DNA of 64,000 bases from an uncultured Chloroflexia bacterium (GTDB taxonomy: Bacteria; Chloroflexota; Limnocylindria; Limnocylindrales; CSP1-4), in the NCBI GenBank assembly GCA_963766735.1, contig CAVYBU010000003.1, positions 325,587 through 389,586 of the forward strand. Reading direction: 5' to 3'. The position numbers and the translations under genes are program-made. The notes under the pieces are model-generated. The model ran no database searches, had not been told where the DNA came from, and worked only from the letters and a program-made list of their open reading frames with translations. This document shows, in pieces, positions 1-64,000 of the stretch. The number at the start of each line of letters is the position of its first letter. Position 1 is the first letter of the stretch.

Positions 1-1786
1 TTCTGGGCAGGGGCGGTCGCGGCGATGGGCGGCCGGGACCTCGATGCCGTCACCGATGTCCTCCGCGAGCTGTCGCGCAAGGAGCTCGTGCGGCCCGCTC
101 GCCGCTCCTCATTCGAAGGCGAGGCCGAGTACGCGTTCTGGCATGTGCTCGCTCGCGACGTCGCCTACAACGCCCTCCCGCGGGCATCGCGAGCGGCTCG
201 CCACGTGGCCGCCGCCCGCTGGATCGAGTCGAAGACACCAGCCCGGGTCGAGGACCTCGCCGACGTCCTCGCCTACCACTACGGGACCGCACTCGAGCTG
301 GCCCGGGCCGACGGCCAGGCCGACGAGGCCGCCGAGCTCGCCGTTCCTGCGTTCCGGTTCCTGTCGCTCGCGGGAGAGCGGGCACTCGGGCTCGACACCG
401 ATGCCGCCGTCGCCAACCTCGACCGGGCGCTTGCCCTCGCACCTGCGGGGCATCCCGAGCGGCCGGCGGCTCTGCTGCGGTTCGGGGAGGCGGCCTGGCA
501 CGCCGGACGATACCCGGAGGCCACGGCGGCGCTCGAGGAGGCGGTCACCCTGTTTCGAACAGGAGGCGACCTCCAGGCCGCCGGGCTGGCGATGAACGTG
601 CTTGGCCGGGTGATGAACGATCTGGGTGACCCGCGCGCGTTCACCCTTCCCGGCGAGGCGGTCGTCCTCCTCGAACCGCTTGGGCCGTCGCCCGAGCTCG
701 TCACACTGCTGGCCGCGTGCGCGAGCGCGGCGTCCAACCAGGCCAGGAACCTCGACGCCATCCGGTATGCCGACCGGGCGCTCGCCCTCGCCGCAGACCT
801 CGGCCTTCCCGAGCCCGCGTTGGCCCTCGCGTGGCGGGGCTTCGCGAGGGCCGTGCTCGGTGACGCAAGGGGCATCGATGAGGTCCGTCGCGCGACCGTG
901 ATCGCCACTGCGGCCGAGGATGGGCCCACGATGGCCTGGGTCAGCCAGCTGCTCGGGTACCTGCTCTGGGTGTTCGAGGGTCCAGCCGCGTCTCTCGTGG
1001 TCATACGGGAGACGCTTGCCTTTGCCCGCGGGCGGGGTCTCGTCGGCGCCGCCGACGCGAGCCTTGTGAACGCACTGGACGCACTCGTGGACACGGGGGA
1101 GTTCGACGAGGCGCTCCGGGTCGCGTCCGATCTCGAGACGCGCCTCCACGATGCCGTCTTCGCGCTGATCGGTGCTCACGCCGCACGGGCCGAGATCGCC
1201 GCCGTCCGCGGACGCGGCGGCGACCGGGTCGCCTCGCTGGACCGGCTCGTCGCCCACGCCCGCAAAGGGGGTTCGCTGGACTGGCTCGTCATCGGCCTGG
1301 CATCAGCCGCGCTCGCCCACGTGTCGGTCGGCGATCCCGAGGCGGCGGTGCGCCTGCTGCATGAGATCGAGAGCACGCCCGCGACTCGCGAGAACTCCAA
1401 TTACGCCGCGTTTCTCCCGGCGATGGTCCGCGCCGCCCTGGCCGCGGGCGAGCCTGACTTGGCGAACCGCCTGGTCACAGGCCTCGAGGCACGGCATCCG
1501 TACGGGGCGCACGCGCTCGATCGCCGCAAACGCGACCCTCGCCGAGGCTCGCGGCGACCTTGCCGGTGCCGCAGAGGCATACTCGGACGCGGCGGGTCGA
1601 TGGGAGCGGTTCGGGGTCGTCCCGGAACAGGCGTTCGCGCTCCTCGGTCAGGGCCGGTGCCTCATCGACCTCCGCCGGCCGGCCGAGGCGTCACCCGTGC
1701 TCCACGAGGCCCGTGAGCTCTTCGCCCGGCTCGGTGCGGCCCCCGCCCTTGCAGAGACCGACGCGCTGCTCGAGACGATCGACTGA
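1..1786 (+). CDS. C-terminal part of a STAND/AAA ATPase-TPR protein (paralogue of the cyclase-AAA-TPR at 4313); 5' end outside window; frameshift near 1518
   Basis: 'EYAFWHVLARDVAYNALPRASRAARH' winged-helix motif followed by TPR-like helices; C-terminus continues in ORF 1172..1786 (IAANATLAEARGDL...LLETID*). Confidence 0.8.
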
Positions 1787-1875
1787 CGGCCGCTTCGCGG
1801 CTGGGGCGAAGTCAGCGCCGGGCCGGCAACGATGGATCCATGCTCGGTGGAAGCAGTCCTCCGGCTGCGTGATTG

Positions 1876-2067
1876 GAGCGGTGGAGGCTGATCCGGAATG
1901 GCAGTGCGCACGGGCAATATGCGGTTCCTGAGCACGAATCTCGTCGGGGGTGTGGCGCAACGGTGGCGCACGTGCTTTGGGAGTCCCCGGGGCCTATGCG
2001 GTGTAGGGTCGGTGCTCCTGAGCGTGGCGGCCCGAGCGGCGTAGGCACCGATCATTGGGGGCTACGC
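1876..2067 (+). repeat. Junction module J1: leader + tRNA-Pro 5' half (1945-1983) + ~85-bp element
   Basis: atgcggttcctgagcacga..cgggggtgtggcgcaacggtggcgcacgtgctttgggag|tccccggggcctatgcgg...gcgtaggcaccgatcattgggggctacgc. Confidence 0.9.
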
Positions 2068-2274
2068 GACCACGGCTCCGGTCCCAACACCAGCCGGTCG
2101 GTGGCCCGGTCGTAGAGGGCGATTGAGGCGGCTTCGGCCTCGAACACCGCTGCAGTGACATCCACCACCGAGTGCAGGACGGCACGCGCTGCCCGCCTCG
2201 AGGCGCCGCGCAGTTTCGGCGCGCATGGCGATCTCCCGCAGCAGCTGGAGCGTCTCCGGGCCAAGGGTCCTCAT
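2068..2274 (-). pseudogene. Truncated N-terminal fragment of a GAF-domain sensor protein, cut next to J1
   Basis: MRTLGPETLQLLREIA...(frameshift)AVLHSVVDVTAAVFEAEAASIALYDRATDRLVL is a typical GAF start; it stops inside J1. Confidence 0.6.
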
Positions 2275-2295
2275 TTCGGGATCACTCCCGGCCGG

Positions 2296-2994
2296 TCACC
2301 GTTCCGCTGCTCGCTCCAGGCGGGCGACATCCGGGATGATCAGCGTGTCTCGTTCGATCAGCAGCAGGCCGCGCGCTGTCATGTCCGCGAGCAGGCGGTT
2401 CACCGACTGGCGCGTCCCGCCGATCATGGCCGCGAGGTCGCTCTGCGTGTACGGCCAATCCAGACGGACTCCCAGCGAGCTGTCGGGTTGGGCCTCGTGG
2501 GCGAGCCGGACGATGCGGCTGGCCAGCCGCCCCGGCAGGTCGAGGAAGAGCAGCTCCTCAACGTGGGTGGTCAGCCGCCGCAACTCCGTCACGAGTGCTG
2601 CGAACAGGGCCTTCCTCAGCAGCGGATTGGTTGCCACCAGGTCCTCGAAGCGGCGGCGGCTCAGAACCAGGGCTTCGGTTGGCTCCATGGCGACGGCCGT
2701 CGCCGAGTGTGGCGCGCCGTCGAGCAGCGCGAGCTCTCCGAAGAAGTCACCGCGCGAGAGCGTGGCGATGATGGCGTCGTCCTCGGAATCCGGGTTGGAC
2801 AGTACGATCTTCACCGAGCCTGACTCGACGATGTAGAGCGATTCGCCGGGGTCGCCCTGGTGGAAGATGGTCTCGTGCTTCCGGTAGCGGCGCACGCGGA
2901 GCGTTCCGGCGCACAGCGCCAGGGTCTCCTCGTCGACCCGGTCGAACAGCGCACAGCTTCGGAGCGCCTCGATCGCGACGCTGGCCTCGGTCAT
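2296..2994 (-). CDS. Crp/Fnr family transcriptional regulator
   Basis: cNMP-binding motifs 'IFHQGDPGESLYIVESGSVKI' and 'FFGELALLDGAPHSATAVA'; HTH 'TQSDLAAMIGGTRQSVNRLL'; GAGAAGGA RBS before ATG 2994. Confidence 0.93.
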   Translation of the reverse strand: MTEASVAIEALRSCALFDRVDEETLALCAGTLRVRRYRKHETIFHQGDPGESLYIVESGSVKIVLSNPDSEDDAIIATLSRGDFFGELALLDGAPHSATAVAMEPTEALVLSRRRFEDLVATNPLLRKALFAALVTELRRLTTHVEELLFLDLPGRLASRIVRLAHEAQPDSSLGVRLDWPYTQSDLAAMIGGTRQSVNRLLADMTARGLLLIERDTLIIPDVARLERAAER

Positions 2995-3075
2995 CGGTCC
3001 TTCTCCTCGCGACGGCCCGGCGTGAACGCATGGTCCATCGTAGTGCGCCGGCCGGGCGCCGGGGAGGAGAAGCGA

Positions 3076-3102
3076 GAGGCGGCGCCGATCTGGCGCCGCC
3101 TC
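3076..3102 (-). terminator. Hairpin downstream of the repeat-peptide gene
   Basis: gaggcggcgcc-gatct-ggcgccgcctc, a perfect 11-bp stem with a pyrimidine-rich tail on the minus strand. Confidence 0.55.
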
Positions 3103-3167
3103 CTGTTCAACTGGTGGGGTGGGACGTGATGACGCCCGTCGTGCCTCCCAGACCCATGCGCGGACGA

Positions 3168-3452
3168 TCAGGAAATGGCTTTCTTCATGTGGGCCTCGAC
3201 GTCGTCCTCGGTCGCCGACGGGGCCTTCTTCATGCCCTCGGGCTGGACGGGCTTGTCCTCGAACCCGATGGCCTTCTTCATGTGGGCCTCGACGTCGTCC
3301 TCGGTCGCCGACGGGGCCTTCTTCATGCCCTCGGGCTGGACGGGCTTGTCCTCGAACCCGATGGCCTTCTTCATGTGGGCCTCGACGTCGTCCTCGGTCG
3401 CCGACGGGGCCTTCTTCATGCCCTCGGGCTGGACGGGCTTGTCCTCTGACAT
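3168..3452 (-). CDS. 94-aa peptide made of three 31-aa repeats (EDKPVQPEGMKKAPSATEDDVEAHMKKAIGF)
   Basis: AGGAG RBS upstream, GC3-rich codons, downstream hairpin. Confidence 0.75.
   Translation of the reverse strand: MSEDKPVQPEGMKKAPSATEDDVEAHMKKAIGFEDKPVQPEGMKKAPSATEDDVEAHMKKAIGFEDKPVQPEGMKKAPSATEDDVEAHMKKAIS
3175..3446. repeat. Tandem repeat, 93-bp period, ~2.9 near-identical copies
   Basis: atggc(c/t)ttcttcatgtgggcc units start at 3175, 3268 and 3361. Confidence 0.95.
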
Positions 3453-3714
3453 CTTCTTGCTCCTGTGCTTCCATGGCCTGGTCCATCGCCTTGACCGGAC
3501 CCGTCCTGATCCCCGCGGCGACCTGAGTCCAGCACCGCGGACGCCGCCTCCAGTGTCGTCATGACAACATCAGAAACCAACTCTGGAGGGCCCGCTGGAG
3601 CACCGGCTCATGCTTCGAGGCTGAACCCTGACGACGGATCAACTGCCTGCTTGACGGCCTGCTTCTCGTACGGCGCTTCGCCCCGAACCCCGGCTCAGGT
3701 GCCTGGAGCTCGAA

Positions 3715-3990
3715 CTACCTTGAACGGGCCAGCTTGACGCTGAGCTTCGGGTTCCGACGCTGAGCTTTGGGTTCCTGGGCATCGAGCTCGCTTTGACGGG
3801 CCTGCTGCGCCTCGAACTCCTGCGCGCGCGCCCGGAGGTCGCGCCGGAGTTCGGCTTCCCGCACCCGGCCCAGGTCCTGGACGACCCCCGGGTGCGGGAA
3901 CATGGAGCTACCTTCGGTGTCCTTCTGATCTTCGTTCGTGCGCGTGGCCCTCTCGCGTCCCAGTTCGTCGTCCTTCGGATCGCCCATCAT
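3715..3990 (-). CDS. Small charged protein with a DTEGSSM motif and a coiled tail
   Basis: MMGDPKDDELGRE...KDTEGSSMFPHPGVVQDLGRVREAELRR; GGGAGAAGG RBS. Confidence 0.6.
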   Translation of the reverse strand: MMGDPKDDELGRERATRTNEDQKDTEGSSMFPHPGVVQDLGRVREAELRRDLRARAQEFEAQQARQSELDAQEPKAQRRNPKLSVKLARSR

Positions 3991-4312
3991 CCTTCTCCCG
4001 TCCGAAACCCTTGCGGCTGATCGGACCTGCGTTGCGATCGAACTGGGATCATCCTGGGCCGCGGACCCCGCGGCGTCTAGTGCTCGAGGTGACATTGATG
4101 GGGTCATTCGGTGGACATGCCTCCCGGGCCGCGGGCATCTTCAGGGTCCCCGACGAGGCTCGCTGGACGGCGCTCAGGGTCGGCACGCCGCAGCCGGGGA
4201 GCCGTTCGCAGGGAACGCGGGAGCCGTTCGACGCTGGCACACCCGCAGGCCGCCCCGTATCCTCAGGCACCGCTCCCGCTGGGCGAACCGCGACCCGGAG
4301 GTCCTCGCCGTC

Positions 4313-7300
4313 ATGACCTGCTCGAGTTGCGGCACCGAGAACGAGGCGGGTCGCAAGTTCTGCACCGAGTGCGCCACCCCGCTCTCGGCCTCGTGCCCGG
4401 CGTGCGGCACCGCCAACCCGCCCGGCGCCAAGTTCTGCGGCGAGTGCGCGACGCCGCTCGTCCGCGCCCGTCCGGCGCGCGGCCGACCGTGCCGCGGGAC
4501 CCGGCGGCCCGGGGCGCACGCCATCCGGCAGCCCCGTGCCCGTCGCCGAGCGCCGGCTGGTGTCGCGTCCTGTTCGCCGACCTCGTGGGCTTCACGCCGT
4601 TCGCCGAGGAGCGCGACGCGGAGGAGGTGCGCGAGACGCTGACGCGGTACTTCGACCTCGCGAGCGGACGTGATCGGCCGGTACGGCGGCACGGTCGAGA
4701 AGTTCATCGGCGACGCCGTCATGGCCGTCTGGGGAGCGCCCATCGCGCACGAGGACGATGCCGAGCGGGCCGTGCGCGCCGCGCTGGAGCTGCGTGGACG
4801 CCGTCCGCGCGCTGGGCCCCGGGATCGCAGGCCCGTGCCGGGGTCCTCACCGGCGAGGCGGCGGTCACCCTCGGGCGCCACCAACCAGGGGATGGTCGCG
4901 GGCGACATCGTCAACACCGCCTCCCGGCTCCAGTCGGTCGCGGCGCCGGGCACCGTGCTCGTGGGCGAGGCGACGGAGCGGGCCGCGTCGCGCGCGATCG
5001 CCTTCGAGCCGGCCGGCGAGCACGCGCTCAAGGGGAAGGCGGCACCCGTCCCCGCCTGGCGCGCCCTGCGCGTCGTCGCCGAGCGCGGTGGCCGCAACCG
5101 GAGCGACGCCCTCGAGGCGCCGTTCGTCGGCCGGGACGAGGAGCTCCGCCTGCTCAAGGACCTGTTCCATGCCACCGGGCGGGAGCGCCGTCCGCGCCTG
5201 GTGAGCGTCATCGGGCCGGGCGGCATCGGCAAGAGCCGCCTCGCCTGGGAGTTCGCGAAGTACCTCGACGGCCTCGTGGAGCCGGTCTGGTGGCACGCGG
5301 GGCGCTCGCCCGCCTATGGCGACGGGATCACCTTCTGGGCGCTGGGCGAGATGGTCCGGGGCGGGCCGGGCTGGCCGAGGCCGACGACGAGGCGACCACG
5401 CGGGCACGGATCGCCGAGACCGTGCGGACCACGTGCAGCGATCCTGCCGAGCGGCGCTGGATCGAGCCCGCGCTGCTGGCGCTGCTGGGGGTCGACGACC
5501 GGGTTCGGGCCGGACGAGCTGTTCGCCGCCTGGCGCACGTTCTTCGAGCGGCTGGCGGCGAACGCCCCCGTGGTCATGGTGTTCGAGGACCTCCAGCACG
5601 CGGATCACGGGCTGCTCGACTTCATCGACCACCTGATGGAGTGGAGCCGGGGGGTGCCGATCATGATGGTCACGCCTCGCCCGGCCGGAGCTGCTCGACC
5701 GGCGCCCCGACTGGGGCGCGGGCAAGCGCTCGTTCACCTCGATCCACCTCGAGCCCCTCTCGCCGGCCGACATGGAGCGCCTGCTCGCGGGCCTGGTGCC
5801 CGGCCTGCCGGCCAGGCCGCCGCGGCCATCGTGGCGCGAGCGGACGGCGTGCCGCTGTACGCGGTCGAGACCGTCCGGATGCTCCTCGCCCAGGGACGCC
5901 TGGTGCTCGAGGACGGGGTGTGCCGGCCCGTTGGGACCCTCGACGAGGTCGCGGTGCCCGAGACGCTCACCGCCCTCATCGCGGCGCGCCTCGACGGCCT
6001 GGACCCGGCCGACCGGGCGCTGGTCTCCGATGCCGCGGTCCTGGGCCAGGCGTTCAGCGTGCCGGGCCTCGCGGCGGTCGCAAACCAGGCGAGGCCGAGC
6101 TCGAGCCCAGGCTCCGGGAGCTCGTCCGGCGCGAGCTGCTCACGCTCGACGTCGACCCCCGCTCGCCCGAGCGCGGCCAGTACGCGTTCGTGCAGGCGCT
6201 CATCCGGGAGGTCGCGTACCACACGCTCGCGCGGCGGGACCGCACGCTCCGCCACCTCGCGGCGGCCCGCTACTTCGAGAGCCTCGGAGCAGACGAGCTC
6301 GCGGGCGCCCTCGCGGGCCACTACCTCTCGGCGTACCGGAACACCCAGCCCGGTCCCGAGGCCGATGCGCTCGCCGCCCAGGCCCGGGTCGCGCTCCGGG
6401 CCGCCGCCGACCGGGCCACCGCGCTCGGCTCGCACGCGCAGGCGGTCGGCTTCCTCGAGCAGGCCCTGGAGATCACGACCGATCCCGCCGACCGGGCACA
6501 GCTCCACGCGAGCGCGCTCGCCGCCGCGGGCGAGGACCTCGACCTCGCGGCCGTGGAGCGCCACGCGGAGGCCGCGGTCGCGGAGCGGCGGCGAACCGAG
6601 GACCGGGAGACCATCGCCCAGGCGATCGCCGACCGGGCGTACCTGATCAACGTCTCGCTCTGGGACCCGGCGCGCTCGCTCGCGATCGCCTCCGAGGCCT
6701 GGGAGGAGTTCTCGGACCTCGAGCAGACCCCGGCCGGTGTCGCGCTGATGGCGGCGCTCGCGTGGTCGTACCTGGTTCTCGACGACATCGCCCAAGCGAT
6801 GTCCTGGTTCGACCGACTCCTGCCGATCGCGGAGCGGCTCGGGCTCCTCGAGGCGACGGCGGGGGGCATCCTCGGGCGGGGCGAGTCACTGCTCGTCGCG
6901 GGCCGACCTCGGGAGGGCATGGTCCTGCTGCGCGGGGCCCACCAGCTCGCCCTCGCGTACGACCTGCGCGACCGCGAGCTCGAGGGCCCGGATCCTCATG
7001 ACCGCCAATGAGCAGTGGGGCGAGCCCGCTGTGGGCCTCGCGCTTGCCCGCGAGGGGCTCGAGATCGGCCGGCGCCGCGGGTCCCGCCTGTACGGATCCT
7101 GGATGGTCGGGAACGGCTGCGCCTGCGCGCTGCGCACCGGCGACTGGGACTGGGCCGCGGGGCTGCTCGATGAGTGGCTGGTCATCGAGTCCACCGAGAT
7201 CAGACGGGCCGAGTTCTTCGTTGACCGCGCGATCCTCCGCTCGCACCGGGGCGAGGACCCGACCGGGGACCTCGCGGAGGCGGCCCGGATCCTGGGCGAG

Positions 7301-7831
7301 GGCCGAAACACCTGGACAGAGCTCGGGTCCTGGGAACTCCTGGCCGGGGCATGGGCCGCGTTCGCCGGCGGCCGTCCCGACGAGGTCCGCCGGCTCGTGG
7401 AGCGCGCGGCCGAGCTGACGAGAACCCTCGCCCCGATCGCATACCCGCTCCTCGTCCGGAGTGCGCTGTGGGCCGGTGACGCCGAGGGGGCCGCCTCCGC
7501 GCTCGCCTCGATGGAGGCCTCGGGATACCTCGGCGCGGCCCTCGCGGCCGACCGTCTCGTCGCCCGGGCCGGGATCGATGCCCTCGAGGGCCGCGGCCCG
7601 GCCGCGCTGGCCGGGTACCGCGAGGCGCTCCGCGCCTACCGCAAGCTCGGGCTCGCCTTCGACGAGGCGGCGGCAGCCGTGGACATGGCGGTCCTCCTGC
7701 CGTCCCCGGAGCGCGGCGCCTCCGACTTCGGGACGGCGATCGGGGCCGCCCGCGACACGCTCGAGCGTCTCGGCGCGCGCCCTTTCCTCGCCCGGCTCGA
7801 CGCGGCTCGCACGAAGCAACCGACCGGGTGA
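4313..7831 (+). CDS. Double zinc ribbon - class III adenylate/guanylate cyclase - AAA ATPase - TPR protein (multiple frameshifts)
   Basis: MTCSSCGTEN..FCTECA..CPACGTAN..FCGECA; 'VLFADLVGFT'; 'VEKFIGDAVMAVWG'; 'GDIVNTASRLQS'; Walker A 'GPGGIGKS'; 'VFEDLQHAD'; TPR-like C-terminus, pieced together from several frames. Confidence 0.9.
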
Positions 7832-7902
7832 GCGACAGGCTCCCCGGCCGGGGGCAAGGCCGCGACGGTCTGTCAATGCTGGTGGTCGTGCGCCGCGAGC
7901 GC

Positions 7903-8087
7903 CGCAGGGTAGGCTTCCGGGTGTCGCTCGCGAAGCAGATGCGCTTCCTGAGCACGAGCTTCGTCGGGGCGTGGCGCAACGGTGGCGCACGTGCTTTGGG
8001 AGTCCCCGGGGCCTATGCGGTGTAGGGTCGGCCCGTGCCGAGCACGAACCGCCGAGCGGCGTAGGCGCCGATTATTAGGGGCTACGC
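7903..8087 (+). repeat. Junction module J2 (tRNA-Pro 5' half 7965-8002)
   Basis: TAGGCT 7910; atgcgcttcctgagcacga; tRNA half identical to 23890-23927; element ends gcgtaggcgccgattattaggggctacgc. Confidence 0.92.
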
Positions 8088-8788
8088 GAGTTCAAATTGT
8101 GCCCAGTCGGTCCACCGAAACGGCCCGGACCGGGATGGACGTCGAGTCGTCCTGGGCGCCCGAGAGTTGCCCCCTACAGGCTGGAGAGGACGACCATCAG
8201 GGCAAGGACGAAGACAATTCCTGACAGTTCGAGTGCGAACCCCAGGCGCAGCCGACGGACCGTGTCGGCGCGCCCAGCGGCGACCCGTGCCTCTGTCGGG
8301 ACTGCCCACAGGGCATCGTCGCCGGCCAGCCGCCGGGCTGCCGGGCTCGTGATGAGCCCCCCAACGGCGAAGATGGCGACCGTGACAGCGATCGCAGCGA
8401 GCCAAACGATCCCGTACTGGCTGCTAAGCGCGTCGATAGATCGTATCGGTCCGAAGACCGTTCCCCGCACGACCCCCAAGACGACGGCGAGCAGGGCCGC
8501 ACCGATCAGAAGCCGTTCCGGGCCGAGGATCACGGTTCGGACGAGGTCGCGCTGGCGTTCGATCGGCTGCCCGAAGACGAACGGCAGCAAGACGAGGCTG
8601 GCGAACACGGATGCGCCCAGCCACGCGGCTCCGCCGAGGATGTGGAGGAACTGGACGAGCGCGAGCCCGTAGTCCATGTGGCTCTCCGATGCGGACCGGT
8701 AGTTCGGCATTCGTATGTATGAGGCGGTCAGGCTGCCACGTCAACAGGAGGGCGGCTTTCAGGACGAACCAGGCTCGGCGGAGCCCGG
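8088..8788. repeat. Cassette C2 (701 bp), duplicated at 17905-18605
   Basis: Same length and ends (gagttca.attgtgccc ... ggcggagcccgg); about a dozen substitutions by eye. Confidence 0.93.
8174..8677 (-). CDS. Four-TM membrane protein (CopD/DUF2269-like)
   Basis: MDYGLALVQFLHILGGAAWLGASVF pattern; GGAGAG RBS; four hydrophobic segments. Confidence 0.75.
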   Translation of the reverse strand: MDYGLALVQFLHILGGAAWLGASVFASLVLLPFVFGQPIERQRDLVRTVILGPERLLIGAALLAVVLGVVRGTVFGPIRSIDALSSQYGIVWLAAIAVTVAIFAVGGLITSPAARRLAGDDALWAVPTEARVAAGRADTVRRLRLGFALELSGIVFVLALMVVLSSL

Positions 8789-8980
8789 GAGCGCTGTAGG
8801 CTAGTCTTCTGATCGTCGTTCGGAGGCAGCACATGCGCTTCCTGAGCACGAAACCAGTCGGGGCGTGGCGCAACGGTGGCGCACGTGCTTTGGGAGTCCC
8901 CGGGGCGTATGCGGGGTAGGGTCGGCCCTGCCGAGCACGAGCGGACGAGCGGCGTAGGCACCGATTATTAGGGGCTACGC
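8789..8980 (+). repeat. Junction module J3 (tRNA-Pro 5' half 8859-8896)
   Basis: Leader gagcgctgtaggctagtcttctg nearly identical to the leader of the intact tRNA; tRNA half; element. Confidence 0.93.
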
Positions 8981-9217
8981 CAGCACGGACCGGTGACCTG
9001 GCCGTTCCGGCCGTCGAGGGCTCTGACGCTCGAACGGCCCGTCCCATTGGCGGCTTGGCCGAGGCTGGACCCGGATCGGGACGCCACCGAGCGCCTCACG
9101 CTGACTCGGCTGTGGCGGTGGGGGATCAGGTTCCGGTCGGTGACGATGACGTAGACCGCTCGCTGACTCTGGTTCGACGATGGAAGAGTTCAGCTCAACG
9201 CAAGGTCCGCGGCTCGG

Positions 9218-9619
9218 TCACGGGCATGCGTCGTCGGCAGGCTGGTTCGGGGCGGTGGGTTGGGTGCAGCCCATCAGGGCCGCGTGGTACCCATCCGCTT
9301 GGCTGACGAGAAGGATGGCGTCGGGCATTCCAGTCCCGGATGCCAGCAGCGCCGGCTGGCCCTGCGCGTTCACGTGCTCGGCGGCATGCATGGTCCAGGA
9401 CGATACCGGTCCGCCGGTCGATGCGGCATAGGCCACCGCCCGCCGTTGCAGCGCTTGACAGCGTTCGAGCGGCAGCGACAGACCGGCGCAATCGATCTCC
9501 GGTCCGATCCTCCAGCCCTCGACCGCGGCGGGTCGCCCGATCGTGGAACAGGCCAGAACGGCCGCCGTCGCAAGCGTGAGGCCCGCGATGCGGGCCGAGG
9601 ATCGCCTCACCCGTGTCAT
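9218..9619 (-). CDS. Hypothetical lipoprotein
   Basis: MTRVRRSSARIAGLTLATAAVLAC lipobox; paired Cys. Confidence 0.55.
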   Translation of the reverse strand: MTRVRRSSARIAGLTLATAAVLACSTIGRPAAVEGWRIGPEIDCAGLSLPLERCQALQRRAVAYAASTGGPVSSWTMHAAEHVNAQGQPALLASGTGMPDAILLVSQADGYHAALMGCTQPTAPNQPADDACP

Positions 9620-9915
9620 GACGCGATGCTCGCACGGCTCGATCACGGAGACAAGGCTTGCAGGCCCACGCGGCGCCCGGAACTCCAGCCTGGCGTTCTT
9701 GGCCGCCCAAGCACCTCGGAGTCTACGTGTCAGGACCCCACGGGACCCTGGGGACGCTCCGTCGCCGACCGCCTCTCGCGTGGCTCCGGCCTTCACCGGG
9801 CTCACGGATCCTCGCCGGTCTTGGCGTGTAAGAACCGCCGATCTCCCGTGTCGTGAAGACAGGGACACGGGACGGGCTCCGGAGAGTGAGCCGCCGGGAC
9901 CCCGGAGGACCAGAG

Positions 9916-10610
9916 ATGAAGCGGACTCGGAAGTTCGGCGGGCGAGTCGTTACGATGGGTCTCACGGCAGGGTTCGCCCTGATCGTCACGGCGGGAACGG
10001 CACTGGCCGCGAGCGCGACCGTCTCGTTCGCGTCGAGCCAGCCGTTTGCGCCGGTTACCACGGGCTATGACGTCAACTGGTCGAATGGCGGTGGCGCAAA
10101 CTCCGTCTGGATCAAGGGATTGACCGGGGTGAATGTCACGAGCCCGCAGGGGGCGAGGGCCGGGCGGGCTCAACAGCACGACGATGACGTACAACGGGCT
10201 GAGCGGACGCACGATCACCGTGTCGCTCAAGGGCAAGTTCGACTACGCGTGGACCTGCAGCGCGAACTACCCGGCCCAGGCGACCGGTGGCACATCCGTG
10301 GTCCTCGGCCTGTTCGACGTAACTGCCAACCGCCTGGTCAGCAACCAGACCGTCTACCAGCGCGCGTTGCCGGCGTGTCACACCGGCAACATCAGCATCT
10401 TCCCGCCCTTCTACACCACGTCCGACAGCCAGCAGACCGGAACAGTCGCCCTCCCTGCACGACGCCGCGAAGTTCGGAGGCGGCCAGATCGTCTGCGGGT
10501 CATCGCTACGGGTGATCGGCGGGGCTGGAGCCTGATCTGCCTCCTCCGGGATCGTCACCACGACCCTGCTAGTCCGGGGATCGGGCCTCTCGGCGACCCT
10601 CACCTACTAG
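9916..10610 (+). CDS. Secreted beta-rich hypothetical protein (frameshifted)
   Basis: GGAGG RBS; signal peptide ending ALA; Thr/Ser/Gly-rich body continuing across frames. Confidence 0.55.
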
Positions 10611-10825
10611 CCCATCGCCCGCGCCTGCGGAGTCGAACGATGGCCCGTCCGGCAGACGCCCGGGCGGGCCGTCCCGCATGTGACGTTCGGCTCTGGCCGG
10701 ACGGTGCCAACTTGCGATGCTGCGCCAGTCGTGCCCGTGATCCGGGTCACGGTGCAGCGGAGCGTCCCGGTGCTCGAGCAGCCGCGTGCTGATGGCCGCG
10801 CGGTCCGACTCGGTGGAGGGACGGG

Positions 10826-12493
10826 ATGGGTCTGGACGCGAGTGCGTTCGAGGCGGCGTACGCCGCGAACGCCGACCGCCTGTACGCGACGAGCCTGCGG
10901 ATCGTGCGCGAGCCGGCCGCGGCGCAGGACATCGTCGCCGACGCGTTCGTCAAGGCCTGGACACGGCCAGAGGCGATCGACAATGTGGGCGCTTGGCTGG
11001 GCACCGTCGTCCGCAACGCGAGCCTCAACGCGGTCCGCGACGAGCGCCGGACCGTCCCCCTCGAGCCGAACGACGGCGAGGAGCCGACGGCCGGCCAGCT
11101 CGCCTACGCCGAGCGCGACCCGTTCGCCGACCCGGCCCAAGCAGCTGCCGCCGGCGACTCCCTGCGCACCGTCTGGAACCTCATCGAGGACCTGCCCGCC
11201 GAGCAGCGCGCCGTGCTCGTGCTGCGGGTCGGCGAGGAGCAGCCGCTCGAGGACGTGGCCGCCGCCCTGGGCAAGACCCCCAACGCCACTTACGTCCTGC
11301 TTCACCGGGCGCGGGCCGCCCTCCGCCGCCGGTACGCCGAGCGGGTGGTCGGACGGGCCGGGGTCCCGGAGGCGTGTCGGGCCTGGTTGCCCGACCTCGT
11401 CGCCCGGGCCGAGGGCAAGCCCGTCAGTGACGCGTTCGAGGCCCACCTCGCGACCTGCCCATCCTGTGCCCAGAGCGAGGACGAGGTCCGGCGGATGCCG
11501 CTCGCCTGGGTGTCGCACCCCTCGTCATCGCGCCGGCCGGTCTGGAGTCCACCGTCAAGGCCTCGCTGGCAGCAAAGGGGGTCGCGGTATCGGGCGGAGC
11601 GGCATCGGGCAAGGCGGCCGTTGTCGCGTCAGACCACCACCACCGGCACCGGCGGCCTGTCGGCCGTGGTCATCCTGCCCCTCATCGCGATCGCAACCGT
11701 CCTGGTCGTCGGCGCCGCGGTCCTCGTGACCGGCACGCTACAGCTGCCCGGGGCGGATCCCACCCTGAGCCCGAAGCCGGTGGCAGTGGTCGTAGCACCG
11801 ACGCCGGCCTCGACCGCTGCTGTCGGGATATTCGTTGCGACACCGACGCCGTCGCCCGTATGGTCGGCCGTGCCGGCGAACACGGCCACAACGTCACCGA
11901 CAGCCGTTCCCATCGTCCGCGTCGAGGTACCCGTCGCTGCATGTGCCAGTGACTTCGGCGGGACAGGCGCGGAGGGGGAGACCATGCCGCCGACAGCAAC
12001 AATCGAGATCCCTGTCGACTTCCGGTCCCGCGTCTCCGCCTACTTCGACGGCTTTAGGTCGCATGTCGGACCATCGGACTGGGATTGCTCGGCAGGCGTC
12101 GGGGTGAACGCCTCATGGATGGCGATCTCGAATCCCGCCGACGCTGCCCAAGTCGTGTCCTACGACATGCCGGGGGATATCGGAGCAGTCTGGGACCTTG
12201 CGTGCCCGCTGTTCGAGAATGCGAGGACCTCCTACGAGGGCGACTTCGGGGAATGCACCCTGGCGGCTCCGCCACGAGAGGAACGTGTGACGCGCCTGTC
12301 GCCGACTGCCCAGCAGTTCCTTGATCCCGCCCATGTCAAGGGGACCGGTGAAGGGTCTGGGGGTCGGTACCAAGCCCTCGGGGTGCTGGTGTATGACGGC
12401 AACTTCGCCGCCAAGAGCACCTGTCTGATGCCGGAGGGCCAGCAGCTGCTGTGTGAGGCGATCGTTCATGCGTTCGTCGCGGGGTTCAAGTAG
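10826..12493 (+). CDS. ECF sigma factor fused to a zinc-finger anti-sigma motif, a TM helix and an extracellular domain
   Basis: 'AQDIVADAFVKAW', 'AWLGTVVRN', 'LPAEQRAVLVLR..VAAALG..ATYVLLHRARAALRR', 'EAHLATCPSC', then TM and Pro/Thr linker. Confidence 0.8.
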   Translation: MGLDASAFEAAYAANADRLYATSLRIVREPAAAQDIVADAFVKAWTRPEAIDNVGAWLGTVVRNASLNAVRDERRTVPLEPNDGEEPTAGQLAYAERDPFADPAQAAAAGDSLRTVWNLIEDLPAEQRAVLVLRVGEEQPLEDVAAALGKTPNATYVLLHRARAALRRRYAERVVGRAGVPEACRAWLPDLVARAEGKPVSDAFEAHLATCPSCAQSEDEVRRMPLAWVSHPSSSRRPVWSPPSRPRWQQRGSRYRAERHRARRPLSRQTTTTGTGGLSAVVILPLIAIATVLVVGAAVLVTGTLQLPGADPTLSPKPVAVVVAPTPASTAAVGIFVATPTPSPVWSAVPANTATTSPTAVPIVRVEVPVAACASDFGGTGAEGETMPPTATIEIPVDFRSRVSAYFDGFRSHVGPSDWDCSAGVGVNASWMAISNPADAAQVVSYDMPGDIGAVWDLACPLFENARTSYEGDFGECTLAAPPREERVTRLSPTAQQFLDPAHVKGTGEGSGGRYQALGVLVYDGNFAAKSTCLMPEGQQLLCEAIVHAFVAGFK

Positions 12494-12594
12494 CGGCTGG
12501 GCAATGCGCGACGAGTTGTATGAATCGCCGCCACTCGCGGGTCATGAGAGCAGGAGCGGATCACGAGATCCGCCTTCGGTGGGAGGTCAAGATC

Positions 12595-14016
12595 ATGGAG
12601 TCGCAGGAACGCGGCGCATCGATCGCCGCATCGTGTTCGGCGTCGCAGGCGCCACTCTCGTAGTCGTCCTTCTCGGCGTAGTGGCCGCGAACACCGTGCT
12701 GAAGGATTTGGGCCGGCTCAGATCCAGGCCATCATCGACAGTATGGCCGGACGGAACGAGACGCCCGTGCTTGCCCAGTGGCAGGAGTTGGGCCGGGAAG
12801 TTGGGCGTCGCCACAGCCCCCGGCGACGTGACCTTCACCGCCAGCGATGTGCTGGTCGAGGCAGTCAAGGACTCGGACGGCATGTACACGGCGTCATGGA
12901 CCCTCGACGCCGAACGCGACGGAGCGAATTTTGGGTCGACGGTCTACACGGCAACCTTCCAGCGAGGTCCGAAGGACGGCGAGTGGGGAGCGCTGTTCGT
13001 CGACGGCGAGCCGACGCCCCTTGCCCAGCTGCTGCCATCCGTCACCAGTGAGGCCGCGGCAGCGGCGCTCGTCGCGGGGATCCAGCCGTTCGCCGAGCGG
13101 TTCGGGGCGGAGGTCAGGCTGGACACGGCCGAGGTCCCCGGCGATCCCGCGCCTGCCGACCAAGTCATCAACGAAGAGGCTTGGCTGCAAAGCGAGGAGG
13201 AGACTGAGCGGAACGGAGAGGACGGGCGCAAGACCCACTTCGCCCTCGATGCCGAAAGCACCCAGATCGACCTGTTCGACCGAGTGGACGCCGCGCCTGT
13301 CCAGGGGATCGTCCATCGAGGGAGGCTTGCAGAGGCAGAAATCCAGCAGGGGCAGCCGCCACCCTCGCGTTGTTCGTGGGAGGCCGTGCGTACCGGGAAT
13401 GTCACTCAGGTCAAGGCCATCCTCAGCGGGGCCGACACGCTGGAGAAGTCGGGCCTCGATTTCATGACCGCCGACAAGAACATGACCGGGTGGTTGGACA
13501 CGCTTGCGGGCATTGATCCCGACCGGCTCGCGGTCACGGGTACTCGCGGCCACTATGAGGTCGCTCCCCACGACACCGGCGTCACGCTGCGCAATGACGC
13601 GGCAGCCGGCGGGCCGGGTCATTGGTGCCCCAGGGCTGTGGCTGCGAGATGCCCAGCCGAACGCAACGGCCACGATCCGCGATACGGAGCCGTGCAAGGG
13701 CAAGCCCGCCGCGAGCATCCGTGTTGTCGCGGACCGCGTCATGTACAGGCTCGACGCGGGCCCGCTGCTGTTCATCTCCTCGAAAGCCATGTCCGACGGG
13801 GAAGACTGCTACTGGGCGCAGTCCCTGTGGGTCACAGAGGTGAACGGTGATGCGCGTGACAGCCTCTCATCTGGAGCCGACGGCGGATCGATCGCGATAG
13901 GGCTCTCCGGGTTGTCGGCCGGCGACAAGGTCGATCTCAAGCTCGGCACGGGCTACTTCAACGAGAAGGGCAAACCGGTCGACACAGCCCATCTGAAGTT
14001 CACCTTGCCCGAGTAG
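12595..14016 (+). CDS. Membrane-anchored secreted hypothetical protein (several frameshifts)
   Basis: GGGAGG RBS; N-terminal TM 'IVFGVAGATLVVVLLGVVA'; coding-like composition over ORFs 12453..13850 and 13504..14016. Confidence 0.5.
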
Positions 14017-14266
14017 GACGGGTCTCCGAAGGGTGGATCGGGCTCCTGCGGACGTCATACGACGCGTCGCAGGACCCCGTTTGAGCTCGGATGGTCGCCG
14101 CGGAACTCCAATGGGCTCAGGCCGGACGCGGTCGCGACCACCGAGCGTTGATCCCCCATGACTGCCCGCGCCAAGGCGAGGAAGCCAGTTCGACGGGCCC
14201 CACGGCGCCCCGGCTTCGTCCAGGCGGCATGCTCCGACGCGTCCACCATTGGCAAGCCATATGGTC

Positions 14267-16277
14267 TCAGGGAGACCATATGGCTGCCCGTTCCGCCTGT
14301 GTCGGGCACCAGGGGACGGACCCGTCCATTGCGTCGAGCGATCCGCCCGCCACGAGCACGCGGCCTGACGATAGGCCAATCGCCGCGCCACGCGACCGAG
14401 CCTTCGGCATTGGCGCCAACTCGGTCGACAGACCCGTGGCCGGGTCGAAGAGTTCGACCGACGTCAACGCCGTGGCGTCCGGCTGTCCGAGGTGGCGTTC
14501 GCCGCCCGCGAGCAGCACCCGGCCGTCGGTCCGTACCGCAATCGCGGCCGCGGAGCGGTCGGCGAGCGTTCGCCCGATCACTGACCAGCCCGTATCGGGG
14601 CTGTAGCGAAGCACGTCGCGCGACCCGCCAACGAACAATGCCGACGAGCCGAAGAACAAGGCTGATCCGTCGGGCAACGCGACGGCGCTGCCGAGCGCTC
14701 CCGGCGGGGTCAGGTTCTTCCACGCGCGGCTGCCGGGCGACCAGGCGGCGGCGAGCACCGTCTCCCCGTCGGTAGCCCGCGACCCGCCGAACACCAATGC
14801 CCCGCCGCTCCCGAGGGCGACGCCACCCGTGAGATCCCCGTCCCAGGGGAGTTCGCCGGCAGTCTTCCAGCGGTCGGCAGCCGGGTCGTAGACCTCGGTT
14901 GAGCGGGTCGAGTCGCTTGACACAGTGCTACCGCCGGCGACGAGGACGCGGCCGTCGGAAAGGGTCACGGCCACCGGCGCCCGGCGCCCAAGGCTCATCG
15001 TGGCGACCTCGGCCCATTGTCCGGTATCGCTGCTCCAGATCCGGGTGCTCGACTTGGGCACGAGTCCTGCGTTGAGGCCGCCGGTCACGAGCACGCGGCC
15101 GTCAGGGAGTGCCGCGACGGCGTAGTAGGCCCGCGCGTTGTCGAGGCTGCCCGACCTGATGAACCGGGCGGTGTTGGGACTCCAGACGCGCGCCAAGGGC
15201 ACCGGCATTCTGTCATCGCCTGGATAGGTGCAGGGGCCAGTCGTATCCATGAGCACGACCAGGTCACCCGGTCCTGGCACGAGCACGGGGCTGTCGGCCA
15301 TGGCGGGGCCCTGGACGTCTGTCCACGTCCCCCCCACGGACTCGAGGGAGGGGGCAGGTGTCGGCGTGGGCGCTGGCGTCGGCGCCCGGGTGGGCGAGGG
15401 GGAGGCCCGACGGCGTCGGCTCGGGCTCGGTGCCATCGGAGTGGGTGTGGCGGACCCCGAAGGTTGTGACGTCGGCGTTGGTGACGGCGTTGAGGAGCAC
15501 GGTCACGAAGTAGGCACCCGTCTGCTCAAGGAGGCTCCAGAGCAGCTGGCGGGCCTTGATCCTCTGGACATCGTCCGGCCCCGGAAGGTAGTGCGGGAGC
15601 ACGAGGTCGGGCAGCAGGTCGTTGACCATGTTGATGACCCCGCCCCAATCCTGCTTCACGGCCGCAGCCCGCACCTCGGGGTAGTGCCAGAAGATGTAGC
15701 TTGCGACCGTACCCGTCGCCTCCCCCGGGAAGCCGGCGAGGCCCAGGAACGTAGTCACGATGATGAGGATGGCCTCGTAGATTGCCGTCTCCTGGGTGAC
15801 GCCCGCGGTGATGACGATCTCGCCCCGCGGCTCGTCCTCATGGATGTCGAGGGCGAATTTGCCCCCTGGCGGGAGGAACCCCCACAGGTAGCTGTTGCCG
15901 TCACCCCAGCACGACCCCTCGATCGCGCACGCAGCGCCCAAGCCCTGCTCACCGCCGCCCCCAACGTAGAAGGCGAGGGCCAGCGAGCCGTTGAGCCGGA
16001 ACGCGTCGAGGACCTTGGAGAGGGCGACGGTGTGCACCTGGGTCATGTCGTCGATGATGGCCGTTTCGTTCTTCAGCACGACCCGCACGGTGCGCGGCGT
16101 CTCCTGGTCGCGGGTGAGGCTCACGCTCGAGCCGGCGCCGTCCACGCTCCACCGCCCATGGTCGGGCCAGTCGGGCATGCGGATTGGGTACTCGTAGGCC
16201 GCCACCGGGGCAGCGCCGAGGGGTAGGGCGAGGACGACGGCCGCCATCGCCGCAGCGAGTGCTCGCAGCATCGTCAC
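14267..16277 (-). CDS. Secreted kelch-repeat (beta-propeller) protein; frameshift near 15430
   Basis: Signal peptide; Pro/Thr linker; repeated 'LPDGRVLVTGG', 'LSDGRVLVAGG', 'SVELFDPATG'. Confidence 0.75.
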
Positions 16278-16810
16278 TGCCCCCGCCAGATGACGCCGAC
16301 GTCGAGGTCGCCGTCGGCACGGGTGGTGATGAGGGCCGCGTGGTCGTCGTCGAGCGCGACCATCGTGGTGGTGCCGTCGCGGCTCACAACTGTCTCGGGG
16401 GCCTGGCCCCCGACCTTGCTGATCGCCGCCTGGTAGAAGGCGATGGCTGCCGCGGCGGTCATGCCCGGCACCCGGAAGGTGACCGAGGTGATTGCGTCGT
16501 ACTCACTGCCGGCGACGACCTGGCTGCCGGGCGCAACGAGCGCTGCTGGCAGGCTGGGGGGAGGCGTGACGCCCTCAGCGACTGGCAGGTTGAGCACGAC
16601 GGGCGCGCCGGGCGTCCCGAGAAGGCCGGGCGGCAGCGGCGGCCGGCTCGCCTCCGCTCCCGATGTGGGCAGGGGAGGAAACGAGTGGGCGCTAATGGAG
16701 ACTGGAGAGCCGGCGGGCGCCCCGGTCGGGCTGTCTGCGCCGCATGCACCGAGCAGGCACGCGAGGGCTCCGACGGCCAGGACTCCAGCTAGCCGATGCG
16801 CTTGACGCAT
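16274..16810 (-). CDS. Hypothetical lipoprotein
   Basis: MRQAHRLAGVLAVGALACLLGAC lipobox; stop overlaps the next start. Confidence 0.65.
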   Translation of the reverse strand: MRQAHRLAGVLAVGALACLLGACGADSPTGAPAGSPVSISAHSFPPLPTSGAEASRPPLPPGLLGTPGAPVVLNLPVAEGVTPPPSLPAALVAPGSQVVAGSEYDAITSVTFRVPGMTAAAAIAFYQAAISKVGGQAPETVVSRDGTTTMVALDDDHAALITTRADGDLDVGVIWRGQ

Positions 16811-16973
16811 AGGACCACCCCATGAGGCCTGATACCTAATGTCCGTAGCGTGTCCGCGGCGAGCCCTACGCACACCACGCCCTTCTTCCCGTGTCCTGGA
16901 ACCGAGCTCATCGTCCGAGGTCGTGGCGCGATGGCTCTCATCATCGGCTCAGTCCACGTCCACCTGTGGGTTA

Positions 16974-17445
16974 CTACTTCAGCGTCACAGACTGCGCGAT
17001 CCCCGCGCAAAGGTCGTCGCTCAGGCCCTCGCACGCGAGCTCGAACGCCACCCCGCCCTTGACGATCAGATACACGATTGTCCGGGTCCTGCTCCGTGCC
17101 CCCCGAGACCTCGATCGCCTCTCCGGTCGGGAGGTTGACGGACTGCTTTGCAGTGTTGGTCATGCCATAGTCCTTCAGCTTCCAAGCGACGTCGTCGGCC
17201 ACGGTGTCCAGGGACTCAAATGAGCCATATTTCCTGAATTGGAAGGTCCCCAGCGACGAGACCCACTTGTCCCATTCGCCACCGGACGAGGCCTGCCACG
17301 ACCCGGCTGCAGGCACGATGAGACTGTATGTCGCGCCATCGTGGCGCTCGCCGGCTGGAAGCGACTGACTCGCCTCGCCCCCACAGCCGACCATCACCGC
17401 CGTCACCGCTGCCAGCGCGAGCTGGGCAGCCCAGCGCCTTGTCAT
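16974..17445 (-). CDS. Hypothetical lipoprotein (probable frameshift near 17070)
   Basis: MTRRWAAQLALAAVTAVMVGC lipobox; GGGAG RBS. Confidence 0.6.
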
Positions 17446-17762
17446 AGCAGGCTCCCTTCACGAGACTCACACCAGCCGGAACCGTGCGGCTGCACTCTGG
17501 GACCGGTGGCGACCCCACGCAGGCAGGCTGGGTGCCGGGCGCTCGAGACGCCACGTGCCGGAGCGACCGTCATGCAGGGCCGAAGGTAGCCGTATCGTCT
17601 GTGGTCGGATCGTCCCTGCCGGTACAGGGTCGGCCGCGCCCGCCAATGGCTATCCACTCGTAGAAGGGAGGGGGCCGATGACGAGGATCGGTTTCCAGGG
17701 CGCCATCAGGGATCGTTCCGGCCGCGTCAGGGGTCGAGCGGACGCCCGAGATATGCTCCTCA

Positions 17763-17904
17763 AGCGGTGTAGCCTAGGCGTCCGCTTCTCGAACGAGGAA
17801 GCACATGCGCTTCCTGAGAGTCCCCGGGGCCTATGCGGTGCAGGTTCGAGGGTCCTGAGCGTGGCTGGCCGAGCGGCGTAGGCACCGATTAATAGGGGCT
17901 ACGC
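17763..17904 (+). repeat. Junction module J4, lacking the tRNA half (~48-bp deletion)
   Basis: gcacatgcgcttcctgag joined directly to agtccccggggcctatgcgg...gattaataggggctacgc. Confidence 0.9.
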
Positions 17905-18494
17905 GAGTTCAGATTGTGCCCAGTCGGTCCACCGAAACGGCCCGGACCGGGATGGACGTCGCGTCGTCCTGGGCGCCCGAGAGTTGCCCCCAATAGGCTG
18001 GAGAGGACGACCATCAGGGCAAGGACGAAGACAATTCCTGACAGTTCGAGTGCGAACCCCAGGCGCAGCCGACGGACCGTGTCGGCGCGCCCAGCGGCGA
18101 CCCGTGCCTCTGTCGGGACTGCCCACAGGGCATCGTCGCCGGCCAGCCGTCGGGCTGCCGGGCTCGTGATGAGCCCCCCAACGGCGAAGATGGCGACCGT
18201 GACAGCGATCGCAGCGAGCCATACGATCCCGTACTGGCTGCTAAGCGCGTCGATAGATCGTATGGGTCCGAAGACCGTTCCCCGCACGACCCCCAAGACG
18301 ACGGCGAGCAGGGCCGCACCGATCAGAAGCCGTTCCGGGCCGAGGATCACGGTTCGGACGAGGTCGCGCTGGCGTTCGATCGGCTGCCCGAAGACGAACG
18401 GCAGCAAGACGAGGCTGGCGAACACGGATGCGCCCAGCCACGCGGCTCCGCCGAGGATGTGGAGGAACTGGACGAGCGCGAGCCCGTAATCCAT
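17889..18494 (-). CDS. Second copy of the four-TM membrane protein; stop codon lost, reads into J4
   Basis: Same protein as 8174-8677; CTG TAG changed to CTA TTG, adding ~34 aa. Confidence 0.75.
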   Translation of the reverse strand: MDYGLALVQFLHILGGAAWLGASVFASLVLLPFVFGQPIERQRDLVRTVILGPERLLIGAALLAVVLGVVRGTVFGPIRSIDALSSQYGIVWLAAIAVTVAIFAVGGLITSPAARRLAGDDALWAVPTEARVAAGRADTVRRLRLGFALELSGIVFVLALMVVLSSLLGATLGRPGRRDVHPGPGRFGGPTGHNLNSRSPY

Positions 18495-18605
18495 GGGGCT
18501 CTCCGATGCGGACCGGTAGTTCGGCATTCGTATGTATGAGGCGGTCAGGCTGCCACGTCAACAGGAGGGCGGCTTTCAGGGCCAACCAGGCTCGGCGGAG
18601 CCCGG
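17905..18605. repeat. Cassette C4, second copy of C2
   Basis: 701 bp, colinear with 8088-8788. Confidence 0.93.
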
Positions 18606-18793
18606 GAGCGCTGTAGGCTACTCTTCTGGTCATCGCTCGGGGCGCACATGCGCTTCCTGAGCGTGAAGCTCGCCGGGGCGTGGCGCAACGGTGGCGCACG
18701 TGCTTTGGGAGTCCCAGGGCCTATGCGGGGTAGGGTCGGGGGCCCGAGCACGACCGGGCGAGCGGCGTAGGCACCGATTATTAGGGGCTACGC
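18606..18793 (+). repeat. Junction module J5 (tRNA-Pro 5' half 18674-18711)
   Basis: TAGGCT 18614; tRNA half; element ending gcgtaggcaccgattattaggggctacgc. Confidence 0.92.
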
Positions 18794-18844
18794 GAGCACG
18801 ACAGACAGCCTCGTTGCCGACCGCGCTGACGGGTGGGCTTTGCG

Positions 18845-19782
18845 TCACTTGCTGATGAGGGTCGACCGCCAGGCCACCTCGCTGTCCGGCGTGATCGCGA
18901 GAAGCGTGATCGCCGACCCGGCCCCGGCAGGCTCGACCGCCGTTGCGTAGACCGTCCCGTCGGCGCCGGCCACCACGACATCCCAGCGCCCGGCCGGGTT
19001 CGTGAGCTTGACCGGCCAGCCGTCAACGACCCGGCCGTCCGGCCCGACCGCGACGACTCGCCTGCTGCTCTTCGCATCAGCCGGCGCCAGAAGGACCAGA
19101 AGCACATGCTCACCGGGGCCGAGGGCCGGCACCGTCCGCCACACGCCGCATCCTGTATCGCCCAGCGGCATTCGCCCTGCTCCCCGATGGGCGCACCGGC
19201 CGACCACGGCCACCCGTCGCGGACGGTGCCGTCGGGTCCGAGCGCGTGGACGACGACGCGGTCGCGGTCGTCGACGCCCAGGACCCACGCGGATCCGCCT
19301 GGCTCGAGCACGGGCCTGATCGGCGCGTACCCGCCCGCAAAGGTCGCCTCGGAGATGCGCGGCGCGACTCCGGCCCGGGGGAGGCCGTGTGACCGGCGCA
19401 ATGCTCGGCAGCGCGCGTCACCCGAATTCCAGGAGGGGGAGACCCGGATCCGTCCGTCACAGGCGTCACGCTGCCGCTCGCGGGCGGCAAGCGGCAGCTG
19501 CGACGACCGGCGATGGGATGCGATGCAGCCAGACGCACGATCGGGCTCGCGCAGGCACGGGCGTGGGGGCATCGGGCGGCCAGGATCGGATCCGCGGCGC
19601 TCGGGCAGGGTGACCCGCGGCAGGTGCTCGAGGGCCAGGGCATCGCCCCGGAACGCATGCGCCCTGCGGGCACAGGCCGGGCACGCGGCGAGGTGCGCCT
19701 CGAGGCGGCCGCGCTCGTACGCCGCAAGCGGGTAGTCGATCGCGGTGGCGGCGAGTGCGAGGAACGTGTCGTGCGTGGTCAT
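18845..19782 (-). CDS. zf-HC2 anti-sigma factor with an extracellular propeller-like tail (frameshifted or partly deleted)
   Basis: 'LEAHLAACPACA'; start overlaps the sigma stop; 'DGRVVDGWPV' repeats. Confidence 0.6.
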
Positions 19783-20353
19783 TGGGACGCCTCCGCCGAC
19801 TCGAGCCGGCTGCGGACCCGGATGCGGGTCCGGCAGAGCAGGGTGCGGGTGGCTGCCTCGGAGCGCCCGATCGCGGCGGCGATCTCGGCCCCGCTGAAGC
19901 CTTCGGATGACAGGAGCAGCGCCGCCCGGGCTCCGGGGTCGAGGTCCGCGAGGATGCCCACGATCGCGGCCCGGCCCTCGCGCGCGAGGTAGCTGGCCTC
20001 GGGGGTGACGGTCGTCACCGGCGGCGCGGTGCGGTGGTCTGGATCCTGACCAGCCCGCGCAGCGCGGTGGAGAGGCGCCGGCCGCGGCTGACCGCGAGGT
20101 TGGCACCCACCCGGTACAGCCAGGCCCGGATGTTGTCGGGGGTCCGCCCCGCCCGCACCTCGCGGGTCAGGCGCAGGTAGGCCTCCGAGAGCAGGTCCTC
20201 GGCGACCCCGGGGTCGCGCGCGGTCCGGACCAGGAACGCGTACACCTCCGCGTGGTGGTCGGTCCAGGCGGCCACGACCAGCGCGTCCGCCTGCGCGGCG
20301 CGGGTGGCGCCCGCGGCGTCCACCGATTCGAGAGGAGAGGTCACCGGTTCCAC
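19779..20353 (-). CDS. ECF sigma factor (frameshift near 20030)
   Basis: 'AEDLLSEAYLRL', 'RAWLYRVGANL'; region 4 'GFSGAEIAAAIGRSEAATRTLLCRTR'. Confidence 0.85.
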
Positions 20354-20356
20354 GCC

Positions 20357-20387
20357 GATGAGACGCTATGCCCCGCCTGGTGTTTCA
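20357..20387 (-). promoter_or_regulatory. ECF-type promoter AAC-N16-CGTCTCATC (autoregulatory, probably leaderless)
   Basis: tgaAACaccaggcggggcatagCGTCTCATC directly before the GTG; same motif at 21870-21900. Confidence 0.6.
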
Positions 20388-20501
20388 GGGCAGGGGCAAG
20401 AGGGCGACGACGGGCGGGTGCGAATGACCGCGGGCAGGGTGTCCCGGAAGGGCGACCAAGCGGTGAGGCCGCGGGCGGGGAGTCGCGCCGGACAGGGCAG
20501 G

Positions 20502-21842
20502 TCAGCGCAACAGCCAGGCGACCTGCTGGCCTTCCGCCGTGGATCCGCTGATGCCGACGACACCGGCCGGCCCGTCCGCGACGAGCCGCGGGCCGTAGTC
20601 GAACTGCGGCCGCTCGGCCTGCGGCAGCTGCGTCCAGGAGACGCCGTCGTCGCTCACCCAGGTCTCGTGCCTCACCCCGCCCCCTTCCCTGCTCTCGGCG
20701 CCGACGGCCACATAGCCGCGATCCGAGAGGACGAGATCCGTCACGGCGGTCACGCTCACCGTGTCTTCGGGGTCCTCCGCGACGGCGGGCGGCCCGGCCG
20801 GGAGCTCCTGCGACTTCCAGCTGGTGCCGTCGGAGGACGACCAGATCGTCGGCGCGCCGGCGCGTCCCGCGTCGACGTCCCAGCCATTCCGCCCGGCGAG
20901 CACCCAGGGGTTGCGGTCGCCCGCCGGGGCCGTGCCCGCGAACACCTCGGCTCCCTGGCCCGGGAAGCCGTCGAGGACGCTCCACGACGCTCCGTCGGCC
21001 GTGATCGCGAGTGTCGTGTTGAGCTCGTAGCCGCTGGCCGCGAGGAGATAGGGCCCGGACGGGTTCGCGACGCCCACGGGAGCGCGGTCGTAGCCCTCCC
21101 AGCCGGCCGGGGGCACCTGCTCGGTGGCTGCCCATGACGTGCCGTCGGCGGAGTGCCACAGCATCCTGCCTCCCAGGCTCTCGCCGGACCAGTCAGAGAG
21201 CGCCGCCGCCCAGCCGCCCTCCGCCACCGGCCATGCCGCGACGAGCTCGCTCAGCTCACCCTTCCCGTTCCCCGTGTAGGCGCGGCGCCAGGCGACGCCG
21301 TCGTCCGAGATCCAGGCGATGGGCGAAATCGAGCAGTCAGGCCCGCCGCCCGTGCTGCCGGGTTCGGTGAGACTGCACGGCGTGTGGCTGTAGCCGCCGA
21401 CGACGAGCACCTCGCGCCCGTTGGTCGCGATCGCCCGGCCGAGCAGGCCGTTCGCATCGGTCGCTTCCGAGCGGTCGCCCTTCAGCGGGAGCTTCACGTT
21501 CTTCCAGGACGCGCCGTCAGCCGAGAACCAGACGCTGCCGGTGGTCCCTTCGAGGGCGACGTAGCCCTCGTCGAACCCGATGATGCCGTTGACGCGAGTC
21601 ACCGGGATGACCCCCAGGCGGTGCCAGGCGAGCGTGTCGGCTGAGCCCGTCCAGGACGACGCCGACGGGCCGGGAGACCCCGGCGAGGGTGCCGCCGTCG
21701 GTGGGATCGGGGCGGAAGTCGCAGTCGGCGACGCGGTCGGAACTGCTGTTGACGGAACTGGGTCCGGCGTTGTCGAGGCTGCCGGCGCAACGCAACCCGC
21801 GACGACAAACAGCACGGCCAGCGCCCCGAGGGCTCGAGTCAT
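20502..21842 (-). CDS. Lipoprotein with Asp-box/BNR-like repeats (beta-propeller)
   Basis: VVAGC lipobox; repeated 'WFSADGASW', 'WISDDGVAW', 'WSSSDGTSW'. Confidence 0.8.
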   Translation of the reverse strand: MTRALGALAVLFVVAGCVAPAASTTPDPVPSTAVPTASPTATSAPIPPTAAPSPGSPGPSASSWTGSADTLAWHRLGVIPVTRVNGIIGFDEGYVALEGTTGSVWFSADGASWKNVKLPLKGDRSEATDANGLLGRAIATNGREVLVVGGYSHTPCSLTEPGSTGGGPDCSISPIAWISDDGVAWRRAYTGNGKGELSELVAAWPVAEGGWAAALSDWSGESLGGRMLWHSADGTSWAATEQVPPAGWEGYDRAPVGVANPSGPYLLAASGYELNTTLAITADGASWSVLDGFPGQGAEVFAGTAPAGDRNPWVLAGRNGWDVDAGRAGAPTIWSSSDGTSWKSQELPAGPPAVAEDPEDTVSVTAVTDLVLSDRGYVAVGAESREGGGVRHETWVSDDGVSWTQLPQAERPQFDYGPRLVADGPAGVVGISGSTAEGQQVAWLLR

Positions 21843-21869
21843 GACCCACCTCTCACAGCTGCGAACGAT

Positions 21870-21900
21870 GATGAGACGCGCAACACGAGCAGGCGTTACC
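21870..21900 (-). promoter_or_regulatory. ECF-type promoter AAC-N16-CGTCTCATC
   Basis: ggtAACgcctgctcgtgttgcgCGTCTCATC upstream of the lipoprotein. Confidence 0.6.
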
Positions 21901-22211
21901 GCGCGCCGGCCGCGAGCCGGTGTCCTCGCATCTGAGGAGGGATCTCCGTGCCCAGGATGGATGCCGGGGAGTCCCGGCGGCTGGCCCACCGCGCCGTCGA
22001 CATCGTCGCCGACATCTCGCCGGCACCCAGGGCGACCCCTCGCAGCCGGCCGCGCTCCCGGTCGGCCCGGACCGCGCTGGCCGCTCCTGGCGGGATCGCT
22101 GGGTGAGCGGCCAGATATTGGGGCCACCCCAGTCGAAGACCGGTAACAGACAGGGGCGTCCGGGCGTCCCGTGGTCGTAGATGTGCCCTTCACCTCGCTC
22201 GAGGAGAGCAG

Positions 22212-22589
22212 ATGACCACCCATCGCCAGCTAGTCGGCCGGATCACCGTGGCGCTGCTCCTCATCGTGATGGCAGCCGGGTGCAGCCGGTTTGGTCCTCA
22301 GCTGACCATCGGCGTCGACCTCACCGGCGGTCCGAAGGAAGCGACGCTGACCGTCGACTCGTCCGGCCCGGGCATGACCGGTGGCGAGGACGTAGTGATC
22401 CTCAATGGGGAGCGGTTTGGGATGAGCATGCCGCTCCCGTCCACGTGGGAAGTCAAGGTCGACGGCAAACACATCATCGGCTCGGGCGATCGGACCGGCG
22501 CGCTCCCGTCACCGGGCCAGGGGCAGGACGTGACGATCTGTATCCGGGTCGCCGCGGATGGCACCGTGAAGCTCGTTGACGCCTGCTAG
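22212..22589 (+). CDS. Hypothetical lipoprotein
   Basis: GAGGAG RBS; 'ALLLIVMAAGC' lipobox. Confidence 0.7.
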   Translation: MTTHRQLVGRITVALLLIVMAAGCSRFGPQLTIGVDLTGGPKEATLTVDSSGPGMTGGEDVVILNGERFGMSMPLPSTWEVKVDGKHIIGSGDRTGALPSPGQGQDVTICIRVAADGTVKLVDAC

Positions 22590-22859
22590 GTCGCTGCGGC
22601 GAGGCAGCCAGGCCCGAGCGGCTGACCAGCTCGAGTCAGCGACAGCGACAGCCGGGAACGAGGACTCGACTTCGCCCCGGTCGGCCAGGGCCGCTGGCGG
22701 CTCGTGGCGGGATCGCAGGACCGGGGCACCGGCGAGGACATCGACAGGGACCGCCTCGGAGGTGATCGTGGCGGCGAAGCCGCGTCCCTCGCTGATCGTG
22801 GCCGGAGGTCCGAACAGGATCTGGAGCCGGTCGATCAGGAGCGCGAGATGACGAAACAA

Positions 22860-23276
22860 CTAGCGGGGGTCGGGCACCATCACCGGACGCAGCGCGAGAC
22901 CCTCGATCCCCGCGAAGTCGTCCGGGTTGCACGTGTAGAGCGGGAGGCCATTGGCGATCGCCGTGGCCGCGATCAACGCGTCGAGCGCCCGGGCGGCCGG
23001 CTTCCGGCCGGACCGGCGGAGCGACGACGCGACCTGGCCGAACGCGCGGGCGGCGGCCGCGTCGAACGGGAGGGGGTCGAAGTCCGCCTCGGCCTGCTGG
23101 ACATGAGCCAGACGACGGGCTCGCTCGGCCTCGTCATTCGTCACGAGTGGCCCGACCGAGAGTTCGGCGAGGGTGATCGCCGAGATGAGCGGGACGTCGG
23201 GCAGGACGGACGGAACGTCGATCCGCGGCAGCAGCAGCAGGGTGCTAGTGTCGAGCAGGCCCTCCGGGTCGCTCAC
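22860..23276 (-). CDS. vapC: PIN-domain toxin, VapC family
   Basis: 'GLLDTS', 'ISAITLAELSVG', 'DALIAATAIANGLPLYTCNPDDF'. Confidence 0.92.
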   Translation of the reverse strand: MSDPEGLLDTSTLLLLPRIDVPSVLPDVPLISAITLAELSVGPLVTNDEAERARRLAHVQQAEADFDPLPFDAAAARAFGQVASSLRRSGRKPAARALDALIAATAIANGLPLYTCNPDDFAGIEGLALRPVMVPDPR

Positions 23277-23509
23277 AGGCCGGGTTCGATCACCGTGTCG
23301 ACCTCGTGGCGCAGCCTCGTCGCATCGACTTCCGGCAGGCGACGCCAGCGCTCGAGGAGCGCGGCCGCCGACAGACCCCGCGGGCGGATGGGCCGCAGCT
23401 CGGCGACCGGTCGCCCGTCGCGCGTCACCGTCACGTGCCCGCCGGTCTCGACGCGGTCGACGACCTCACCTCCGCGGTTGCGCAACTCCCGGATCGTCAC
23501 GGTGTCCAC
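23273..23509 (-). CDS. vapB: Phd/YefM family antitoxin
   Basis: 'VTIRELRNRGGEVVDRVETGGHVTVTRDGRPVAELRP'; 4-bp overlap with the toxin. Confidence 0.88.
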   Translation of the reverse strand: MDTVTIRELRNRGGEVVDRVETGGHVTVTRDGRPVAELRPIRPRGLSAAALLERWRRLPEVDATRLRHEVDTVIEPGL

Positions 23510-23516
23510 GCCAAGA

Positions 23517-23544
23517 ACCGTATCACCGGTGATACACTTGTCAA
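23517..23544 (-). promoter_or_regulatory. TA operon promoter TTGACA-N16-TACGGT with a perfect 16-bp operator palindrome (23520-23535)
   Basis: gtatcaccggtgatac overlaps the spacer and -10; GTG start 7 nt after the -10. Confidence 0.7.
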
Positions 23545-23821
23545 GTGCCACCATGAGCCCCGGGATTGACCGCCAGCGCGATGCCATACAGCCCGCTGCC
23601 GGCGTTGTCGCCGGCGACGATGATGGTCATAGCGACCATGCATGCCACGCAACCGCCGATCACGAGCCCGCCGCCGATCCTTCCCATCCGCATCTCAGGC
23701 TCTCGGTCGATGACAAGGTCGCACGAGGCTGCTTCGAGCAGCCCGCGGCCAACCTTGGCGGCGGTCAGGCGATCCGGCGAGATCCGAACGGCTCCGGCCG
23801 CCGATCGCGGCGCAGGCGCAT

Positions 23822-23889
23822 GAGCGCTGTAGGCTAGTCTTCTGGTCGTCGCTCGGGACGCACATGCGCTTCCTGAGCACGAAACCTGT
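23822..23889 (+). promoter_or_regulatory. Leader/promoter of tRNA-Pro(TGG), homologous to the left half of all junction modules
   Basis: gagcgctgTAGGCTagtcttctgg...gcacatgcgcttcctgagcacga. Confidence 0.6.
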
Positions 23890-23964
23890 CGGGGCGTGGC
23901 GCAACGGTGGCGCACGTGCTTTGGGAGCACGAGGGTGTGGGTTCGAATCCCACCGCCCCGACCA
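23890..23964 (+). tRNA. tRNA-Pro(TGG), intact, encoded CCA
   Basis: CGGGGCG/CGCCCCG acceptor stem; GCGC D stem; CGTGC-TTTGGGA-GCACG anticodon arm; GTGGG-TTCGAAT-CCCAC T arm; 75 nt. Confidence 0.96.
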
Positions 23965-24029
23965 TTCGCTTGAGCAACAGCGGGCCTGTCAGCCCGCCTC
24001 GGACCCCGGAGTGACGCGGCGGGCGCCTG

Positions 24030-24509
24030 CTAGCCGGAGATCCCCTCGAGAAGGGCCTCTGCCTGGAACAGGTTGATCCCGCTGTCGATGAGGTCCAGGA
24101 GCGCCGCCATGGTCCGCTCCTCCTCCACCTGCTCCTCGATGAACCACTGGACGAACTGGAGGGTCCGGTTGTCCTTCGCGTCGCGGGCGGCGTTGGCCAG
24201 CGCCTCGAACTGCTTGGTGACGTGGGCCTCGCTTGCCTGGGCAACCTCGACCGCCGCCCGTGCGGACGCGTAGACGGTGGGCGCGCCGCCGATCTGCGGG
24301 AGGCTGAAGTCGACGTCGTTGTCGATGAGGAACTCGATGATCTTGCCGCCGTGCTCGGCTTCCTCGGTCGACTGGTCATGGAAGAACTTCGCCCAGCCGT
24401 TGAGGCTTTGCCGGGTGAAGTAGAGCGAGATGCCCATGTAGGTCTGGTGGGCAGAGAACTCGCTGGCGATCTGCGCGATAAGGAGCTTGGCGGGCTGGTC
24501 GGCGATCAT
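24030..24509 (-). CDS. ftnA: Non-heme ferritin
   Basis: 'QIASEFSAHQTYMGIS', 'QSTEEAEHG', 'QWFIEEQVEEE'. Confidence 0.9.
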   Translation of the reverse strand: MIADQPAKLLIAQIASEFSAHQTYMGISLYFTRQSLNGWAKFFHDQSTEEAEHGGKIIEFLIDNDVDFSLPQIGGAPTVYASARAAVEVAQASEAHVTKQFEALANAARDAKDNRTLQFVQWFIEEQVEEERTMAALLDLIDSGINLFQAEALLEGISG

Positions 24510-24555
24510 CTCGGGTACCTCATGGTGTGACGCCAGTTCATCATAGCCCCGCGCC

Positions 24556-24582
24556 CTTGACCAGATCTTGAGGAAGCCTTTG
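24556..24582 (+). promoter_or_regulatory. Conserved operator-like box with 11-bp periodic CTTGA repeats
   Basis: cttga-ccagat-cttga-ggaagc-ctttg; near copy at 26643. Confidence 0.55.
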
Positions 24583-24671
24583 TGCTTCCTGCCTTGGACT
24601 GGCGCTCCGCGTCAGGCACGCTGTCGCCATCGACCGGCGTCCTTCCGGCCGGGCACAGGAGCCAGCGTCCC

Positions 24672-26552
24672 ATGACGGATCCCGAGGAGCTGCATCGACT
24701 CGCCGTCGAGCGGCGGAACCAGCGGATGGGCAAGAGCGTCCCCCTGCCCGCTGGCGATGCGCCCCTGGGCGCGGCGACCGGGCCGACCACCACGGTGATA
24801 CCGGTCAAGGGCATGACCTGTCGCGCGTGCGAGGTCCGCATTGCCAGGTACGTCGGTCGGCTCCCGAACGTCGAGAAGGTCACCGCCTCAGCCGTCCAGG
24901 GGCGGGTCGTCGTCGAGAGCTCGGCTCCGGTGCCCCCGGAGGAGATCGAGAGGGCCCTCAACAAGGCCGGCTACGAGATCGGCCACACCCCGTGGCTGGT
25001 GGGAGACCCCAGGATCTGGGCGACGGCCGGTGCCGGCGTCCTGCTCGTCGCGGCCCTCGCCGTCATTGCACAGGTCACCGGGCTCGGCGAACTGGCGTCC
25101 GGGGCCGGCGACCTCGCCCAGGGCGGCATCCTTGTCGCCCTGCTGCTCGGGCTCGCCGCCGGCGTGTCGACGTGCATGGCGCTCGTCGGCGGTCTCGTGC
25201 TCGGGCTGTCCGCGGCCTTCCAGGCCGGCCGGCCGGCCGCGGTTGGCGGCGCCGCTGCGATGCGCCCGGCGCTCGTCTTCGTGGCTGGCCGCGTTGCCGG
25301 CTACGCGATGTTCGGGGCCGCCCTGGGGGCCGTCGGCGCCTCCATCACGATGCCGCCGCAGCTCACCGCCGTCCTCATGTTCACGGTTGCGGGCGTGATG
25401 ATCGTGCTGGGCACCCGCCTGACGGAGCTGTCGCCGCGGATCGCCGGCTGGTCGCCGACCCTCCCGATGGGCTTGGGACGCAGCCTCGGGCTGGGCGACG
25501 GCAACGCCAACGCCTACTCGGACACGCGGGCCGCGACCCTCGGCGCACTCTCGTTCTTCCTGCCCTGCGGCTTCACCCAGGCGATCCAGATCTACGCGCT
25601 CTCGACGGGCTCGCCGCTGTTCGCGGCGGCCCTGCTCGGGGTGTTCGCCATCGGCACGGCACCGGGCCTTCTGGTCCTGGCCGGCCTCCCGGTCGTGGTC
25701 CCCAGTCGGGCGAGGCCAACCCTCCTGCGCCTCGTCGGCGTCGTGGTGATCGGCTTCGCGGTCATGAACGGAAGCGCGGGCCTGCGGCTCTCGGGTATCA
25801 CCTTCCCGTCGCTCGTCGGCTTCGCCAGCGCGGCGCCGCTGCCCGGGACGCTCGGTCCTGACGGCATCCAGGCGATCACCACCTACCAGGACGCAGGCGG
25901 CTACAGCCCCGAGAACATCGTGATCTACGCGGGGTATCCCACACGCTGGACCGTCGAGTCCTCGGACACGAGCTCGTGTGCATCCTCCCTCTGGGCGCCC
26001 GGCGTGAACATCCGGGCGCGTCTCAGCATGGGAGCCAACTCATTCGAGTTGCCCGCCCTCCCGGCGGGGGTTCTCGACTACACCTGTGCGATGGGCATGT
26101 ACAGCGCCAGGATCACGGTGGTCGACCGACCGGCAGACGAGACGGGTGCGATCCCTGCTGCGCCGGCTGGGCCCTCGGTCGTCGCGGTCGAATCGACACC
26201 ACCGGCCGCCGCTGCCGGTAACGCAGCGGCAGACGCTGTCACCGCCACCCCTCCCGGGAGCGAGCCCGCAGCCGCCGTGCAGGAGCTGCGCACCTACCAG
26301 GATGAAGGTGGCTACGGACCGGCCGACGCGCGGATCGTCTCGGGAATTCCAACCCGGTGGACGATCGACTCCCGGTCGTCCGGGAGCTGCGCGGTGTATG
26401 TCGTCGTCCCGTCCCTCGATATCGACGTCGTCCTCCAGCCGGGCGAGAACGTGATCGAGCTCCCCGCGCTCAAGACCGGCACCCTCGACTACACCTGCGG
26501 GATGGGGATGTACTGGGGCTCGATCATGATCGAGGACCCGCCGACGACTTGA
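24672..26552 (+). CDS. HMA domain + DsbD_2/TauE-like membrane domain + two cupredoxin-like domains (heavy-metal/copper protein)
   Basis: 'GMTCRAC', 'STCMALVGG', 'FFLPCGFTQ', and two 'YTC(A/G)MGMY'. Confidence 0.88.
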   Translation: MTDPEELHRLAVERRNQRMGKSVPLPAGDAPLGAATGPTTTVIPVKGMTCRACEVRIARYVGRLPNVEKVTASAVQGRVVVESSAPVPPEEIERALNKAGYEIGHTPWLVGDPRIWATAGAGVLLVAALAVIAQVTGLGELASGAGDLAQGGILVALLLGLAAGVSTCMALVGGLVLGLSAAFQAGRPAAVGGAAAMRPALVFVAGRVAGYAMFGAALGAVGASITMPPQLTAVLMFTVAGVMIVLGTRLTELSPRIAGWSPTLPMGLGRSLGLGDGNANAYSDTRAATLGALSFFLPCGFTQAIQIYALSTGSPLFAAALLGVFAIGTAPGLLVLAGLPVVVPSRARPTLLRLVGVVVIGFAVMNGSAGLRLSGITFPSLVGFASAAPLPGTLGPDGIQAITTYQDAGGYSPENIVIYAGYPTRWTVESSDTSSCASSLWAPGVNIRARLSMGANSFELPALPAGVLDYTCAMGMYSARITVVDRPADETGAIPAAPAGPSVVAVESTPPAAAAGNAAADAVTATPPGSEPAAAVQELRTYQDEGGYGPADARIVSGIPTRWTIDSRSSGSCAVYVVVPSLDIDVVLQPGENVIELPALKTGTLDYTCGMGMYWGSIMIEDPPTT

Positions 26553-26642
26553 CCCGTCCCTCGCGGTGGCCCCCACCCCGACGATGGAGTGCCTCGGCGG
26601 TGGGGCTGGCCGGGGGCGGCCGAGGACACCGGGCCGGACGTC

Positions 26643-26669
26643 GTTGACCGAATCTTGAGGAAGCCCTGA
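26643..26669 (+). promoter_or_regulatory. Second copy of the operator-like box
   Basis: gttga-ccgaat-cttga-ggaagc-cctga. Confidence 0.55.
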
Positions 26670-26779
26670 GCGGGGCTGCATCGACGCGGGGCCTCCTCGG
26701 CGGGACGATAGGTGCGTACCCAACGGGCACATCCTGAAGAGCGAAGCCACCCGCGTCCCGCCAGAATCTGGAGCACGTC

Positions 26780-27355
26780 GTGTCCACCCCTCGCGTCCCC
26801 TCCCGCCGCCCGTGGAGCCGCCGGCTCTGGGCGCTCATCCCCGTGTTCATCGTCTCGCTCGCGCTCGGCGGCAGCGTCGCCGGCTGTTCGAACGCGACCC
26901 AGTCGGATATGCCAGCCGCATCGGCGGTTGCGGGCGCGGATACGGCAGCAGTTGTCGTGCCGATGGGCTCGATGCATATGCCGACGGCCGACGAGGTCAG
27001 CTCCACCTGGAAGGCGCGGCCGGCGTACGTCAAGGATCTGTCCGCCGAGTGGCAGCAGGCCTATGCCTTCGCCCTCGCCCGTCCCGATGTCCTCCAGTGG
27101 CTCCCCTGCTACTGCGGGTGTGAGGGGATTGGCCATCGGAGCAACCTCGACTGCTTCTTCCAGCGCCGCGAGGTCAAGGGCACCTACCAATACGAGGAGC
27201 ACGCCTCCTTCTGCGACATCTGCGTCAAGACCGCGAACATGGCAAGCGACATGCTCCAGCAGGGCAAGACCATGGTCCAGATCCGGGCCGCCGTGGACTC
27301 GACCTACGGCGGCGGAGCGGCGCCCGGCATGGACACGCCCCTGCCGCCGGCCTGA
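26780..27355 (+). CDS. PCYCGC-motif lipoprotein
   Basis: 'LPCYCGC...GHRSNLDCFF', 'HASFCDIC'; VAGC lipobox. Confidence 0.9.
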   Translation: MSTPRVPSRRPWSRRLWALIPVFIVSLALGGSVAGCSNATQSDMPAASAVAGADTAAVVVPMGSMHMPTADEVSSTWKARPAYVKDLSAEWQQAYAFALARPDVLQWLPCYCGCEGIGHRSNLDCFFQRREVKGTYQYEEHASFCDICVKTANMASDMLQQGKTMVQIRAAVDSTYGGGAAPGMDTPLPPA

Positions 27356-27445
27356 CGCACCGATGAGCTGCGCCGCAGGGTTGCGCCGCTCCGCCCGCCG
27401 AGATGCGGACCTCAGCCGGCCGGCGGACGCCGTACCATCGACTGC

Positions 27446-27730
27446 GTGCATGACCTGCCGGCGCCCGTGATGACCTTCCCCACCCTCGATCAGGCCGAAT
27501 CCGCCCTCGACTGGATCGGCCTCGACTTCGCGGACGGCGACGGCTGCTTCGAGGGGGACCTGGCCGAGGATGACGCGGACCTGCTGGAGGCGGCACTGGA
27601 GGACCCGGAGACACCCGAACCGGTGCGCGCGCTGGCGGCGGCGCTGCGGGACGTGCTCACCGCAGCCGGCGCCGATGACGCGCAGGACGATGTGGTTGCC
27701 ATCAGCTGGCGGGTCGACTTCACCGCCTGA
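27446..27730 (+). CDS. Small acidic hypothetical protein
   Basis: GC3-rich ORF with protein-like composition. Confidence 0.5.
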   Translation: MHDLPAPVMTFPTLDQAESALDWIGLDFADGDGCFEGDLAEDDADLLEAALEDPETPEPVRALAAALRDVLTAAGADDAQDDVVAISWRVDFTA

Positions 27731-27863
27731 GCGGTGCTCTGGGGCCCGGGTACACCCGTGACCCGCCCCTCGCCTCGCGTCCGACCCACCGGCGTCCGGC
27801 GCCCCGTCACTGCGACAGCCGCGCCCATCGACAGGCCTTGGGTCGCGGCGTACGATTCTGACC

Positions 27864-29204
27864 ATGGGCACGAACGGCGACCGCCGGATCGGCATCATCT
27901 CGACCCGGCTGGCGGGTACGGACGGGGTCTCGCTCGAGGTGGCCAAGTGGGCCGACGTGCTGGCCCGTCTCGGCTACGACTGCTTCTACCTGGCGGGCCA
28001 GCTCGACAGGCCTCCCGAGGTGAGCCGCCTGGTGCCGGAGGCATTCGACCGCCACCCCGACGTCGAGGCGATCAACGCGGCCGCGTACTCGGGTAGTGGG
28101 GCTGCGACCGCCGCCGCGGACTCCGAGCACCCTGCCATTCGGCGGCGCGACTACTTCTCCCCGTACGTGCGCCCGGACGCCGTGACGCGCCGGATCCACG
28201 AGCTCCGGGCGCACCTCAAGCGCGAGCTATACCTCTTCATCCGCGATTTCGATCTCGGCCTCCTGATCGTGGAAAACGCCTTCTCGATCCCCCTCAACCT
28301 CCCGATGGGGCTGGCGATCGCCGAGGTCGTGGCCGAGACCGGCATCCCGGTCATCGCCCACCACCACGACTTCTCGTGGGAGCGCCAGCGGTTCGCAGTG
28401 AACAGCGTGGGCGACTACCTGGCCGCCGCCTTCCCGCCTGCCCTGCCGTCCATCCGGCACGTCGTCATCAACACGGTCCAGGCACACCAGCTGGCGAGCC
28501 GGACGGGGCTCAGCGCGCAGGTGATCCCCAACGTCATGGACTTCGATCGGCCGCCCGCGCCCCCGGACGAGTACGCGGGTGGCGTGCGCGAGGCGCTCGG
28601 GGTCGTGGACGGTGACTACTTCATCCTGCAGCCGACGCGGATCATCCAGCGGAAGGGGATCGAGCACGCGATCGAGCTGACGCGACGGCTCGACGTGCCG
28701 GCCACCCTGGTGATCTCGCACGCCGGTGGTGACGAGGGCGACGCGTACGCGGAGCGGGTCCGGGAGTTCGCCCACCTGCTGGATGTCCACATCCGGTTCG
28801 AGTCGGACCTGGTGGACGTGGCCCGGGGCCTGACGGCCGACGGGCGCCACGTCTACACGCTGGACGACGTGTACCCGCAGGCGGACCTGGTGACCTACCC
28901 ATCGAGCATCGAGGGCTTCGGCAACGCATTCCTGGAGGCCGTCTACCACCGCCGGCCCATCGTCGTGAACCGCTACTCGATCTACGAGATCGACATCAGG
29001 CCGCACGGTTTCCGGGTGGTGGAGTTCGACAACTACATCAGCCGCGCCACCATCGAGGAGACCTGCCGGCTGCTGACGAACCCGACTCTCGGGGCGGAGT
29101 GGGCCGAGACGAACTACGCGCTGGCCCGCCGGCACTTCTCGTTCGACGTGCTGGAACGGCGCCTGACGGCCGTGCTGGCAGAGTGCTTCGGAGAACGTCG
29201 GTGA
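27864..29204 (+). CDS. GT4 glycosyltransferase (mannosylglucosylglycerate-synthase-like)
   Basis: 'RLAGTDGVSLEVAKW', 'HHHDFSWER', 'LQPTRIIQRKGIEHA', 'YPSSIEGFGNAFLEA'. Confidence 0.85.
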   Translation: MGTNGDRRIGIISTRLAGTDGVSLEVAKWADVLARLGYDCFYLAGQLDRPPEVSRLVPEAFDRHPDVEAINAAAYSGSGAATAAADSEHPAIRRRDYFSPYVRPDAVTRRIHELRAHLKRELYLFIRDFDLGLLIVENAFSIPLNLPMGLAIAEVVAETGIPVIAHHHDFSWERQRFAVNSVGDYLAAAFPPALPSIRHVVINTVQAHQLASRTGLSAQVIPNVMDFDRPPAPPDEYAGGVREALGVVDGDYFILQPTRIIQRKGIEHAIELTRRLDVPATLVISHAGGDEGDAYAERVREFAHLLDVHIRFESDLVDVARGLTADGRHVYTLDDVYPQADLVTYPSSIEGFGNAFLEAVYHRRPIVVNRYSIYEIDIRPHGFRVVEFDNYISRATIEETCRLLTNPTLGAEWAETNYALARRHFSFDVLERRLTAVLAECFGERR

Positions 29205-30610
29205 CTGCGAGGTCCGGCCGGCCCGGCCGCGCTCCACCCGGCCCCGCTCCACCCGGTTTCGCCCCGCCGAGCCTTGCTCCACCCGGCCCCGCTCCACCCG
29301 GTTTCGCCCCGCCGAGCCTTGCTCCACCCGGCCCTGCCCCGCCGGGCTCGATCCGGTCGATTGCGCTGATCCACTACGCCGCACCTCCGGTGATCGGTGG
29401 GGTCGAGCAAGTGCTCGCCCGGCATGCGGTGCTGATGGCAGACGCGGGCCACGAGGTGCGCGTGATCGCCGGCCGCGGCCGGGCGCCGGACCCTCGCGTG
29501 CGCTTCATCCGGCTGCCGCTCCTGGACTCCCGCCACCCCGTCATCGAGCGGATCCAGGCGGACCTCGACGCGGGCCATGTTCCGGCGGAGTTTGCGGACG
29601 TCACCGGGACGATCGCCTTGGAGTTGGGCGCCGCCCTGGACGGGTCCGACGTTGTGATCGCCCACAACGTCTGCTCGCTTGGGCTGAACCTGGCGCTCAC
29701 CGCGGCGATGCGTGGGTTCGCGGGACGGCCCGGCGGCCCCCGGCTGATCCTGTGGCATCACGATCTCGCCTGGGCCATGCCGGCGTACGAGGCGGTGCTC
29801 CATCCCGGTCCGCCCTGGGACCTGCTCCGGACCGCCTGGCCGGGTGCTGAGCAGGTCGTCGTGTCGGCCGCACGCGGCGAGCAGCTGGCGGACATCGCCG
29901 GAATCCCTCCCGCCACCATCACCGTGGTTCCCAACGGAGTGGATCTCGAGGCGCTCTGGCGACTCGACCGGGGGACTGTCGCGCTGATCGCCCGGACCGG
30001 GGTCCTCCGGGCGTCGCCCCTTCTCCTGATGCCGATCCGCGTCACGCGGCGCAAGAACGTGGAGCTCGCGCTGCGCGTGGTCGCCGCCATGCGGGCGGCC
30101 GGGCGGCCGGCAGGGCTGGTCGTCACGGGCCCCGCGGACCCCCACCAGGCCGGCGGCGAAGACTACCTCCGGGACCTGCAGGTGCTGCGTCGGGAGCTGG
30201 GCCTCGAGGACGCCGCGCGGTTCCTGTCCGTTGAGCTCGGCGGACCGCCGTCGGAGGCCGCCATGGGCGACCTGTACCGCCTGGCCGACCTGCTCTTCCT
30301 GCCCAGCCGCGACGAGGGGTTCGGGCTGCCGATCCTGGAAGCCGCGGCCCACCGGCTCCCGATCGTCTGCTCGGACCTGGCCACGTGCCGCTCGCTGGCG
30401 GGCGAGGGGGCGCTCTACATCGGACCGGACGACGACCCGGCGCGGGTCGCGGCGCGGATCCTCGAGCGCCTTGACCGCGATCCGGTGGCGCGCCTGGCCA
30501 TGGAGGTCCGGACGCGCTACACGTGGGACGCGATGTACCGGGAGCGGATCGCCCCACTCCTCTCGAACGACGTCTCGCCGGCACCGAGCGGTGCCGGCGG
30601 AGCGGTGTAG
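29201..30610 (+). CDS. GT4 glycosyltransferase with a Pro-rich repeat N-terminus
   Basis: 'HYAAPPVIGGVE', 'RVTRRKNVE', 'PSRDEGFGLPILEA'. Confidence 0.88.
   Translation: MTARSGRPGRAPPGPAPPGFAPPSLAPPGPAPPGFAPPSLAPPGPAPPGSIRSIALIHYAAPPVIGGVEQVLARHAVLMADAGHEVRVIAGRGRAPDPRVRFIRLPLLDSRHPVIERIQADLDAGHVPAEFADVTGTIALELGAALDGSDVVIAHNVCSLGLNLALTAAMRGFAGRPGGPRLILWHHDLAWAMPAYEAVLHPGPPWDLLRTAWPGAEQVVVSAARGEQLADIAGIPPATITVVPNGVDLEALWRLDRGTVALIARTGVLRASPLLLMPIRVTRRKNVELALRVVAAMRAAGRPAGLVVTGPADPHQAGGEDYLRDLQVLRRELGLEDAARFLSVELGGPPSEAAMGDLYRLADLLFLPSRDEGFGLPILEAAAHRLPIVCSDLATCRSLAGEGALYIGPDDDPARVAARILERLDRDPVARLAMEVRTRYTWDAMYRERIAPLLSNDVSPAPSGAGGAV
29224..29345. repeat. 15-bp tandem units with a 45-bp duplication (APPGP/APPGF/APPSL)
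   Basis: gctccacccggccccgctccacccggtttcgccccgccgagcctt occurs twice. Confidence 0.8.
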
Positions 30611-30675
30611 GCTAGTCCTCCGTATCCAAGCGTCCACCGCGACGAGCGGATCGCGCCGCCGGAGGATTGAGGCCG

Positions 30676-32484
30676 ATGAACCGAAGCGGATCGCAGGGGG
30701 TTTGGCTCATCGGAGCCGTGGTCCTTCTGTTCATCTTCATCGGGGCCGGCCTGTTCGGGCTGATCGGCGGGGGCGACGAAGGCGGAGGGAATGGCGGCAC
30801 CGGCGGCGTCGCCGGGTCCCCGACCGCGCCTGCCCCGGAGAACGCGGTCCGCGTCTCCATTGCCAGCTCCAACACCAAGGAGAAGTGGCTCCACGCGGCG
30901 GTGGACGCCTTCAATGAGGCATCGCTCACGGACTCGTCCCTCCAGGTCGGTGGCCGGCCCGTGTTCGTCGAGATCCTCCAGGAGACGATCGACGGCAAGC
31001 AGGTGGACTACCGCTCCGGCACGATGATCTCCAACACCCTCGCCGGCAAGATCGAGCCCACGGTGGTCTCGCCCGGCGAGGAGTCGTGGGTTGCGAAGCT
31101 GGAGCGCGAGTACGGGGCCGCCAACAACGGCGCCAAGCCGATCAAGGCGTCGAGCAACCCGCTCGTCGTCCGCACGCCGCTCGTCGTCGCGATGTGGGAG
31201 TCCCGCGCCAAGGCGCTGGGCTGCTGGCCCACGCCAGGACCCGACTGCACCTGGGAGACGCTCCGCGCCCTGTCGGCCAACCCGGACGGCTGGGGCGCCT
31301 ACGGGCACCCCGAATGGCGCAAGTTCCGGTTCGGCTACGGCTACTTCGGCGAGTCGAACTCGGGCACCCTCGCGGTGCTCGCGATGTGCCTCTCGGGCCT
31401 CGACAAGACCGGGGACCTGACGGTCGCGGACGTCGAGCCCGCCAACGGATGCGGCCAGTTCATCTCGGACATCGAGAAGGCCAAGGTGCACAGCGGGAAG
31501 TCGGACACCTGGCTGATCGAGAAGATGATCACCGGCGGTCCCGAGTACCTGGACGCGGTGGTGACCTACGAATCCAACGTCATCGCGACCAACCTGAAGA
31601 ATGCGGATGACATGCGGGAGCCGCTCGTCTCCGTCTATCCCCAGGACGGCACCATCGTCGTGGGCCACCCCTACGCGATCCTCGACGGCACGCCCTGGGT
31701 CAGCGCCGACCAGGCCGAGGGAGCCGGCCTCCTGCGCGACTACCTGCTCTCCTCCGACCAGCAGGGCAAGCTTGCCGACTTCGGCCTCCGGCCCTCGGAC
31801 GTGGCGGCCAAGCCGGGCCCCCCGATCGACGCCTCGCACGGCGCCAACCCGGACGCCAACATCGTTGCGCTCACCGTGCCCGAGACGCTGGTGATCGACC
31901 GCGTCGGCGAGGTCTGGCACCAGGTGCGCAAGCACGCCGCCATCGTCATCGTGTTCGACAAGTCGGGCTCGATGGGGGGCTCCAAGATCACGTCCTCCAT
32001 CAAGGGCGCCCAGGCATTCGTCAACAAGATGGAGTCGGCCGACTACCTGCGCTGGCTGCCCTTCGACAACGAGATCTACCCGGGTGCGTCCGGACGGAAG
32101 TCCGACATCGGAGAGGAGCTGCTGAGCGAGATCGGCTCGACCTCCGCCGACGGCGGGACCGCCCTGTATGACGCCGTGCGGCAGGCGTACGAGGAGCTCA
32201 CGGCTCTGCGCGCGACCAACGGGGACGCGATGCGGTACGGCATCGTGGTCCTGTCCGATGGCGCCGATACCGGCAGCGAGACGAGCCTCTCCCAGCTCGA
32301 GACGCAGCTCGCCCCGGCCGAGAACGATCCCTTCGGCATCCAGATCCACACCATCGCAATTGGCGAGGACGCCGACCAGGGCGTGCTCCAGAAGATCGCC
32401 GCGGCGTCGAACGGGCGCTTCTGGGCGCCGAAGAACGACCAGGACGTGGTCACCGTCTACAGGGACATCGCGGCCCACTACTAG
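30676..32484 (+). CDS. Extracellular solute-binding domain + vWA domain protein
   Basis: N-terminal TM; 'SNSG', 'YESNV', 'YPQDGT'; MIDAS 'FDKSGSM', 'GTALYDA', 'LSDGADT'. Confidence 0.88.
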   Translation: MNRSGSQGVWLIGAVVLLFIFIGAGLFGLIGGGDEGGGNGGTGGVAGSPTAPAPENAVRVSIASSNTKEKWLHAAVDAFNEASLTDSSLQVGGRPVFVEILQETIDGKQVDYRSGTMISNTLAGKIEPTVVSPGEESWVAKLEREYGAANNGAKPIKASSNPLVVRTPLVVAMWESRAKALGCWPTPGPDCTWETLRALSANPDGWGAYGHPEWRKFRFGYGYFGESNSGTLAVLAMCLSGLDKTGDLTVADVEPANGCGQFISDIEKAKVHSGKSDTWLIEKMITGGPEYLDAVVTYESNVIATNLKNADDMREPLVSVYPQDGTIVVGHPYAILDGTPWVSADQAEGAGLLRDYLLSSDQQGKLADFGLRPSDVAAKPGPPIDASHGANPDANIVALTVPETLVIDRVGEVWHQVRKHAAIVIVFDKSGSMGGSKITSSIKGAQAFVNKMESADYLRWLPFDNEIYPGASGRKSDIGEELLSEIGSTSADGGTALYDAVRQAYEELTALRATNGDAMRYGIVVLSDGADTGSETSLSQLETQLAPAENDPFGIQIHTIAIGEDADQGVLQKIAAASNGRFWAPKNDQDVVTVYRDIAAHY

Positions 32485-32528
32485 GGGGCTGCGGACCGAG
32501 CGAGACCCAGGGAGATCAGGGAGACCCA

Positions 32529-33326
32529 TTGCCCAGCGGCACCCCGGCACCGAACCCGACGAACCTGTCTCGATGCATCCTGTGCGACGCGGTGGACATC
32601 CGTCACGTCTGCCCGTACGCCACGGGTGCGCCCGTGCCGCCCCTGGTCGCCGCCGCGTCGGCCTGGAGCGAGCGCTTCGCGATGTTCGCCGTGGTCGGGT
32701 TCGTGGGGGCGCTGATCAGCGCCGTCGTGGTGCCCGCACTCGTCGGGTTCCTCGCCCCGTTCGCCGTCCTGTCCCTGGTGGCCGCCGGGGTGTTCCGCGC
32801 CATCCCGACCCTGTACGTCGGCAGCACGCCCATCGCCAAGGTAGACACGGCCGCTGCGGAGGCCGATCCGCGCCTTGCCCTGCGGGCATCCCTGGTGCGG
32901 GCCCGGGGCAGGGTCTCGCCGGCGCTCGCCGAGCGGCTGCGCCGGGTCCGGGCAACCATCGATGCCGGGCTGGCCCACGCCGACAAGACATCGACCGGCG
33001 ACCTCGACACGCACATCCTCCGCGAGTCCGCGCTCCACTACGTGCCCGAGGCCATCGACTACTACCTCAGCCTGCCCGCCAACGCGCCCCGTACCCTGGA
33101 GGGCCGGACGCCAGAGCAGGAGCTGGACTACCAGCTGGGGCTGATCGAGGGACGGGTCCAGAAGGTCCTCGACGGCAAGGCACGCGAGCTGGTCGACGAC
33201 TTCGAGGCCCATGGCCGCTTCCTGCGAGAGCGGCTGGATGCCGGCGCCGGCTCGCTGGACATCGCGAAGGCCACCGAGGCCGCGAAGGCCGCCGAGGCCG
33301 AGAGGGAGCGCGTGCGCGCACAATAG
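32529..33326 (+). CDS. Membrane protein, XpaC-like partner of TelA
   Basis: Two TMs; 'HYVPEAIDYYLSLP...QLGLI..FEAHGRFLRER'; lies upstream of telA. Confidence 0.6.
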   Translation: MPSGTPAPNPTNLSRCILCDAVDIRHVCPYATGAPVPPLVAAASAWSERFAMFAVVGFVGALISAVVVPALVGFLAPFAVLSLVAAGVFRAIPTLYVGSTPIAKVDTAAAEADPRLALRASLVRARGRVSPALAERLRRVRATIDAGLAHADKTSTGDLDTHILRESALHYVPEAIDYYLSLPANAPRTLEGRTPEQELDYQLGLIEGRVQKVLDGKARELVDDFEAHGRFLRERLDAGAGSLDIAKATEAAKAAEAERERVRAQ

Positions 33327-33390
33327 CCATCCTGGGTCGACGCGGGGCCACTCGCAGGCCGCCCGACCCGAACCTCGTGGGAGCGCCTTG

Positions 33391-34650
33391 ATGACCGACT
33401 CATCCCTGAACCTCGGGGCACCGATCGCCCCCGACCCCGTGATCGCCCCGACGGAGGCGACCACGACCGTGTCCGTGGAGCTTTCCCCGCCCGAGCCGGT
33501 CGCAGCCGTGCCCGCCGTGCAGGCGAGCGAGATGGTCAAGCTCGACGCTGCCACGGTCACCCGCCTGGACGCCATGGTCGAGGCGTACCTGACGGCGATC
33601 ACGTCGCTCGACGTCCACGGTGGTGAGTTCGCCGCCAAGGTCAAGGACATCCAGAAGCTGGGCGACGAGGACATCAAGGCCTCGTCGGGCGTGTCCAACC
33701 GGATGCTGGACAAGCCGATGGCCGCGATGACCAACGGCGGGCTGACCCAGGCATCGGTGGTCTCGCGCTCCCTCCTGGACCTGCGCAACACGGTGGAGGA
33801 TCTCGATCCCGGCCGCCAGGGCGACCTCCTGAGCCCGCGCAAGCTGCTCGGGATCATCCCTTTCGGCGATCGCCTGCGCGACTACTTCGACAAGTACCGC
33901 TCAAGCCAGGTCCACCTCGACGCGATCATCAAGGCCCTGTTCTCGGGGCAGGACGAGCTGGTCCGCGACAACGCCGCCATCGAGCAGGAGAAGGCGAACC
34001 TGTGGGCGGTCATGGGTCGCCTGCGCCAGTACATCTACCTGGGCCAGAAGCTCGACGCGGCCCTCGTGGCGCGGATCGCGGAGATCGAGGTCTCGGATCC
34101 GGACAGGGCGCGGGTCCTCCGCGAGGACATGCTGTTCTACGTGCGCCAGAAGGTGCAGGACCTGCTCGTCCAGCTGGCCGTGAGCGTCCAGGGCTACCTC
34201 GCCCTCGACGTCATCCGCAAGAACAACGTCGAGCTGATCAAGGGCGTGGACCGCGCGACCACCACCACCGTGTCCGCCCTGCGGACCGCCGTCATCGTGG
34301 CCCAGGCCCTGGCCGACCAGAAGCTGGTCCTGGACCAGATCACGGCCCTCAACACCACGACGGGCAACCTGATCGAGAGCACGTCGCGCATGCTCAAGGA
34401 CCAGTCCGGCAAGATCAGCGAGCAGGCGGCAAGCGCCACGATCGACCTCGCCAAGCTGCAGGCGGCGTTCGCGAACATCTACGCGACGATGGACGAGATC
34501 GACGCCTTCAAGCTCCGTGCGCTCGACAACATGGCGAAGACGGTGGACGCGCTCTCGACCGAGGTCACCAAGTCCCAGGCGTACCTCGATCGCGTTCGCC
34601 AGGGCGAGAACAACGCCGCGCTCGGCGGCGGCGGGGAGGTCGAGCTCTAG
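33391..34650 (+). CDS. telA: Toxic anion resistance protein, TelA family
   Basis: 'KLLGIIPFG..YFDKYRSSQ', 'GQDELVRDNAAIEQEK', 'NNVELIKGVDRATTTT'. Confidence 0.88.
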   Translation: MTDSSLNLGAPIAPDPVIAPTEATTTVSVELSPPEPVAAVPAVQASEMVKLDAATVTRLDAMVEAYLTAITSLDVHGGEFAAKVKDIQKLGDEDIKASSGVSNRMLDKPMAAMTNGGLTQASVVSRSLLDLRNTVEDLDPGRQGDLLSPRKLLGIIPFGDRLRDYFDKYRSSQVHLDAIIKALFSGQDELVRDNAAIEQEKANLWAVMGRLRQYIYLGQKLDAALVARIAEIEVSDPDRARVLREDMLFYVRQKVQDLLVQLAVSVQGYLALDVIRKNNVELIKGVDRATTTTVSALRTAVIVAQALADQKLVLDQITALNTTTGNLIESTSRMLKDQSGKISEQAASATIDLAKLQAAFANIYATMDEIDAFKLRALDNMAKTVDALSTEVTKSQAYLDRVRQGENNAALGGGGEVEL

Positions 34651-37454
34651 CCCTGGATCCCGTCATCGGTGACGTCGGCCGGCTCCACGAGGACCGGCCG
34701 GCCGTCGCGGACCTCGGCCGCGAGGTTCGTGGCGCCGGACGGCATGGACGCCACCAGCGCGGGGACCAGGACGCGGTCCAGCCAGGTCAGGCCGGCCTCG
34801 CCGTCTCCGGGGTCCTGTGATGCCACCCAGGCCGCGAACCCGGGGTCGAACGTCACCGCAACGCCGGTGCGGGCGAAGCGCTCGGCGAGGGGTCCCAGGA
34901 GCATCCGCTGCACGTCGGCCGCACCCGACCCGGTCGGTGTGGTGGTCTCGATGACCAGGTCGCACGCGGCCAGCAGCCCCGGGTCGAGGAGGACGCCGAC
35001 GGTCGTCGGGCTCGTCATCAGCACCACGGCTCCGCCCAGCGGCAGCCGCCGGCCCATGGCATCGGTGAAGGCGCCGGCCTCGAGGGCGGCCACGATTGCC
35101 TGGCGGACGGCCTCCGAACAGCGATCGACATTCCGCAGCACGACCACCGAGAACGGCGAGCGCGTCAGCTCGTGGAGGGGAAGCGGACGTTCCGAGCCGA
35201 TCAGCCCCGGTGCCGAGCCGAGCAGCGTCGAGACCGCCGAGTCGTCGCTCATGCCGGCCAGCTCGATGTCGATGCGCGCGGTCGCCCGCCCGTAGATGCT
35301 GGTGGCGACGGCGGACGCCAGACCATCGACCGCGGCCGCGGCCGTGCCGGTCAGCAGGACCGATGCGTTGGGGCGCTCCGGTCGCGCATCGACGCCGCGC
35401 AGGGCGGACCCGATGCGCCCCACGAGGCCGTCGATCTGGGCTGCATCGAGCGTGCCGGCAGAGCCCAGCGCAGCGCGCAGCGAGGCCAGGGCGGCCCCCG
35501 GGTCGAGCGGCATCCCGACCATCCGCGCCACGACCGTGCGCACGACCGCCGGATCGACGGCCGTCAACCCGTGGGTGAGGGCGTAGGCGACAGACTGCTC
35601 GATCAGGTCGACGCCCTTGTCCGGGAAGGCGCGGTTGGGGATCCACTGGGTGGCCAGCGTCGTGATCTCCGCGAGAGCGGCATCGTCCAGCGCCACCCCG
35701 CGCCCGCCGGCCAGCTTGTCGCGCACGCCGCGCAGCACCGCAGCCACCGCGGTCTCGTCCATCGGGGTGACGGTGATCGGCGAGAAGCGCCGGGCGATGG
35801 CGGCCTCCCGCTCGATGGACTGCTGGTATTCCGGTCCGGTCGTGGCGCCCACGCAGGCGATCTCGCCCCGCGCCAGGGCCGGCTTGAGCGCCTCCGCCAG
35901 CTTGCGGACACCCGGGCTGGTGAGCAGGTGGATCTCGTCGAAGAACACGATGACCCGCGGGTGCGCGGCCTCGGTCAGGAACGCCGAGAGGAGGTCGGGT
36001 TCTGCCTCGATGGCATCGGCGAGGCCGGTCAGCGGCACGTCGAACAGGTGCTGGTCCCGGAGCGACCCGGGCACCGCCCCGGATTCGAGACGGATGGCGA
36101 ACCCCTCCACGATCGCCGTCTTGCCGGAGCCCGCCGGCCCGAGCAGGAGCGGATTGCGCTTGGTGCTGCGCAGGACCGTCTCGATCATGAGGTCGATCTC
36201 TGGCTCGCGGCCGATCACGGGCCCGATCCGCCCATCGCGCGCCAGCGCCCGCAGGTCGCGCCCGAAGCGGGTCAGCGTTGGCGTGGCCGAGACGCGCCGC
36301 TCGTACAGCTCCGTGACCCGGACCGCGGCGGTGCGGTCCACGCGCCTGCGCCCCGCCACGAGCGCGTTGGCGACCGCGGCCTCGAGCAGGTCGAGCGCCT
36401 TGTCCGGGAAGCGACGATTGGCGATCCGCTTGTCGGCGAACTCGAGCAGGACGTCGATCGCGGGGTCCGACACGCGAACGTCGCGGGACCCGGCCAGCGC
36501 ATCCCGGACGCCGAGCATGATCCGGCGGGTGAGGTCCCGGCTGATCTCCCGGATCGTGACAGCCATGAACTGGCCCGCCAGCGACGGGCTGCGCGCGATG
36601 CGCCGCCGATTCTGGTCCGGTGTCGTCGTGCCGATGACCGTGATCGCGCCGCGCGAGAGGGAGGGACCCAGGATGGCGTCGGCGCTGATCGCGCTGCTCT
36701 CGGTGGCGCCGGCGCCGGCGAGGAGGTGGATATCGGGGAAGAAGAGGATGACCTCAGGGCCCGCCGCCTCTGCCGCGAACTGCGCGAGGCGCTCCTCGAG
36801 CTGGCCGCGATACTGCGTGCCCGCGGTCAGGTCGCCCACCGACACCTCGATGATCCGCCGGCCCCGGAGGAGCGCGGGAACGTCGTCGGCCGCGATCCTC
36901 GTCGCCAGCCCCTCGACGATGGAGGTGCGACCCGTGCCGTCCGGCGCGACGAGCAGGGGGTTGTGCCGCCTGCTTCTGACGAGGATCTCGATGACCGCGT
37001 CGATCTCGGCCTCACGCCCCAGGACGACCTGGAGCTGGCCGGCGCGGGCGAGGGCCGTCAGGTCGCGGCCAACCGCGTCGAGCAGCGGGGTGGGTGAGCC
37101 CGCCGCGGGGAGGGGCGATGCGGGCCGGGCGCCGGCCGGCGCGGACGCGGGGGCGCCGGGCGCCAGGTGTTGCCACGGCCCGGGTGCCTGGATGCGGGGT
37201 TGCCGCGGACGCGGGCGTGGCCGCGGGGCGGGCGTGGGCGTGGCCGTCGGCGTGGACTCGGGCCGTCGCCCGGTCCGGGGCCTGCGATCGTGCCCCGGGA
37301 CTGCGACGCAGGTCCTGACGGCCGGTCCGGGGCCTGCGACCGGTTTCGGGTCCGGGCTGCCGGACCAGGGCGGGACCGACAGCTCGGACAGACGACTGGA
37401 GAGCCAGTCGAACGCGAGGCTGATGTCGCGCGGGGCGGGATCGTCCTTGGCCAT
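34647..37454 (-). CDS. Atypical ClpA/B-family AAA+ ATPase with a duplicated first AAA domain
   Basis: Two 'GRDL.ALAR.G...V.GRE.EI' modules, 'AGTQYRGQLEER', two 'FPDK' motifs, and a degenerate D2. Confidence 0.8.
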   Translation of the reverse strand: MAKDDPAPRDISLAFDWLSSRLSELSVPPWSGSPDPKPVAGPGPAVRTCVAVPGHDRRPRTGRRPESTPTATPTPAPRPRPRPRQPRIQAPGPWQHLAPGAPASAPAGARPASPLPAAGSPTPLLDAVGRDLTALARAGQLQVVLGREAEIDAVIEILVRSRRHNPLLVAPDGTGRTSIVEGLATRIAADDVPALLRGRRIIEVSVGDLTAGTQYRGQLEERLAQFAAEAAGPEVILFFPDIHLLAGAGATESSAISADAILGPSLSRGAITVIGTTTPDQNRRRIARSPSLAGQFMAVTIREISRDLTRRIMLGVRDALAGSRDVRVSDPAIDVLLEFADKRIANRRFPDKALDLLEAAVANALVAGRRRVDRTAAVRVTELYERRVSATPTLTRFGRDLRALARDGRIGPVIGREPEIDLMIETVLRSTKRNPLLLGPAGSGKTAIVEGFAIRLESGAVPGSLRDQHLFDVPLTGLADAIEAEPDLLSAFLTEAAHPRVIVFFDEIHLLTSPGVRKLAEALKPALARGEIACVGATTGPEYQQSIEREAAIARRFSPITVTPMDETAVAAVLRGVRDKLAGGRGVALDDAALAEITTLATQWIPNRAFPDKGVDLIEQSVAYALTHGLTAVDPAVVRTVVARMVGMPLDPGAALASLRAALGSAGTLDAAQIDGLVGRIGSALRGVDARPERPNASVLLTGTAAAAVDGLASAVATSIYGRATARIDIELAGMSDDSAVSTLLGSAPGLIGSERPLPLHELTRSPFSVVVLRNVDRCSEAVRQAIVAALEAGAFTDAMGRRLPLGGAVVLMTSPTTVGVLLDPGLLAACDLVIETTTPTGSGAADVQRMLLGPLAERFARTGVAVTFDPGFAAWVASQDPGDGEAGLTWLDRVLVPALVASMPSGATNLAAEVRDGRPVLVEPADVTDDGIQG

Positions 37455-37525
37455 GCCGCAGATGGTAGGCGGTCCCGCGTCCGACCGGCGGCGCGTCTCC
37501 GACGCGAACCGGCGACGTGCCGGGG

Positions 37526-40258
37526 TCAGGCTTGCGACACCGCCAGCGACGCCAGAACCGTTCCGTCTCGCTCCTCGAACGAGAACCCCTCGTCGGCCAG
37601 GAGCTCGCGTACGCCGACGTTGTCGGGCGCCAGCTCGGCGATCAGGTTGGCGACGCCCTCGCCGCGGGCGACCGCCACGGCGCCCTGCACGAGCCGGGCA
37701 CCGATCCCGCGGCGCTGCCAGGCGTCCGCGATGACCATGGTGAGCGTCCGGTCGTCGCTGGCGTGCACGCGCGAGATGCGCGCCACCCCGGCGATCTCCG
37801 GGCCGTCACGACCGACCACCTCGGCGACCAGGCCGAACTGCCGGTCGTAGTCCACGAAACAGATGCGGGTCAGACGCTCGTGGGCGGTCCGCTCGGAGAG
37901 TGACCTGACCTTGCCGTAGCGGGCGAGGACGGTGGCCTCCGACAGGCGCGAATGGAAGCGTGCCACGCCGGGTTCGTCCTCCGGGCGGATCGGACGGACG
38001 GTGAGCGCCACGCCGTCATCGGTGGTGGTCGCGCGCAGGTACTCGTGCGGGTACGGACGGATGGCCAGGCGCGGCAGGTCCTCGTCCGCGATCTCCGCCG
38101 GGTGGAGGACCACGCGCGCATCGAGGGCGATGATGCGCTCCGGCGATGCCAGCAGCGGGTTGATGTCGATCTCCGCGATGCGCGGCTGCTCGGCGACCAG
38201 CTGGCTGAACCTCACGAGGAGCGCGGCCAGGACGTCCCCGTCCACGGGCTGGCGACCTCGCACGCCCGCCAGCGCGCGAGAGATGATCGTCTCGTTGATG
38301 AGGCGCCGGGCGAGGGTCGAGTTGAGCGGCGGCAGGGCCAGCGAGTGGTCCGAGATGACCTCCACCAGGGAGCCGCCCATGCCGAACAGCAGGACCGGGC
38401 CGAACTGCGGGTCGTTGCTGCTGCCGACGATCAGCTCGTAACCGCTCCAGTTGATCATCGGCTGGATCGTGACGCCCTCGAAGTGCTCAGCCCCGACCTT
38501 GTCGGCGACGGTGTCGCGGATATTCTCGAAGGCCTCGCGGACGTCGTCCGCATTGCGCAGGTTGAGGACGACGCCGCCCACGTCGGTCTTGTGCGTGACC
38601 GTGCGTGACAGCAGCTTGGCGACCACGGGGTACCCGATCTCCTCGGCAGCGGCGACCGCCTCCTCCGGCGTGTGGGCGAGCTCGGTGTCCGTGATCGGGA
38701 TGCCGTATGCCGCCAGGACCTTCTTGGACTCGTACTCGGTGAGGAGCGTCCGACCCTCGGCGGTCACGTCCGCGATGATGCGGTCCACCTCCTCGCGGAA
38801 CTCACCCCGCTCGGGCGCGACGGGAAGCCGGGGGGTCTCGTACATGTCCAGCAGGTTCGCGTGATGCCGCCACAGGTGGTTGAACAGGATGCACGCGGTA
38901 TCGGGGTAGTCGAACGTGGGAATGCCGGCCTTGCGCAGGATCCGGATGCCCTCCGCGACCTCCTCGCCGCCCATCCAGGACGCGAGCACCGGCTTGCCCT
39001 CGATGCGGGCATGCTTGGCCAGACCGATCGCGGTGGCCGTCGGGTCGGTCATCGCCTGCGGCGTGAGAATCACCAGCAGCCCGTCCGTCTCGGGATCGGC
39101 GGCGGCGATCTCGAGGGCCTTCTCATACCGCTCGGGCGGCGCGTCGCCGATGATGTCGATCGGGTTGTTGTGGCTCCAGACCGAGGGCAGAACCGCGTTC
39201 AGGGCCTCCATCGTCTCGTCCGAGATCGCGGACAGCTCGCCGCCGCCGCCGATGAGCGCGTCCGTGGCGATGACGCCCGGTCCTCCGGCGTTGGTCACGA
39301 TCGAGAGGCGCGGGCCGCGCGGACGCGGCTGCTTGGCGAGGATGTCGGAGACCTCGAACAGCTCGCTGATGGAGTCCACGCGCAGGACACCCGCGCGGCG
39401 GAAGGCCGCGTCGAGGACGTCGTCGGAGCCCGTGAGGGAGCCCGTGTGCGATGCGGCAGCCTTCGCGGCCGCGGCCGTGCGCCCGGGCTTGATGACGATG
39501 ATCGGCTTCGACAGGGCCACCTCGCGCGCGGCGGACAGGAAGTCCCGTGCGTCGCCGATGGTCTCCATGTAGATGACGATGCTGTCGGTGTTGGGGTCGT
39601 TGCCCAGGTAGTCGATGATGTCGCCCCAGCCGACGTCCAGCATCGATCCCAGGCTCACGATGGAGCTGAACCCCACCTGCTCGTGGGCCGCCCAGTCCAG
39701 GATCGCGGTCAGGAGCGCGCCCGACTGCGAGATGAACCCGACGCGCCCGGGTTGGGCGATGCCGGCGGCGAAGGTGGCGTTCATCCCGTTGATGGGGTTC
39801 ATGACGCCGAGGCAGTTGGGGCCGACCACCCGGATGCCGTACCTGTGAGCGGCCTCAAGGACCTGGCGCTCGAGCTCCACGCCCTCGGGTCCGACCTCCT
39901 TGAACCCCGCGCTGATGATGATCACGCCCTTGATGCCCGCCTCACCGCACTCGGCCACGAGCTCCGGGACGCCCTTGGCGGGGGTCACCAGGACCGCCAG
40001 GTCCACCGGCTCGCCGATGGCGCTGATGGACGGATACGCCTTCACGCCCAGGATGGCCGGGCGGGTTGGGTTGACCGGGTACACGACCCCGCCGAACGGA
40101 GAGGAGAGCAGGTTCCACAGGATCGTCCTGCCGACGGAACCATCCTTCTCGGTGGCGCCGACGACGGCGATCGAGCGAGGGTGGAAGATGGCATCGAGGG
40201 GCTCGCGCTCGCGGCGAAGCACATCGGTTGTGGGATCGTGGGGTGTGACGCGGGTCAT
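37526..40258 (-). CDS. ADP-forming acyl-CoA ligase / GNAT acetyltransferase fusion (Pat/Pka-like)
   Basis: '[11 protein letters not shown]', 'FISQSGA', 'SHTGSL', 'HKTDVGGV', 'EIDINPL'; C-terminal GNAT 'WQRRGIG'. Confidence 0.92.
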
Positions 40259-40518
40259 CGGGGCCTCGGTGGGATCGCGGTCTTGGGGAGCCGGGTGCGG
40301 AAGGTGCACGCCTACAGGGTGCGGCACCCGCGTCACGTTGTGACGGGCCGATCGGCGTGCCGGATCGGCTGGGGGGTCGCCTTGCCGGGGGCCACTGGCA
40401 CGACCATGGTGGGCCACATGGGGCGATCGCGCACGGACGCCTCCAGTCGGCGGAGGCCCTAGACTCTCCCCTGCGCCCGTCCGCGCATCGCGCCCCACCG
40501 CATGAAGGTCACCACCAC

Positions 40519-40983
40519 ATGAGCAGCGCCGTCGCCCGGCTCCGCCGGATCCACCCGGGCGTCATCCTCGCCGTCCTCGATGTCATCGGCCTCCTTATCG
40601 CGCTCTACCTCTCGACGGTGGAGCTGGGTGGAGGCGTGCCGTACTGCGGTCCGCTGCACGGCTGCGAGACGGTGGCCGCCAGCGAGTACTCGAAGATCCT
40701 GGGGATCCCCGTGGCCGTGTACGGCGTGGTCCTGTCGCTGGTCCTGCTGACGCTCGCCATCGCGTGGATCCGGACAGACAAGCCTGCCCTGCTGGACGTG
40801 CACTACGGGCTCTCGCTGATCGGCGTGATCTTCGAGGTGTACTTCCTGACGCTCCAGGTGTTCGTGATCCACGCGCTCTGCATCTGGTGCACCCTGTACG
40901 GGATCTCGCTGGTCGCGCGGTTCGTGGTGGTGATGGTGATCTGGGTCAGGCAGGGGCGGCTGGCGGTTCACCTGGGGAAGTGA
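40519..40983 (+). CDS. Vitamin K epoxide reductase family protein
   Basis: '[23 protein letters not shown]'; 'CIWC' CXXC. Confidence 0.9.
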
Positions 40984-41074
40984 AGCGAGGGGTCGCGGCG
41001 CCCGGCGCCTGAGCGCCACCGGCGACCCCGTCCGGCCTCGTCTCGTCGGCGGGGCCCCAGGCGCCGCGTGTCTC

Positions 41075-41914
41075 TCAGCCGCGCGGCGGACCGGCCAGGA
41101 TCCGGGCCCGGAGGGCATCCGGTGCCGTGTTCTCCCAGTCAGCCTCAAGCCACCACGTGGCGCCGGCATCGGCGTGCGCCCGGGCGATCCCGGCCGCCGC
41201 CACGGGGTCATCCGCCGGCGTGATTCCATCCACGACGACCTCGAACGGCCGGTCGCGAAGCGCGTCGGGTCGCTCCCGGCGGCACCACGCGGCGATCTCC
41301 GGCAGCACGGCCGCGTTGCCGGGCGCCGACTGGCCACCGGCGTCGGTCGTCTGGACCACGACCCCGTCCCAGCGGACCGCGCGCCGCATCGACCGCTCGT
41401 GCGGCCACGCGCCGACGACCCAGACGGGGATCCGCGGTCGCTGGATGGGGGTCGGCTGGAGGGTCATCGGACCGAAGCGATAGTGCTCGCCCTCGAACGC
41501 GAACGGCTCGCCGGAGCCCAGGCCCTCGACGATCGCCAGCGTCTCGTCCAGCAGTCGGGCGCGGCTCCTCGCCTCGGTGGCTTCGCCCACGTTGCCAAAG
41601 CCGTTGTCCTCCAGCGCACCGAGACCCACGGGGAGCACCAGGCGCCCGTTCGAGAGGATGTCGAGGGAGGCCGCCTCCTTGGCGAACAGCCACGGCCGGC
41701 GGCGCGTGGGCGCGAACACGAGCGCGCCGAGGCGGACCCGTTCGGTGCGCATGGCCATGGCAGCGAGGGTGACCCACGGGTCATACAGGTCCGAGCCGGG
41801 GATGGCGAGCGCGTCGTAGGTGAAGACGCCGTCCCAGCCCGCGTCCTCGGCCTCGCGGGCGAGTCCGGCGGCGGTGCGGGGGTCGCCGCTGGTGAGGATC
41901 GCGCCGTACTGCAT
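41075..41914 (-). CDS. LLM class flavin-dependent oxidoreductase
   Basis: 'AEDAGWDGVF', 'DPWVTLAAMAMRTERVRLG', 'SLDILSNGRL'. Confidence 0.9.
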   Translation of the reverse strand: MQYGAILTSGDPRTAAGLAREAEDAGWDGVFTYDALAIPGSDLYDPWVTLAAMAMRTERVRLGALVFAPTRRRPWLFAKEAASLDILSNGRLVLPVGLGALEDNGFGNVGEATEARSRARLLDETLAIVEGLGSGEPFAFEGEHYRFGPMTLQPTPIQRPRIPVWVVGAWPHERSMRRAVRWDGVVVQTTDAGGQSAPGNAAVLPEIAAWCRRERPDALRDRPFEVVVDGITPADDPVAAAGIARAHADAGATWWLEADWENTAPDALRARILAGPPRG

Positions 41915-42034
41915 GGCGCCATTGTCACCCACCCCGGAGCCCATCCCGCGCCGCGATCCGCGGATGTGCGGCACACTTGCGTCTCGGCTCGATCGCCCAT
42001 GGCGGTCGGCGCCCGCACTCATTCGGAGGCTCTC

Positions 42035-42493
42035 ATGCTCTCGCGCGCGGCCGTCTCGGCCCTCGCCCTCCTGCTCGCGCTGTCCGCCGTGGCCTGCGGG
42101 TCGAGCGCCAGGACGACGACCCAGCCCGCCGGAGGGTTTGTCTCGGTCAGCGGTGCGTGGGTCCGGGAGGCCGCGTCGGGCGGCGTGACGGCTGCCTACC
42201 TCACGATCACGAACGGCAGGCTCGATGACGAGACGCTGGTCGGGGTGTCCACGCCCGCCGCCCAGGCCGCGAGCCTCCACCAGACCACCACCACGGACGG
42301 CGTCACCGGCATGGAGCCCGTGGACGGCATCGCGATCCCCGCCGGCGGGACCGTGAGGCTGGAGCCGGGCAGCTACCACATCATGCTCGAGGGCCTGACC
42401 GCGGATCTGGCGGCCGGGCAGGTCGTGCAGCTCACCCTGACGTTCGAAGGAGCCGGCGCCATCGACGTGCCGGCCGAGGTCCGTGCAAACTGA
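42035..42493 (+). CDS. Copper chaperone PCu(A)C lipoprotein
   Basis: 'AWVR', 'AAYLTITN', 'LHQT....GM', 'LEPGSYHIML'. Confidence 0.9.
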   Translation: MLSRAAVSALALLLALSAVACGSSARTTTQPAGGFVSVSGAWVREAASGGVTAAYLTITNGRLDDETLVGVSTPAAQAASLHQTTTTDGVTGMEPVDGIAIPAGGTVRLEPGSYHIMLEGLTADLAAGQVVQLTLTFEGAGAIDVPAEVRAN

Positions 42494-42500
42494 GCCCCCT

Positions 42501-44138
42501 GTGACAACCCAGCCCGCCGACCGGAACCCCGCTCCTGCTCCCGCGCCGATCGATCGCCGCGCTGCCATCGCGGGCTTGGTCATGCTCGGCCTCATCGGAC
42601 TCCTCGTGGTCGGGCTGGTCACGCTCGTGCTGGGGGGCGACGCCGTCGCACCCGGAGGGAGTGCCCAGGCCACCCCGGACCCCGCGTCCGCCGCCTACGC
42701 CGAGGTACGCCCGGCGCCTGCGCTGGAGTTGACGGATCAGGAGGGCAATCCGTTCACGCTTGAATTGCTGCGTGGCGAGCCCGTGCTGGTCTTCTTCGGC
42801 TACACCCACTGCCCGGACGTGTGTCCGGCCACGGTGGGGATCGTCAACCAGGCGCTCAGCATGACCGGCGAGGGGCCGCGCGCCGTGTTCGTCTCCATCG
42901 ATCCGGAGCGGGACGACGTCGCTGCCATGAGCCAGTACCTGCGATACCTCCCCAAGGCCTACGTCGGGCTGTCCGGCACGCCCGAGGACATCAGGCGCAA
43001 CGCCGATGCCTGGGGTGTGAAGTACGCGCGGATCGAGACCGACTCCGCGAACGGCTACGCGATGGCCCATACGGCCGACATCTTCCTGGTCGATGGCGAG
43101 GGCATGCTCCGGGCACACTTCCCCTTCGGCACGCAGGCGGATCCGATCGCGGCCGCGCTCCAGGAGCTGATGGCGGAGACGGCGGCGGGTACGCCGGCAC
43201 CCGTCCCGGCGTCGTCGGACGCTGTGGCGGCCACCACCCCGGGCCCGGCGACCCCACCGCCGGCGGCAACCCCGGTCCCGGCCCCAGGCACCGCCACCGC
43301 CCTGCCCGTTGCCGGGACCCTCGACCCGCTCGTCGTGTCGTCCAGCATCTGGTCCGGCGGCGGCAGCCCGATCATCCTGACCGCGCGCGATGCATCGGGA
43401 ACCGCGCTGGATGGTGCCGTGCCGGTGAGCGTCCGGGTCGTGAGCACGGATGGCGGTACCGCCACGCCCCAGGTTCCAGCCACGGCCGTGCGGCCGGAGG
43501 GCTCGGACGAGACGTCGTTCGTCGCGATCGTGGACATCCCGAGCCCCGGATCCTGGCGTCTCGAGGTGCTGGCCGCGGACGGGCGGTCCGGATCCACGGT
43601 CATCTCCGCCATGGACCCGGGCAGCACCGCGCCCCTCGGCAAGCCGGCTCCATCCGTCGACACGCCCACCCTGGACGACGTCGGCGGCGTGGCGCGCGCC
43701 GTCACCACCCAGCCGAACCCCGACCTGCGGCTCTCGCAGACCTCCACTGCCGATGCGCGGGCCGCCGGCAGGCCGTACGTGCTGGTCGTCGATTCCGCGC
43801 GCTTCAAGGTAACCGAGGCCTGCGGAAGGGCGTTGACGATGATCCGCTACCTGCTGGACCGCTGGCACGACGTGACGTTCGTCCACCTGGAGCCGTTCGA
43901 GTACCAGGTGATCACGGAGGAGCCGGTCCTCAGCGGCACGCTCGAGGATCCGCCGCTGAACCGCCATGCGCGGGCGTTCGGGCTGGGTCCGGAGCCGTGG
44001 ACGGCAGTCTGGATGCCCTGGATCTTCGTCGTGGACGGGCAGGGGATCGTCCGCGCCAAGTACACCGACATCGTCGGCAGCGCGGACTTGGACGTGATCC
44101 TGAGCCTGATTCGGAACGAGAGCGCCACCGGCGGCTGA
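42501..44138 (+). CDS. SCO family protein with an extra C-terminal thioredoxin-like domain
   Basis: 'FFGYTHCPDVCP', 'SIDPERD', 'YAMAHTA'. Confidence 0.88.
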   Translation: MTTQPADRNPAPAPAPIDRRAAIAGLVMLGLIGLLVVGLVTLVLGGDAVAPGGSAQATPDPASAAYAEVRPAPALELTDQEGNPFTLELLRGEPVLVFFGYTHCPDVCPATVGIVNQALSMTGEGPRAVFVSIDPERDDVAAMSQYLRYLPKAYVGLSGTPEDIRRNADAWGVKYARIETDSANGYAMAHTADIFLVDGEGMLRAHFPFGTQADPIAAALQELMAETAAGTPAPVPASSDAVAATTPGPATPPPAATPVPAPGTATALPVAGTLDPLVVSSSIWSGGGSPIILTARDASGTALDGAVPVSVRVVSTDGGTATPQVPATAVRPEGSDETSFVAIVDIPSPGSWRLEVLAADGRSGSTVISAMDPGSTAPLGKPAPSVDTPTLDDVGGVARAVTTQPNPDLRLSQTSTADARAAGRPYVLVVDSARFKVTEACGRALTMIRYLLDRWHDVTFVHLEPFEYQVITEEPVLSGTLEDPPLNRHARAFGLGPEPWTAVWMPWIFVVDGQGIVRAKYTDIVGSADLDVILSLIRNESATGG

Positions 44139-44151
44139 CGCTGCAGCGCGC

Positions 44152-45495
44152 TCAGGCGCCCCGGTCGCCGATCACGCGCCCCCCGTCGTCGCGTTGCCTG
44201 CCGCCTCGACAGACGGCTCCCTCACCCCCACCGCGGGCCGTCAGGCCCAGGAGCGCCACCAGGGCCACCACCATCGCCCCCGCGGCCAGCGCGAATGCCG
44301 CGACCGGCGATACCAGCGTCCACACCAGACCCACGACCGCCGAGGCAACGAGGTCCCCGACGGCCTGGATCGCGGCCAGCAGCCCGAACGCCGAGCCGCG
44401 TACCGCGTCCGGTGCCGCCAGTGCAACGGTCGCGCGCTCGGCCGTCTCCACGCTTCCGATGCCGACGCCCGCCGCCACGAACGCCACTCCCAGGACCAGC
44501 ACGTTCGGGCCGGTCACCGCGAGCAGCGCGTACGCGACGGCGAACAGGGCCACCCCCCCGCCCAGCACCCGCGGCGCGCCGATCCGGTCCGCGAGGTGCC
44601 CGGCCGGGAGGGACGACAGCGTCGCCGCGGCCGTGTACGCGATGTACAGCCCGATCCCGGCCATCGCCGCCTTGTCCGTGCCCAGGCTCGGGATGAACAG
44701 CTCCGTTGCGCGCAGGATCAGGAGGCTCGTCGCCACGTTGCCCATCTCGAACGCCGTCATTGCGCCGAGCAGGCGCCCCAGCCGGCCCTTCATCAGCGGC
44801 CGGATGACGATCTTGAACGGACGATGCTCGCGGACCTCGTCGGTCCGCAGGTGGCGGATCGCGTACGCGATTGCCGCGGCCGCCATCAGCCCCGGGATCA
44901 CCGACAGGAGGATCGCACCCCGGATCCCGACCGCCGCCACCAGGACCAGTGCCACCACGGGTCCGATGACGGCCCCCAGGTTGTCCATCGCCCGCTCGAA
45001 ACCGTAGGCGCGGCCGAAGGCGGACGGATCGACGGCATCGGCGAGCAGGGCGTTCCGGGCGGGGCCACGGATCCCGCGCGCGGTCCAGGCGGCGGTCCGG
45101 AGCACGCCAACCTGCCAGGCCGTGGTGGCGAGGCCCGTCGCGGCTGACAGGAGCGCGGTCATCACGTACCCGCCCAGGGCCACGTTGCGACGCCGGGCCG
45201 GGTCGTCGGCGAGCGCGCCCCCGGCCACCTTGGCGACCCCAGACGCCGCGTCCGCCAGGCCCTCGATCAGGCCCAGCACCGCGGCGGGTGCCCCCAGCAC
45301 GGACGTCATGAACGAGGCCATGAGCGCGGTCGGGATCTCGTGCCCCAGGTCCGCGAACAGGCTGGCGAGGCCGATCCCCCTGACGCCCGGGGTGAGCCAC
45401 GCGTCCCGGCCCGCGCGCGCTCCGTCGGGGTCGGGGGAGGGCGCGGCGAGGAGGCTGGATGCGGGCGCCTCCTGGTCGCCAGGGTCGGGGCTCAT
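44152..45495 (-). CDS. MFS transporter
   Basis: Twelve hydrophobic segments; 'GRAYGFERAMDNLGAVIGP'. Confidence 0.9.
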   Translation of the reverse strand: MSPDPGDQEAPASSLLAAPSPDPDGARAGRDAWLTPGVRGIGLASLFADLGHEIPTALMASFMTSVLGAPAAVLGLIEGLADAASGVAKVAGGALADDPARRRNVALGGYVMTALLSAATGLATTAWQVGVLRTAAWTARGIRGPARNALLADAVDPSAFGRAYGFERAMDNLGAVIGPVVALVLVAAVGIRGAILLSVIPGLMAAAAIAYAIRHLRTDEVREHRPFKIVIRPLMKGRLGRLLGAMTAFEMGNVATSLLILRATELFIPSLGTDKAAMAGIGLYIAYTAAATLSSLPAGHLADRIGAPRVLGGGVALFAVAYALLAVTGPNVLVLGVAFVAAGVGIGSVETAERATVALAAPDAVRGSAFGLLAAIQAVGDLVASAVVGLVWTLVSPVAAFALAAGAMVVALVALLGLTARGGGEGAVCRGGRQRDDGGRVIGDRGA

Positions 45496-45654
45496 CGCGC
45501 AAGACTACGCTCGTCCTCCCTCGGCTTGCCCTGCGCGACCGGGACCCGCCGGTCGCACCGGCAGCGCTACGCTTCGGGCGCCGCTCGGGACCAATCCAGG
45601 CCGCCCCGGGCGTGCCGACCGGCCGCGGTCACCGTCACTCGTCGGAGGACACAC

Positions 45655-47665
45655 ATGCCCCGCGACCCCCGGTTCGACGTCCTCTTCGAACCCGTTCGCA
45701 TCGGACCCGTGACGGCGCCGAACCGCTTCTACCAGGTGCCGCATTGCACGGGCATGGGCGCCCGACGGCCCCGGACCCTGGCCGCGATGCGCGGCGTCAA
45801 GGCCGAGGGGGGCTGGGGCACCGTGTGCACCGAGTACTGCTCGATCCACCCGTCTTCGGACGACGAGCCGTTCGTGTCCGCCTCGCTCTGGGACGACCGG
45901 GACGTGCGGGCAATGGCCCTCACCGTGGACGCCATCCACGCACACGGCGCGCTCGCGGGCGTCGAGCTGTGGCACGGCGGCCCACGGAGCGCCAATCACT
46001 ACTCACGAGAGGCTCCACTCGGAGTCAACTCGCTGCCGGCAGGAGTCAACGACCCGGTCCAGACCCGGGCGATGGACAAGTCCGATATCAGGCAGCTCAA
46101 GCAGTGGCACCGCGACGCGGCGAAGCGCGCCCAGCGCGCCGGGTTCGACATCATCTATGTCTACGCGGCGCACTGGTACCTGGTCCACCAGTTCCTGCTG
46201 CCCTCCAACCAGCGAAGCGATGAGTACGGCGGTTCGCTCGAGAACCGGGCGCGCCTGCTGAAGGAGCTGATCGAGGAGACCAGGGAAGCCGTCGGCGACA
46301 CGTGTGCCGTGGCCGTGCGCTTCTCCGCCAGCTCCGGGGGTGACGCCGGCGATCTCGAGACGGCCGAGCCGAGGGCGGTGATCGAGCTGCTGGCCGATCT
46401 CCCCGACCTGTGGGACATCACCGTCCACGACTACTCGCTCGAGATGGGCACGTCACGGTTCGTCAAGGAGGCGGCTCTCGAGAAGACGATGTCGTGGGTC
46501 AAGCAGGTGACCGCGGAAGCCGGTGGTGAGCGTGGGACGGTTCACGTCCCCGGAGACGATGCTGCGCCTGGTTCGCAAGGGCGTCATCGACCTCGTGGGC
46601 GCGGCCCGCCCGTCGATCGCCGATCCATTCCTGCCCCAGAAGATCGCCGAAGGCCGCGAGGACGAGATCCGGGAATGCATCGGCTGCAACATCTGCTACA
46701 GCGGAGATCAGACGAGCACCCCGGTCCGATGCACGCAGAACCCCACGATGGGCGAGGAGTGGCGCAAGGGCTGGCACCCGGAACGGATCCCGGCCAGGGG
46801 CTCGGACGCCTCCGTGCTGATCGTGGGCGGCGGCCCCTCGGGGCTTGAGGCCGCGGTTTCGCTGGGCAAGCGCGGCTACCGGGTCACGCTGGCGGAGGCT
46901 CGGACCCAGCTCGGGGGCCGCGTCGCCCTCGAATCGACGCTACCCGGGCTCGCCGAGTGGGGTCGCGTCAGGGACTGGCGCCTCGGCCAGATCGCCAGGC
47001 TCCGCAACGTCGAGTTCGTCCTCGGCAGCGTGGTGGACGAGGAGCAGATCCTGGAGTTCGGGGCGGATCGCGTCGCCATCGCCACTGGTTCCCGGTGGCG
47101 CCGGGACGGGGTCGGGCGCCACCTGGATGACCCGGTGCCCGGCTGGGATCTCCCCTCTGTGCTCACGCCCGACGACATCATGGCCGGTGCCCGGCCCTCC
47201 GGACCGGTCGTGGTCTTCGACGACGACCACTACTACATGGGTGGCGTGGTTGCCGAGGCTCTCCGGCTGGCGGGGTGCACCGTCACGCTGGTGACCCCGG
47301 CCAACGAGATCTCCACCTGGACCTGGCGTACCGACGAGCAGCCCCGAATCCAGAAGCGGCTGCTCGAGCTCGACGTGACGCTCGTCACCGGGACGTCCCT
47401 CGCCCGTGTGACCGACGACTCGGTGCTCCTCGAATGCGTCTACACCGGGCGCGTACGCGAAGTCGCCGCCACCAGCGTGGTGATGACGACCTCTCGGATC
47501 CCGGAGGACGCGCTGTATCGATCGCTGATCGGACGCATCACGATCCAGCGGATCGGTGACTGCGACGCTCCCGGCACCATCGCCACCGCCGTCTACTCGG
47601 GCCATCGGTACGCGCGCGAGATGGACGCGGCAGCGTCGAGCAACCTCGGCTTTGAGCGTGAGTAG
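45655..47665 (+). CDS. Trimethylamine/histamine-dehydrogenase-like flavoprotein (frameshift near 46515)
   Basis: 'NRFYQVPHCTGMG' (FMN-linked Cys), 'YAAH', 4Fe-4S 'ECIGCNIC...CTQNPTMGEEWRKGWHPE', GGGPSG. Confidence 0.88.
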
Positions 47666-47707
47666 CAGCGGGCCGATGCGCGGAGTCGGATGCGCTACGG
47701 TGGCGGC

Positions 47708-48643
47708 ATGATTCCTCGCCGACCCGGCCGACCCCTCGGGGTTGGCGTCCAGCTGCCGGAGGTGGAGCGCGAGGTCCGCTGGCCGGAGCTCCGCGCCATC
47801 GCCCGGACGGCCGAGCAGGCCGGGTTCGACTCGATCTGGTTCGGCGACCACCTTCTCTACCGCTTCTCGTCTGGCGAGACCCGCGGGCCGTGGGAGGCCT
47901 GGACCACGCTGGCGGGCCTGGCCGAGGCCACCGAGCGCGTCGTGCTTGGACCGCTCGTCGCCGCGACCGCGTTCCACAGCCCGTTCATGCTGGCCAAGCA
48001 GGCAGCCACCGTGGACGAGATCTCCGGCGGGCGCCTGGTCCTGGGTCTCGGCGCCGGCTGGAACGACACCGAGTTCGCCGCGCTCGGAGCGCCGTTCGAC
48101 CACCGGGTCAGCCGGTTCGAGGAAGCGTTCACGATCGTCCGTACGCTCCTCGCAACGGGCTACATCGACTTCGAGGGGGCGTTCTTCACCGCCCGCGAGG
48201 CCGAGCTGCTGCCGCGCCCTGCCCGTCCCGGCGGACCGCCCCTCCTGATCGGCTCCAGCGGCCCGCGGATGCTCGCCGCCACGCTCCCGTACGCGGACGC
48301 GTGGAACGCCTGGTACGCGGACACGGACAACCGGCCCGGGGGCGTGGCACGCCTGCGCGCGATCGTGGACGAGGCTGCCGTGGCCGCCGGCCGGGACCCG
48401 GCAGACATCGAGCGAACGGTGGCCGTCCAGGTCCGGATGCCCGGCGGCACCGGCCGGATCATGGGCGACGAGGACCCGCGGATGGCGGTGACGCCTCTCG
48501 AGGGCTCACCGGAGGTCATCGCTGAGGCCCTGCGCGCCTACGCCCGGGAGGGCATCGGGCACGTGCAGCTGGTGGTCGACCCGATCACGGAGGCGTCCGT
48601 CGCCGCGCTGGCGCCCGTCCTGGAGCTCCTCGACCGCGGGTGA
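47708..48643 (+). CDS. LLM class oxidoreductase
   Basis: 'AEQAGFDSIWFGDHL', 'TVDEISGGRLVLGLGAGWN'. Confidence 0.9.
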   Translation: MIPRRPGRPLGVGVQLPEVEREVRWPELRAIARTAEQAGFDSIWFGDHLLYRFSSGETRGPWEAWTTLAGLAEATERVVLGPLVAATAFHSPFMLAKQAATVDEISGGRLVLGLGAGWNDTEFAALGAPFDHRVSRFEEAFTIVRTLLATGYIDFEGAFFTAREAELLPRPARPGGPPLLIGSSGPRMLAATLPYADAWNAWYADTDNRPGGVARLRAIVDEAAVAAGRDPADIERTVAVQVRMPGGTGRIMGDEDPRMAVTPLEGSPEVIAEALRAYAREGIGHVQLVVDPITEASVAALAPVLELLDRG

Positions 48644-48811
48644 TCGGCCCCCGATTCGTGCCTGGGACGGCAGTTCGTCCCGGGCTGCGGGACCTTGTGC
48701 CACTGGCTCCTGCAGGTGCTAGGATCGGCGCCCGATGAGGCTTCTCCCCCGCCCTGCCCACCCTGCCGGTCGTCCGGCGTGAGCGACCGATCGCGCGACC
48801 GATCCGATACT

Positions 48812-49255
48812 GTGTCCGAGCTGGACAAGCGGATCATCGAGCACCTGCAGCAGGACGGACGACGTCCCTTCACCCAGATCGCCACTGATCTCGGGGTATC
48901 CGAGGCCGCGGTCCGGGCCCGCACCAACCGCATGGTCGAGAAGGGGATCCTCCAGGTCGTCGGCGTCACGGATCCACTCAAGCTGGGATTCCAGCAGATG
49001 GCCATGATCGGCATCAGGGTGGAGGCCTCGCGGCTGATCGAGGTGGCCGAGGAGATCGCTGCGTTCCCGGAGACGGCCTACGTGGTCGTCACCGCCGGCA
49101 GCTACGACATCCTCGTGGAGTGCGTGGCGGAGGACAACGAGGCGCTCCTCCAGTTCCTCTCCGACCGCCTGCGCAAGATCAAGGGCGTGCGCGAGACGGA
49201 GACCTTCGTCTACCTGCGGCTGATCAAGCAGAGCTACCAGTGGGGCACTCGCTGA
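48812..49255 (+). CDS. Lrp/AsnC family regulator
   Basis: 'LDKRIIEHLQQDGRRPFTQIATDLGVSEAAVRAR', 'TAGSYD'. Confidence 0.92.
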   Translation: MSELDKRIIEHLQQDGRRPFTQIATDLGVSEAAVRARTNRMVEKGILQVVGVTDPLKLGFQQMAMIGIRVEASRLIEVAEEIAAFPETAYVVVTAGSYDILVECVAEDNEALLQFLSDRLRKIKGVRETETFVYLRLIKQSYQWGTR

Positions 49256-49420
49256 CGCCGGTGTAGGATCGGCCGCGTGAGCAGCGAGCGACCCCGTCCC
49301 GGCCCGTCCCCACGCGTGATCCAAGCCGCGGCCCGCATCCCCGACGTGAGCCAGGCGCCCGGCCCCTCACGGGCAGCGTCCCGGTCCGTCGCGTCCGCGT
49401 AGGAGTCCGTCATCGCGACC

Positions 49421-50929
49421 GTGGCCGCGCGCCGTCCCGCCACGCGCCCCGCGGGGGGGATCCCATCACGCATCGCAGACGGCGTCTGGGGCCTGCTGAC
49501 CTCGGTTGACTTCGCCGTCCTCCAGATCATCGTCCTCGCCCTGTTCGCGGTCGTTGGCATGGTCCTGCGCCAGCTGCCCGGTTTCGCGTTCCGCTCGCCC
49601 ACGGACTATGCGAACGAGATGGACAAGCTCCACGCGATCTACGACCCGGTGATGGGCACGGGCCTGGTGACCGCGCTGGAGCGGCTCCAGCTGTTCCAGG
49701 TGTTCAGCTCGGTGTGGTTCAGCGTGGGCCTCGTGGTGCTGATCCTCTCGATCATCGCCTGCACCATCGACCGCACGCCGAGGCTCTGGAGACAGAGCGC
49801 GGAGATCCGCGTTGTCCAGCCGGATGCCTACTATGACCCCAAGCTCCCGGACCGGGCGCTCCTCGCAGGGGTGTCCGCCCCCGACGTCGTGCGTGTCCTG
49901 CGACGTCGCCGCTTCGGCGTGCGGCAGGAGGTCGAGGGCGGGGTGACATACCTGTACGGCGACCGGAACCGCTGGACGAAGCTGGCGACCCTGTTCAGCC
50001 ACGCGGGCCTCGTGCTGTTCCTGGTCGCGGCCGCGGTGACATCGCGCCTCGGCGATGAGCAGGGCCTTGTCGTTGCCGAGGGCGAATCGATGACCGTCCA
50101 GCCGATCGGGACCCCGGGGCTGCTCCTCGTGCGCAACCTGGCTTTCGAGGCACCGGGGTTCGAGACGGGCATGCCCACGGACTTCACCACGCACCTCGCG
50201 GTCTTCCAGGACGGGCAGCAGATCGCGGAGAAGGTCATCCGCGTCAACGACCCGCTGGAGGCGGGTGGCTACTCGTTCCACCAGAACGGCTTCGGGCCGG
50301 CGCCGGACGTGGCCATCCGGGACGCCGAGGGGCGGACGCTCTGGAGCGGCCCCATCCCGATGTCGGACGAGGCGGCCGGGTTCCCGTTCACGGAGTTCGC
50401 GGTGCCGGGTCGGGACGTGGTGTTGCAGCTGCTGCTCCAGCGGGGCGCGGATGGGGCCGGAGTCCTGCTGGCGCTCCCGTTCCGGGCCGCCGGAACCAAC
50501 GCCGATGGCACGCCGGCGGTCATCGGCCTTGAGCCGCTCGCGCTGACCCGCGGCGAGTCGGGCACGTCGGCGGGAACGGACTTCTCCGTGGAATTGCGCG
50601 GGTTCTCGGAGTTCACGCTGCTGATCGCGAAGAAGGACCCGGGACAGGGGCTGGTGTGGATCGCCTTCGGGCTCCTGATCACCGGGCTGCTCATCACGTT
50701 CTGGATGCCGCGACGTCGCATCTGGGGGCGCCTGGACGCGGACGGGAGGCTGGCGCTGGCGGTGCGCGCCGACCGGTACGTGGACGTGAGCCGGGAGTTC
50801 GGCCGGGTGCTGGACGACCTGGTGGCCGTTCGGCGGACGGGCGGTCAGGCGGACGGGGCTCCGGTGGGGCAGGACGCTGTCGGGAGAGCCGGTGAGGGAG
50901 CTGCCGGGGGAGCTGCCGGCAGGGAGTGA
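49421..50929 (+). CDS. resB: Cytochrome c biogenesis protein ResB/Ccs1
   Basis: 'LLTSVDFA', 'FSSVWF', 'SIIACT', 'HAGL', 'IRVNDPL', 'KDPG'. Confidence 0.85.
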   Translation: MAARRPATRPAGGIPSRIADGVWGLLTSVDFAVLQIIVLALFAVVGMVLRQLPGFAFRSPTDYANEMDKLHAIYDPVMGTGLVTALERLQLFQVFSSVWFSVGLVVLILSIIACTIDRTPRLWRQSAEIRVVQPDAYYDPKLPDRALLAGVSAPDVVRVLRRRRFGVRQEVEGGVTYLYGDRNRWTKLATLFSHAGLVLFLVAAAVTSRLGDEQGLVVAEGESMTVQPIGTPGLLLVRNLAFEAPGFETGMPTDFTTHLAVFQDGQQIAEKVIRVNDPLEAGGYSFHQNGFGPAPDVAIRDAEGRTLWSGPIPMSDEAAGFPFTEFAVPGRDVVLQLLLQRGADGAGVLLALPFRAAGTNADGTPAVIGLEPLALTRGESGTSAGTDFSVELRGFSEFTLLIAKKDPGQGLVWIAFGLLITGLLITFWMPRRRIWGRLDADGRLALAVRADRYVDVSREFGRVLDDLVAVRRTGGQADGAPVGQDAVGRAGEGAAGGAAGRE

Positions 50930-51096
50930 CGTCCCGGGGATGGGCCGCCGTCTTGCGGGACGGGTTCGAGTCCGATACGGGAGGGTGCAGATTCGTCGCC
51001 GCACTCGACACTGCCCGGTCCATCGGATAGGTTCGGCGATACTTGGTCCCGAATCATCCCGCGGCCGGCCCAGGCCGCTACGTCGGCAGGAGTCAC

Positions 51097-53247
51097 ATGT
51101 CCGCCCGTCAGACCGCCATCGAGACGATCTCCAACCACCGGGTCGCCTCGACCCAGAACTACTTGGAGCACGCGGGCCAGGTCATCTACGGCCAGTACGT
51201 GTTCCACGAGGGCGCGCAGCGGCAGTACCTCGCCAAGCCGATCTTCCGGCGGCTGCGGCGCACCATCGACGGCCTGGAGCCCTTCGACCCGGTCATCGCC
51301 GACGCTGTCGCCCACGGCGTGAAGGAGTGGGCGCTGGCACGCGGGGCGACCCACTACACGCACTGGTTCGTGCCCATGACCGGCTCCACGGCCGAGAAGC
51401 ACGACTCGTTCCTGAACCCGACCGGTGACGGCCTGACCGTCGCCGAGTTCTCCGGGGAGAACCTGCTCCAGGGCGAGCCGGACGCGAGCTCGTTTCCGTC
51501 TGGCGGGATCCGCGCCACGTTCGAGGCCCGCGGCTACACCGCGTGGGACGTCACGAGCCCGATCTTCCTCCAGGTCGAGGCCAACGGCGTCACCCTCACG
51601 ATCCCGACGGCGTACATCTCGTACACGGGTGAGGCCCTCGACCACAAGATCCCGATGCTCCGCTCCCAGGAGGCCCTGGGGATGCACGCCCTGCGCGTCC
51701 TGCGCTGGTTCGGCAACACGACCGCGAGCCGGGTGTTCACCAACATCGGACCGGAGCAGGAGTACTTCCTGGTCGACCGGCGGCTGGCCGAGCAGCGCCC
51801 CGACCTCGTCCTGGCCGGGCGCACGCTGTTCGGTGCCCCGTCGTCCAAGGGCCAGGAGCTGGAGGACCAGTATTTCGGCACGATCCGCGAGCGGATCATC
51901 GCGTTCATGATGGACCTCGACCGGGAGCTGTGGCGCCTTGGGATCCCGGCCAAGACGCGCCACAACGAGGTCGCACCGGGCCAGTTCGAGATGGCGCCGG
52001 TCTACGAGCCGACGTCGGTCGGGTCCGATCACAACATGCTCGTGATGAGCACGATGCGCCGCCTTGCGCCGCAGCACGGCCTGATGCTCCTCGTCCACGA
52101 GAAGCCGTTCGCGGGGATCAACGGGTCGGGCAAGCACAACAACTGGTCGATGGCCACCGACGACGGGGAGAACCTGCTCGAGCCGGGCAACGATCCGCAT
52201 GCGAACGCCCAGTTCCTCGCGTTCCTGATCGCGATCATCCGGGGCGTCAACGAGCACGCGGACATCCTGCGCGCGAGCATCGCGGACGCCGGCCAGGACC
52301 ACCGCCTGGGCGCCAACGAGGCGCCGCCCGCGATCATGTCGATCTTCCTCGGCTCGCAGCTCGAGGACGTCATCGCCCAGCTGGAGCAGGGAGCGGCGTC
52401 CGCGTCCAAGAGGGGCGCCCACGTGAGGCTGGGGGTGACCTCGCTGCCGGACCTGCCCGCGGACGCCACGGACCGGAACCGGACGTCGCCGTTCGCGTTC
52501 ACCGGCAACAAGTTCGAGTTCCGCGCCGTCGGCTCGTCCGCCCCGGTCTACTGGCCGCAGACGGTCCTCAACACCGCGGTTGCCGACGCGCTCGCGCAGC
52601 TCGCCGATGAGCTCGACAAGCTGCAGCCGGGCGACTTCGCGGGCCTCACGACCATCCTGTCGCGGATGGTCCGCGAGAACAAGCGGGTCCTGTTCGAGGG
52701 CAACGGCTACTCGGAGGAATGGCACGCCGAGGCCGAACGACGCGGCCTTCCCAACAACAGGACCACGGTGGACGCGCTGCCCGCCCTGACCACCGCGAAG
52801 GCCGTGACCTTGTTCTCCCGGCACGGAGTCCTCTCGCAGCGCGAGCTGGCGTCCCGCGTGGACATCAACTGGGAGCGCTACGTCAAGGTCGGCAACATTG
52901 AGGCCAACTGCGCGCTGGACATGGCGAAGACGATGATCCTGCCGGCCACCGCCCGGTACCTGGGTGAGCTGGTGGCGGCGTCGGCGGCAGGATCACGCGG
53001 CATCGCCGCGGTCTCGGACAAGGTGGCCTCCCTCGCCGATGCGCTTGTCGATGCGATCCATGCCCTCGAGGACGCGCGGCACGCAGCCCACCAGGCGGGA
53101 TCCGTCCAGGACACGGCCCGCGCGTTCTGCGACGACGTGATCCCGGCCCAGAACGCGCTCCGCGCAGTTGCGGACGAGCTGGAGACGCTGGTGTCCGACG
53201 AGCTCTGGCCGCTGCCGAAGTACCGGGAGCTTCTCTTCCAGTACTGA
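51097..53247 (+). CDS. glnN: Glutamine synthetase type III
   Basis: 'THYTHWF', 'GEPDASSFPSGG', 'EQEYF', 'NGSGKHNNWS', 'RLGANEAPP', 'WPLPKYRELLF'. Confidence 0.95.
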   Translation: MSARQTAIETISNHRVASTQNYLEHAGQVIYGQYVFHEGAQRQYLAKPIFRRLRRTIDGLEPFDPVIADAVAHGVKEWALARGATHYTHWFVPMTGSTAEKHDSFLNPTGDGLTVAEFSGENLLQGEPDASSFPSGGIRATFEARGYTAWDVTSPIFLQVEANGVTLTIPTAYISYTGEALDHKIPMLRSQEALGMHALRVLRWFGNTTASRVFTNIGPEQEYFLVDRRLAEQRPDLVLAGRTLFGAPSSKGQELEDQYFGTIRERIIAFMMDLDRELWRLGIPAKTRHNEVAPGQFEMAPVYEPTSVGSDHNMLVMSTMRRLAPQHGLMLLVHEKPFAGINGSGKHNNWSMATDDGENLLEPGNDPHANAQFLAFLIAIIRGVNEHADILRASIADAGQDHRLGANEAPPAIMSIFLGSQLEDVIAQLEQGAASASKRGAHVRLGVTSLPDLPADATDRNRTSPFAFTGNKFEFRAVGSSAPVYWPQTVLNTAVADALAQLADELDKLQPGDFAGLTTILSRMVRENKRVLFEGNGYSEEWHAEAERRGLPNNRTTVDALPALTTAKAVTLFSRHGVLSQRELASRVDINWERYVKVGNIEANCALDMAKTMILPATARYLGELVAASAAGSRGIAAVSDKVASLADALVDAIHALEDARHAAHQAGSVQDTARAFCDDVIPAQNALRAVADELETLVSDELWPLPKYRELLFQY

Positions 53248-53289
53248 GGTCTGGGGCCGCGGGGGGCGGGGGCCGCAGCGTCCCCGTTC

Positions 53290-53460
53290 TGCGCGCGCTC
53301 CGCGCCGGTGCCCTCCGCACCTCGGTGGGCTCACCCGGGTGGGCCGCTCCGCGCCGGTGCTCCGCTCCGCGCCGGTGCCCTCCGCCCCGCACCGGTGCCC
53401 TCCGCGCCGGTGCTCCGTGCTGCGGTGGGCCGCTCCGCATCACCAGCGGTGCTATCCGCG
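53290..53460. repeat. Low-complexity intergenic repeats (ccggtgc(c)ctccgc)
   Basis: Several imperfect 12-15-bp copies. Confidence 0.5.
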
Positions 53461-53653
53461 CCCGAAACCCGGACCCTGGCCTCGCGCCCCGCCTCCGGAG
53501 GTCACCTGCGGACGCTCTGATCACGAGCCGTGATCAAACGCCTCACATCGACGCCGCGGAGGGTCGTCGCACCACGGATGCCCCGCGGACAGCATCAGTG
53601 GTGATGCCGCTGACGTAATCCGGCGGTGAGCAGCTCGCGCGACACTGCGGGCC

Positions 53654-54416
53654 ATGAGCAGTCAATCGGCCAACCGCGCAACGAGCCACGTGATGGCGGG
53701 CCGGGCGCGGGCCGCGACCGTCGCGAAGCGGTTGGGCGTCGGACTCCGGGAGGCTCGCCTTGGCGCCGGTCTTCTCCAGCGCGAGGTGGCGGTACAGAGC
53801 TGGCGTCTCCCAGCCGGAGGTCGCGAAGCTCGAGGGTGGCGCCGGCACGGACACAGGGATCGACACCTGGGCGGCCTGCGGCGCCGCGCTCGGGCTGCAG
53901 CTGGCTGCCTTCTTTGAGGCCGTTCCAGGCGCGGATCTGCCCCGGGACATCCAGCATCTCAAACGTCAGAACCTCGTGGTCGCGACCTCGGCACCCGGCG
54001 GCTGGGCGTCGGAGCCGGAGTCCGTCGTCGCCGGGGACGGCTCGCGGCCGCGATCCATCGACGTCCTCCTGACACGAGCCGTCCGGCGCGAGGTGGCCGT
54101 GGTGGAGATCTGGGACCTCATCCTCGACGGCGGAGCGGTCATGCGCGGCCTCGAGGCGAAGGTCCACGCCACCCGGCAGCGACGAGGCCCGGACTGGCAC
54201 GTACAGGGACTGCTCATCGTGCGGGGCACCCAGCGCAACCGGCGCCTCATCGGCTCCCTCGCCGCGCTCTTTGCGGCGCGCTATCCGGCGTCGTCCCAAG
54301 CCTGGCTCCGCGCCCTTCGGGATCCGGCCGTTCCGATGCCCGGCTCGGCTGGGTTGGCGTGGACGGATGTGGCCGGGACCCACCTCATCGCAGCACGCCT
54401 CGTGACGGCTGGCTAG
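53654..54416 (+). CDS. XRE-type HTH protein with a restriction-endonuclease-like C-terminal domain (frameshift near 53795)
   Basis: 'LREARLGAGLLQREVA..AGVSQPEVAKLEGG'; 'SIDVL..VVEIW'. Confidence 0.6.
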
Positions 54417-54512
54417 CGGCAGGGTGTTGTCCCCCCTCGCGGCTGGCCTGTCATTCGATGCCCTACCGATCATGGGGTATCATGCGGCGGCCCCTCAGCG
54501 GGCATTTTCGGT

Positions 54513-54589
<77 letters not shown>

Positions 54590-54592
54590 GTC

Positions 54593-55025
54593 TTACGCAC
54601 TTCCACCCTGAACTCGCCGGTCATTGCGGCTGCCCAGCCGCGAGCCTCGGCTTCGACGCTCGGGTGAAGGCAGACCTCGCTCCAACCGAGTCGGGTTGCC
54701 CCAATCGGTCGACGCACCCTTGGTCGAGTTGCACGACCGACACAGCACCGCGCAGTTGCGCGATGTCAAACGGCGCACCGCCGGCGGCGAGCGGCACGAC
54801 GTGATCGACGGTCAGGTCGGCGGCCGGATGGGCTGCTCGCTGGTAGCCAGGGCACCGGTTGCCGTGCTCACCACGCCAGGCACTGAGCACGCGTGCGCTG
54901 AGTCGCTGCCAGGCGCGCGTGCTGTAGAGGGCGTTGTGACGGCTGCGGTTGGAGTCGCGGGCGTGCTCGGTACAGCGGCTACCAGCGCGGCTGGTGACGA
55001 CACCACAGACCGTGCACAGCTTCAC
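54593..55025 (-). CDS. Phage-type HNH endonuclease (frameshift near 54765)
   Basis: 'CTVCG..RCTEH', 'YSTRAWQRL', 'TVDHVVPLAAGG', then 'NCAVLCRSCNSTKG' in the neighbouring frame. Confidence 0.8.
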
Positions 55026-55261
55026 ACCCGAATCGTCGGCGGGGCGACTGGCGCGGTCTATTCGCCTGCGGTGCTACGCCTGCGCGACCATGGCCGGCGG
55101 AGCAGGGTCTGCGCGGCTTCTGACCGCGGGGCTGCAGCTTCGCTCTGTGCCGGGCTGACCAGGACCCAGACCCGCAGCCCGCCATCAAGCGCAGTCGGTC
55201 GACGGCGGTCCGAAAGCCCAGGCGCTCGTCGGCAGCGAACGCAGGTGTGTTGACGGCCGCC

Positions 55262-55636
55262 TTACGGATACGAGGTCCAGGCGTACCAGGCCGTGACCGC
55301 GTTCCACCCCAAGCCGACGATGATCAGGAACTTGTCGTACAGCCCGGAGTACGTCGGCAGGCCGACGACGTTGAAGACGAAGAGACCGACCGCGGCGATG
55401 ACGCTGATCCAACGAAGCGTCTGCCCGGTCAACGTCACGGACACGACGACCATGACGATCGGAACAAGCATCAGGACGGCAACGAACATCAGCGCCGCCG
55501 GGACCATCTCCTGCTTGAGGCCGCCGAACTGGCCCGGGGTGGCGTCACCGCTCCAGAACCGCAAGACATCCCCCAGCAGGTAGGTGAGCATCAGGGCTAC
55601 CCACAGCGCTGACAGCTTGATCTGCACCTCTGGCAT
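55262..55636 (-). CDS. Small four-TM membrane protein (DUF6326-like)
   Basis: 'IKLSALWVALMLTYLLGDVL'. Confidence 0.65.
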   Translation of the reverse strand: MPEVQIKLSALWVALMLTYLLGDVLRFWSGDATPGQFGGLKQEMVPAALMFVAVLMLVPIVMVVVSVTLTGQTLRWISVIAAVGLFVFNVVGLPTYSGLYDKFLIIVGLGWNAVTAWYAWTSYP

Positions 55637-55760
55637 CGATCGGCTCCGTTCTGGATCTAGTGAGCTTTGGAGTTGAACGTCATTCCTCCGGTCGATCCAC
55701 CGGCTCGGTGAGCGATGAGCGGATCTGCCATCGGCATCGGCTCGTTCATGCGGCCGCTGC

Positions 55761-56736
55761 TCAGGCCGCTGCCCGCTCGATCGCGATGACCACGGTCCCT
55801 CGCGCGTGTCCTGCAGCGACATGCCCGATCGCCCTGGGCGTCTCGGGCAGCGGGTACGTGCCGTCGATCACCGGTGTGACCTTCCCGGCCTCGACGAGCT
55901 CCTTGAGGACCAGCAGGTCGGCTCGGTTCTCGGACTTGGGGGCGGGCTTGCCTTGCTGGCCCACGAACAGCGACACGATCGCGAGCCGGATCATGCGGCC
56001 GAGCGCGCCGCCGGCGTGGCCACCACCGTTGGAGATCAGCATCCCGTTCGGGGCGAGTGCTCGCCTCGTCGCCGACATCGAGTGATCCCCCACGTTGTCG
56101 AGGATGAGGTCGTAGCGCGGTCCGCCCTTCCGAAAATCCTCCTTGGTGTAGTCGATGACGTGATCGGCCCCGATCGAGCGGACCAGCTCCAGGTTCTTGG
56201 TGCTGCAAACGCCGGTCACCTCGGCACCGAACGCCTTGGCGATCTGCACGGCGAACGTGCCCACGCCGCCGGACGCGCCATTGATGAGGACCTTCTGCCC
56301 GGGCTGGACATGTCCGTTATCGCGCAGGAGCTGGAGGGCGGTGGTGGCGGACACGCCGACGGCGGCGGCCTGCTCGAAGGTGAGGTTGGCCGGTTTCAGT
56401 ACGAAGTGGTCCTCGCTCGCTGAGGCGTACTCGGCGAAGGCGCCCGTGCACCACCCGAACACGTCGTCACCGGGGCGCAGGCCCTTCACGTCCTTGCCGA
56501 CCGCATCGACCGTGCCCGCGATGTCTGTGCCCGGGACGCTGGTTCTTCGGCGTGCGGAGTCCGGTCGCCAGCCGCACGAGGAATGGCGAGCCTGTCATGA
56601 CGATCACGTCACCGACGTGGATCGACGCGGCACGGACACGGACCAGGACCTCGCCTTCGCCGATCTCGGGACGATCGATGTCCCGTGACTCCAGGACCTC
56701 GGCCGCGCCGTACCTGTCTTGAACGATTGCCTGCAT
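55761..56736 (-). CDS. NAD(P)-dependent MDR alcohol dehydrogenase/quinone reductase (frameshift near 56540)
   Basis: 'MQAIVQDRYG', 'VLINGASGGVGTFAVQIAK', 'GHARGTVVI'. Confidence 0.88.
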
Positions 56737-56754
56737 CGATGGGGTCTCCGGTCG

Positions 56755-56799
56755 CTTTACGATGTAAAGTTGGCAGATCGGACTTTACGGTGTAAAGTC
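56755..56799. promoter_or_regulatory. Twin TetR operators CTTTAC-N3-GTAAAG
   Basis: ctttacgatgtaaag 56755-56769 and gactttacggtgtaaagtc 56781-56799 between divergent genes. Confidence 0.75.
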
Positions 56800-56852
56800 G
56801 CTGATGTCAACCCCGGAATCGTTCGGTTGACCGAGTCCCAGGAGGAGGCCGA

Positions 56853-57575
56853 TTGACGCAGACGAGCAAACGAGCACAGGGACGCGTGCCGCTGAGCCGG
56901 GAGCTGGTGCTCGACACCGCGGTCAAGCTCGCCGATCGGGGTGGGCTCGAGTCCCTCAGCATGCGGAAGCTCGGCCAGGAGCTCGGTGTCGAGGCGATGG
57001 CCCTCTACTACCACTTCGCCAACAAGGACGAGGTGATCGACGGGATCGTCGATCTCGTCTTCAGCGAGATCGATCTGCCTGCCAGCGGAGCCGACTGGAA
57101 GACCGCCATGCGTCAACGGGCGATCTCGCTCCGGGACGTGTTGCTGCGCCACCGATGGGCGATTGGCCTGATGGAGTCGCGGCGGAAGCCGGGGCCGGCG
57201 AACCTGCGCCACCACGACGCGGTGATCGGCAGTCTGCGGTCGGCAGGCCTCGACCTGCCGACGATCGCGCATGCGTACTCGCTCTTGGACAGCTACATCT
57301 ACGGTTTCGCCCTGTTCATGGCGAACCTCCCATTCGAGCCCTCGGAGGAGGTCGCGGAGTTGGGCCAGGTCACGCTCCGGGCGTTCCCCATCGACGCCTA
57401 CCCGAACCTCGTCGCCTACGTCGCCGCGATGAGGCCCGACTACGACTACGGGGACGAATTCGAGTACGGACTCGACCTGGTCCTTGACGGCCTCGAGAGG
57501 GCGGCGGGATCTTCACGATCAGTGCTCGGCTCCAGCTCTGCGACGACCAGCCAGCCGTCGGCCCGTCCGCGGTAG
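56853..57575 (+). CDS. TetR family regulator with a TetR_C domain
   Basis: 'LSMRKLGQELGVEAMALYYHFANKDE', 'FEYGLDLVLDGL'. Confidence 0.92.
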   Translation: MTQTSKRAQGRVPLSRELVLDTAVKLADRGGLESLSMRKLGQELGVEAMALYYHFANKDEVIDGIVDLVFSEIDLPASGADWKTAMRQRAISLRDVLLRHRWAIGLMESRRKPGPANLRHHDAVIGSLRSAGLDLPTIAHAYSLLDSYIYGFALFMANLPFEPSEEVAELGQVTLRAFPIDAYPNLVAYVAAMRPDYDYGDEFEYGLDLVLDGLERAAGSSRSVLGSSSATTSQPSARPR

Positions 57576-57769
57576 ATCAGCTGCTCGGTCGTGAGGCCCG
57601 ACCGAGCTCGCAGGTCCGCGAGATGGCGCTTCGCGGTGCTGGGCCGGACGCCGACGCGTGCCGCCGCCTCGGCAACGGATCCGCCGCCGGCGACGAAAGC
57701 GGCGAGGACGTCGACCTGGCGCGCAGTTGGCGACCGCGGGAGAGTGCCTCGCAGATACCCGTCTCTCAC
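57446..57769 (-). CDS. LuxR-like HTH protein
   Basis: 'PTARQVDVL..SVAEAAARVGVRPSTAKRHLADLRAR'. Confidence 0.65.
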   Translation of the reverse strand: MRDGYLRGTLPRSPTARQVDVLAAFVAGGGSVAEAAARVGVRPSTAKRHLADLRARSGLTTEQLIYRGRADGWLVVAELEPSTDREDPAALSRPSRTRSSPYSNSSP

Positions 57770-57960
57770 ACCGGGCTCACCCGGCTGCGCGTGATGAGTC
57801 CGAGGATGACGGCCGTGACGGCGAGGATCGCACCGATCTGGTCGGGCGCGAGGCTGAGACCGAACGCCACGACCAGGGCGATCACCGCCTGGACGAGGGC
57901 GAGGACCATGGCGGGCTCGCGGCCCCAGATCGTGCCGGGCTGGTTATCCGTCATCGTCAC
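57766..57960 (-). CDS. Holin-like two-TM protein
   Basis: 'REPAMVLALVQAVIALVVAFG..Q...ITRSRVSP'; directly follows the endolysin. Confidence 0.7.
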   Translation of the reverse strand: MTMTDNQPGTIWGREPAMVLALVQAVIALVVAFGLSLAPDQIGAILAVTAVILGLITRSRVSPV

Positions 57961-58964
57961 GCTCCGTACGCGGCGGCGGCGCGGTCGGCGGCCGCCTTGA
58001 CCGCCGCGGCCGCCGTCTTCTCGGCAGCGTCGAGCTGCGCCTGGCTGAACGGCGTGGGGTCAGGTGCCGGGCGGATGGTGGTGACCTCGGACGCCTTCGC
58101 GAACATCGCCCGTCCGGTGTGGACGCCCTTCGCATCGACGTACTCGACGATGCGGACCGTGCTCGCCGGCTGACCGAGATAGGGCATGTCGCGCCCCGGG
58201 TCGACCCGGATGTTGTCGGGCGAGGGTTGGAGCGCCGACGTCGCGTACAGCCAGGTGCCCGCGGGCACGGTGGTGACCGACGGGACCTTGGGCACGGGGT
58301 AGCTGTTCACGGTCTCCTCGGGAGCGGGCGGCGCTGGCGCCAGGGCGGCGAGGTAGCGGGCCTGCGGGAAGCCCGTCGGGTCGTCGGCCCACGGCCGCCA
58401 GCAGTAGGGCTTGAGCCGCCCGGCGATGTAGTGGTGGTCGATGAGGTGGTGGCGGTCGATCGGGATCGCCCGGAGCTCGCGGGTGATCGCGGTCTCGGTG
58501 CCGGCGCGGAACCGGATCCCGGCGGCCCGCAGCTCGGCGAGGTCGCCGCGCAGCAGCAGGGCATCGAGCGCGATCGAGGCCGCGATGACCGCCTCGGGCA
58601 CGACGCCCTTGCCGGAGCCTGCCGTGCGGCCGCCGTTGTCGTGGTGCTCGATGCTGACCGTGCGGCTGTTGACGAGCGTCGTCGGGTAGCGGTCGTCCCA
58701 GGCGCCCGAGGGGTCCCAGTTGCCGTTGCCCCACGCCTGGTCGCCGAGCCGGACGTACTGGTGGACGTGGGCCGTCGTCGGATGGCCCGTGCGGCCGCAG
58801 CCGTAGCCGACGCCGAAGTGGGTCGAGGCCTCACGTCCGTCGGTCGAGGTGAACGCCGCGTCGGTCGAGCGGAGCGTGCCGACCATGCGGTGATGGACGA
58901 GCGCGATGAGCGGCGCCGGGTGGCCGGCCGTGAACTTCGGTGAGCCGACCCAGTAGATCGTCAT
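57957..58964 (-). CDS. N-acetylmuramoyl-L-alanine amidase (endolysin)
   Basis: 'LVHHRM', 'ASTHFGV', 'HQYV...QAWGNG', 'NSRTVSIEH', 'HH..KPYC'. Confidence 0.8.
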   Translation of the reverse strand: MTIYWVGSPKFTAGHPAPLIALVHHRMVGTLRSTDAAFTSTDGREASTHFGVGYGCGRTGHPTTAHVHQYVRLGDQAWGNGNWDPSGAWDDRYPTTLVNSRTVSIEHHDNGGRTAGSGKGVVPEAVIAASIALDALLLRGDLAELRAAGIRFRAGTETAITRELRAIPIDRHHLIDHHYIAGRLKPYCWRPWADDPTGFPQARYLAALAPAPPAPEETVNSYPVPKVPSVTTVPAGTWLYATSALQPSPDNIRVDPGRDMPYLGQPASTVRIVEYVDAKGVHTGRAMFAKASEVTTIRPAPDPTPFSQAQLDAAEKTAAAAVKAAADRAAAAYGA

Positions 58965-59191
58965 CTCACGCCTCGCCAGACCGCCGAGGCCTCGAGCCCC
59001 AGGAGCGCGAGGATCGCGCCCAGGAGGGGCAGGAGGATCCCGGGGCTGATGTCGTAGTCGGGGACGGCGACGTCGAGGACGAGGAGCACGACGAGGACGA
59101 GCGTGAGCGCGGCAGCGGCGCCGATCCGGGCCGAGGAGTAGACGTCGGCCCGGCGGCGGTCCGGCGCATCGTCGCGACGCTCATCGCCCAT
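58961..59191 (-). CDS. Small two-TM phage membrane protein
   Basis: Two hydrophobic helices; overlaps neighbours. Confidence 0.6.
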   Translation of the reverse strand: MGDERRDDAPDRRRADVYSSARIGAAAALTLVLVVLLVLDVAVPDYDISPGILLPLLGAILALLGLEASAVWRGVR

Positions 59192-59306
59192 GCCGGCGCA
59201 GTCGGTCGATCCAGGCGTCGACGAGGAGCGGCAGCACGAAGCGGTCGAGGGCGCCGCCCATGACGACGCCGGCGAGGAAGGCGAGGACGAGCTCGACCCC
59301 GCTCAT
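59181..59306 (-). CDS. Small TM protein; its probable original 5' end (60953-61006) was separated by the IS
   Basis: Removing the IS gives MTARWSDPGRLPVPPTGYVRAVNSLGGPMSGVELVLAFL in frame. Confidence 0.5.
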   Translation of the reverse strand: MSGVELVLAFLAGVVMGGALDRFVLPLLVDAWIDRLRRHGR

Positions 59307-59341
59307 CGGGCCGCCGAGGGAGTTGACGGCGCGGACGTACC

Positions 59342-60957
59342 GGCTATGAAGATGGGCACTCGGCTCGCTTGTCGACGGGGTACGCTCCGTGGACCGGGAC
59401 AGGGGTCGAGCGGGACACCAGCTGATGGGCAGGCCGCACCGGATATGGACCGCGAGTCCGCCGACGTAAGTGGCCGCCCCTGCGACTCGCCCGGTTGTGC
59501 CTCGAGCACGGATCCGTAGGTGTCGTGTCGCCCACAGCCGTCCCTCCAGAGAGCAGCGGGGGTGAAAGGGGACACGCCGATGATGCGCACGATCGGCCTC
59601 GACGTCGGACGCTACTGGGCAACGGTGGCGATCAAGGAGCCCGGAGCGCCCGTCCGGGCAGCGGACCGGATCGCGGTCAGCCCTGAGGGGCTCCGCCGGT
59701 TCGCGGCCACGCTCGGACCGGACGACCAGGTCGTCCTGGAGGCGTCGACCAACACCTGGGCGATCGCCGGGCTCCTGGCCGCCCATGCCGGCCGGGTGGT
59801 GGTCAGCAACCCGCTCCGGACGCGGGCCATCGCCGATGCGAAGACCAAGACCGACCAGATCGATGCCGCGGTGCTCGCCGAGCTGCTGGCCGCCGACTAC
59901 ATCCCCGAGGTCTGGCAGCCGGACGAGCGGACGAGGGAGTTGCGGGCGCTGGTCGCCCAGCGGGCCGCCCTCGTCCGGAGTCGCACCGCCCAGCGCAACC
60001 GGGTGGCGGCGGTCCTCGCCCGGGCGCTGCTGGCGCCGCCCGTGGCCGACACGTTCAGCGTCGCGGGGCGCGCATGGCTGGCCACGCTCGCGCTGCCGGC
60101 CCACGAGTCGCTGGCCATGGGCACCGCGCTCCGCCTGCACGACGCGATCGAGACCGAGGTCGCCGCCGTCGAGCAGGCGATCGCCGTCGCGGTGGCTGAC
60201 GACCGGGGTGTCCGCCACCTGCTCACGGTGCCCGGCCTGGCGCCACCACGTGCGCCTGTCTCGTGGCCGTGATCGGCGACGTGACGCGCTTCCCGCGGCC
60301 GAACAAGCTCGTGTCGTACCTCGGGCTCGACCCGCGGGTCCGCCAGTCGGGTGCCCGCAGCTTCACCGGGCACATCAGCCGGGCGGGCCAGGCCCATGCC
60401 CGGTCGCTGCTCATCGAGGCCGCCCACGCGGCGGTCCGGACACCCGGCCCACTGCGGGCGTTCCACGACCGGGTCCGCCGGCGCCGCGGGTCCGGCGTCG
60501 CGATCGTGGCCGTGGCCCGCAAGCTCGCGGTGCTGGCCTGGCACCTGCTGACCAAGGACACGGACTACCTCTGGAGCCCGGCCACGCTCACCGCTGACAA
60601 GGTCCGGCGGCTCGAGCTGCTGGCCGGAGCGCCCAGGCGGTTCGAGCTTCGCGGCACCTTCCGGGACGCCCGGGCGGAGCGGTCCAGGGCGCGATCCCTC
60701 GAGCGGGCGGCGCTCGAGACGGCCGAGCAGGCGTACCGGGAGCTGGTCGGGAGCCGGACGAGGCCAATTGCACGCCTGGCTGCGGACGCGGCGGCCGCAG
60801 CGGGGAGCGACTGAGCGGCCGGCCAGCGCCGGCACGGGCTGCGCGACGGGGCCATGATCCCCGGACACCCGTCCTTCGCCACGCGGTCGCGCCGCGTCCG
60901 TCGGCATCCTACGCCACCACGGGATCGCGGTCCGGGGTTGACATCTTCATCCGTACC
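59342..60957 (+). mobile_element. IS110-family insertion sequence
   Basis: Flanking core CGTACC (59336-41 and 60952-57); subterminal inverted repeats ATGAAGATG / CATCTTCAT; DEDD transposase. Confidence 0.85.
59580..60814 (+). CDS. IS110 transposase/recombinase (frameshift near 60250)
   Basis: 'IGLDV', 'VLEAS', 'KTDQIDA', 'LLTVPG', 'SYLGLDPRVRQSG', 'AIVAVARKL'. Confidence 0.92.
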
Positions 60958-61299
60958 CGGTGGGGGGAACCGGGAGTCGACCTGGATCGGACCAGCGCGC
61001 CGTCATGGCCTAAGCGTGCGGGCGGCGGGCCGCGGTTACTAGTTGGCCGATTGGGCCATGGCCCGACGTCGGACCCTACGAGTCAGGCGATGGCGAGGGC
61101 GCGGGCTGGAAGGTGCACGCCTGGTTACCGGCCGGGAGGCTTCGACGAGGGGGGCGGCGGCGGCGACTCATGCCCGGTGACCCGGTACACGTCGAGGTCG
61201 TGCGCGCTCGGGACCTGAAGAGGCCCGCCCCTGGCGGGACGGGCCTTCGGAGTCGGTTCGATCGGGTCTGTGTGACCGCAAGCGTACAGATCGATCGGG

Positions 61300-61782
61300 C
61301 TACAGGCCGGCGGTCGTGCAGAGCCTGTTCTCGATGTAGGTGTTCGCCGCGCCCGGACCGTCGACCTGGAGGAAGTCGACGTCCCCGTTCTTGCAGGCCC
61401 GGTTCTCCTTGAATGTGCTATTGACTGACCCCGCGTCCAGTCCGAAGCCGATCTCACCGTTCCTGCTCGCGATGTTCTCGGACAAGGCACTGCCATCGAA
61501 GTCGATCAGGACGAAGCCGGTACCGGCGTTCCCGGTGGCCGTGTTCTCCTTCAGGATGCTCATATTGCTTCGGTTGAACACGAACCCATTCATCTTGTTG
61601 CCCGTGACGGAGTTCCCCTTGAACGTGCTGCCGTCCGATCGTTGATCTCGAAGCCCTGGCCGTAGTTGCCCGCCGCCGAGTTCCCGACGACCGTCGACGC
61701 GGTCGTGTTGAACACGGCGATTTCGGACCGTGTGCGGCTGTTGTCGGCCGCGTTGTCCTTGTGAGATGGTCTCGTCGAGCAC
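61300..61782 (-). pseudogene. Parallel beta-helix (NosD-like) protein fragment
   Basis: 'NTATGNAGTGF', 'NIASRNGEIGF' repeats; frameshifted, no clear start. Confidence 0.55.
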
Positions 61783-61897
61783 CAGCCTGGCAGCAGGGCG
61801 CCCCGGCCGGCCGGCTGCGCGTCCTGAGTGGACTGTCGAGCCGGTGCCGGGGCGGATGGTGCTGGCGGTGCCGCCAGCTTGCGGTCAGCTAGTGGAC

Positions 61898-63783
61898 TCA
61901 GCCTGGGCAGGTCTGCGTTGGGATGCCATCGGCGGTGCCGAAGCAGTTGCCTTCCCAGGTGTTGTCGATGCTCGAGGCGTCTTGCAGCGCATCCCAACCG
62001 GCCGTGTTCCCGTACGCCGTGTTGAGACGAATGATGTTGTCACTTGAGCCGTTGATGACGAGGAATCCATGCTCGGCGTTGTCGCTACCGTCGTTGCCGG
62101 TCAGCGTGTTGGCAGCCACCCCGACGAGCGCGAAGCCGTAATTGCCGTTCCGGCTGGCGATGTTGCCGACCAAAGTCGCCCTGGTCGTGCCGTTGACCAG
62201 CAGGAAGCCGACCTCACCGTTGTCGGTGGAGGTGTTGCCCTCGAGGTAGCGACCACCGGAAGGGTCGACGCTGTCGCCGAGCACGACGCCGTAGTGGGTG
62301 TTGCCCTGGGCGGTGTTGTCGACAAGCTCGGTGCCCGGGGCTCCGATGGCGAAGCCGGACCCATTGCCGGTCGCCTGGTTGCCGGTGAGGCGATTGCCTA
62401 GGGAACCCTCGCCGACAATTCGGTAGCCATCACCATCGTTATCCGCGGCGAGGTTGCGCCTGAAGGTATTGCCCGACGATCCAGCCTCGAGGCTGAACCC
62501 AGACCAGCCACTCGACGTCGCGGTGTTGTCCTTCAGCACGTTCCCCGACGATCCGTACAGCTCGAAGCCCCAGGCCCAGTTGCCGTCGGCCGAATTGCCG
62601 TCGAACGTGTTGGCGTCGCTCCCCTCGGCAATGAAGAACCCGGCGGCGTTGCCGCGCGAGATGTTCCCGGCGAAGACGTTGTTGGACGAGTCCCGGAGGC
62701 CGAAGCCGTCGTTGTCGTTCCTGTCCGCCGTGTTCCCAGTGAACCTATTGTTATCTGCCTCGTCGAGGTTGAACCCGAACCCCACGCCGCTACTCGAGGT
62801 CGCGGTGTTGTTCTTCAGCACGTTGCCCGACGATTGCCGAATGCTGAAGCCCACGTCGTTGTCGGCCGCTGTGTTGCCGGTGAGGCGGTTACCCGAGGAC
62901 TCCTCGCCCACAATCAGATATCCGCTTCCATGGTTCTGTGTGGCGACATTGTTGCGGAGCTCGTTGCTGGAGGAACCGTTGCCGAGGATGAAGCCGTCCG
63001 ACCCGCTTGCGGTCGCGGTGTTGTCCTGAAGCGTGTTTCCCGAAGACATGTTCACAACATAGCCGTGAGCCGAGTTGTCCCGGGAGTCGTTGCCGACGAG
63101 CACGTTATCCGCCGCGCCATCATTGACCAGAAAGCCTGCGTAGGCGCTTCCTTCCGCCACGTTCCCTTGGAGCAGGTTGTTGCTTGCGCCCTTGCCCCAG
63201 ACCGTGAAACCAGATGGGTTGTCGATACCGATGTTGTCACGGAGCGTGTTGCCGGCCGAGTTGTTGATAACAACGAAGCCATCCCAGTCATTAGCGCGCG
63301 CATCGTTGTTGGTCAGCGTGTTGTGGTCGCTGTTGTTGCCGATGAAGAAGCCTGCAGCCCCGTTGTCCCGACTCGTGTTCCTATCGAAGAGATTGTTCGA
63401 CGAGCCACGGACGTCGAAGCCCATGTCGGTGTTGCCATAGGACACATTGCCCACAAAGGCGCTGTCAGTCGTCTGGGCGACGAAGACGCCGGCTTTGAAG
63501 CTGTGGACGACACAGCCCCGGACGGTAACTCTCGCTCGCTTCTCAGCGATGATGCCGAGGTCGTTTCCTTTGCCGATGACCTCGTGGCCGGCACAGTCGA
63601 GGGTCACCCCGTCACGAGCGATCTTGATGGTGCCGTGGAAGTCCTCGGTGAGCGTCGTGTCCTCGCGGATCTGCCAGTCAGCGGCCGTCGCTAGGACTGG
63701 CGGCGGCAGGGTCGCCGCCAGGATCAGGAGTCCCGGCAGCACGGCCAGGGGCCGCGTGTGCGGCGGGTGACGCCTTGGGGCAT
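61898..63783 (-). CDS. Secreted right-handed parallel beta-helix (NosD/pectin-lyase-like) repeat protein
   Basis: About 20 'SSxNxLxxNxAxxNxxxGF' coils; signal peptide; ATG 63783 with GGAGG RBS is one base out of frame (probable indel). Confidence 0.85.
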
Positions 63784-64000
63784 GGTCTGCCTCCCCAGGG
63801 ACGCCTGCTCCCCCGGGCGGGTCGGTCTCGCCAGTGGCTCGGCGCGGTCCCGGCGGCCAGGGTGTGGGCCGCGCGTCGTCGCCTCCCGCTACGTGGGAGA
63901 CGCTAGTGCTCGTCGGCCGTGACATGCCAGAGTCAAAGGGCCCCATCCGCCTCACTGGTGCGGCGCGTCACCGGCTTGCGGGGCACCTCCTCGTGTTCGG

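What the first reader, a model, noticed from the sequence alone, without database searches (positions are those of the whole stretch)
1876..23964. Integrase-less, tRNA-Pro-anchored gene-cassette array (integron-like, growing on the 5' side of the tRNA)
Seen: five same-orientation modules (1876, 7903, 8789, 17763, 18606) each consist of a leader with a TAGGCT-like box, the 5' half of tRNA-Pro(TGG) ending at the anticodon loop (absent in J4), and a shared ~85-bp element. They separate unrelated 0.7-8.8 kb gene blocks. The last block ends in the same leader followed by the only intact tRNA. Known: many tyrosine integrases cross over in the 7-nt tRNA anticodon loop, usually restoring the 3' part, and tandem islands regenerate attP at their junctions. 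Inference: here each unit restores the tRNA 5' half plus its promoter, so each junction is an attP-like site. The units are non-autonomous cassettes (no integrase, replication or transfer genes) moved by a recombinase encoded elsewhere. That would be a cassette capture and shuffling platform like an integron but without attC or intI.
Basis: partly seen in the sequence, partly recalled or inferred. Interest (0 to 1): 0.93.

Follow-up and report, generated by a model that had tools for sequence, protein, structure and literature searches.

The report
Mobile-element array upstream of tRNA-Pro
A stack of small gene blocks has piled up in front of one proline tRNA gene in an uncultured soil or sediment bacterium, each block bringing its own copy of the tRNA's front half; sister species carry the enzyme that builds such stacks, so this is an unusual example of a known kind of genomic island pile-up, not a new kind of system.

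Summary
Five same-strand modules lie upstream of the only intact tRNA-Pro(TGG). Each has a leader, the tRNA 5' half and an ~85-bp arm; J4 lacks the half. Two more copies lie left of the window, and the inserted region is ~36.5 kb. The modules are not scattered: 9 of 10 significant genome hits are in this array.

The system is not integrase-less. In sister species of the same Limnocylindria genus, a 316-340 aa Xer-like tyrosine integrase sits ~120-220 bp upstream of this tRNA, divergently, inside the tRNA-proximal unit. I found it there in 9 genomes. One integrase-bearing element is 99.9% identical between two species whose flanks are 83-88% identical. G000 has no such integrase.

Of 50 inter-module units in 22 genomes, 44 show no integrase trace. 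One 0.7-kb integrase-less unit is duplicated here. It is also 97% identical in a species whose backbone gene is 72-76% identical.

Best reading: tandem site-specific accretion on the 5' side of a tRNA gene. Most units are CIME-like (att sites kept, integrase lost or never present). Close precedents are Streptococcus CIMEs, Dehalococcoides ssrA islands and tycheposon islands. Integron membership fails. Excision, circles and trans-mobilisation were not shown.

The parts
1..1872 (+). Right part of unit c2, which starts at the element remnant C3:323832-323916 left of the window. TPR-repeat protein ORF 25-1716; the full ORF starts at C3:325122.
   Evidence: Pfam TPR_MalT/TPR_16/TPR_12. Unit borders from nhmmer. 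74.6% DNA match to unit c2 of G076.
1873..2077 (+). Junction J1: degenerate leader, tRNA-Pro 5' half (1947-1983) and ~85-bp P' arm.
   Evidence: nhmmer 158.5 bits; alignment.
2078..7893 (.). Unit c3 (5.8 kb). CRP/cNMP-binding regulator 2296-3486(-), with 3 x 93-bp repeats at 3175-3453. A 966-aa ORF 4111-7011(+), with no Pfam hit, whose DNA resembles the TPR gene of unit c2 of G076. ORF 6998-7831(+).
   Evidence: Pfam cNMP_binding 8.9e-29 and HTH_Crp_2; repeats; 64% DNA match to G076 c2.
7894..8098 (+). Junction J2: leader with GGTAGGCT box, tRNA 5' half (7966-8002) and P' arm.
   Evidence: nhmmer 188.4 bits.
8099..8784 (.). Unit c4 (0.69 kb): one membrane-protein ORF 8174-8710(-), weakly CopD-like. 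No integrase.
   Evidence: Pfam CopD E = 0.0025, below cut-off. 98.5% identical to 17913-18602 and 97% to G023:C26:3916-4545.
8785..8990 (+). Junction J3: leader (TGTAGGCT/GCTAGTCT boxes), tRNA 5' half (8860-8896) and P' arm.
   Evidence: nhmmer 195.1 bits.
8991..17760 (.). Unit c5 (8.8 kb), probably composite with a breakpoint at 9656. ECF sigma fused to a zf-HC2 anti-sigma 10826-12493(+); Kelch-repeat protein 14267-15436(-); several ORFs with no family.
   Evidence: Pfam. 9128-9656 recurs on C30, joined directly to a tRNA 5' half. In a contig of run X5 the same stretch is joined to the intact tRNA.
17761..17912 (+). Junction J4: leader (AGCGGTGTAGCC box) fused directly to the P' arm. The tRNA 5' half is deleted.
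   Evidence: nhmmer hits to profile positions 6-62 and 107-204; alignment.
17913..18602 (.). Unit c7 (0.69 kb): second copy of the CopD-like membrane-protein unit, ORF 17889-18527(-).
18603..18804 (+). Junction J5: leader, tRNA 5' half (18675-18711) and P' arm.
   Evidence: nhmmer 185.6 bits.
18805..20465 (.). Left part of c8: sigma/anti-sigma unit. zf-HC2 anti-sigma 18781-20106(-); ECF sigma region 2 at 20015-20353(-). Its own leader is cut off at 20465, inside the AGCGGTGTAGCC box.
   Evidence: Pfam. Copies on C30 (92-96%) and C5 (93%); C5 continues into a leader. Contigs of runs X1 and X3 carry the loose end TAGCCTAGGTC at 20465. Homologous whole units in G019 c2 and G081a c2.
20466..23818 (.). 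Right part of c8: 573-aa ORF 20502-22223(-) and a PIN/Phd toxin-antitoxin pair, 22860-23276(-) and 23273-23587(-). No integrase.
   Evidence: Pfam PIN 2.6e-10 and PhdYeFM 1.1e-08. The match to G073 c2 starts at about window 20334 and is 97% identical over 3488 bp.
23819..23964 (+). Leader (23819-23889, boxes TGTAGGCT/GCTAGTCT at -63/-58) plus the only intact tRNA-Pro(TGG), 23890-23964. This is the regenerated target (attR-like).
   Evidence: ARAGORN; Rfam tRNA 68.4 bits.

Best explanation
The region is a tandem array of site-specifically integrated units on the 5' side of tRNA-Pro(TGG), in a MAG of Chloroflexota, class Candidatus Limnocylindria.

The recombinase is a small Xer-like tyrosine integrase: an N-terminal SAM-like domain plus the catalytic domain, with no recognisable arm-binding domain. 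Its attP consists of three parts:
- a P arm, which is a copy of the tRNA's upstream leader with its -10-like box plus tRNA positions 1-38;
- a crossover region at or just left of the 3' edge of the anticodon loop;
- a ~85-bp P' arm.

Integration splits the tRNA gene. The displaced chromosomal leader and 5' half become attL, joined to the P' arm. The element's own leader and 5' half fuse to the chromosomal 3' half and regenerate a working, promoter-equipped tRNA gene. Further integrations into the regenerated gene push older units leftwards. Every internal junction then has the full P-core-P' (attP-like) structure.

In sister species the tRNA-proximal unit still carries the integrase. In this genome none does. 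All units here are CIME-like: att-flanked, with no integration gene. They are presumably immobile unless an integrase-bearing relative arrives.

Shown: the architecture, the restriction to this locus, the integrase adjacency in relatives, recent inter-species transfer of an integrase-bearing element, and mosaic sharing of integrase-less units.

Inferred: the crossover position, the promoter function of the leader, the direction of array growth, and any present-day mobility.
For: Architecture and restriction to the locus:
- Modules have a constant orientation and are confined here. Of 10 nhmmer hits at E<=1e-3 in the 3.6-Mb genome, 9 are in this array and 1 is on C30.
- In 27 fetched regions from 22 genomes, 79 of 79 module hits share one strand within their region and lie upstream of the tRNA.
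- Identity between the junctions and the intact tRNA gene covers the leader and tRNA positions 1-38, and stops after TTTGGGAG.

The integrase:
- A cognate integrase (PF00589 90.7 bits plus SAM-like domains) starts ~120-220 nt from the tRNA 5' end, divergently. This holds in G019, G023, G005, G068, G013, G085, G009, G083 and G049 (coordinates).
- It is full-length in 7 of the 27 fetched regions. Fragments occur in 2 more: beside a junction in G050 and beside the tRNA in G063.
- Outside the genus, 15 of 15 loci examined have a tRNA gene 90-240 nt from the integrase start. Eight are divergent (5' side: Pro-TGG, Val-GAC, Pro-GGG, Thr-CGT). Seven are co-directional (3' side).
- A 100/100-supported clade of 7 integrases is all 5'-side.

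Mobility and variation:
- The integrase-bearing element of G009 and G083 is 99.9% identical at both ends (3089 and 1248 bp). Their flanks are 83-88% identical.
- In G006 a conserved SnoaL-like gene abuts the tRNA. In G000 its homologue lies 36.5 kb away.
- Array content varies. By my reading, 27 of 70 genus genomes have at least 1 junction and 10 have at least 3.

Motifs:
- AGCGSYGTAGGS occurs 15 times in the window against 3.6 +/- 1.9 expected. Thirteen of the 15 are in the modules, all on the + strand, at 2-3 per full junction. This fits protein-binding arm sites.
- The leader carries G[GC]TANNNT. That motif is found upstream of 30 of 62 tRNA genes of this genome, against 1.3% of random 100-nt windows.
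Against: - No integrase of this family exists in G000. The assembly is 93.85% complete, so nothing here shows that the array is active.
- No circular form was found. Of 19 metagenome contigs with a junction, 0 have a terminal overlap, and IMG/VR has no junction at all. The public runs are held only as contigs, so excision could not be looked for.
- The sequence right of the overlap in the junctions (GTCCCCGG...) is not an inverted copy of the left half-site. In the tRNA, the anticodon stem does supply that symmetry. The exact crossover is therefore unproven.
- The integrase has no arm-binding domain that would explain the repeated arm motif.
- No module was detected in the leftmost 8.4 kb of the inserted region, C3:312961-321334. 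The origin of that part is open.
- The simple sigma-70 scan finds no canonical promoter in the leader.
Confidence: 0.8

Rival explanations
1. Active cassette platform. The integrase-less units are true non-autonomous cassettes. A transient or minimal integrase element parked next to the tRNA excises them as attP-bearing circles and reinserts them in trans, so the array works as a capture-and-shuffle system analogous to an integron.
For: - Of 50 inter-module units in 22 genomes, 44 have no integrase trace at E<=1e-5. Five carry a full integrase and one a fragment. Meanwhile their ~200-bp modules stay 75-94% alike across species. That is hard to square with simple neutral decay of once-autonomous elements.
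- The 0.69-kb CopD-like unit occurs twice in G000 at 98.5%. It is 97% identical in G023, whose backbone gene is 72-76% identical. It was not found in the closest relative G073, whose backbone is 84% identical.
- The sigma/anti-sigma unit sits at different ranks in the arrays of G019, G081 and G000. It also occurs on C30 and C5.
- In G019 the integrase sits in a 1.95-kb unit next to the tRNA, with 5 junctions further upstream.
- A 709-nt contig of run X5 joins window 9210-9656 directly to the intact tRNA. That is a different arrangement in another population.
Against: - No circle, empty junction or excision product was seen.
- Of the 10 genomes with at least 3 junctions, only G019 and G085 have the cognate integrase.
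- Shared units could spread by homologous recombination between modules, or by transfer of whole array segments.
- The G023 copy lies on a 7.6-kb contig of a MAG, so mis-binning cannot be excluded.
- The left border of the G023 copy is not a module.
- Cassette genes point both ways, so there is no integron-like common promoter.
Confidence: 0.3
2. Pure fossil record. All integrase-less units are decayed or internally deleted remains of once-autonomous islands. They are fixed in the chromosome and are rearranged only by homologous recombination between the repeated modules.
For: - Integrase fragments lie beside a junction in G050 and in metagenome contig L070, and beside the tRNA in G063.
- There are fused units with truncated leaders at 20465 and 9656, a junction without the tRNA half (J4), and element-only remnants.
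- G000 and most long arrays lack the integrase.
- Reviews describe exactly this decay route to CIMEs (PMC5704250, passages read).
Against: - Only 1 of the 45 inter-module units without a full integrase shows a remnant.
- The modules are well conserved compared with the cargo.
- A 97%-identical integrase-less unit is shared by species with a 72-76% identical backbone gene.
Confidence: 0.4
3. The modules are a dispersed repeat (MITE- or SINE-like, tRNA-derived) or a structured RNA gene, not recombination sites.
For: - One degenerate copy lies away from the tRNA, at C30:258635-258757. One element-only hit lies on another contig in G076.
- A small hairpin (GCGTAG...CTACGC) recurs in the P' arm.
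Against: - Nine of 10 significant hits are in the array, all on one strand.
- Rfam finds only the tRNA.
- Single-strand folds have z-scores of -2.1 to +0.4.
- The alignment of 36 junctions shows conserved blocks, and by eye no consistent compensatory pairs. I ran no formal covariation test.
Confidence: 0.03
4. Assembly or binning artefact: the repeats were created or mis-ordered by metagenome assembly.
For: - G000 is a 35-contig MAG with 4.2% contamination.
- Contig C5 ends inside a leader and carries a variant of one unit.
- Short-read contigs of public runs break at the modules.
Against: - The same architecture is found in independent assemblies of many species. These include contigs of 1.3-1.8 Mb in G019, G063 and G073, and 19 metagenome contigs, of which 5 carry 2-3 full same-strand modules.
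Confidence: 0.04

Closest known systems
CIMEs and tandem accretion at tRNA genes (Streptococcus ICESt1/ICESt3 family and IME/CIME composites). Review PMC5704250, passages read. Pavlovic 2004 and Bellanger 2011 are cited there; I did not read them.
   Same: Units are flanked by att sites and lack integration and transfer genes. They sit in tandem with integrase-bearing elements at one target gene. New arrivals integrate into the att site that holds the regenerated gene end.
   Different: - Those elements use the 3' end of the target; this array uses the 5' half and must carry a promoter.
- The arrays here are much longer, up to 7 junctions, and the units are smaller (0.3-8.8 kb).
- No conjugation module was seen.
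- The host is an uncultured Chloroflexota lineage.
- Cis- or trans-mobilisation is not shown here.
Dehalococcoides ssrA genomic islands (PMC3146451, passages read)
   Same: Both are in the phylum Chloroflexota. Both show multiple tandem islands bounded by direct repeats of a target-gene fragment. There, 16 islands have an integration module and 15 do not; the authors suggest the latter are cis-mobilizable elements. Content differs between strains.
   Different: - There: serine recombinase (DsiB), tmRNA gene, a 20-bp repeat of the 3' end, islands downstream of the gene.
- Here: tyrosine Xer-like integrase, tRNA-Pro(TGG), ~200-bp modules that include the 5' half and leader, islands upstream.
Tycheposon islands of Prochlorococcus (preprint 10.1101/2020.12.28.424599, passages read)
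   Same: Tyrosine-recombinase elements integrate at tRNA genes. Neighbouring elements are separated only by a partial tRNA copy. New arrivals push older ones into the island. Degenerated remnants, fragmented integrases and extra partial tRNAs are present.
   Different: - Homology of the integrases and hallmark genes was not tested here.
- I did not establish which tRNA half tycheposons replace.
- The cargo here is mainly ECF sigma/anti-sigma, Kelch, TPR and toxin-antitoxin genes.
tDNA islands with a 5' fragment in the Islander database (PMC4383910, passages read)
   Same: Islander records islands that displace a 5' tDNA fragment upstream, and anticodon-centred attP sites.
   Different: - Such islands are a minority: 159 of 3919 have a 5' fragment.
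- Tandems of 3 or more number 4 of 3919. Islander counts a tandem only when each member has its own integrase, so arrays like this one would be missed.
Integrons
   Same: A tyrosine recombinase gene lies divergently next to a fixed insertion point, followed by a row of small units, each ending in a recombination site. This holds only in the sister genomes that have the integrase.
   Different: - The integrase is not an IntI.
- The sites are ~200-bp double-strand-type att modules, not folded attC hairpins.
- Genes point both ways, with no common promoter.
- The integrase belongs to the tRNA-proximal unit instead of to a fixed platform.

Membership tests
Tandem tDNA-integrated islands / CIME accretion | Each unit is bounded by direct repeats of a fragment of the target gene, in the orientation of the intact gene. 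| tested here: met
   Five exact or near-exact copies of tRNA positions 1-38 lie upstream of the gene on the same strand. Profile hits.
Tandem tDNA-integrated islands / CIME accretion | One intact, regenerated target gene lies at the end of the array. | tested here: met
   tRNA-Pro(TGG) at 23890-23964, Rfam 68.4 bits. It is the only Pro(TGG) gene among the genome's 62 tRNA genes.
Tandem tDNA-integrated islands / CIME accretion | A site-specific recombinase of matching specificity is encoded by members of the element family. | tested here: met
   Not in G000. It lies adjacent to this tRNA in 9 sister genomes and in 4 named Limnocylindria or Chloroflexota records with Pro(TGG).
Tandem tDNA-integrated islands / CIME accretion | CIME: att sites are retained, and integration and transfer genes are absent. 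| tested here: met
   30 ORFs of window 25-24509 and 9 ORFs of the region left of it were scanned against Pfam. No recombinase, relaxase or replication family was found. tblastn with the integrase was negative. Many ORFs had no family hit at all.
Tandem tDNA-integrated islands / CIME accretion | Excision and integration are demonstrated (circular form, empty site). | not testable with these tools
   Only assembled contigs of public runs were available. None of 19 metagenome contigs is circular.
Integron | IntI-type integrase. | tested here: not met
   The NCBIfam integron-integrase models score 48.1 bits (cut-off 265) and 27.2 bits (cut-off 435). The best matches are the XerC and XerD models, also below their cut-offs.
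Integron | attC sites: imperfect palindromes that fold as single-stranded hairpins. | tested here: not met
   ssDNA folds of three modules (five strands folded) give z-scores of -0.54, -1.74, -1.67, +0.37 and -2.08. No module-spanning hairpin appears.
Integron | Co-oriented, mostly promoterless cassettes read from a common promoter. | tested here: not met
   Family-supported ORFs lie on both strands: 2296-3486(-), 10826-12493(+), 14267-15436(-), 18781-20106(-).
MITE / dispersed repeat | Many copies at unrelated loci, in both orientations. | tested here: not met
   Nine of 10 significant hits are in one array, all on the + strand. One degenerate copy lies on C30.
Tycheposon | Homologous hallmark integrase and replication genes. 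| not tested
   Only the architecture was compared, from passages of 10.1101/2020.12.28.424599.

The most novel reading that the evidence does not exclude
A genus-wide, tRNA-anchored cassette system in Limnocylindria. Small integrase-less units each carry a ~200-bp attP-like module that includes a promoter and the 5' half of tRNA-Pro(TGG). A minimal Xer-like integrase element, which parks itself divergently next to the tRNA, excises, exchanges between species and reinserts these units in trans. This would be a double-strand, tRNA-regenerating functional analogue of the integron, and it trades mainly ECF sigma/anti-sigma and other sensory modules.
Probability: 0.3. Interest if true: 0.75.

Novelty: new variant of a known kind. 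Interest (0 to 1): 0.5.

Why it matters
The locus is an unusually clean and long example of island accretion on the rare 5' side of a tRNA gene. In that geometry every incoming element must bring both a promoter and half of an essential gene. The array recurs across an uncultured, environmentally widespread genus, so there is a natural series of arrays to compare. At least 27 of 70 genomes carry a junction.

Within one integrase family, both 5'-side and 3'-side geometries occur. This makes it testable how anticodon-loop integrases switch the side they restore.

If the integrase-less units prove to be trans-mobilised, this would be a second, mechanistically different way of building cassette arrays. 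The cargo would be regulatory and sensory modules instead of resistance genes. If they are fossils, the locus is still a useful dated record of successive integrations.

Tried and rejected
- Rfam scan of window 1-26000 at E<=0.1: only the tRNA, plus a chance mir-22 match below threshold.
- Simple sigma-70 and terminator scans of the leader and of J2-J3: nothing.
- Serine recombinase PF00239 in G000: no hit.
- tblastn of the cognate integrase against G000: only XerC/D-like hits at 24-31% identity.
- Junction-specific pattern in IMG/VR: 0 hits.
- The same pattern in JGI metagenomes: 19 contigs. None has a terminal overlap, so there is no circular form. Five carry 2-3 full same-strand modules: L073, L077, L078, L080 and L084. 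A sixth, L071, has a second weak 33-nt hit on the opposite strand, which I disregard. One, L070, has an integrase N-terminal fragment beside a junction.
- Public runs: all four runs laid are held as contigs, so starts, circles and rare excision products could not be seen. Most listed joints have sides of 20-30 nt and fall in repeats; I do not use them. I use only the 709-nt X5 contig (side 255) and the loose ends at 20465. Parts of the stretch without cover say nothing.
- I looked by eye for compensatory pairs in the 36-junction alignment and saw none that were consistent. I ran no formal covariation test.
- I found no clean empty site with conserved flanks on both sides for an exact attB reconstruction. 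The DNA just left of the leftmost junction differs in every genome compared.
- I did not use structure prediction, complex prediction, the large protein searches or the protein atlas. The question did not need them.
The island maps of PMC3146451 and the tycheposon supplement might show closer parallels, including 5'-side cases.

Full report
**Observation**

The window (G000:C3:325587-389586) holds one intact tRNA-Pro(TGG), at 23890-23964. Repeat finding, alignment and a profile search confirm five same-strand modules. They lie at 1873-2077 (J1), 7894-8098 (J2), 8785-8990 (J3), 17761-17912 (J4) and 18603-18804 (J5). The same leader precedes the tRNA at 23819-23889.

A full module has three parts:
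- a ~70-nt leader;
- tRNA positions 1-38, ending ...TTTGGGAG, which is the anticodon loop plus one base;
- a shared ~85-bp element.

J4 lacks the tRNA half. BLAST E-values between copies are 1e-23 to 1e-61.

The array extends beyond the window. A further full module (J0) lies at C3:321334-321531, and an element-only remnant lies at C3:323832-323916. In the single-contig genome G006, a SnoaL-like gene lies directly upstream of the tRNA. Its G000 homologue is at C3:312244-312961 (77.5% DNA identity). About 36.5 kb therefore separates that gene from the tRNA in G000. No module was detected in the leftmost 8.4 kb of that stretch. It encodes an ECF sigma factor, three Kelch-repeat proteins and a PD40 protein.

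**Not a dispersed repeat**

Nine of the 10 nhmmer hits at E<=1e-3 in the 3.6-Mb genome are in this array, all on the + strand. The tenth is a degenerate copy at C30:258635-258757. Contig C5 (5.66 kb) ends inside a leader.

Elsewhere in the genome, partial tRNA copies are mostly single 3' fragments (Pro-GGG, Leu-CAA, Gly-TCC, His, Arg). Only Pro(TGG) has 5' fragments within its own locus, and it has five of them upstream.

**Gene content**

Pfam scans covered 30 ORFs of the window's array region and its right flank, and 9 ORFs to the left. They gave:
- a TPR protein (25-1716);
- a CRP/cNMP regulator (2296-3486, -);
- a weakly CopD-like membrane protein, present twice (8174-8710 and 17889-18527, both -);
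- an ECF sigma fused to a zf-HC2 anti-sigma (10826-12493);
- a Kelch protein (14267-15436, -);
- an anti-sigma and ECF sigma pair (18781-20106 and 20015-20353, both -);
- a PIN/Phd pair (22860-23587, -).

No recombinase, relaxase or replication family was found. Many ORFs hit nothing. PF00589 has 5 hits in G000 and none on C3. PF00239 has no hit.

**The missing integrase exists in relatives**

Record titles of relatives place the organism in Chloroflexota, Candidatus Limnocylindria or Limnocylindrales. Searching sister genomes for PF00589 showed an integrase right beside the tRNA in G019, G009 and G023.

The protein is 316-340 aa. It has a SAM-like N-terminal domain from residue ~20 and the catalytic domain (PF00589, 90.7 bits). 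Its best NCBIfam matches are the XerC and XerD models, below their cut-offs. The integron-integrase models score 48 and 27 bits, against cut-offs of 265 and 435.

In a genus-wide search, 38 of 70 genomes have a family member at E<=1e-20. G000 has none. tblastn against G000 finds only XerC/D-like hits at 24-31% identity.

Combining the coordinates, the close clade (at least 62% identity) starts ~120-220 nt from the 5' end of tRNA-Pro(TGG) and is divergently oriented. This holds in G019, G023, G005, G068, G013, G085, G009, G083 and G049. Among the 27 regions I fetched from 22 genomes:
- 7 have a full-length copy next to the tRNA;
- 2 have fragments, beside a junction in G050 and beside the tRNA in G063;
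- 18 have none.

Integrase-bearing units look like ordinary small islands. G085 has a Replic_Relax protein. G009 has an HTH_17-like ORF (below cut-off), an AAA_14/DUF4143 ATPase, an IS transposase and a methyltransferase. G068 has a DUF3631 protein, a YqaJ-like protein and an MmeI-like restriction-modification enzyme.

**Evidence that the family moves**

The integrase-bearing element is 18.8 kb in G009 and 4.7 kb in G083. The two are 99.97% and 99.92% identical over 3089 and 1248 bp at their two ends. The chromosomal flanks of the same two genomes are 88% and 83% identical.

**Arrays across the genus**

With the tRNA half plus element as query, 58 of 70 genomes match. By my reading of that listing, 27 have at least one junction-type match (query covered to position 103 or beyond). 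Ten have three or more: G000, G058, G082, G019, G081, G015, G063, G055, G085 and G060. In the fetched regions, all 79 profile hits share one strand within their region and lie upstream of the tRNA. Four regions without an intact tRNA were oriented by the modules themselves, so they add nothing independent to that count.

Of 50 inter-module units, 5 hold a full integrase and 1 a fragment. The other 44 (0.3-8.8 kb) show no trace at E<=1e-5.

**Mosaic sharing of integrase-less units**

- The two 0.69-kb CopD-like units of G000 are 98.5% identical. Their similarity begins at the start of the P' arm, at about window 7996.
- The same unit is 97% identical in G023:C26, whereas the conserved right-flank gene is 72-76% identical between G000 and G023. 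It was not found in G073, G081, G019 or G058, and G073 is the closest relative at 84% backbone identity. The caveat is that G023:C26 is a 7.6-kb MAG contig.
- The tRNA-proximal 3.5 kb of G000 is 97% identical to G073.
- A sigma/anti-sigma unit is a complete unit in G019 (second of six) and in G081 (tRNA-proximal), 84% identical over 2.5 kb. In G000 it is truncated and fused to the next unit at 20465. Further copies lie on C30 and C5.
- Contigs of runs X1 and X3 continue past 20465 with the leader-type sequence of C5.
- A 709-nt contig of run X5 joins window 9210-9656, through three letters, to the start of the intact tRNA and runs on into the ferritin gene. The same joint, to a tRNA 5' half, is on C30.

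Arrangements therefore differ between populations. None of this shows the mechanism of exchange.

**Site anatomy**

The motif AGCGSYGTAGGS (up to 1 mismatch) occurs 15 times in the window, against 3.6 +/- 1.9 expected. Thirteen of the 15 are in the modules and all of those are on the + strand: one in each leader and one or two in each P' arm. A palindrome, GAAGCRCATGCGCTTC, lies ~20-35 nt upstream of the tRNA in occupied and unoccupied sites alike.

The leader also carries G[GC]TANNNT (GCTAGTCT at -58). That pattern is found within 100 nt upstream of 30 of 62 tRNA genes of this genome, against 1.3% of random windows. This supports, by analogy only, the idea that each unit brings a promoter. 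The simple sigma-70 scan finds nothing.

The half-site right of the loop in the junctions does not mirror the left half-site. The integrase has no arm-binding domain. The crossover position and the role of the repeats therefore remain inferences. Single-strand folds of the modules are unremarkable (z from -2.1 to +0.4), and Rfam finds only the tRNA.

**The integrase family beyond the genus**

All 15 loci examined have a tRNA gene 90-240 nt from the integrase start.
- Eight are divergent, meaning the element lies on the 5' side: Pro-TGG four times, Val-GAC twice, Pro-GGG once and Thr-CGT once.
- Seven are co-directional, meaning the classic 3' side: Gly-TCC twice, Val-TAC three times, Thr-CGT once and Arg-CCT once.

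In a tree of 19 sequences the family is separated from XerC and XerD with 100/98 support. A clade with 100/100 support contains 7 members, all 5'-side. The other 5'-side and 3'-side lineages are unresolved. L037 was left out of the tree because its match is split.

**Comparison with what is known**

- Islander lists 159 of 3919 tDNA islands with a 5' fragment and 4 tandems of three or more. It counts a tandem only if every member has an integrase (PMC4383910, passages read).
- CIMEs and accretion are described for streptococcal elements (PMC5704250, passages read).
- In Dehalococcoides, also Chloroflexota, tandem ssrA islands comprise 16 with and 15 without an integration module. The authors suggest the latter are cis-mobilizable (PMC3146451, passages read).
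- Prochlorococcus tycheposon islands show neighbouring elements separated by a partial tRNA, with older ones pushed inwards and decaying (preprint 10.1101/2020.12.28.424599, passages read).

The present locus belongs to this kind. It differs in four ways: the 5' geometry with a promoter-bearing ~200-bp module, the length of the arrays, the small size and high share of integrase-less units, and the host lineage. Integron membership fails on the integrase type, the site structure and the cassette orientation.

**Verdict**

The claims that the system is integrase-less and integron-like are not supported as stated.

The best explanation is tandem site-specific accretion with CIME-like units, at confidence 0.8. 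Whether those units are still mobilised in trans (about 0.3) or are fossils (about 0.4) is open and needs reads or an assay.

Noticed in passing
G000:C2:350185-356751 (outside the window): Classic 3'-side island. tRNA-Pro(GGG) is followed by a tyrosine integrase (C2:350338-351282, -). A 48-bp repeat of tRNA positions 30-77 lies 6.5 kb downstream.
   Followed up: partly
window 3175-3453: Three tandem 93-bp repeats (94-100% identical) lie inside the N-terminal part of the CRP/cNMP-binding regulator ORF 2296-3486(-).
   Followed up: no
window 29207-29356: A run of 15-bp-period repeats (CCCGGCCCCGCTCCA-like), probably a proline/glycine-rich repeat in a coding region.
   Followed up: no
G000:C30:255984-259287: A secondary mini-array away from any tRNA-Pro gene. 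A copy of window 9128-9656 (87%) is joined to a degenerate tRNA 5' half plus P' arm. Copies of the anti-sigma/sigma unit follow (92-96%). G076 also has a solitary element on another contig (C6:337341-337430).
   Followed up: partly
G000:C5 (whole 5.66-kb contig): The contig ends in a sigma-unit copy (93% to window 19569-20465) followed by an intact leader. It is probably a strain variant or an unplaced part of the array.
   Followed up: partly
whole genome G000, upstream of tRNA genes: G[GC]TANNNT occurs within 100 nt upstream of 30 of 62 tRNA genes, against 1.3% of random windows. It is a likely lineage-typical -10 box, often 10-20 nt and sometimes 50-75 nt before the tRNA.
   Followed up: partly
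L009/L010 (G009:C3) and L063 (G083:C56): The integrase-bearing element is 99.9% identical at both ends in two species whose flanks are 83-88% identical. The G009 copy has 14.4 kb of extra cargo, including an IS transposase.
   Followed up: partly
window 24030-24509: A ferritin-like gene sits between the tRNA and the conserved right-flank gene in G000 and G073. It is not at that place in G006 or G014, and it lies 1.2 kb from the tRNA in G058.
   Followed up: no
window 26044-26132 and 26455-26543: An internal 89-bp repeat (71% identical) lies within the large conserved ORF 24582-26552. It suggests a duplicated domain.
   Followed up: no
window 30601-30612: One exact copy of the arm motif AGCGGTGTAGGC lies outside the array on the + strand. 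It may be chance.
   Followed up: no

Follow-up and report, generated by a model that had tools for sequence, protein, structure and literature searches.

A candidate serial-insertion cassette array at a tRNA-Pro(UGG) gene and the second copy of its 701-bp cassette

Modules and cassettes upstream of tRNA-Pro(UGG)

The window (the whole 64,000-nucleotide stretch of DNA analysed) contains an intact tRNA-Pro(UGG) gene (68.4 bits), upstream of which lie six modules in the same orientation, one of them outside the window, spaced by blocks of 0.7-8.8 kb. A module is a unit of ~200 bp in which a left arm, made up of a promoter-like motif, a leader and the 5′ half of tRNA-Pro(UGG), is followed by a conserved right arm of 85-90 nt. 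Every block within the window sits between modules, and none encodes a recombinase. The features are as follows.

C3:321335-321530: sixth module, 4.2 kb upstream of the window
1876-2067, plus strand: module m1, with promoter-like motif (1876-1888), leader, tRNA-Pro 5′ half (1946-1983) and right arm (1984-2067)
2068-7896: cassette A, with a Crp-like cNMP-binding regulator (2296-3486, minus) and an adenylate-cyclase/AAA_16 regulator (4670-6646, plus), by Pfam
7897-8087, plus strand: module m2, with degenerate promoter-like motif (7897-7909), leader, tRNA 5′ half (7965-8002) and right arm (8003-8087)
8088-8788, minus strand: cassette B, copy 1, 701 bp, with one gene, which encodes a small CopD-like membrane protein
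8789-8980, plus strand: module m3, with the motif GAGCGCTGTAGGC (8789-8801), leader, tRNA 5′ half (8859-8896) and right arm (8897-8980)
8981-17761: cassette C, 8.8 kb, with an ECF sigma/anti-sigma fusion-like ORF (10826-12493, plus) and a Kelch-repeat protein (14267-15436, minus); its other ORFs had no Pfam match
17762-17904, plus strand: module m4, with degenerate left arm, no tRNA half, and right arm (17821-17904)
17905-18605, minus strand: cassette B, copy 2, 701 bp, the same gene with its stop codon changed from TAG to TTG
18606-18793, plus strand: module m5, with a left arm orthologous (92% identity) to the arm beside the B gene of relative G023
18794-23821: cassette D, a two-part fusion, with anti-sigma (18781-20106, minus) and ECF sigma (20015-20365, minus) genes in its left part
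23822-23889 and 23890-23964, plus strand: left arm and intact tRNA-Pro(UGG), together the array's anchor and its primary attachment site

Five partial tRNA copies (5′ halves) lie upstream of the intact gene on the same strand, each ending at ..CTTTGGGAG, and all halves close on ..TTTGGGAG. In m4, CTTCCTGAG of the leader directly abuts the right arm; the middle of this right arm differs in subtype from its m2 counterpart. The left arm of m1 resembles the integrase-adjacent type of relatives, and the middle of the m5 right arm belongs to a subtype unlike those of the orthologues in G019 and G081a. Across 47 copies the right arm is conserved with a mean column identity of 78%. This conservation, together with the promoter-like motif that precedes the tRNA half in each module, would also suit modules that encode a small tRNA-derived RNA or act as a regulatory element, the repeats then reflecting selection for the RNA and not events of recombination. 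However, the modules matched no Rfam family, RNAalifold gave compensatory change in 0/16 pairs outside the tRNA part (the right arm thus showing no covarying structure), single-strand folds were weak (z-scores –2.4 to +0.2), and the copies occur nowhere but in front of this single tRNA and stop precisely at its anticodon loop; we therefore regard an RNA function as extremely unlikely to explain the repeats. An imperfect palindrome in the right arm (GCGTAGGC..GGCTACGC) failed by eye in the 47-copy alignment, with weak fold scores. The left arm yielded no consensus promoter, and its motif is a putative promoter.

The cargo genes occupy both strands, with the B, Crp-like, sigma and anti-sigma genes on the minus strand and the cyclase on the plus strand. 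The left part of cassette D (to ~20465) is common to four other species, the right part is shared only with G073 (96% identity), and the joint falls within a promoter-like motif, between GCGGTG and AGGCC. Breaks at the same edge motifs occur away from cassette B, in this fusion at 20465 and in a diverged patch in G019/G070. The neighbours of the sigma/anti-sigma cassette differ among this genome, G019, G081a, G058 and G063.

Two copies of the 701-bp cassette

As the original prediction had it, the 701-bp block, which is the smallest cassette seen, is present twice with identical junctions: GGGGCTACGC ends immediately left of both copies (at 8087 and 17904) and GAGCGCTGTAGGC starts immediately right of both (at 8789 and 18606). 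Pairwise alignment is gapless with 11/701 sites differing (98.43% identity), in good agreement with the dozen or so substitutions counted by eye, and near-identity extends ~37 bp leftward and ~15 bp rightward into parts of the modules that are conserved throughout. The neighbouring blocks had been called unrelated, and self-BLAST indeed found no mutual similarity among 2068-7896, 8981-17761 and 18794-23821; the sole exception, a paralogous cyclase stretch at 64%, concerns the block that precedes the window.

The B gene of copy 1 extends over 8174-8710 from its first ATG (178 aa) or 8174-8677 from Met12 (167 aa), on the minus strand; in copy 2, with the stop lost, the frame covers 17889-18527 (212 aa), adding 34 codons that run into the m4 right arm and end at 17889. 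The 11 differences comprise four outside the coding sequence, five synonymous changes at third positions, the TAG>TTG stop change of copy 2, and H11P. Translation probably begins at Met12, given that H11P precedes this codon and that homologues elsewhere measure 162-167 aa; the prediction that the copies differ only synonymously apart from stop loss therefore holds for the 167-codon gene. The protein scored 18.6 bits (E 0.0025) against PF05425 (CopD, copper-resistance membrane proteins), below the gathering cut-off of 32.1, and is thus described only as CopD-like, although some homologues carry PF05425 in precomputed tables. A dN/dS-type check found the predicted synonymous bias to be real, with 5 synonymous and 0 non-synonymous changes in the 167-codon gene (dS 0.036, P = 0.002), or 5 versus 0-1 when H11P is counted either way (P = 0.002-0.008), which speaks against a neutrally drifting fresh duplicate. 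A redundant gene is not expected to stay under purifying selection in both of its copies within one genome; the pattern fits divergence in separate genomes better and counts against copying within the genome.

Comparison with the only close outside homologue, that of G023, complicates the prediction of two separate acquisitions from a circulating pool. The two copies share 17 differences from G023 and have only 5 and 2 private ones, and so are closer to each other than to G023; it follows that either any pool was very narrow, at the level of one species or strain, or the genome made the copy itself. Homologues elsewhere had been expected to sit between the same modules, and this was borne out on one side of the G023 gene, which has the same right junction and an m5-like left arm, and not on the other, which is module-free. 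G023-like bases occur in copy 1 at the left (8175-8447; 4/4 informative sites) and in copy 2 at the right (8672 onward; 2/3 informative sites) and in the adjoining left arm (9/12), a switch which hints at a crossover inside B, not at its edges. Such a switch could result from a Campbell-type insertion, in which a circle of the form B*-m3-C-m4, excised from a sister array, underwent one homologous crossover within the resident B gene and left B on both sides of cassette C; direct repeats around an insert are the signature of a single crossover, and the layout here is B-m3-C-m4-B′. We nevertheless consider this route distinctly unlikely, given that only seven informative sites lie inside B, one of them contrary to the pattern, and that a B* unit with identical junctions but 20% diverged arms would still be needed.

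The second copy might also be an assembly artefact, with two strain variants of a single B locus stitched into one contig. The source is a metagenome-assembled bin in which contamination stands at 4.2%, a short-read assembly graph could become tangled over the 155- and 224-bp runs of identity within B, and public contigs over the region are short, none spanning both copies. Against this, on either side of each copy no more than 8-25 nt separate bases peculiar to that copy from module bases that are likewise peculiar to it, so that all four junctions must exist in reads, and cassette C lies between unique flanks. An artefact, already doubted in the original prediction, is therefore very unlikely.

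Array growth, the integrase and the origin of the second copy

Arrays (tRNA half plus right arm) occur in ~27/70 genomes of the genus. Over 28 fetched loci, the tRNA-half matches all lie on one strand (72/72), and the halves are upstream of the tRNA in each of the 22 loci that hold both. The left-hand cassette stays homologous across the left arm and up to position 36-37 of the tRNA half (breakpoint pairs G058/G081a, and the G050 integrase fragment versus G085/G083/G068), whereas right-hand homology starts 1-31 nt before the half. These cross-genome breakpoints put the crossover at the tRNA anticodon loop, which points to the modules being attP-like junctions of serially integrated, mostly integrase-less cassettes. 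Arms usually travel with the adjacent cargo, and the unit moved by the integrase system elsewhere consists of right arm, cargo and left arm.

A Xer-like tyrosine recombinase adjoins the tRNA in nine genomes and is transcribed away from it. The protein (~315 aa) has Pfam Phage_integrase and SAM-like domains, yet scores below the cut-offs for XerC (158 bits versus 335), XerD (151 versus 330) and the integron integrase IntI (TIGR02249, 48.1 versus 265; NF011946, 27 versus 435); a PDB sequence search gave seven matches, among them 5vfz_A (Gp33; E 1.3e-10). Decayed fragments of the gene persist in G050, G063 and G015. We infer that this integrase carries out the insertions. The present genome contains no orthologue of it at E<=1e-40, the best candidates being 25-31% identical Xer-like genes on other contigs, and positions 1-24100 of the window contain no remnant at E<5; as the assembly is 94% complete, the gene could be missing from it. 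The two separate acquisitions originally proposed lack a cognate enzyme here, and the array is probably frozen or dependent on an enzyme supplied in trans.

We consider it somewhat probable that 1876-23964, with the module upstream, is an array of cassettes serially inserted at the anticodon loop of tRNA-Pro(UGG), with the second B copy derived from an exchange at cassette edges. Each incoming element would bring two arms, a left one of its own (with the promoter-like motif, leader and 5′ half of the tRNA) and the conserved right one (~90 nt); insertion would rebuild the tRNA and displace the old 5′ half upstream, and the junction of two adjacent elements would become an attP-like module. The recombinase would be the Xer-like tyrosine integrase without an arm-binding domain that is encoded beside the tRNA in relatives, presumably lost here. 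The second B copy, by contrast, would not have come from movement of a whole arm-cargo-arm unit, but from an exchange ending in the conserved module edge blocks, GAGCGGCGTAGGC..GGGGCTACGC on the left and GAGCGCTGTAGGC on the right. Whereas the cargo is 98.4% identical between the two copies, their module arms agree at only 79% and 81%, which argues that the exchange ended at the conserved edges and that the copies are not two clean insertions of one mobile unit. The prediction that B moved as a discrete unit is upheld as far as a module-bounded cassette in a mobile locus is concerned, as the genus-wide arrays, the integrase and the differing cassette neighbours attest, and fails for clean unit insertion. 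Most simply, the exchange may have been homologous recombination or gene conversion, with the modules acting as portable homology and the donor being the same genome or a very close strain, and both B copies would have been under purifying selection until copy 2 lost its stop. The identical edge tracts usable for homologous exchange are short (~37 bp and ~16-24 bp), and a 60-bp identical tRNA half was left unused, which counts against an exchange by homology.

Two integrase-mediated acquisitions could instead have brought in strain-diverged B cassettes as whole arm-cargo-arm units, copy 1 possibly entering with cassette C as a two-cassette circle; the differing arms would then reflect reshuffling in the donor pool. 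Such acquisitions would account for the synonymous excess through divergence under selection in separate genomes, and are in keeping with the whole units moved elsewhere, with the position of cassette C directly between the B copies, and with the mosaic arms seen in other cases, such as the discordant subtype in the middle of the m5 right arm. Insofar as the cargo and both cargo-arm junctions are 98.4% identical and the arms ~80%, however, an exchange at the cargo edges is still needed at some point; the 17 differences common to both copies and the missing integrase add to the difficulty, and we regard two acquisitions as unlikely.

Relation to known systems

The process itself, repeated insertion of mobile DNA at a tRNA gene, is known; the locus is a rare mirror-image, integron-like form of it. 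The closest likeness is to islands in tRNA and tmRNA genes with tyrosine integrases (Islander; the anticodon-centred site class), in which displaced fragments, co-oriented with an intact tRNA, record one insertion after another, the gene is made whole again by the element, crossover occurs at the anticodon loop, and a tyrosine recombinase lies at the element end beside the tRNA, as in relatives of this genome. The displaced fragments here are co-oriented on the matching side of the intact tRNA and the breakpoints share one sublocation, the anticodon loop; an integrase lies inside the element in the nine relatives and not in this genome. Unlike in most tRNA islands, the 5′ part and promoter region are replaced, not the 3′ part. 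Islander counted 159 islands with a 5′ fragment versus 3760 with a 3′ fragment, and only four tandem arrays with at least three members, each of which carries an integrase of its own (PMC4383910). In comparison, the present array has six fragments, no integrase, units down to 0.9 kb and a conserved 90-nt arm in each.

The ssrA-specific islands of Dehalococcoides, which may belong to the same phylum as the window's genome, are alike in forming tandem arrays at one small-RNA gene with many integrase-less units. These Chloroflexi islands are tandem at the 3′ end of the tmRNA gene, measure ~12 kb, have a multi-gene integration module that many members lack, and show discordant histories of cargo and integration module (PMC3146451). 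The target here is instead the tRNA-Pro anticodon loop, with the 5′ side replaced and a single Xer-like recombinase gene. A further parallel is with cis-mobilizable elements (CIMEs) and the site-specific accretion of integrative elements. CIMEs are integrase-less blocks between attachment sites, in tandem with an integrase-bearing element that could mobilize them in trans. The blocks of the window likewise lie between attachment sites without recombination genes, although they are far smaller and more numerous, the arrays outlast integrase loss, and mobilisation in trans is putative.

Integrons and CALINs (integrase-less attC clusters) share with the locus a recombinase beside the primary site, then a row of short, mostly single- or few-gene cassettes, a conserved recombination sequence between cassettes, and fast turnover of content among relatives. 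An integron with IntI was rejected on the integrase scores, attC sites on the nature of the modules (direct repeats of tRNA-gene sequence, weakly folded and devoid of compensatory pairs), and co-oriented promoterless cassettes on the two-stranded cargo; the integrase is itself part of the tRNA-nearest cassette, in contrast to integrons. XerC/XerD-dif modules with 28-bp dif-like sites were rejected on the XerC and XerD scores and the unsupported palindrome. The integrase resembles Brujita gp33, an arm-less tyrosine integrase of a mycobacteriophage, in having only SAM-like core-binding and catalytic domains within ~315 aa. Simple arm-less tyrosine integrases use small sites and are not known to have directionality control; here, ~160 bp of flanking arm sequence is conserved around the core, which an arm-less enzyme should not need.

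More broadly, and as a tentative suggestion that we would not call probable, the locus may be an independently evolved integron-type gene-capture platform in Limnocylindria-like bacteria. If so, a small arm-less Xer-like recombinase beside tRNA-Pro would capture and reshuffle integrase-less cassettes, some of a single gene; the bipartite ~200-bp module would serve both as recombination site and as replacement promoter and 5′ half for the tRNA; and cargo would be swapped between modules at a second level of exchange points, the conserved edge motifs GAGCGSYGTAGGC that flank it on both sides.

The duplicated cassette and its modules

Pairwise alignment bears out the original prediction of two equal-length cassettes with identical boundaries and about a dozen substitutions: the two copies of cassette B (copy 1, 8088-8788; copy 2, 17905-18605) are 701 bp each and align without gaps, with 11 differences (98.43% identity), and both are directly preceded by GGGGCTACGC and directly followed by GAGCGCTGTAGGC. 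Four differences are non-coding and five are synonymous; the others are TAG to TTG at the stop of copy 2, which adds 34 codons, and H11P. Because homologues of the B protein in a large protein collection are 162–167 aa long, the true start is probably Met12 (8677), which would place H11P in the leader. In the resulting 167-codon gene, the dN/dS comparison counts five synonymous against zero non-synonymous differences (dS 0.036, P = 0.002), as predicted apart from the lost stop; the longer reading gives five against one (P = 0.008). The product is a small membrane protein, whose homologues are labelled 'uncharacterized membrane protein' in their sources and whose match to the CopD profile is weak (18.6 bits; cut-off 32.1).

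A repeat search and a six-place alignment located a ~200-bp unit, the module, at five places in the window and its left half at a sixth.

Modules, tRNA gene and B genes
1876-2067, module m1
7897-8087, module m2
8174-8710, minus strand, B gene, copy 1
8789-8980, module m3
17762-17904, module m4
17889-18527, minus strand, B gene, copy 2
18606-18793, module m5
23822-23927, left half of the module unit, formed by the upstream region and 5' half of the intact tRNA-Pro(UGG)
23890-23964, intact tRNA-Pro(UGG) gene
C3:321335-321530 (contig of the same genome), further module, 4.2 kb upstream of the window

The left arm of a module comprises the motif GAGCGSYGTAGGC, a leader of ~55 nt and then tRNA sequence that begins with the first base and stops at ..CTTTGGGAG, where the anticodon loop has its 3' edge; the right arm (85–90 nt) starts with TCCCCGGGGCCTATGCGG and ends with GAGCGGCGTAGGCACCGATTATTAGGGGCTACGC. 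Module m4 has no tRNA half, its leader being joined straight to the right arm. Across an alignment of 47 right arms, mean column identity is 78%, with GAGCGGYGWAGGCNNCGATTAT as the block of highest conservation. In the leader ahead of the tRNA (window 23855-23885), as in every left arm, one stretch resembles the tRNA anticodon arm (GCACATGCGCTTCCTGAGCACGA versus GCACGTGCTTTGGGAGCACGA); this look-alike is conserved genus-wide, array-free genomes included, and the m4 deletion spans exactly from the look-alike to its counterpart in the tRNA anticodon arm. Cargo between the modules includes a Crp-like regulator, large regulators with cyclase and AAA_16 domains, ECF sigma and anti-sigma genes, a Kelch-repeat protein and ORFs with no Pfam match. 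Within the gene of the Crp-like cNMP-binding regulator (2296-3486, minus strand), three tandem 93-bp units at 3175-3453 (94–100% identity) would repeat a 31-aa segment in the N-terminal part.

The left-arm motif is a putative promoter on three counts: it has the form TAnnnT, it precedes every intact tRNA, and an extra copy stands ahead of an ORF. That copy, GGAGCGGTGTAGGCTAGTC, as at left-arm starts, occupies 30601-30615, 15 nt before the start of ORF 30616-32484, a placement that would fit a promoter whose mRNA is leaderless or has a short leader. Consensus promoters and terminators were searched for in 7850-9050 and 23700-24100, with zero sites returned. Nearby, at 29222-29356, 15-bp periodic repeats (CCCGGCCSCGCTCCA-like) form six overlapping 60-nt copies close to where ORF 27864-29204 ends and ORF 29099-30610 starts.

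At gathering thresholds, Rfam returned only two tRNAs and one riboswitch in the window; a c-di-GMP-II-GAG riboswitch aptamer lies at 63811-63895 on the minus strand (64 bits; cut-off 40). A permissive Rfam search of 7800-9100 gave nothing credible (best E 0.88). For 47 copies of the half plus right arm, RNAalifold proposed 16 pairs, zero of them with a compensatory change, and tRNA-like helices only; on these grounds a small-RNA reading of the modules was dropped. Covarying structure was not found in the right arm in the 47-copy alignment, where a right-arm palindrome was also rejected by eye, T/A changes on one side being unmatched on the other. Single-strand DNA folds of the module arms (z-scores –2.4 to +0.2) revealed no attC-like signal.

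Integrase and crossover site across the genus

By count from the genus table, ~27 of 70 genomes carry at least one tRNA half running on into a right arm. Among 28 fetched loci, the half matches are co-stranded in 72 of 72 cases, and halves lie upstream of the intact tRNA in all 22 loci that hold both halves and tRNA. Successive halves in the fetched loci are spaced 894–14,898 bp apart (n = 45, median 3,731), the shortest spacing, 894 bp, being that of the B unit in the window. In one relative, G019, the gene for a 315-aa tyrosine recombinase has its start ~90 bp from the tRNA and is directed away from it. Judged from match coordinates, orthologues (63–83% identity) occupy the same place in G023, G005, G068, G013, G085, G009, G083 and G049, and fragments persist in G050, G063 and G015. 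The enzyme is Xer-like, falls far short of the score cut-offs for XerC, XerD and integron integrases, and has XerD, XerA and phage Gp33 as its best solved relatives. Neither an orthologue nor a remnant was found in G000, the genome holding the window, and neither window positions 1-27000 nor the 20 kb upstream contain a recombinase gene. The genes that flank the array are not conserved beside the tRNA in 14 array-free relatives. Paralogues of the integrase (47–56% identity) occur elsewhere in genomes of the genus with a single in-frame TGA or TAG in an otherwise full-length match (~19 rows of the genus match table); these stops could reflect decay, recoding or another cause.

Breakpoints were taken from an all-against-all comparison of arrays. 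A cassette common to two genomes keeps the left arm and the tRNA half to position 36-37, after which the sequences diverge, as between G058 and G081a. In G050, an integrase fragment, leader and half are followed by a right arm, where the counterpart in G085, G083 and G068 continues into the tRNA. On the right-arm side, cassette homology starts 1–31 nt before the half, and arm identity follows that of the adjacent cargo in most pairs. These three breakpoint and arm patterns show that the moving unit consists of right arm, cargo, left arm and half, and they place the crossover at the anticodon loop; the modules correspond to the attP-like junctions that tandem insertions are expected to leave between them. 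A sigma/anti-sigma cassette (18794 to ~20465) is also present in G019, G081a, G058 and G063, where its neighbours and its distance from the tRNA differ, which shows turnover at the cassette level.

Within the 20 kb upstream of the window (L011 8223-15690), a Kelch-repeat gene paired with an ECF sigma gene occurs three times in succession, close upstream of the first module and uninterrupted by modules; tandem paralogy in the region is therefore independent of modules. On contig C30 (258632-258758; L012 8637-8758, minus strand), a solitary degenerate tRNA 5' half with a right arm and no left arm lies far from any tRNA gene, ~1.6 kb from a 90% copy of ECF sigma cassette sequence (C30:255984-257015); it could have been translocated from an array or could mark a secondary insertion site.

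Origin of the second copy

An assembly artefact is an unlikely source of the two B copies, in agreement with the original prediction, since copy-specific bases lie close to module-specific bases at all four B junctions. Twenty public runs contain part of the stretch, all as assembled contigs; four public runs compared with 1500-21400 gave short pieces (≤1269 nt) at low depth, none covering both copies. The expectation that the gene would recur elsewhere between the same modules was borne out on one side only: G023 has the same gene (97% protein identity) with the same right-hand junction followed by a module, and on the other side a second gene where the right arm would be. A metagenome scan with the B protein yielded 44 loci, all at ≤43% identity except one 36-residue fragment at 64%; a module arm was absent from all 44 and from 10 genus loci, which added no further example of the cassette.

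The two G000 copies and G023 were compared over the B gene and its 5' flank.

Variable sites in the three-way comparison
17 sites, both G000 copies agree and G023 differs
5 sites, only copy 2 differs
2 sites, only copy 1 differs
2 sites, all three differ

The left arm beside copy 2 (m5) agrees with G023 at nine sites and that beside copy 1 (m3) at three; between the two copies, the right arms (m2 and m4) are 79% alike and the left arms (m3 and m5) 81%. By these site counts and arm identities, the closest relative of either B copy is the other, and copy 2 together with m5 is the linkage also found in G023. Their near-identity ends within module blocks conserved in all modules. A whole-unit move of B by the integrase would be expected to bring the arms along, and the arm identities do not show this. 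Unequal crossing-over between modules in two steps, under which m2 and m3 should share most of their sequence, was rejected, their left arms being only 72% alike. The simplest single event would be an exchange that ended in the conserved edge blocks of the modules.

Two alternatives were retained because of the synonymous bias and the distribution of G023-like bases. Divergence in separate genomes fits the bias better than a redundant in-genome duplicate does, which keeps alive the import of the second copy from a close strain. Within B, the G023-like bases are those of copy 1 in the left part and switch to copy 2 in the right part, as would suit a circle with B and the intervening cassette C (8981-17761) that entered by one crossover within B, although we consider such an event quite improbable. 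For exchange at the module edges, cassette D (18794-23821) offers a related case: it is a fusion, its joint lies within the left-arm motif (GCGGTG|AGGCC) and is common to G073, and the unbroken counterpart stands at the end of contig C5 of G000. In G019 versus G070, a 30-nt diverged patch coincides with the left-arm motif amid otherwise 97% identical sequence. Contig C5 itself (5.7 kb; C5:1-65, 59-956) ends inside a left arm and includes a sequence 93% identical to window 19569-20465; its motif is unbroken at the place where the window is fused to unrelated sequence. The contig is either a second array fragment or related-strain DNA in the bin.

Relation to known tRNA-gene islands

Mobile DNA that inserts into tRNA genes almost always replaces the 3' end, usually as one or two large islands with their own integrases, and there are good descriptions of tRNA-gene islands, including their displaced fragments and tandem arrays. 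The locus studied here is a variant on that theme: its geometry is mirror-image (5'), its cassettes are numerous, small and integrase-less, its conserved module is bipartite and its recombinase is small and Xer-like; by the defining tests for integrons, the locus falls outside that class. In the Islander survey, a 5' fragment is reported for 159 of 3919 islands, and only four arrays have three or more members (PMC4383910). Dehalococcoides is reported to have island arrays at the tmRNA gene, with many islands lacking integration genes and with discordant ancestries for cargo and integration module (PMC3146451).

Overall, in this genus of uncultured bacteria from sediment and freshwater, small and mostly integrase-less cassettes line up in rows of as many as six 5' of one tRNA. 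That tRNA is apparently single-copy, and each cassette's conserved two-part module must supply it with a promoter that works. Regulators abound among the cargo genes (ECF sigma/anti-sigma pairs, cyclase-ATPase regulators, a Crp-like protein and Kelch proteins), and no internal marker points more sharply to exchange at module edges too than the duplicated 701-bp cassette. If the cassettes were moved in trans, they would constitute a simple, testable system for gene capture that combines a small recombinase with a defined site, which could interest genome engineering and the study of how integron-like platforms arise; if not, the arrays are a clear record of serial integration followed by integrase loss.
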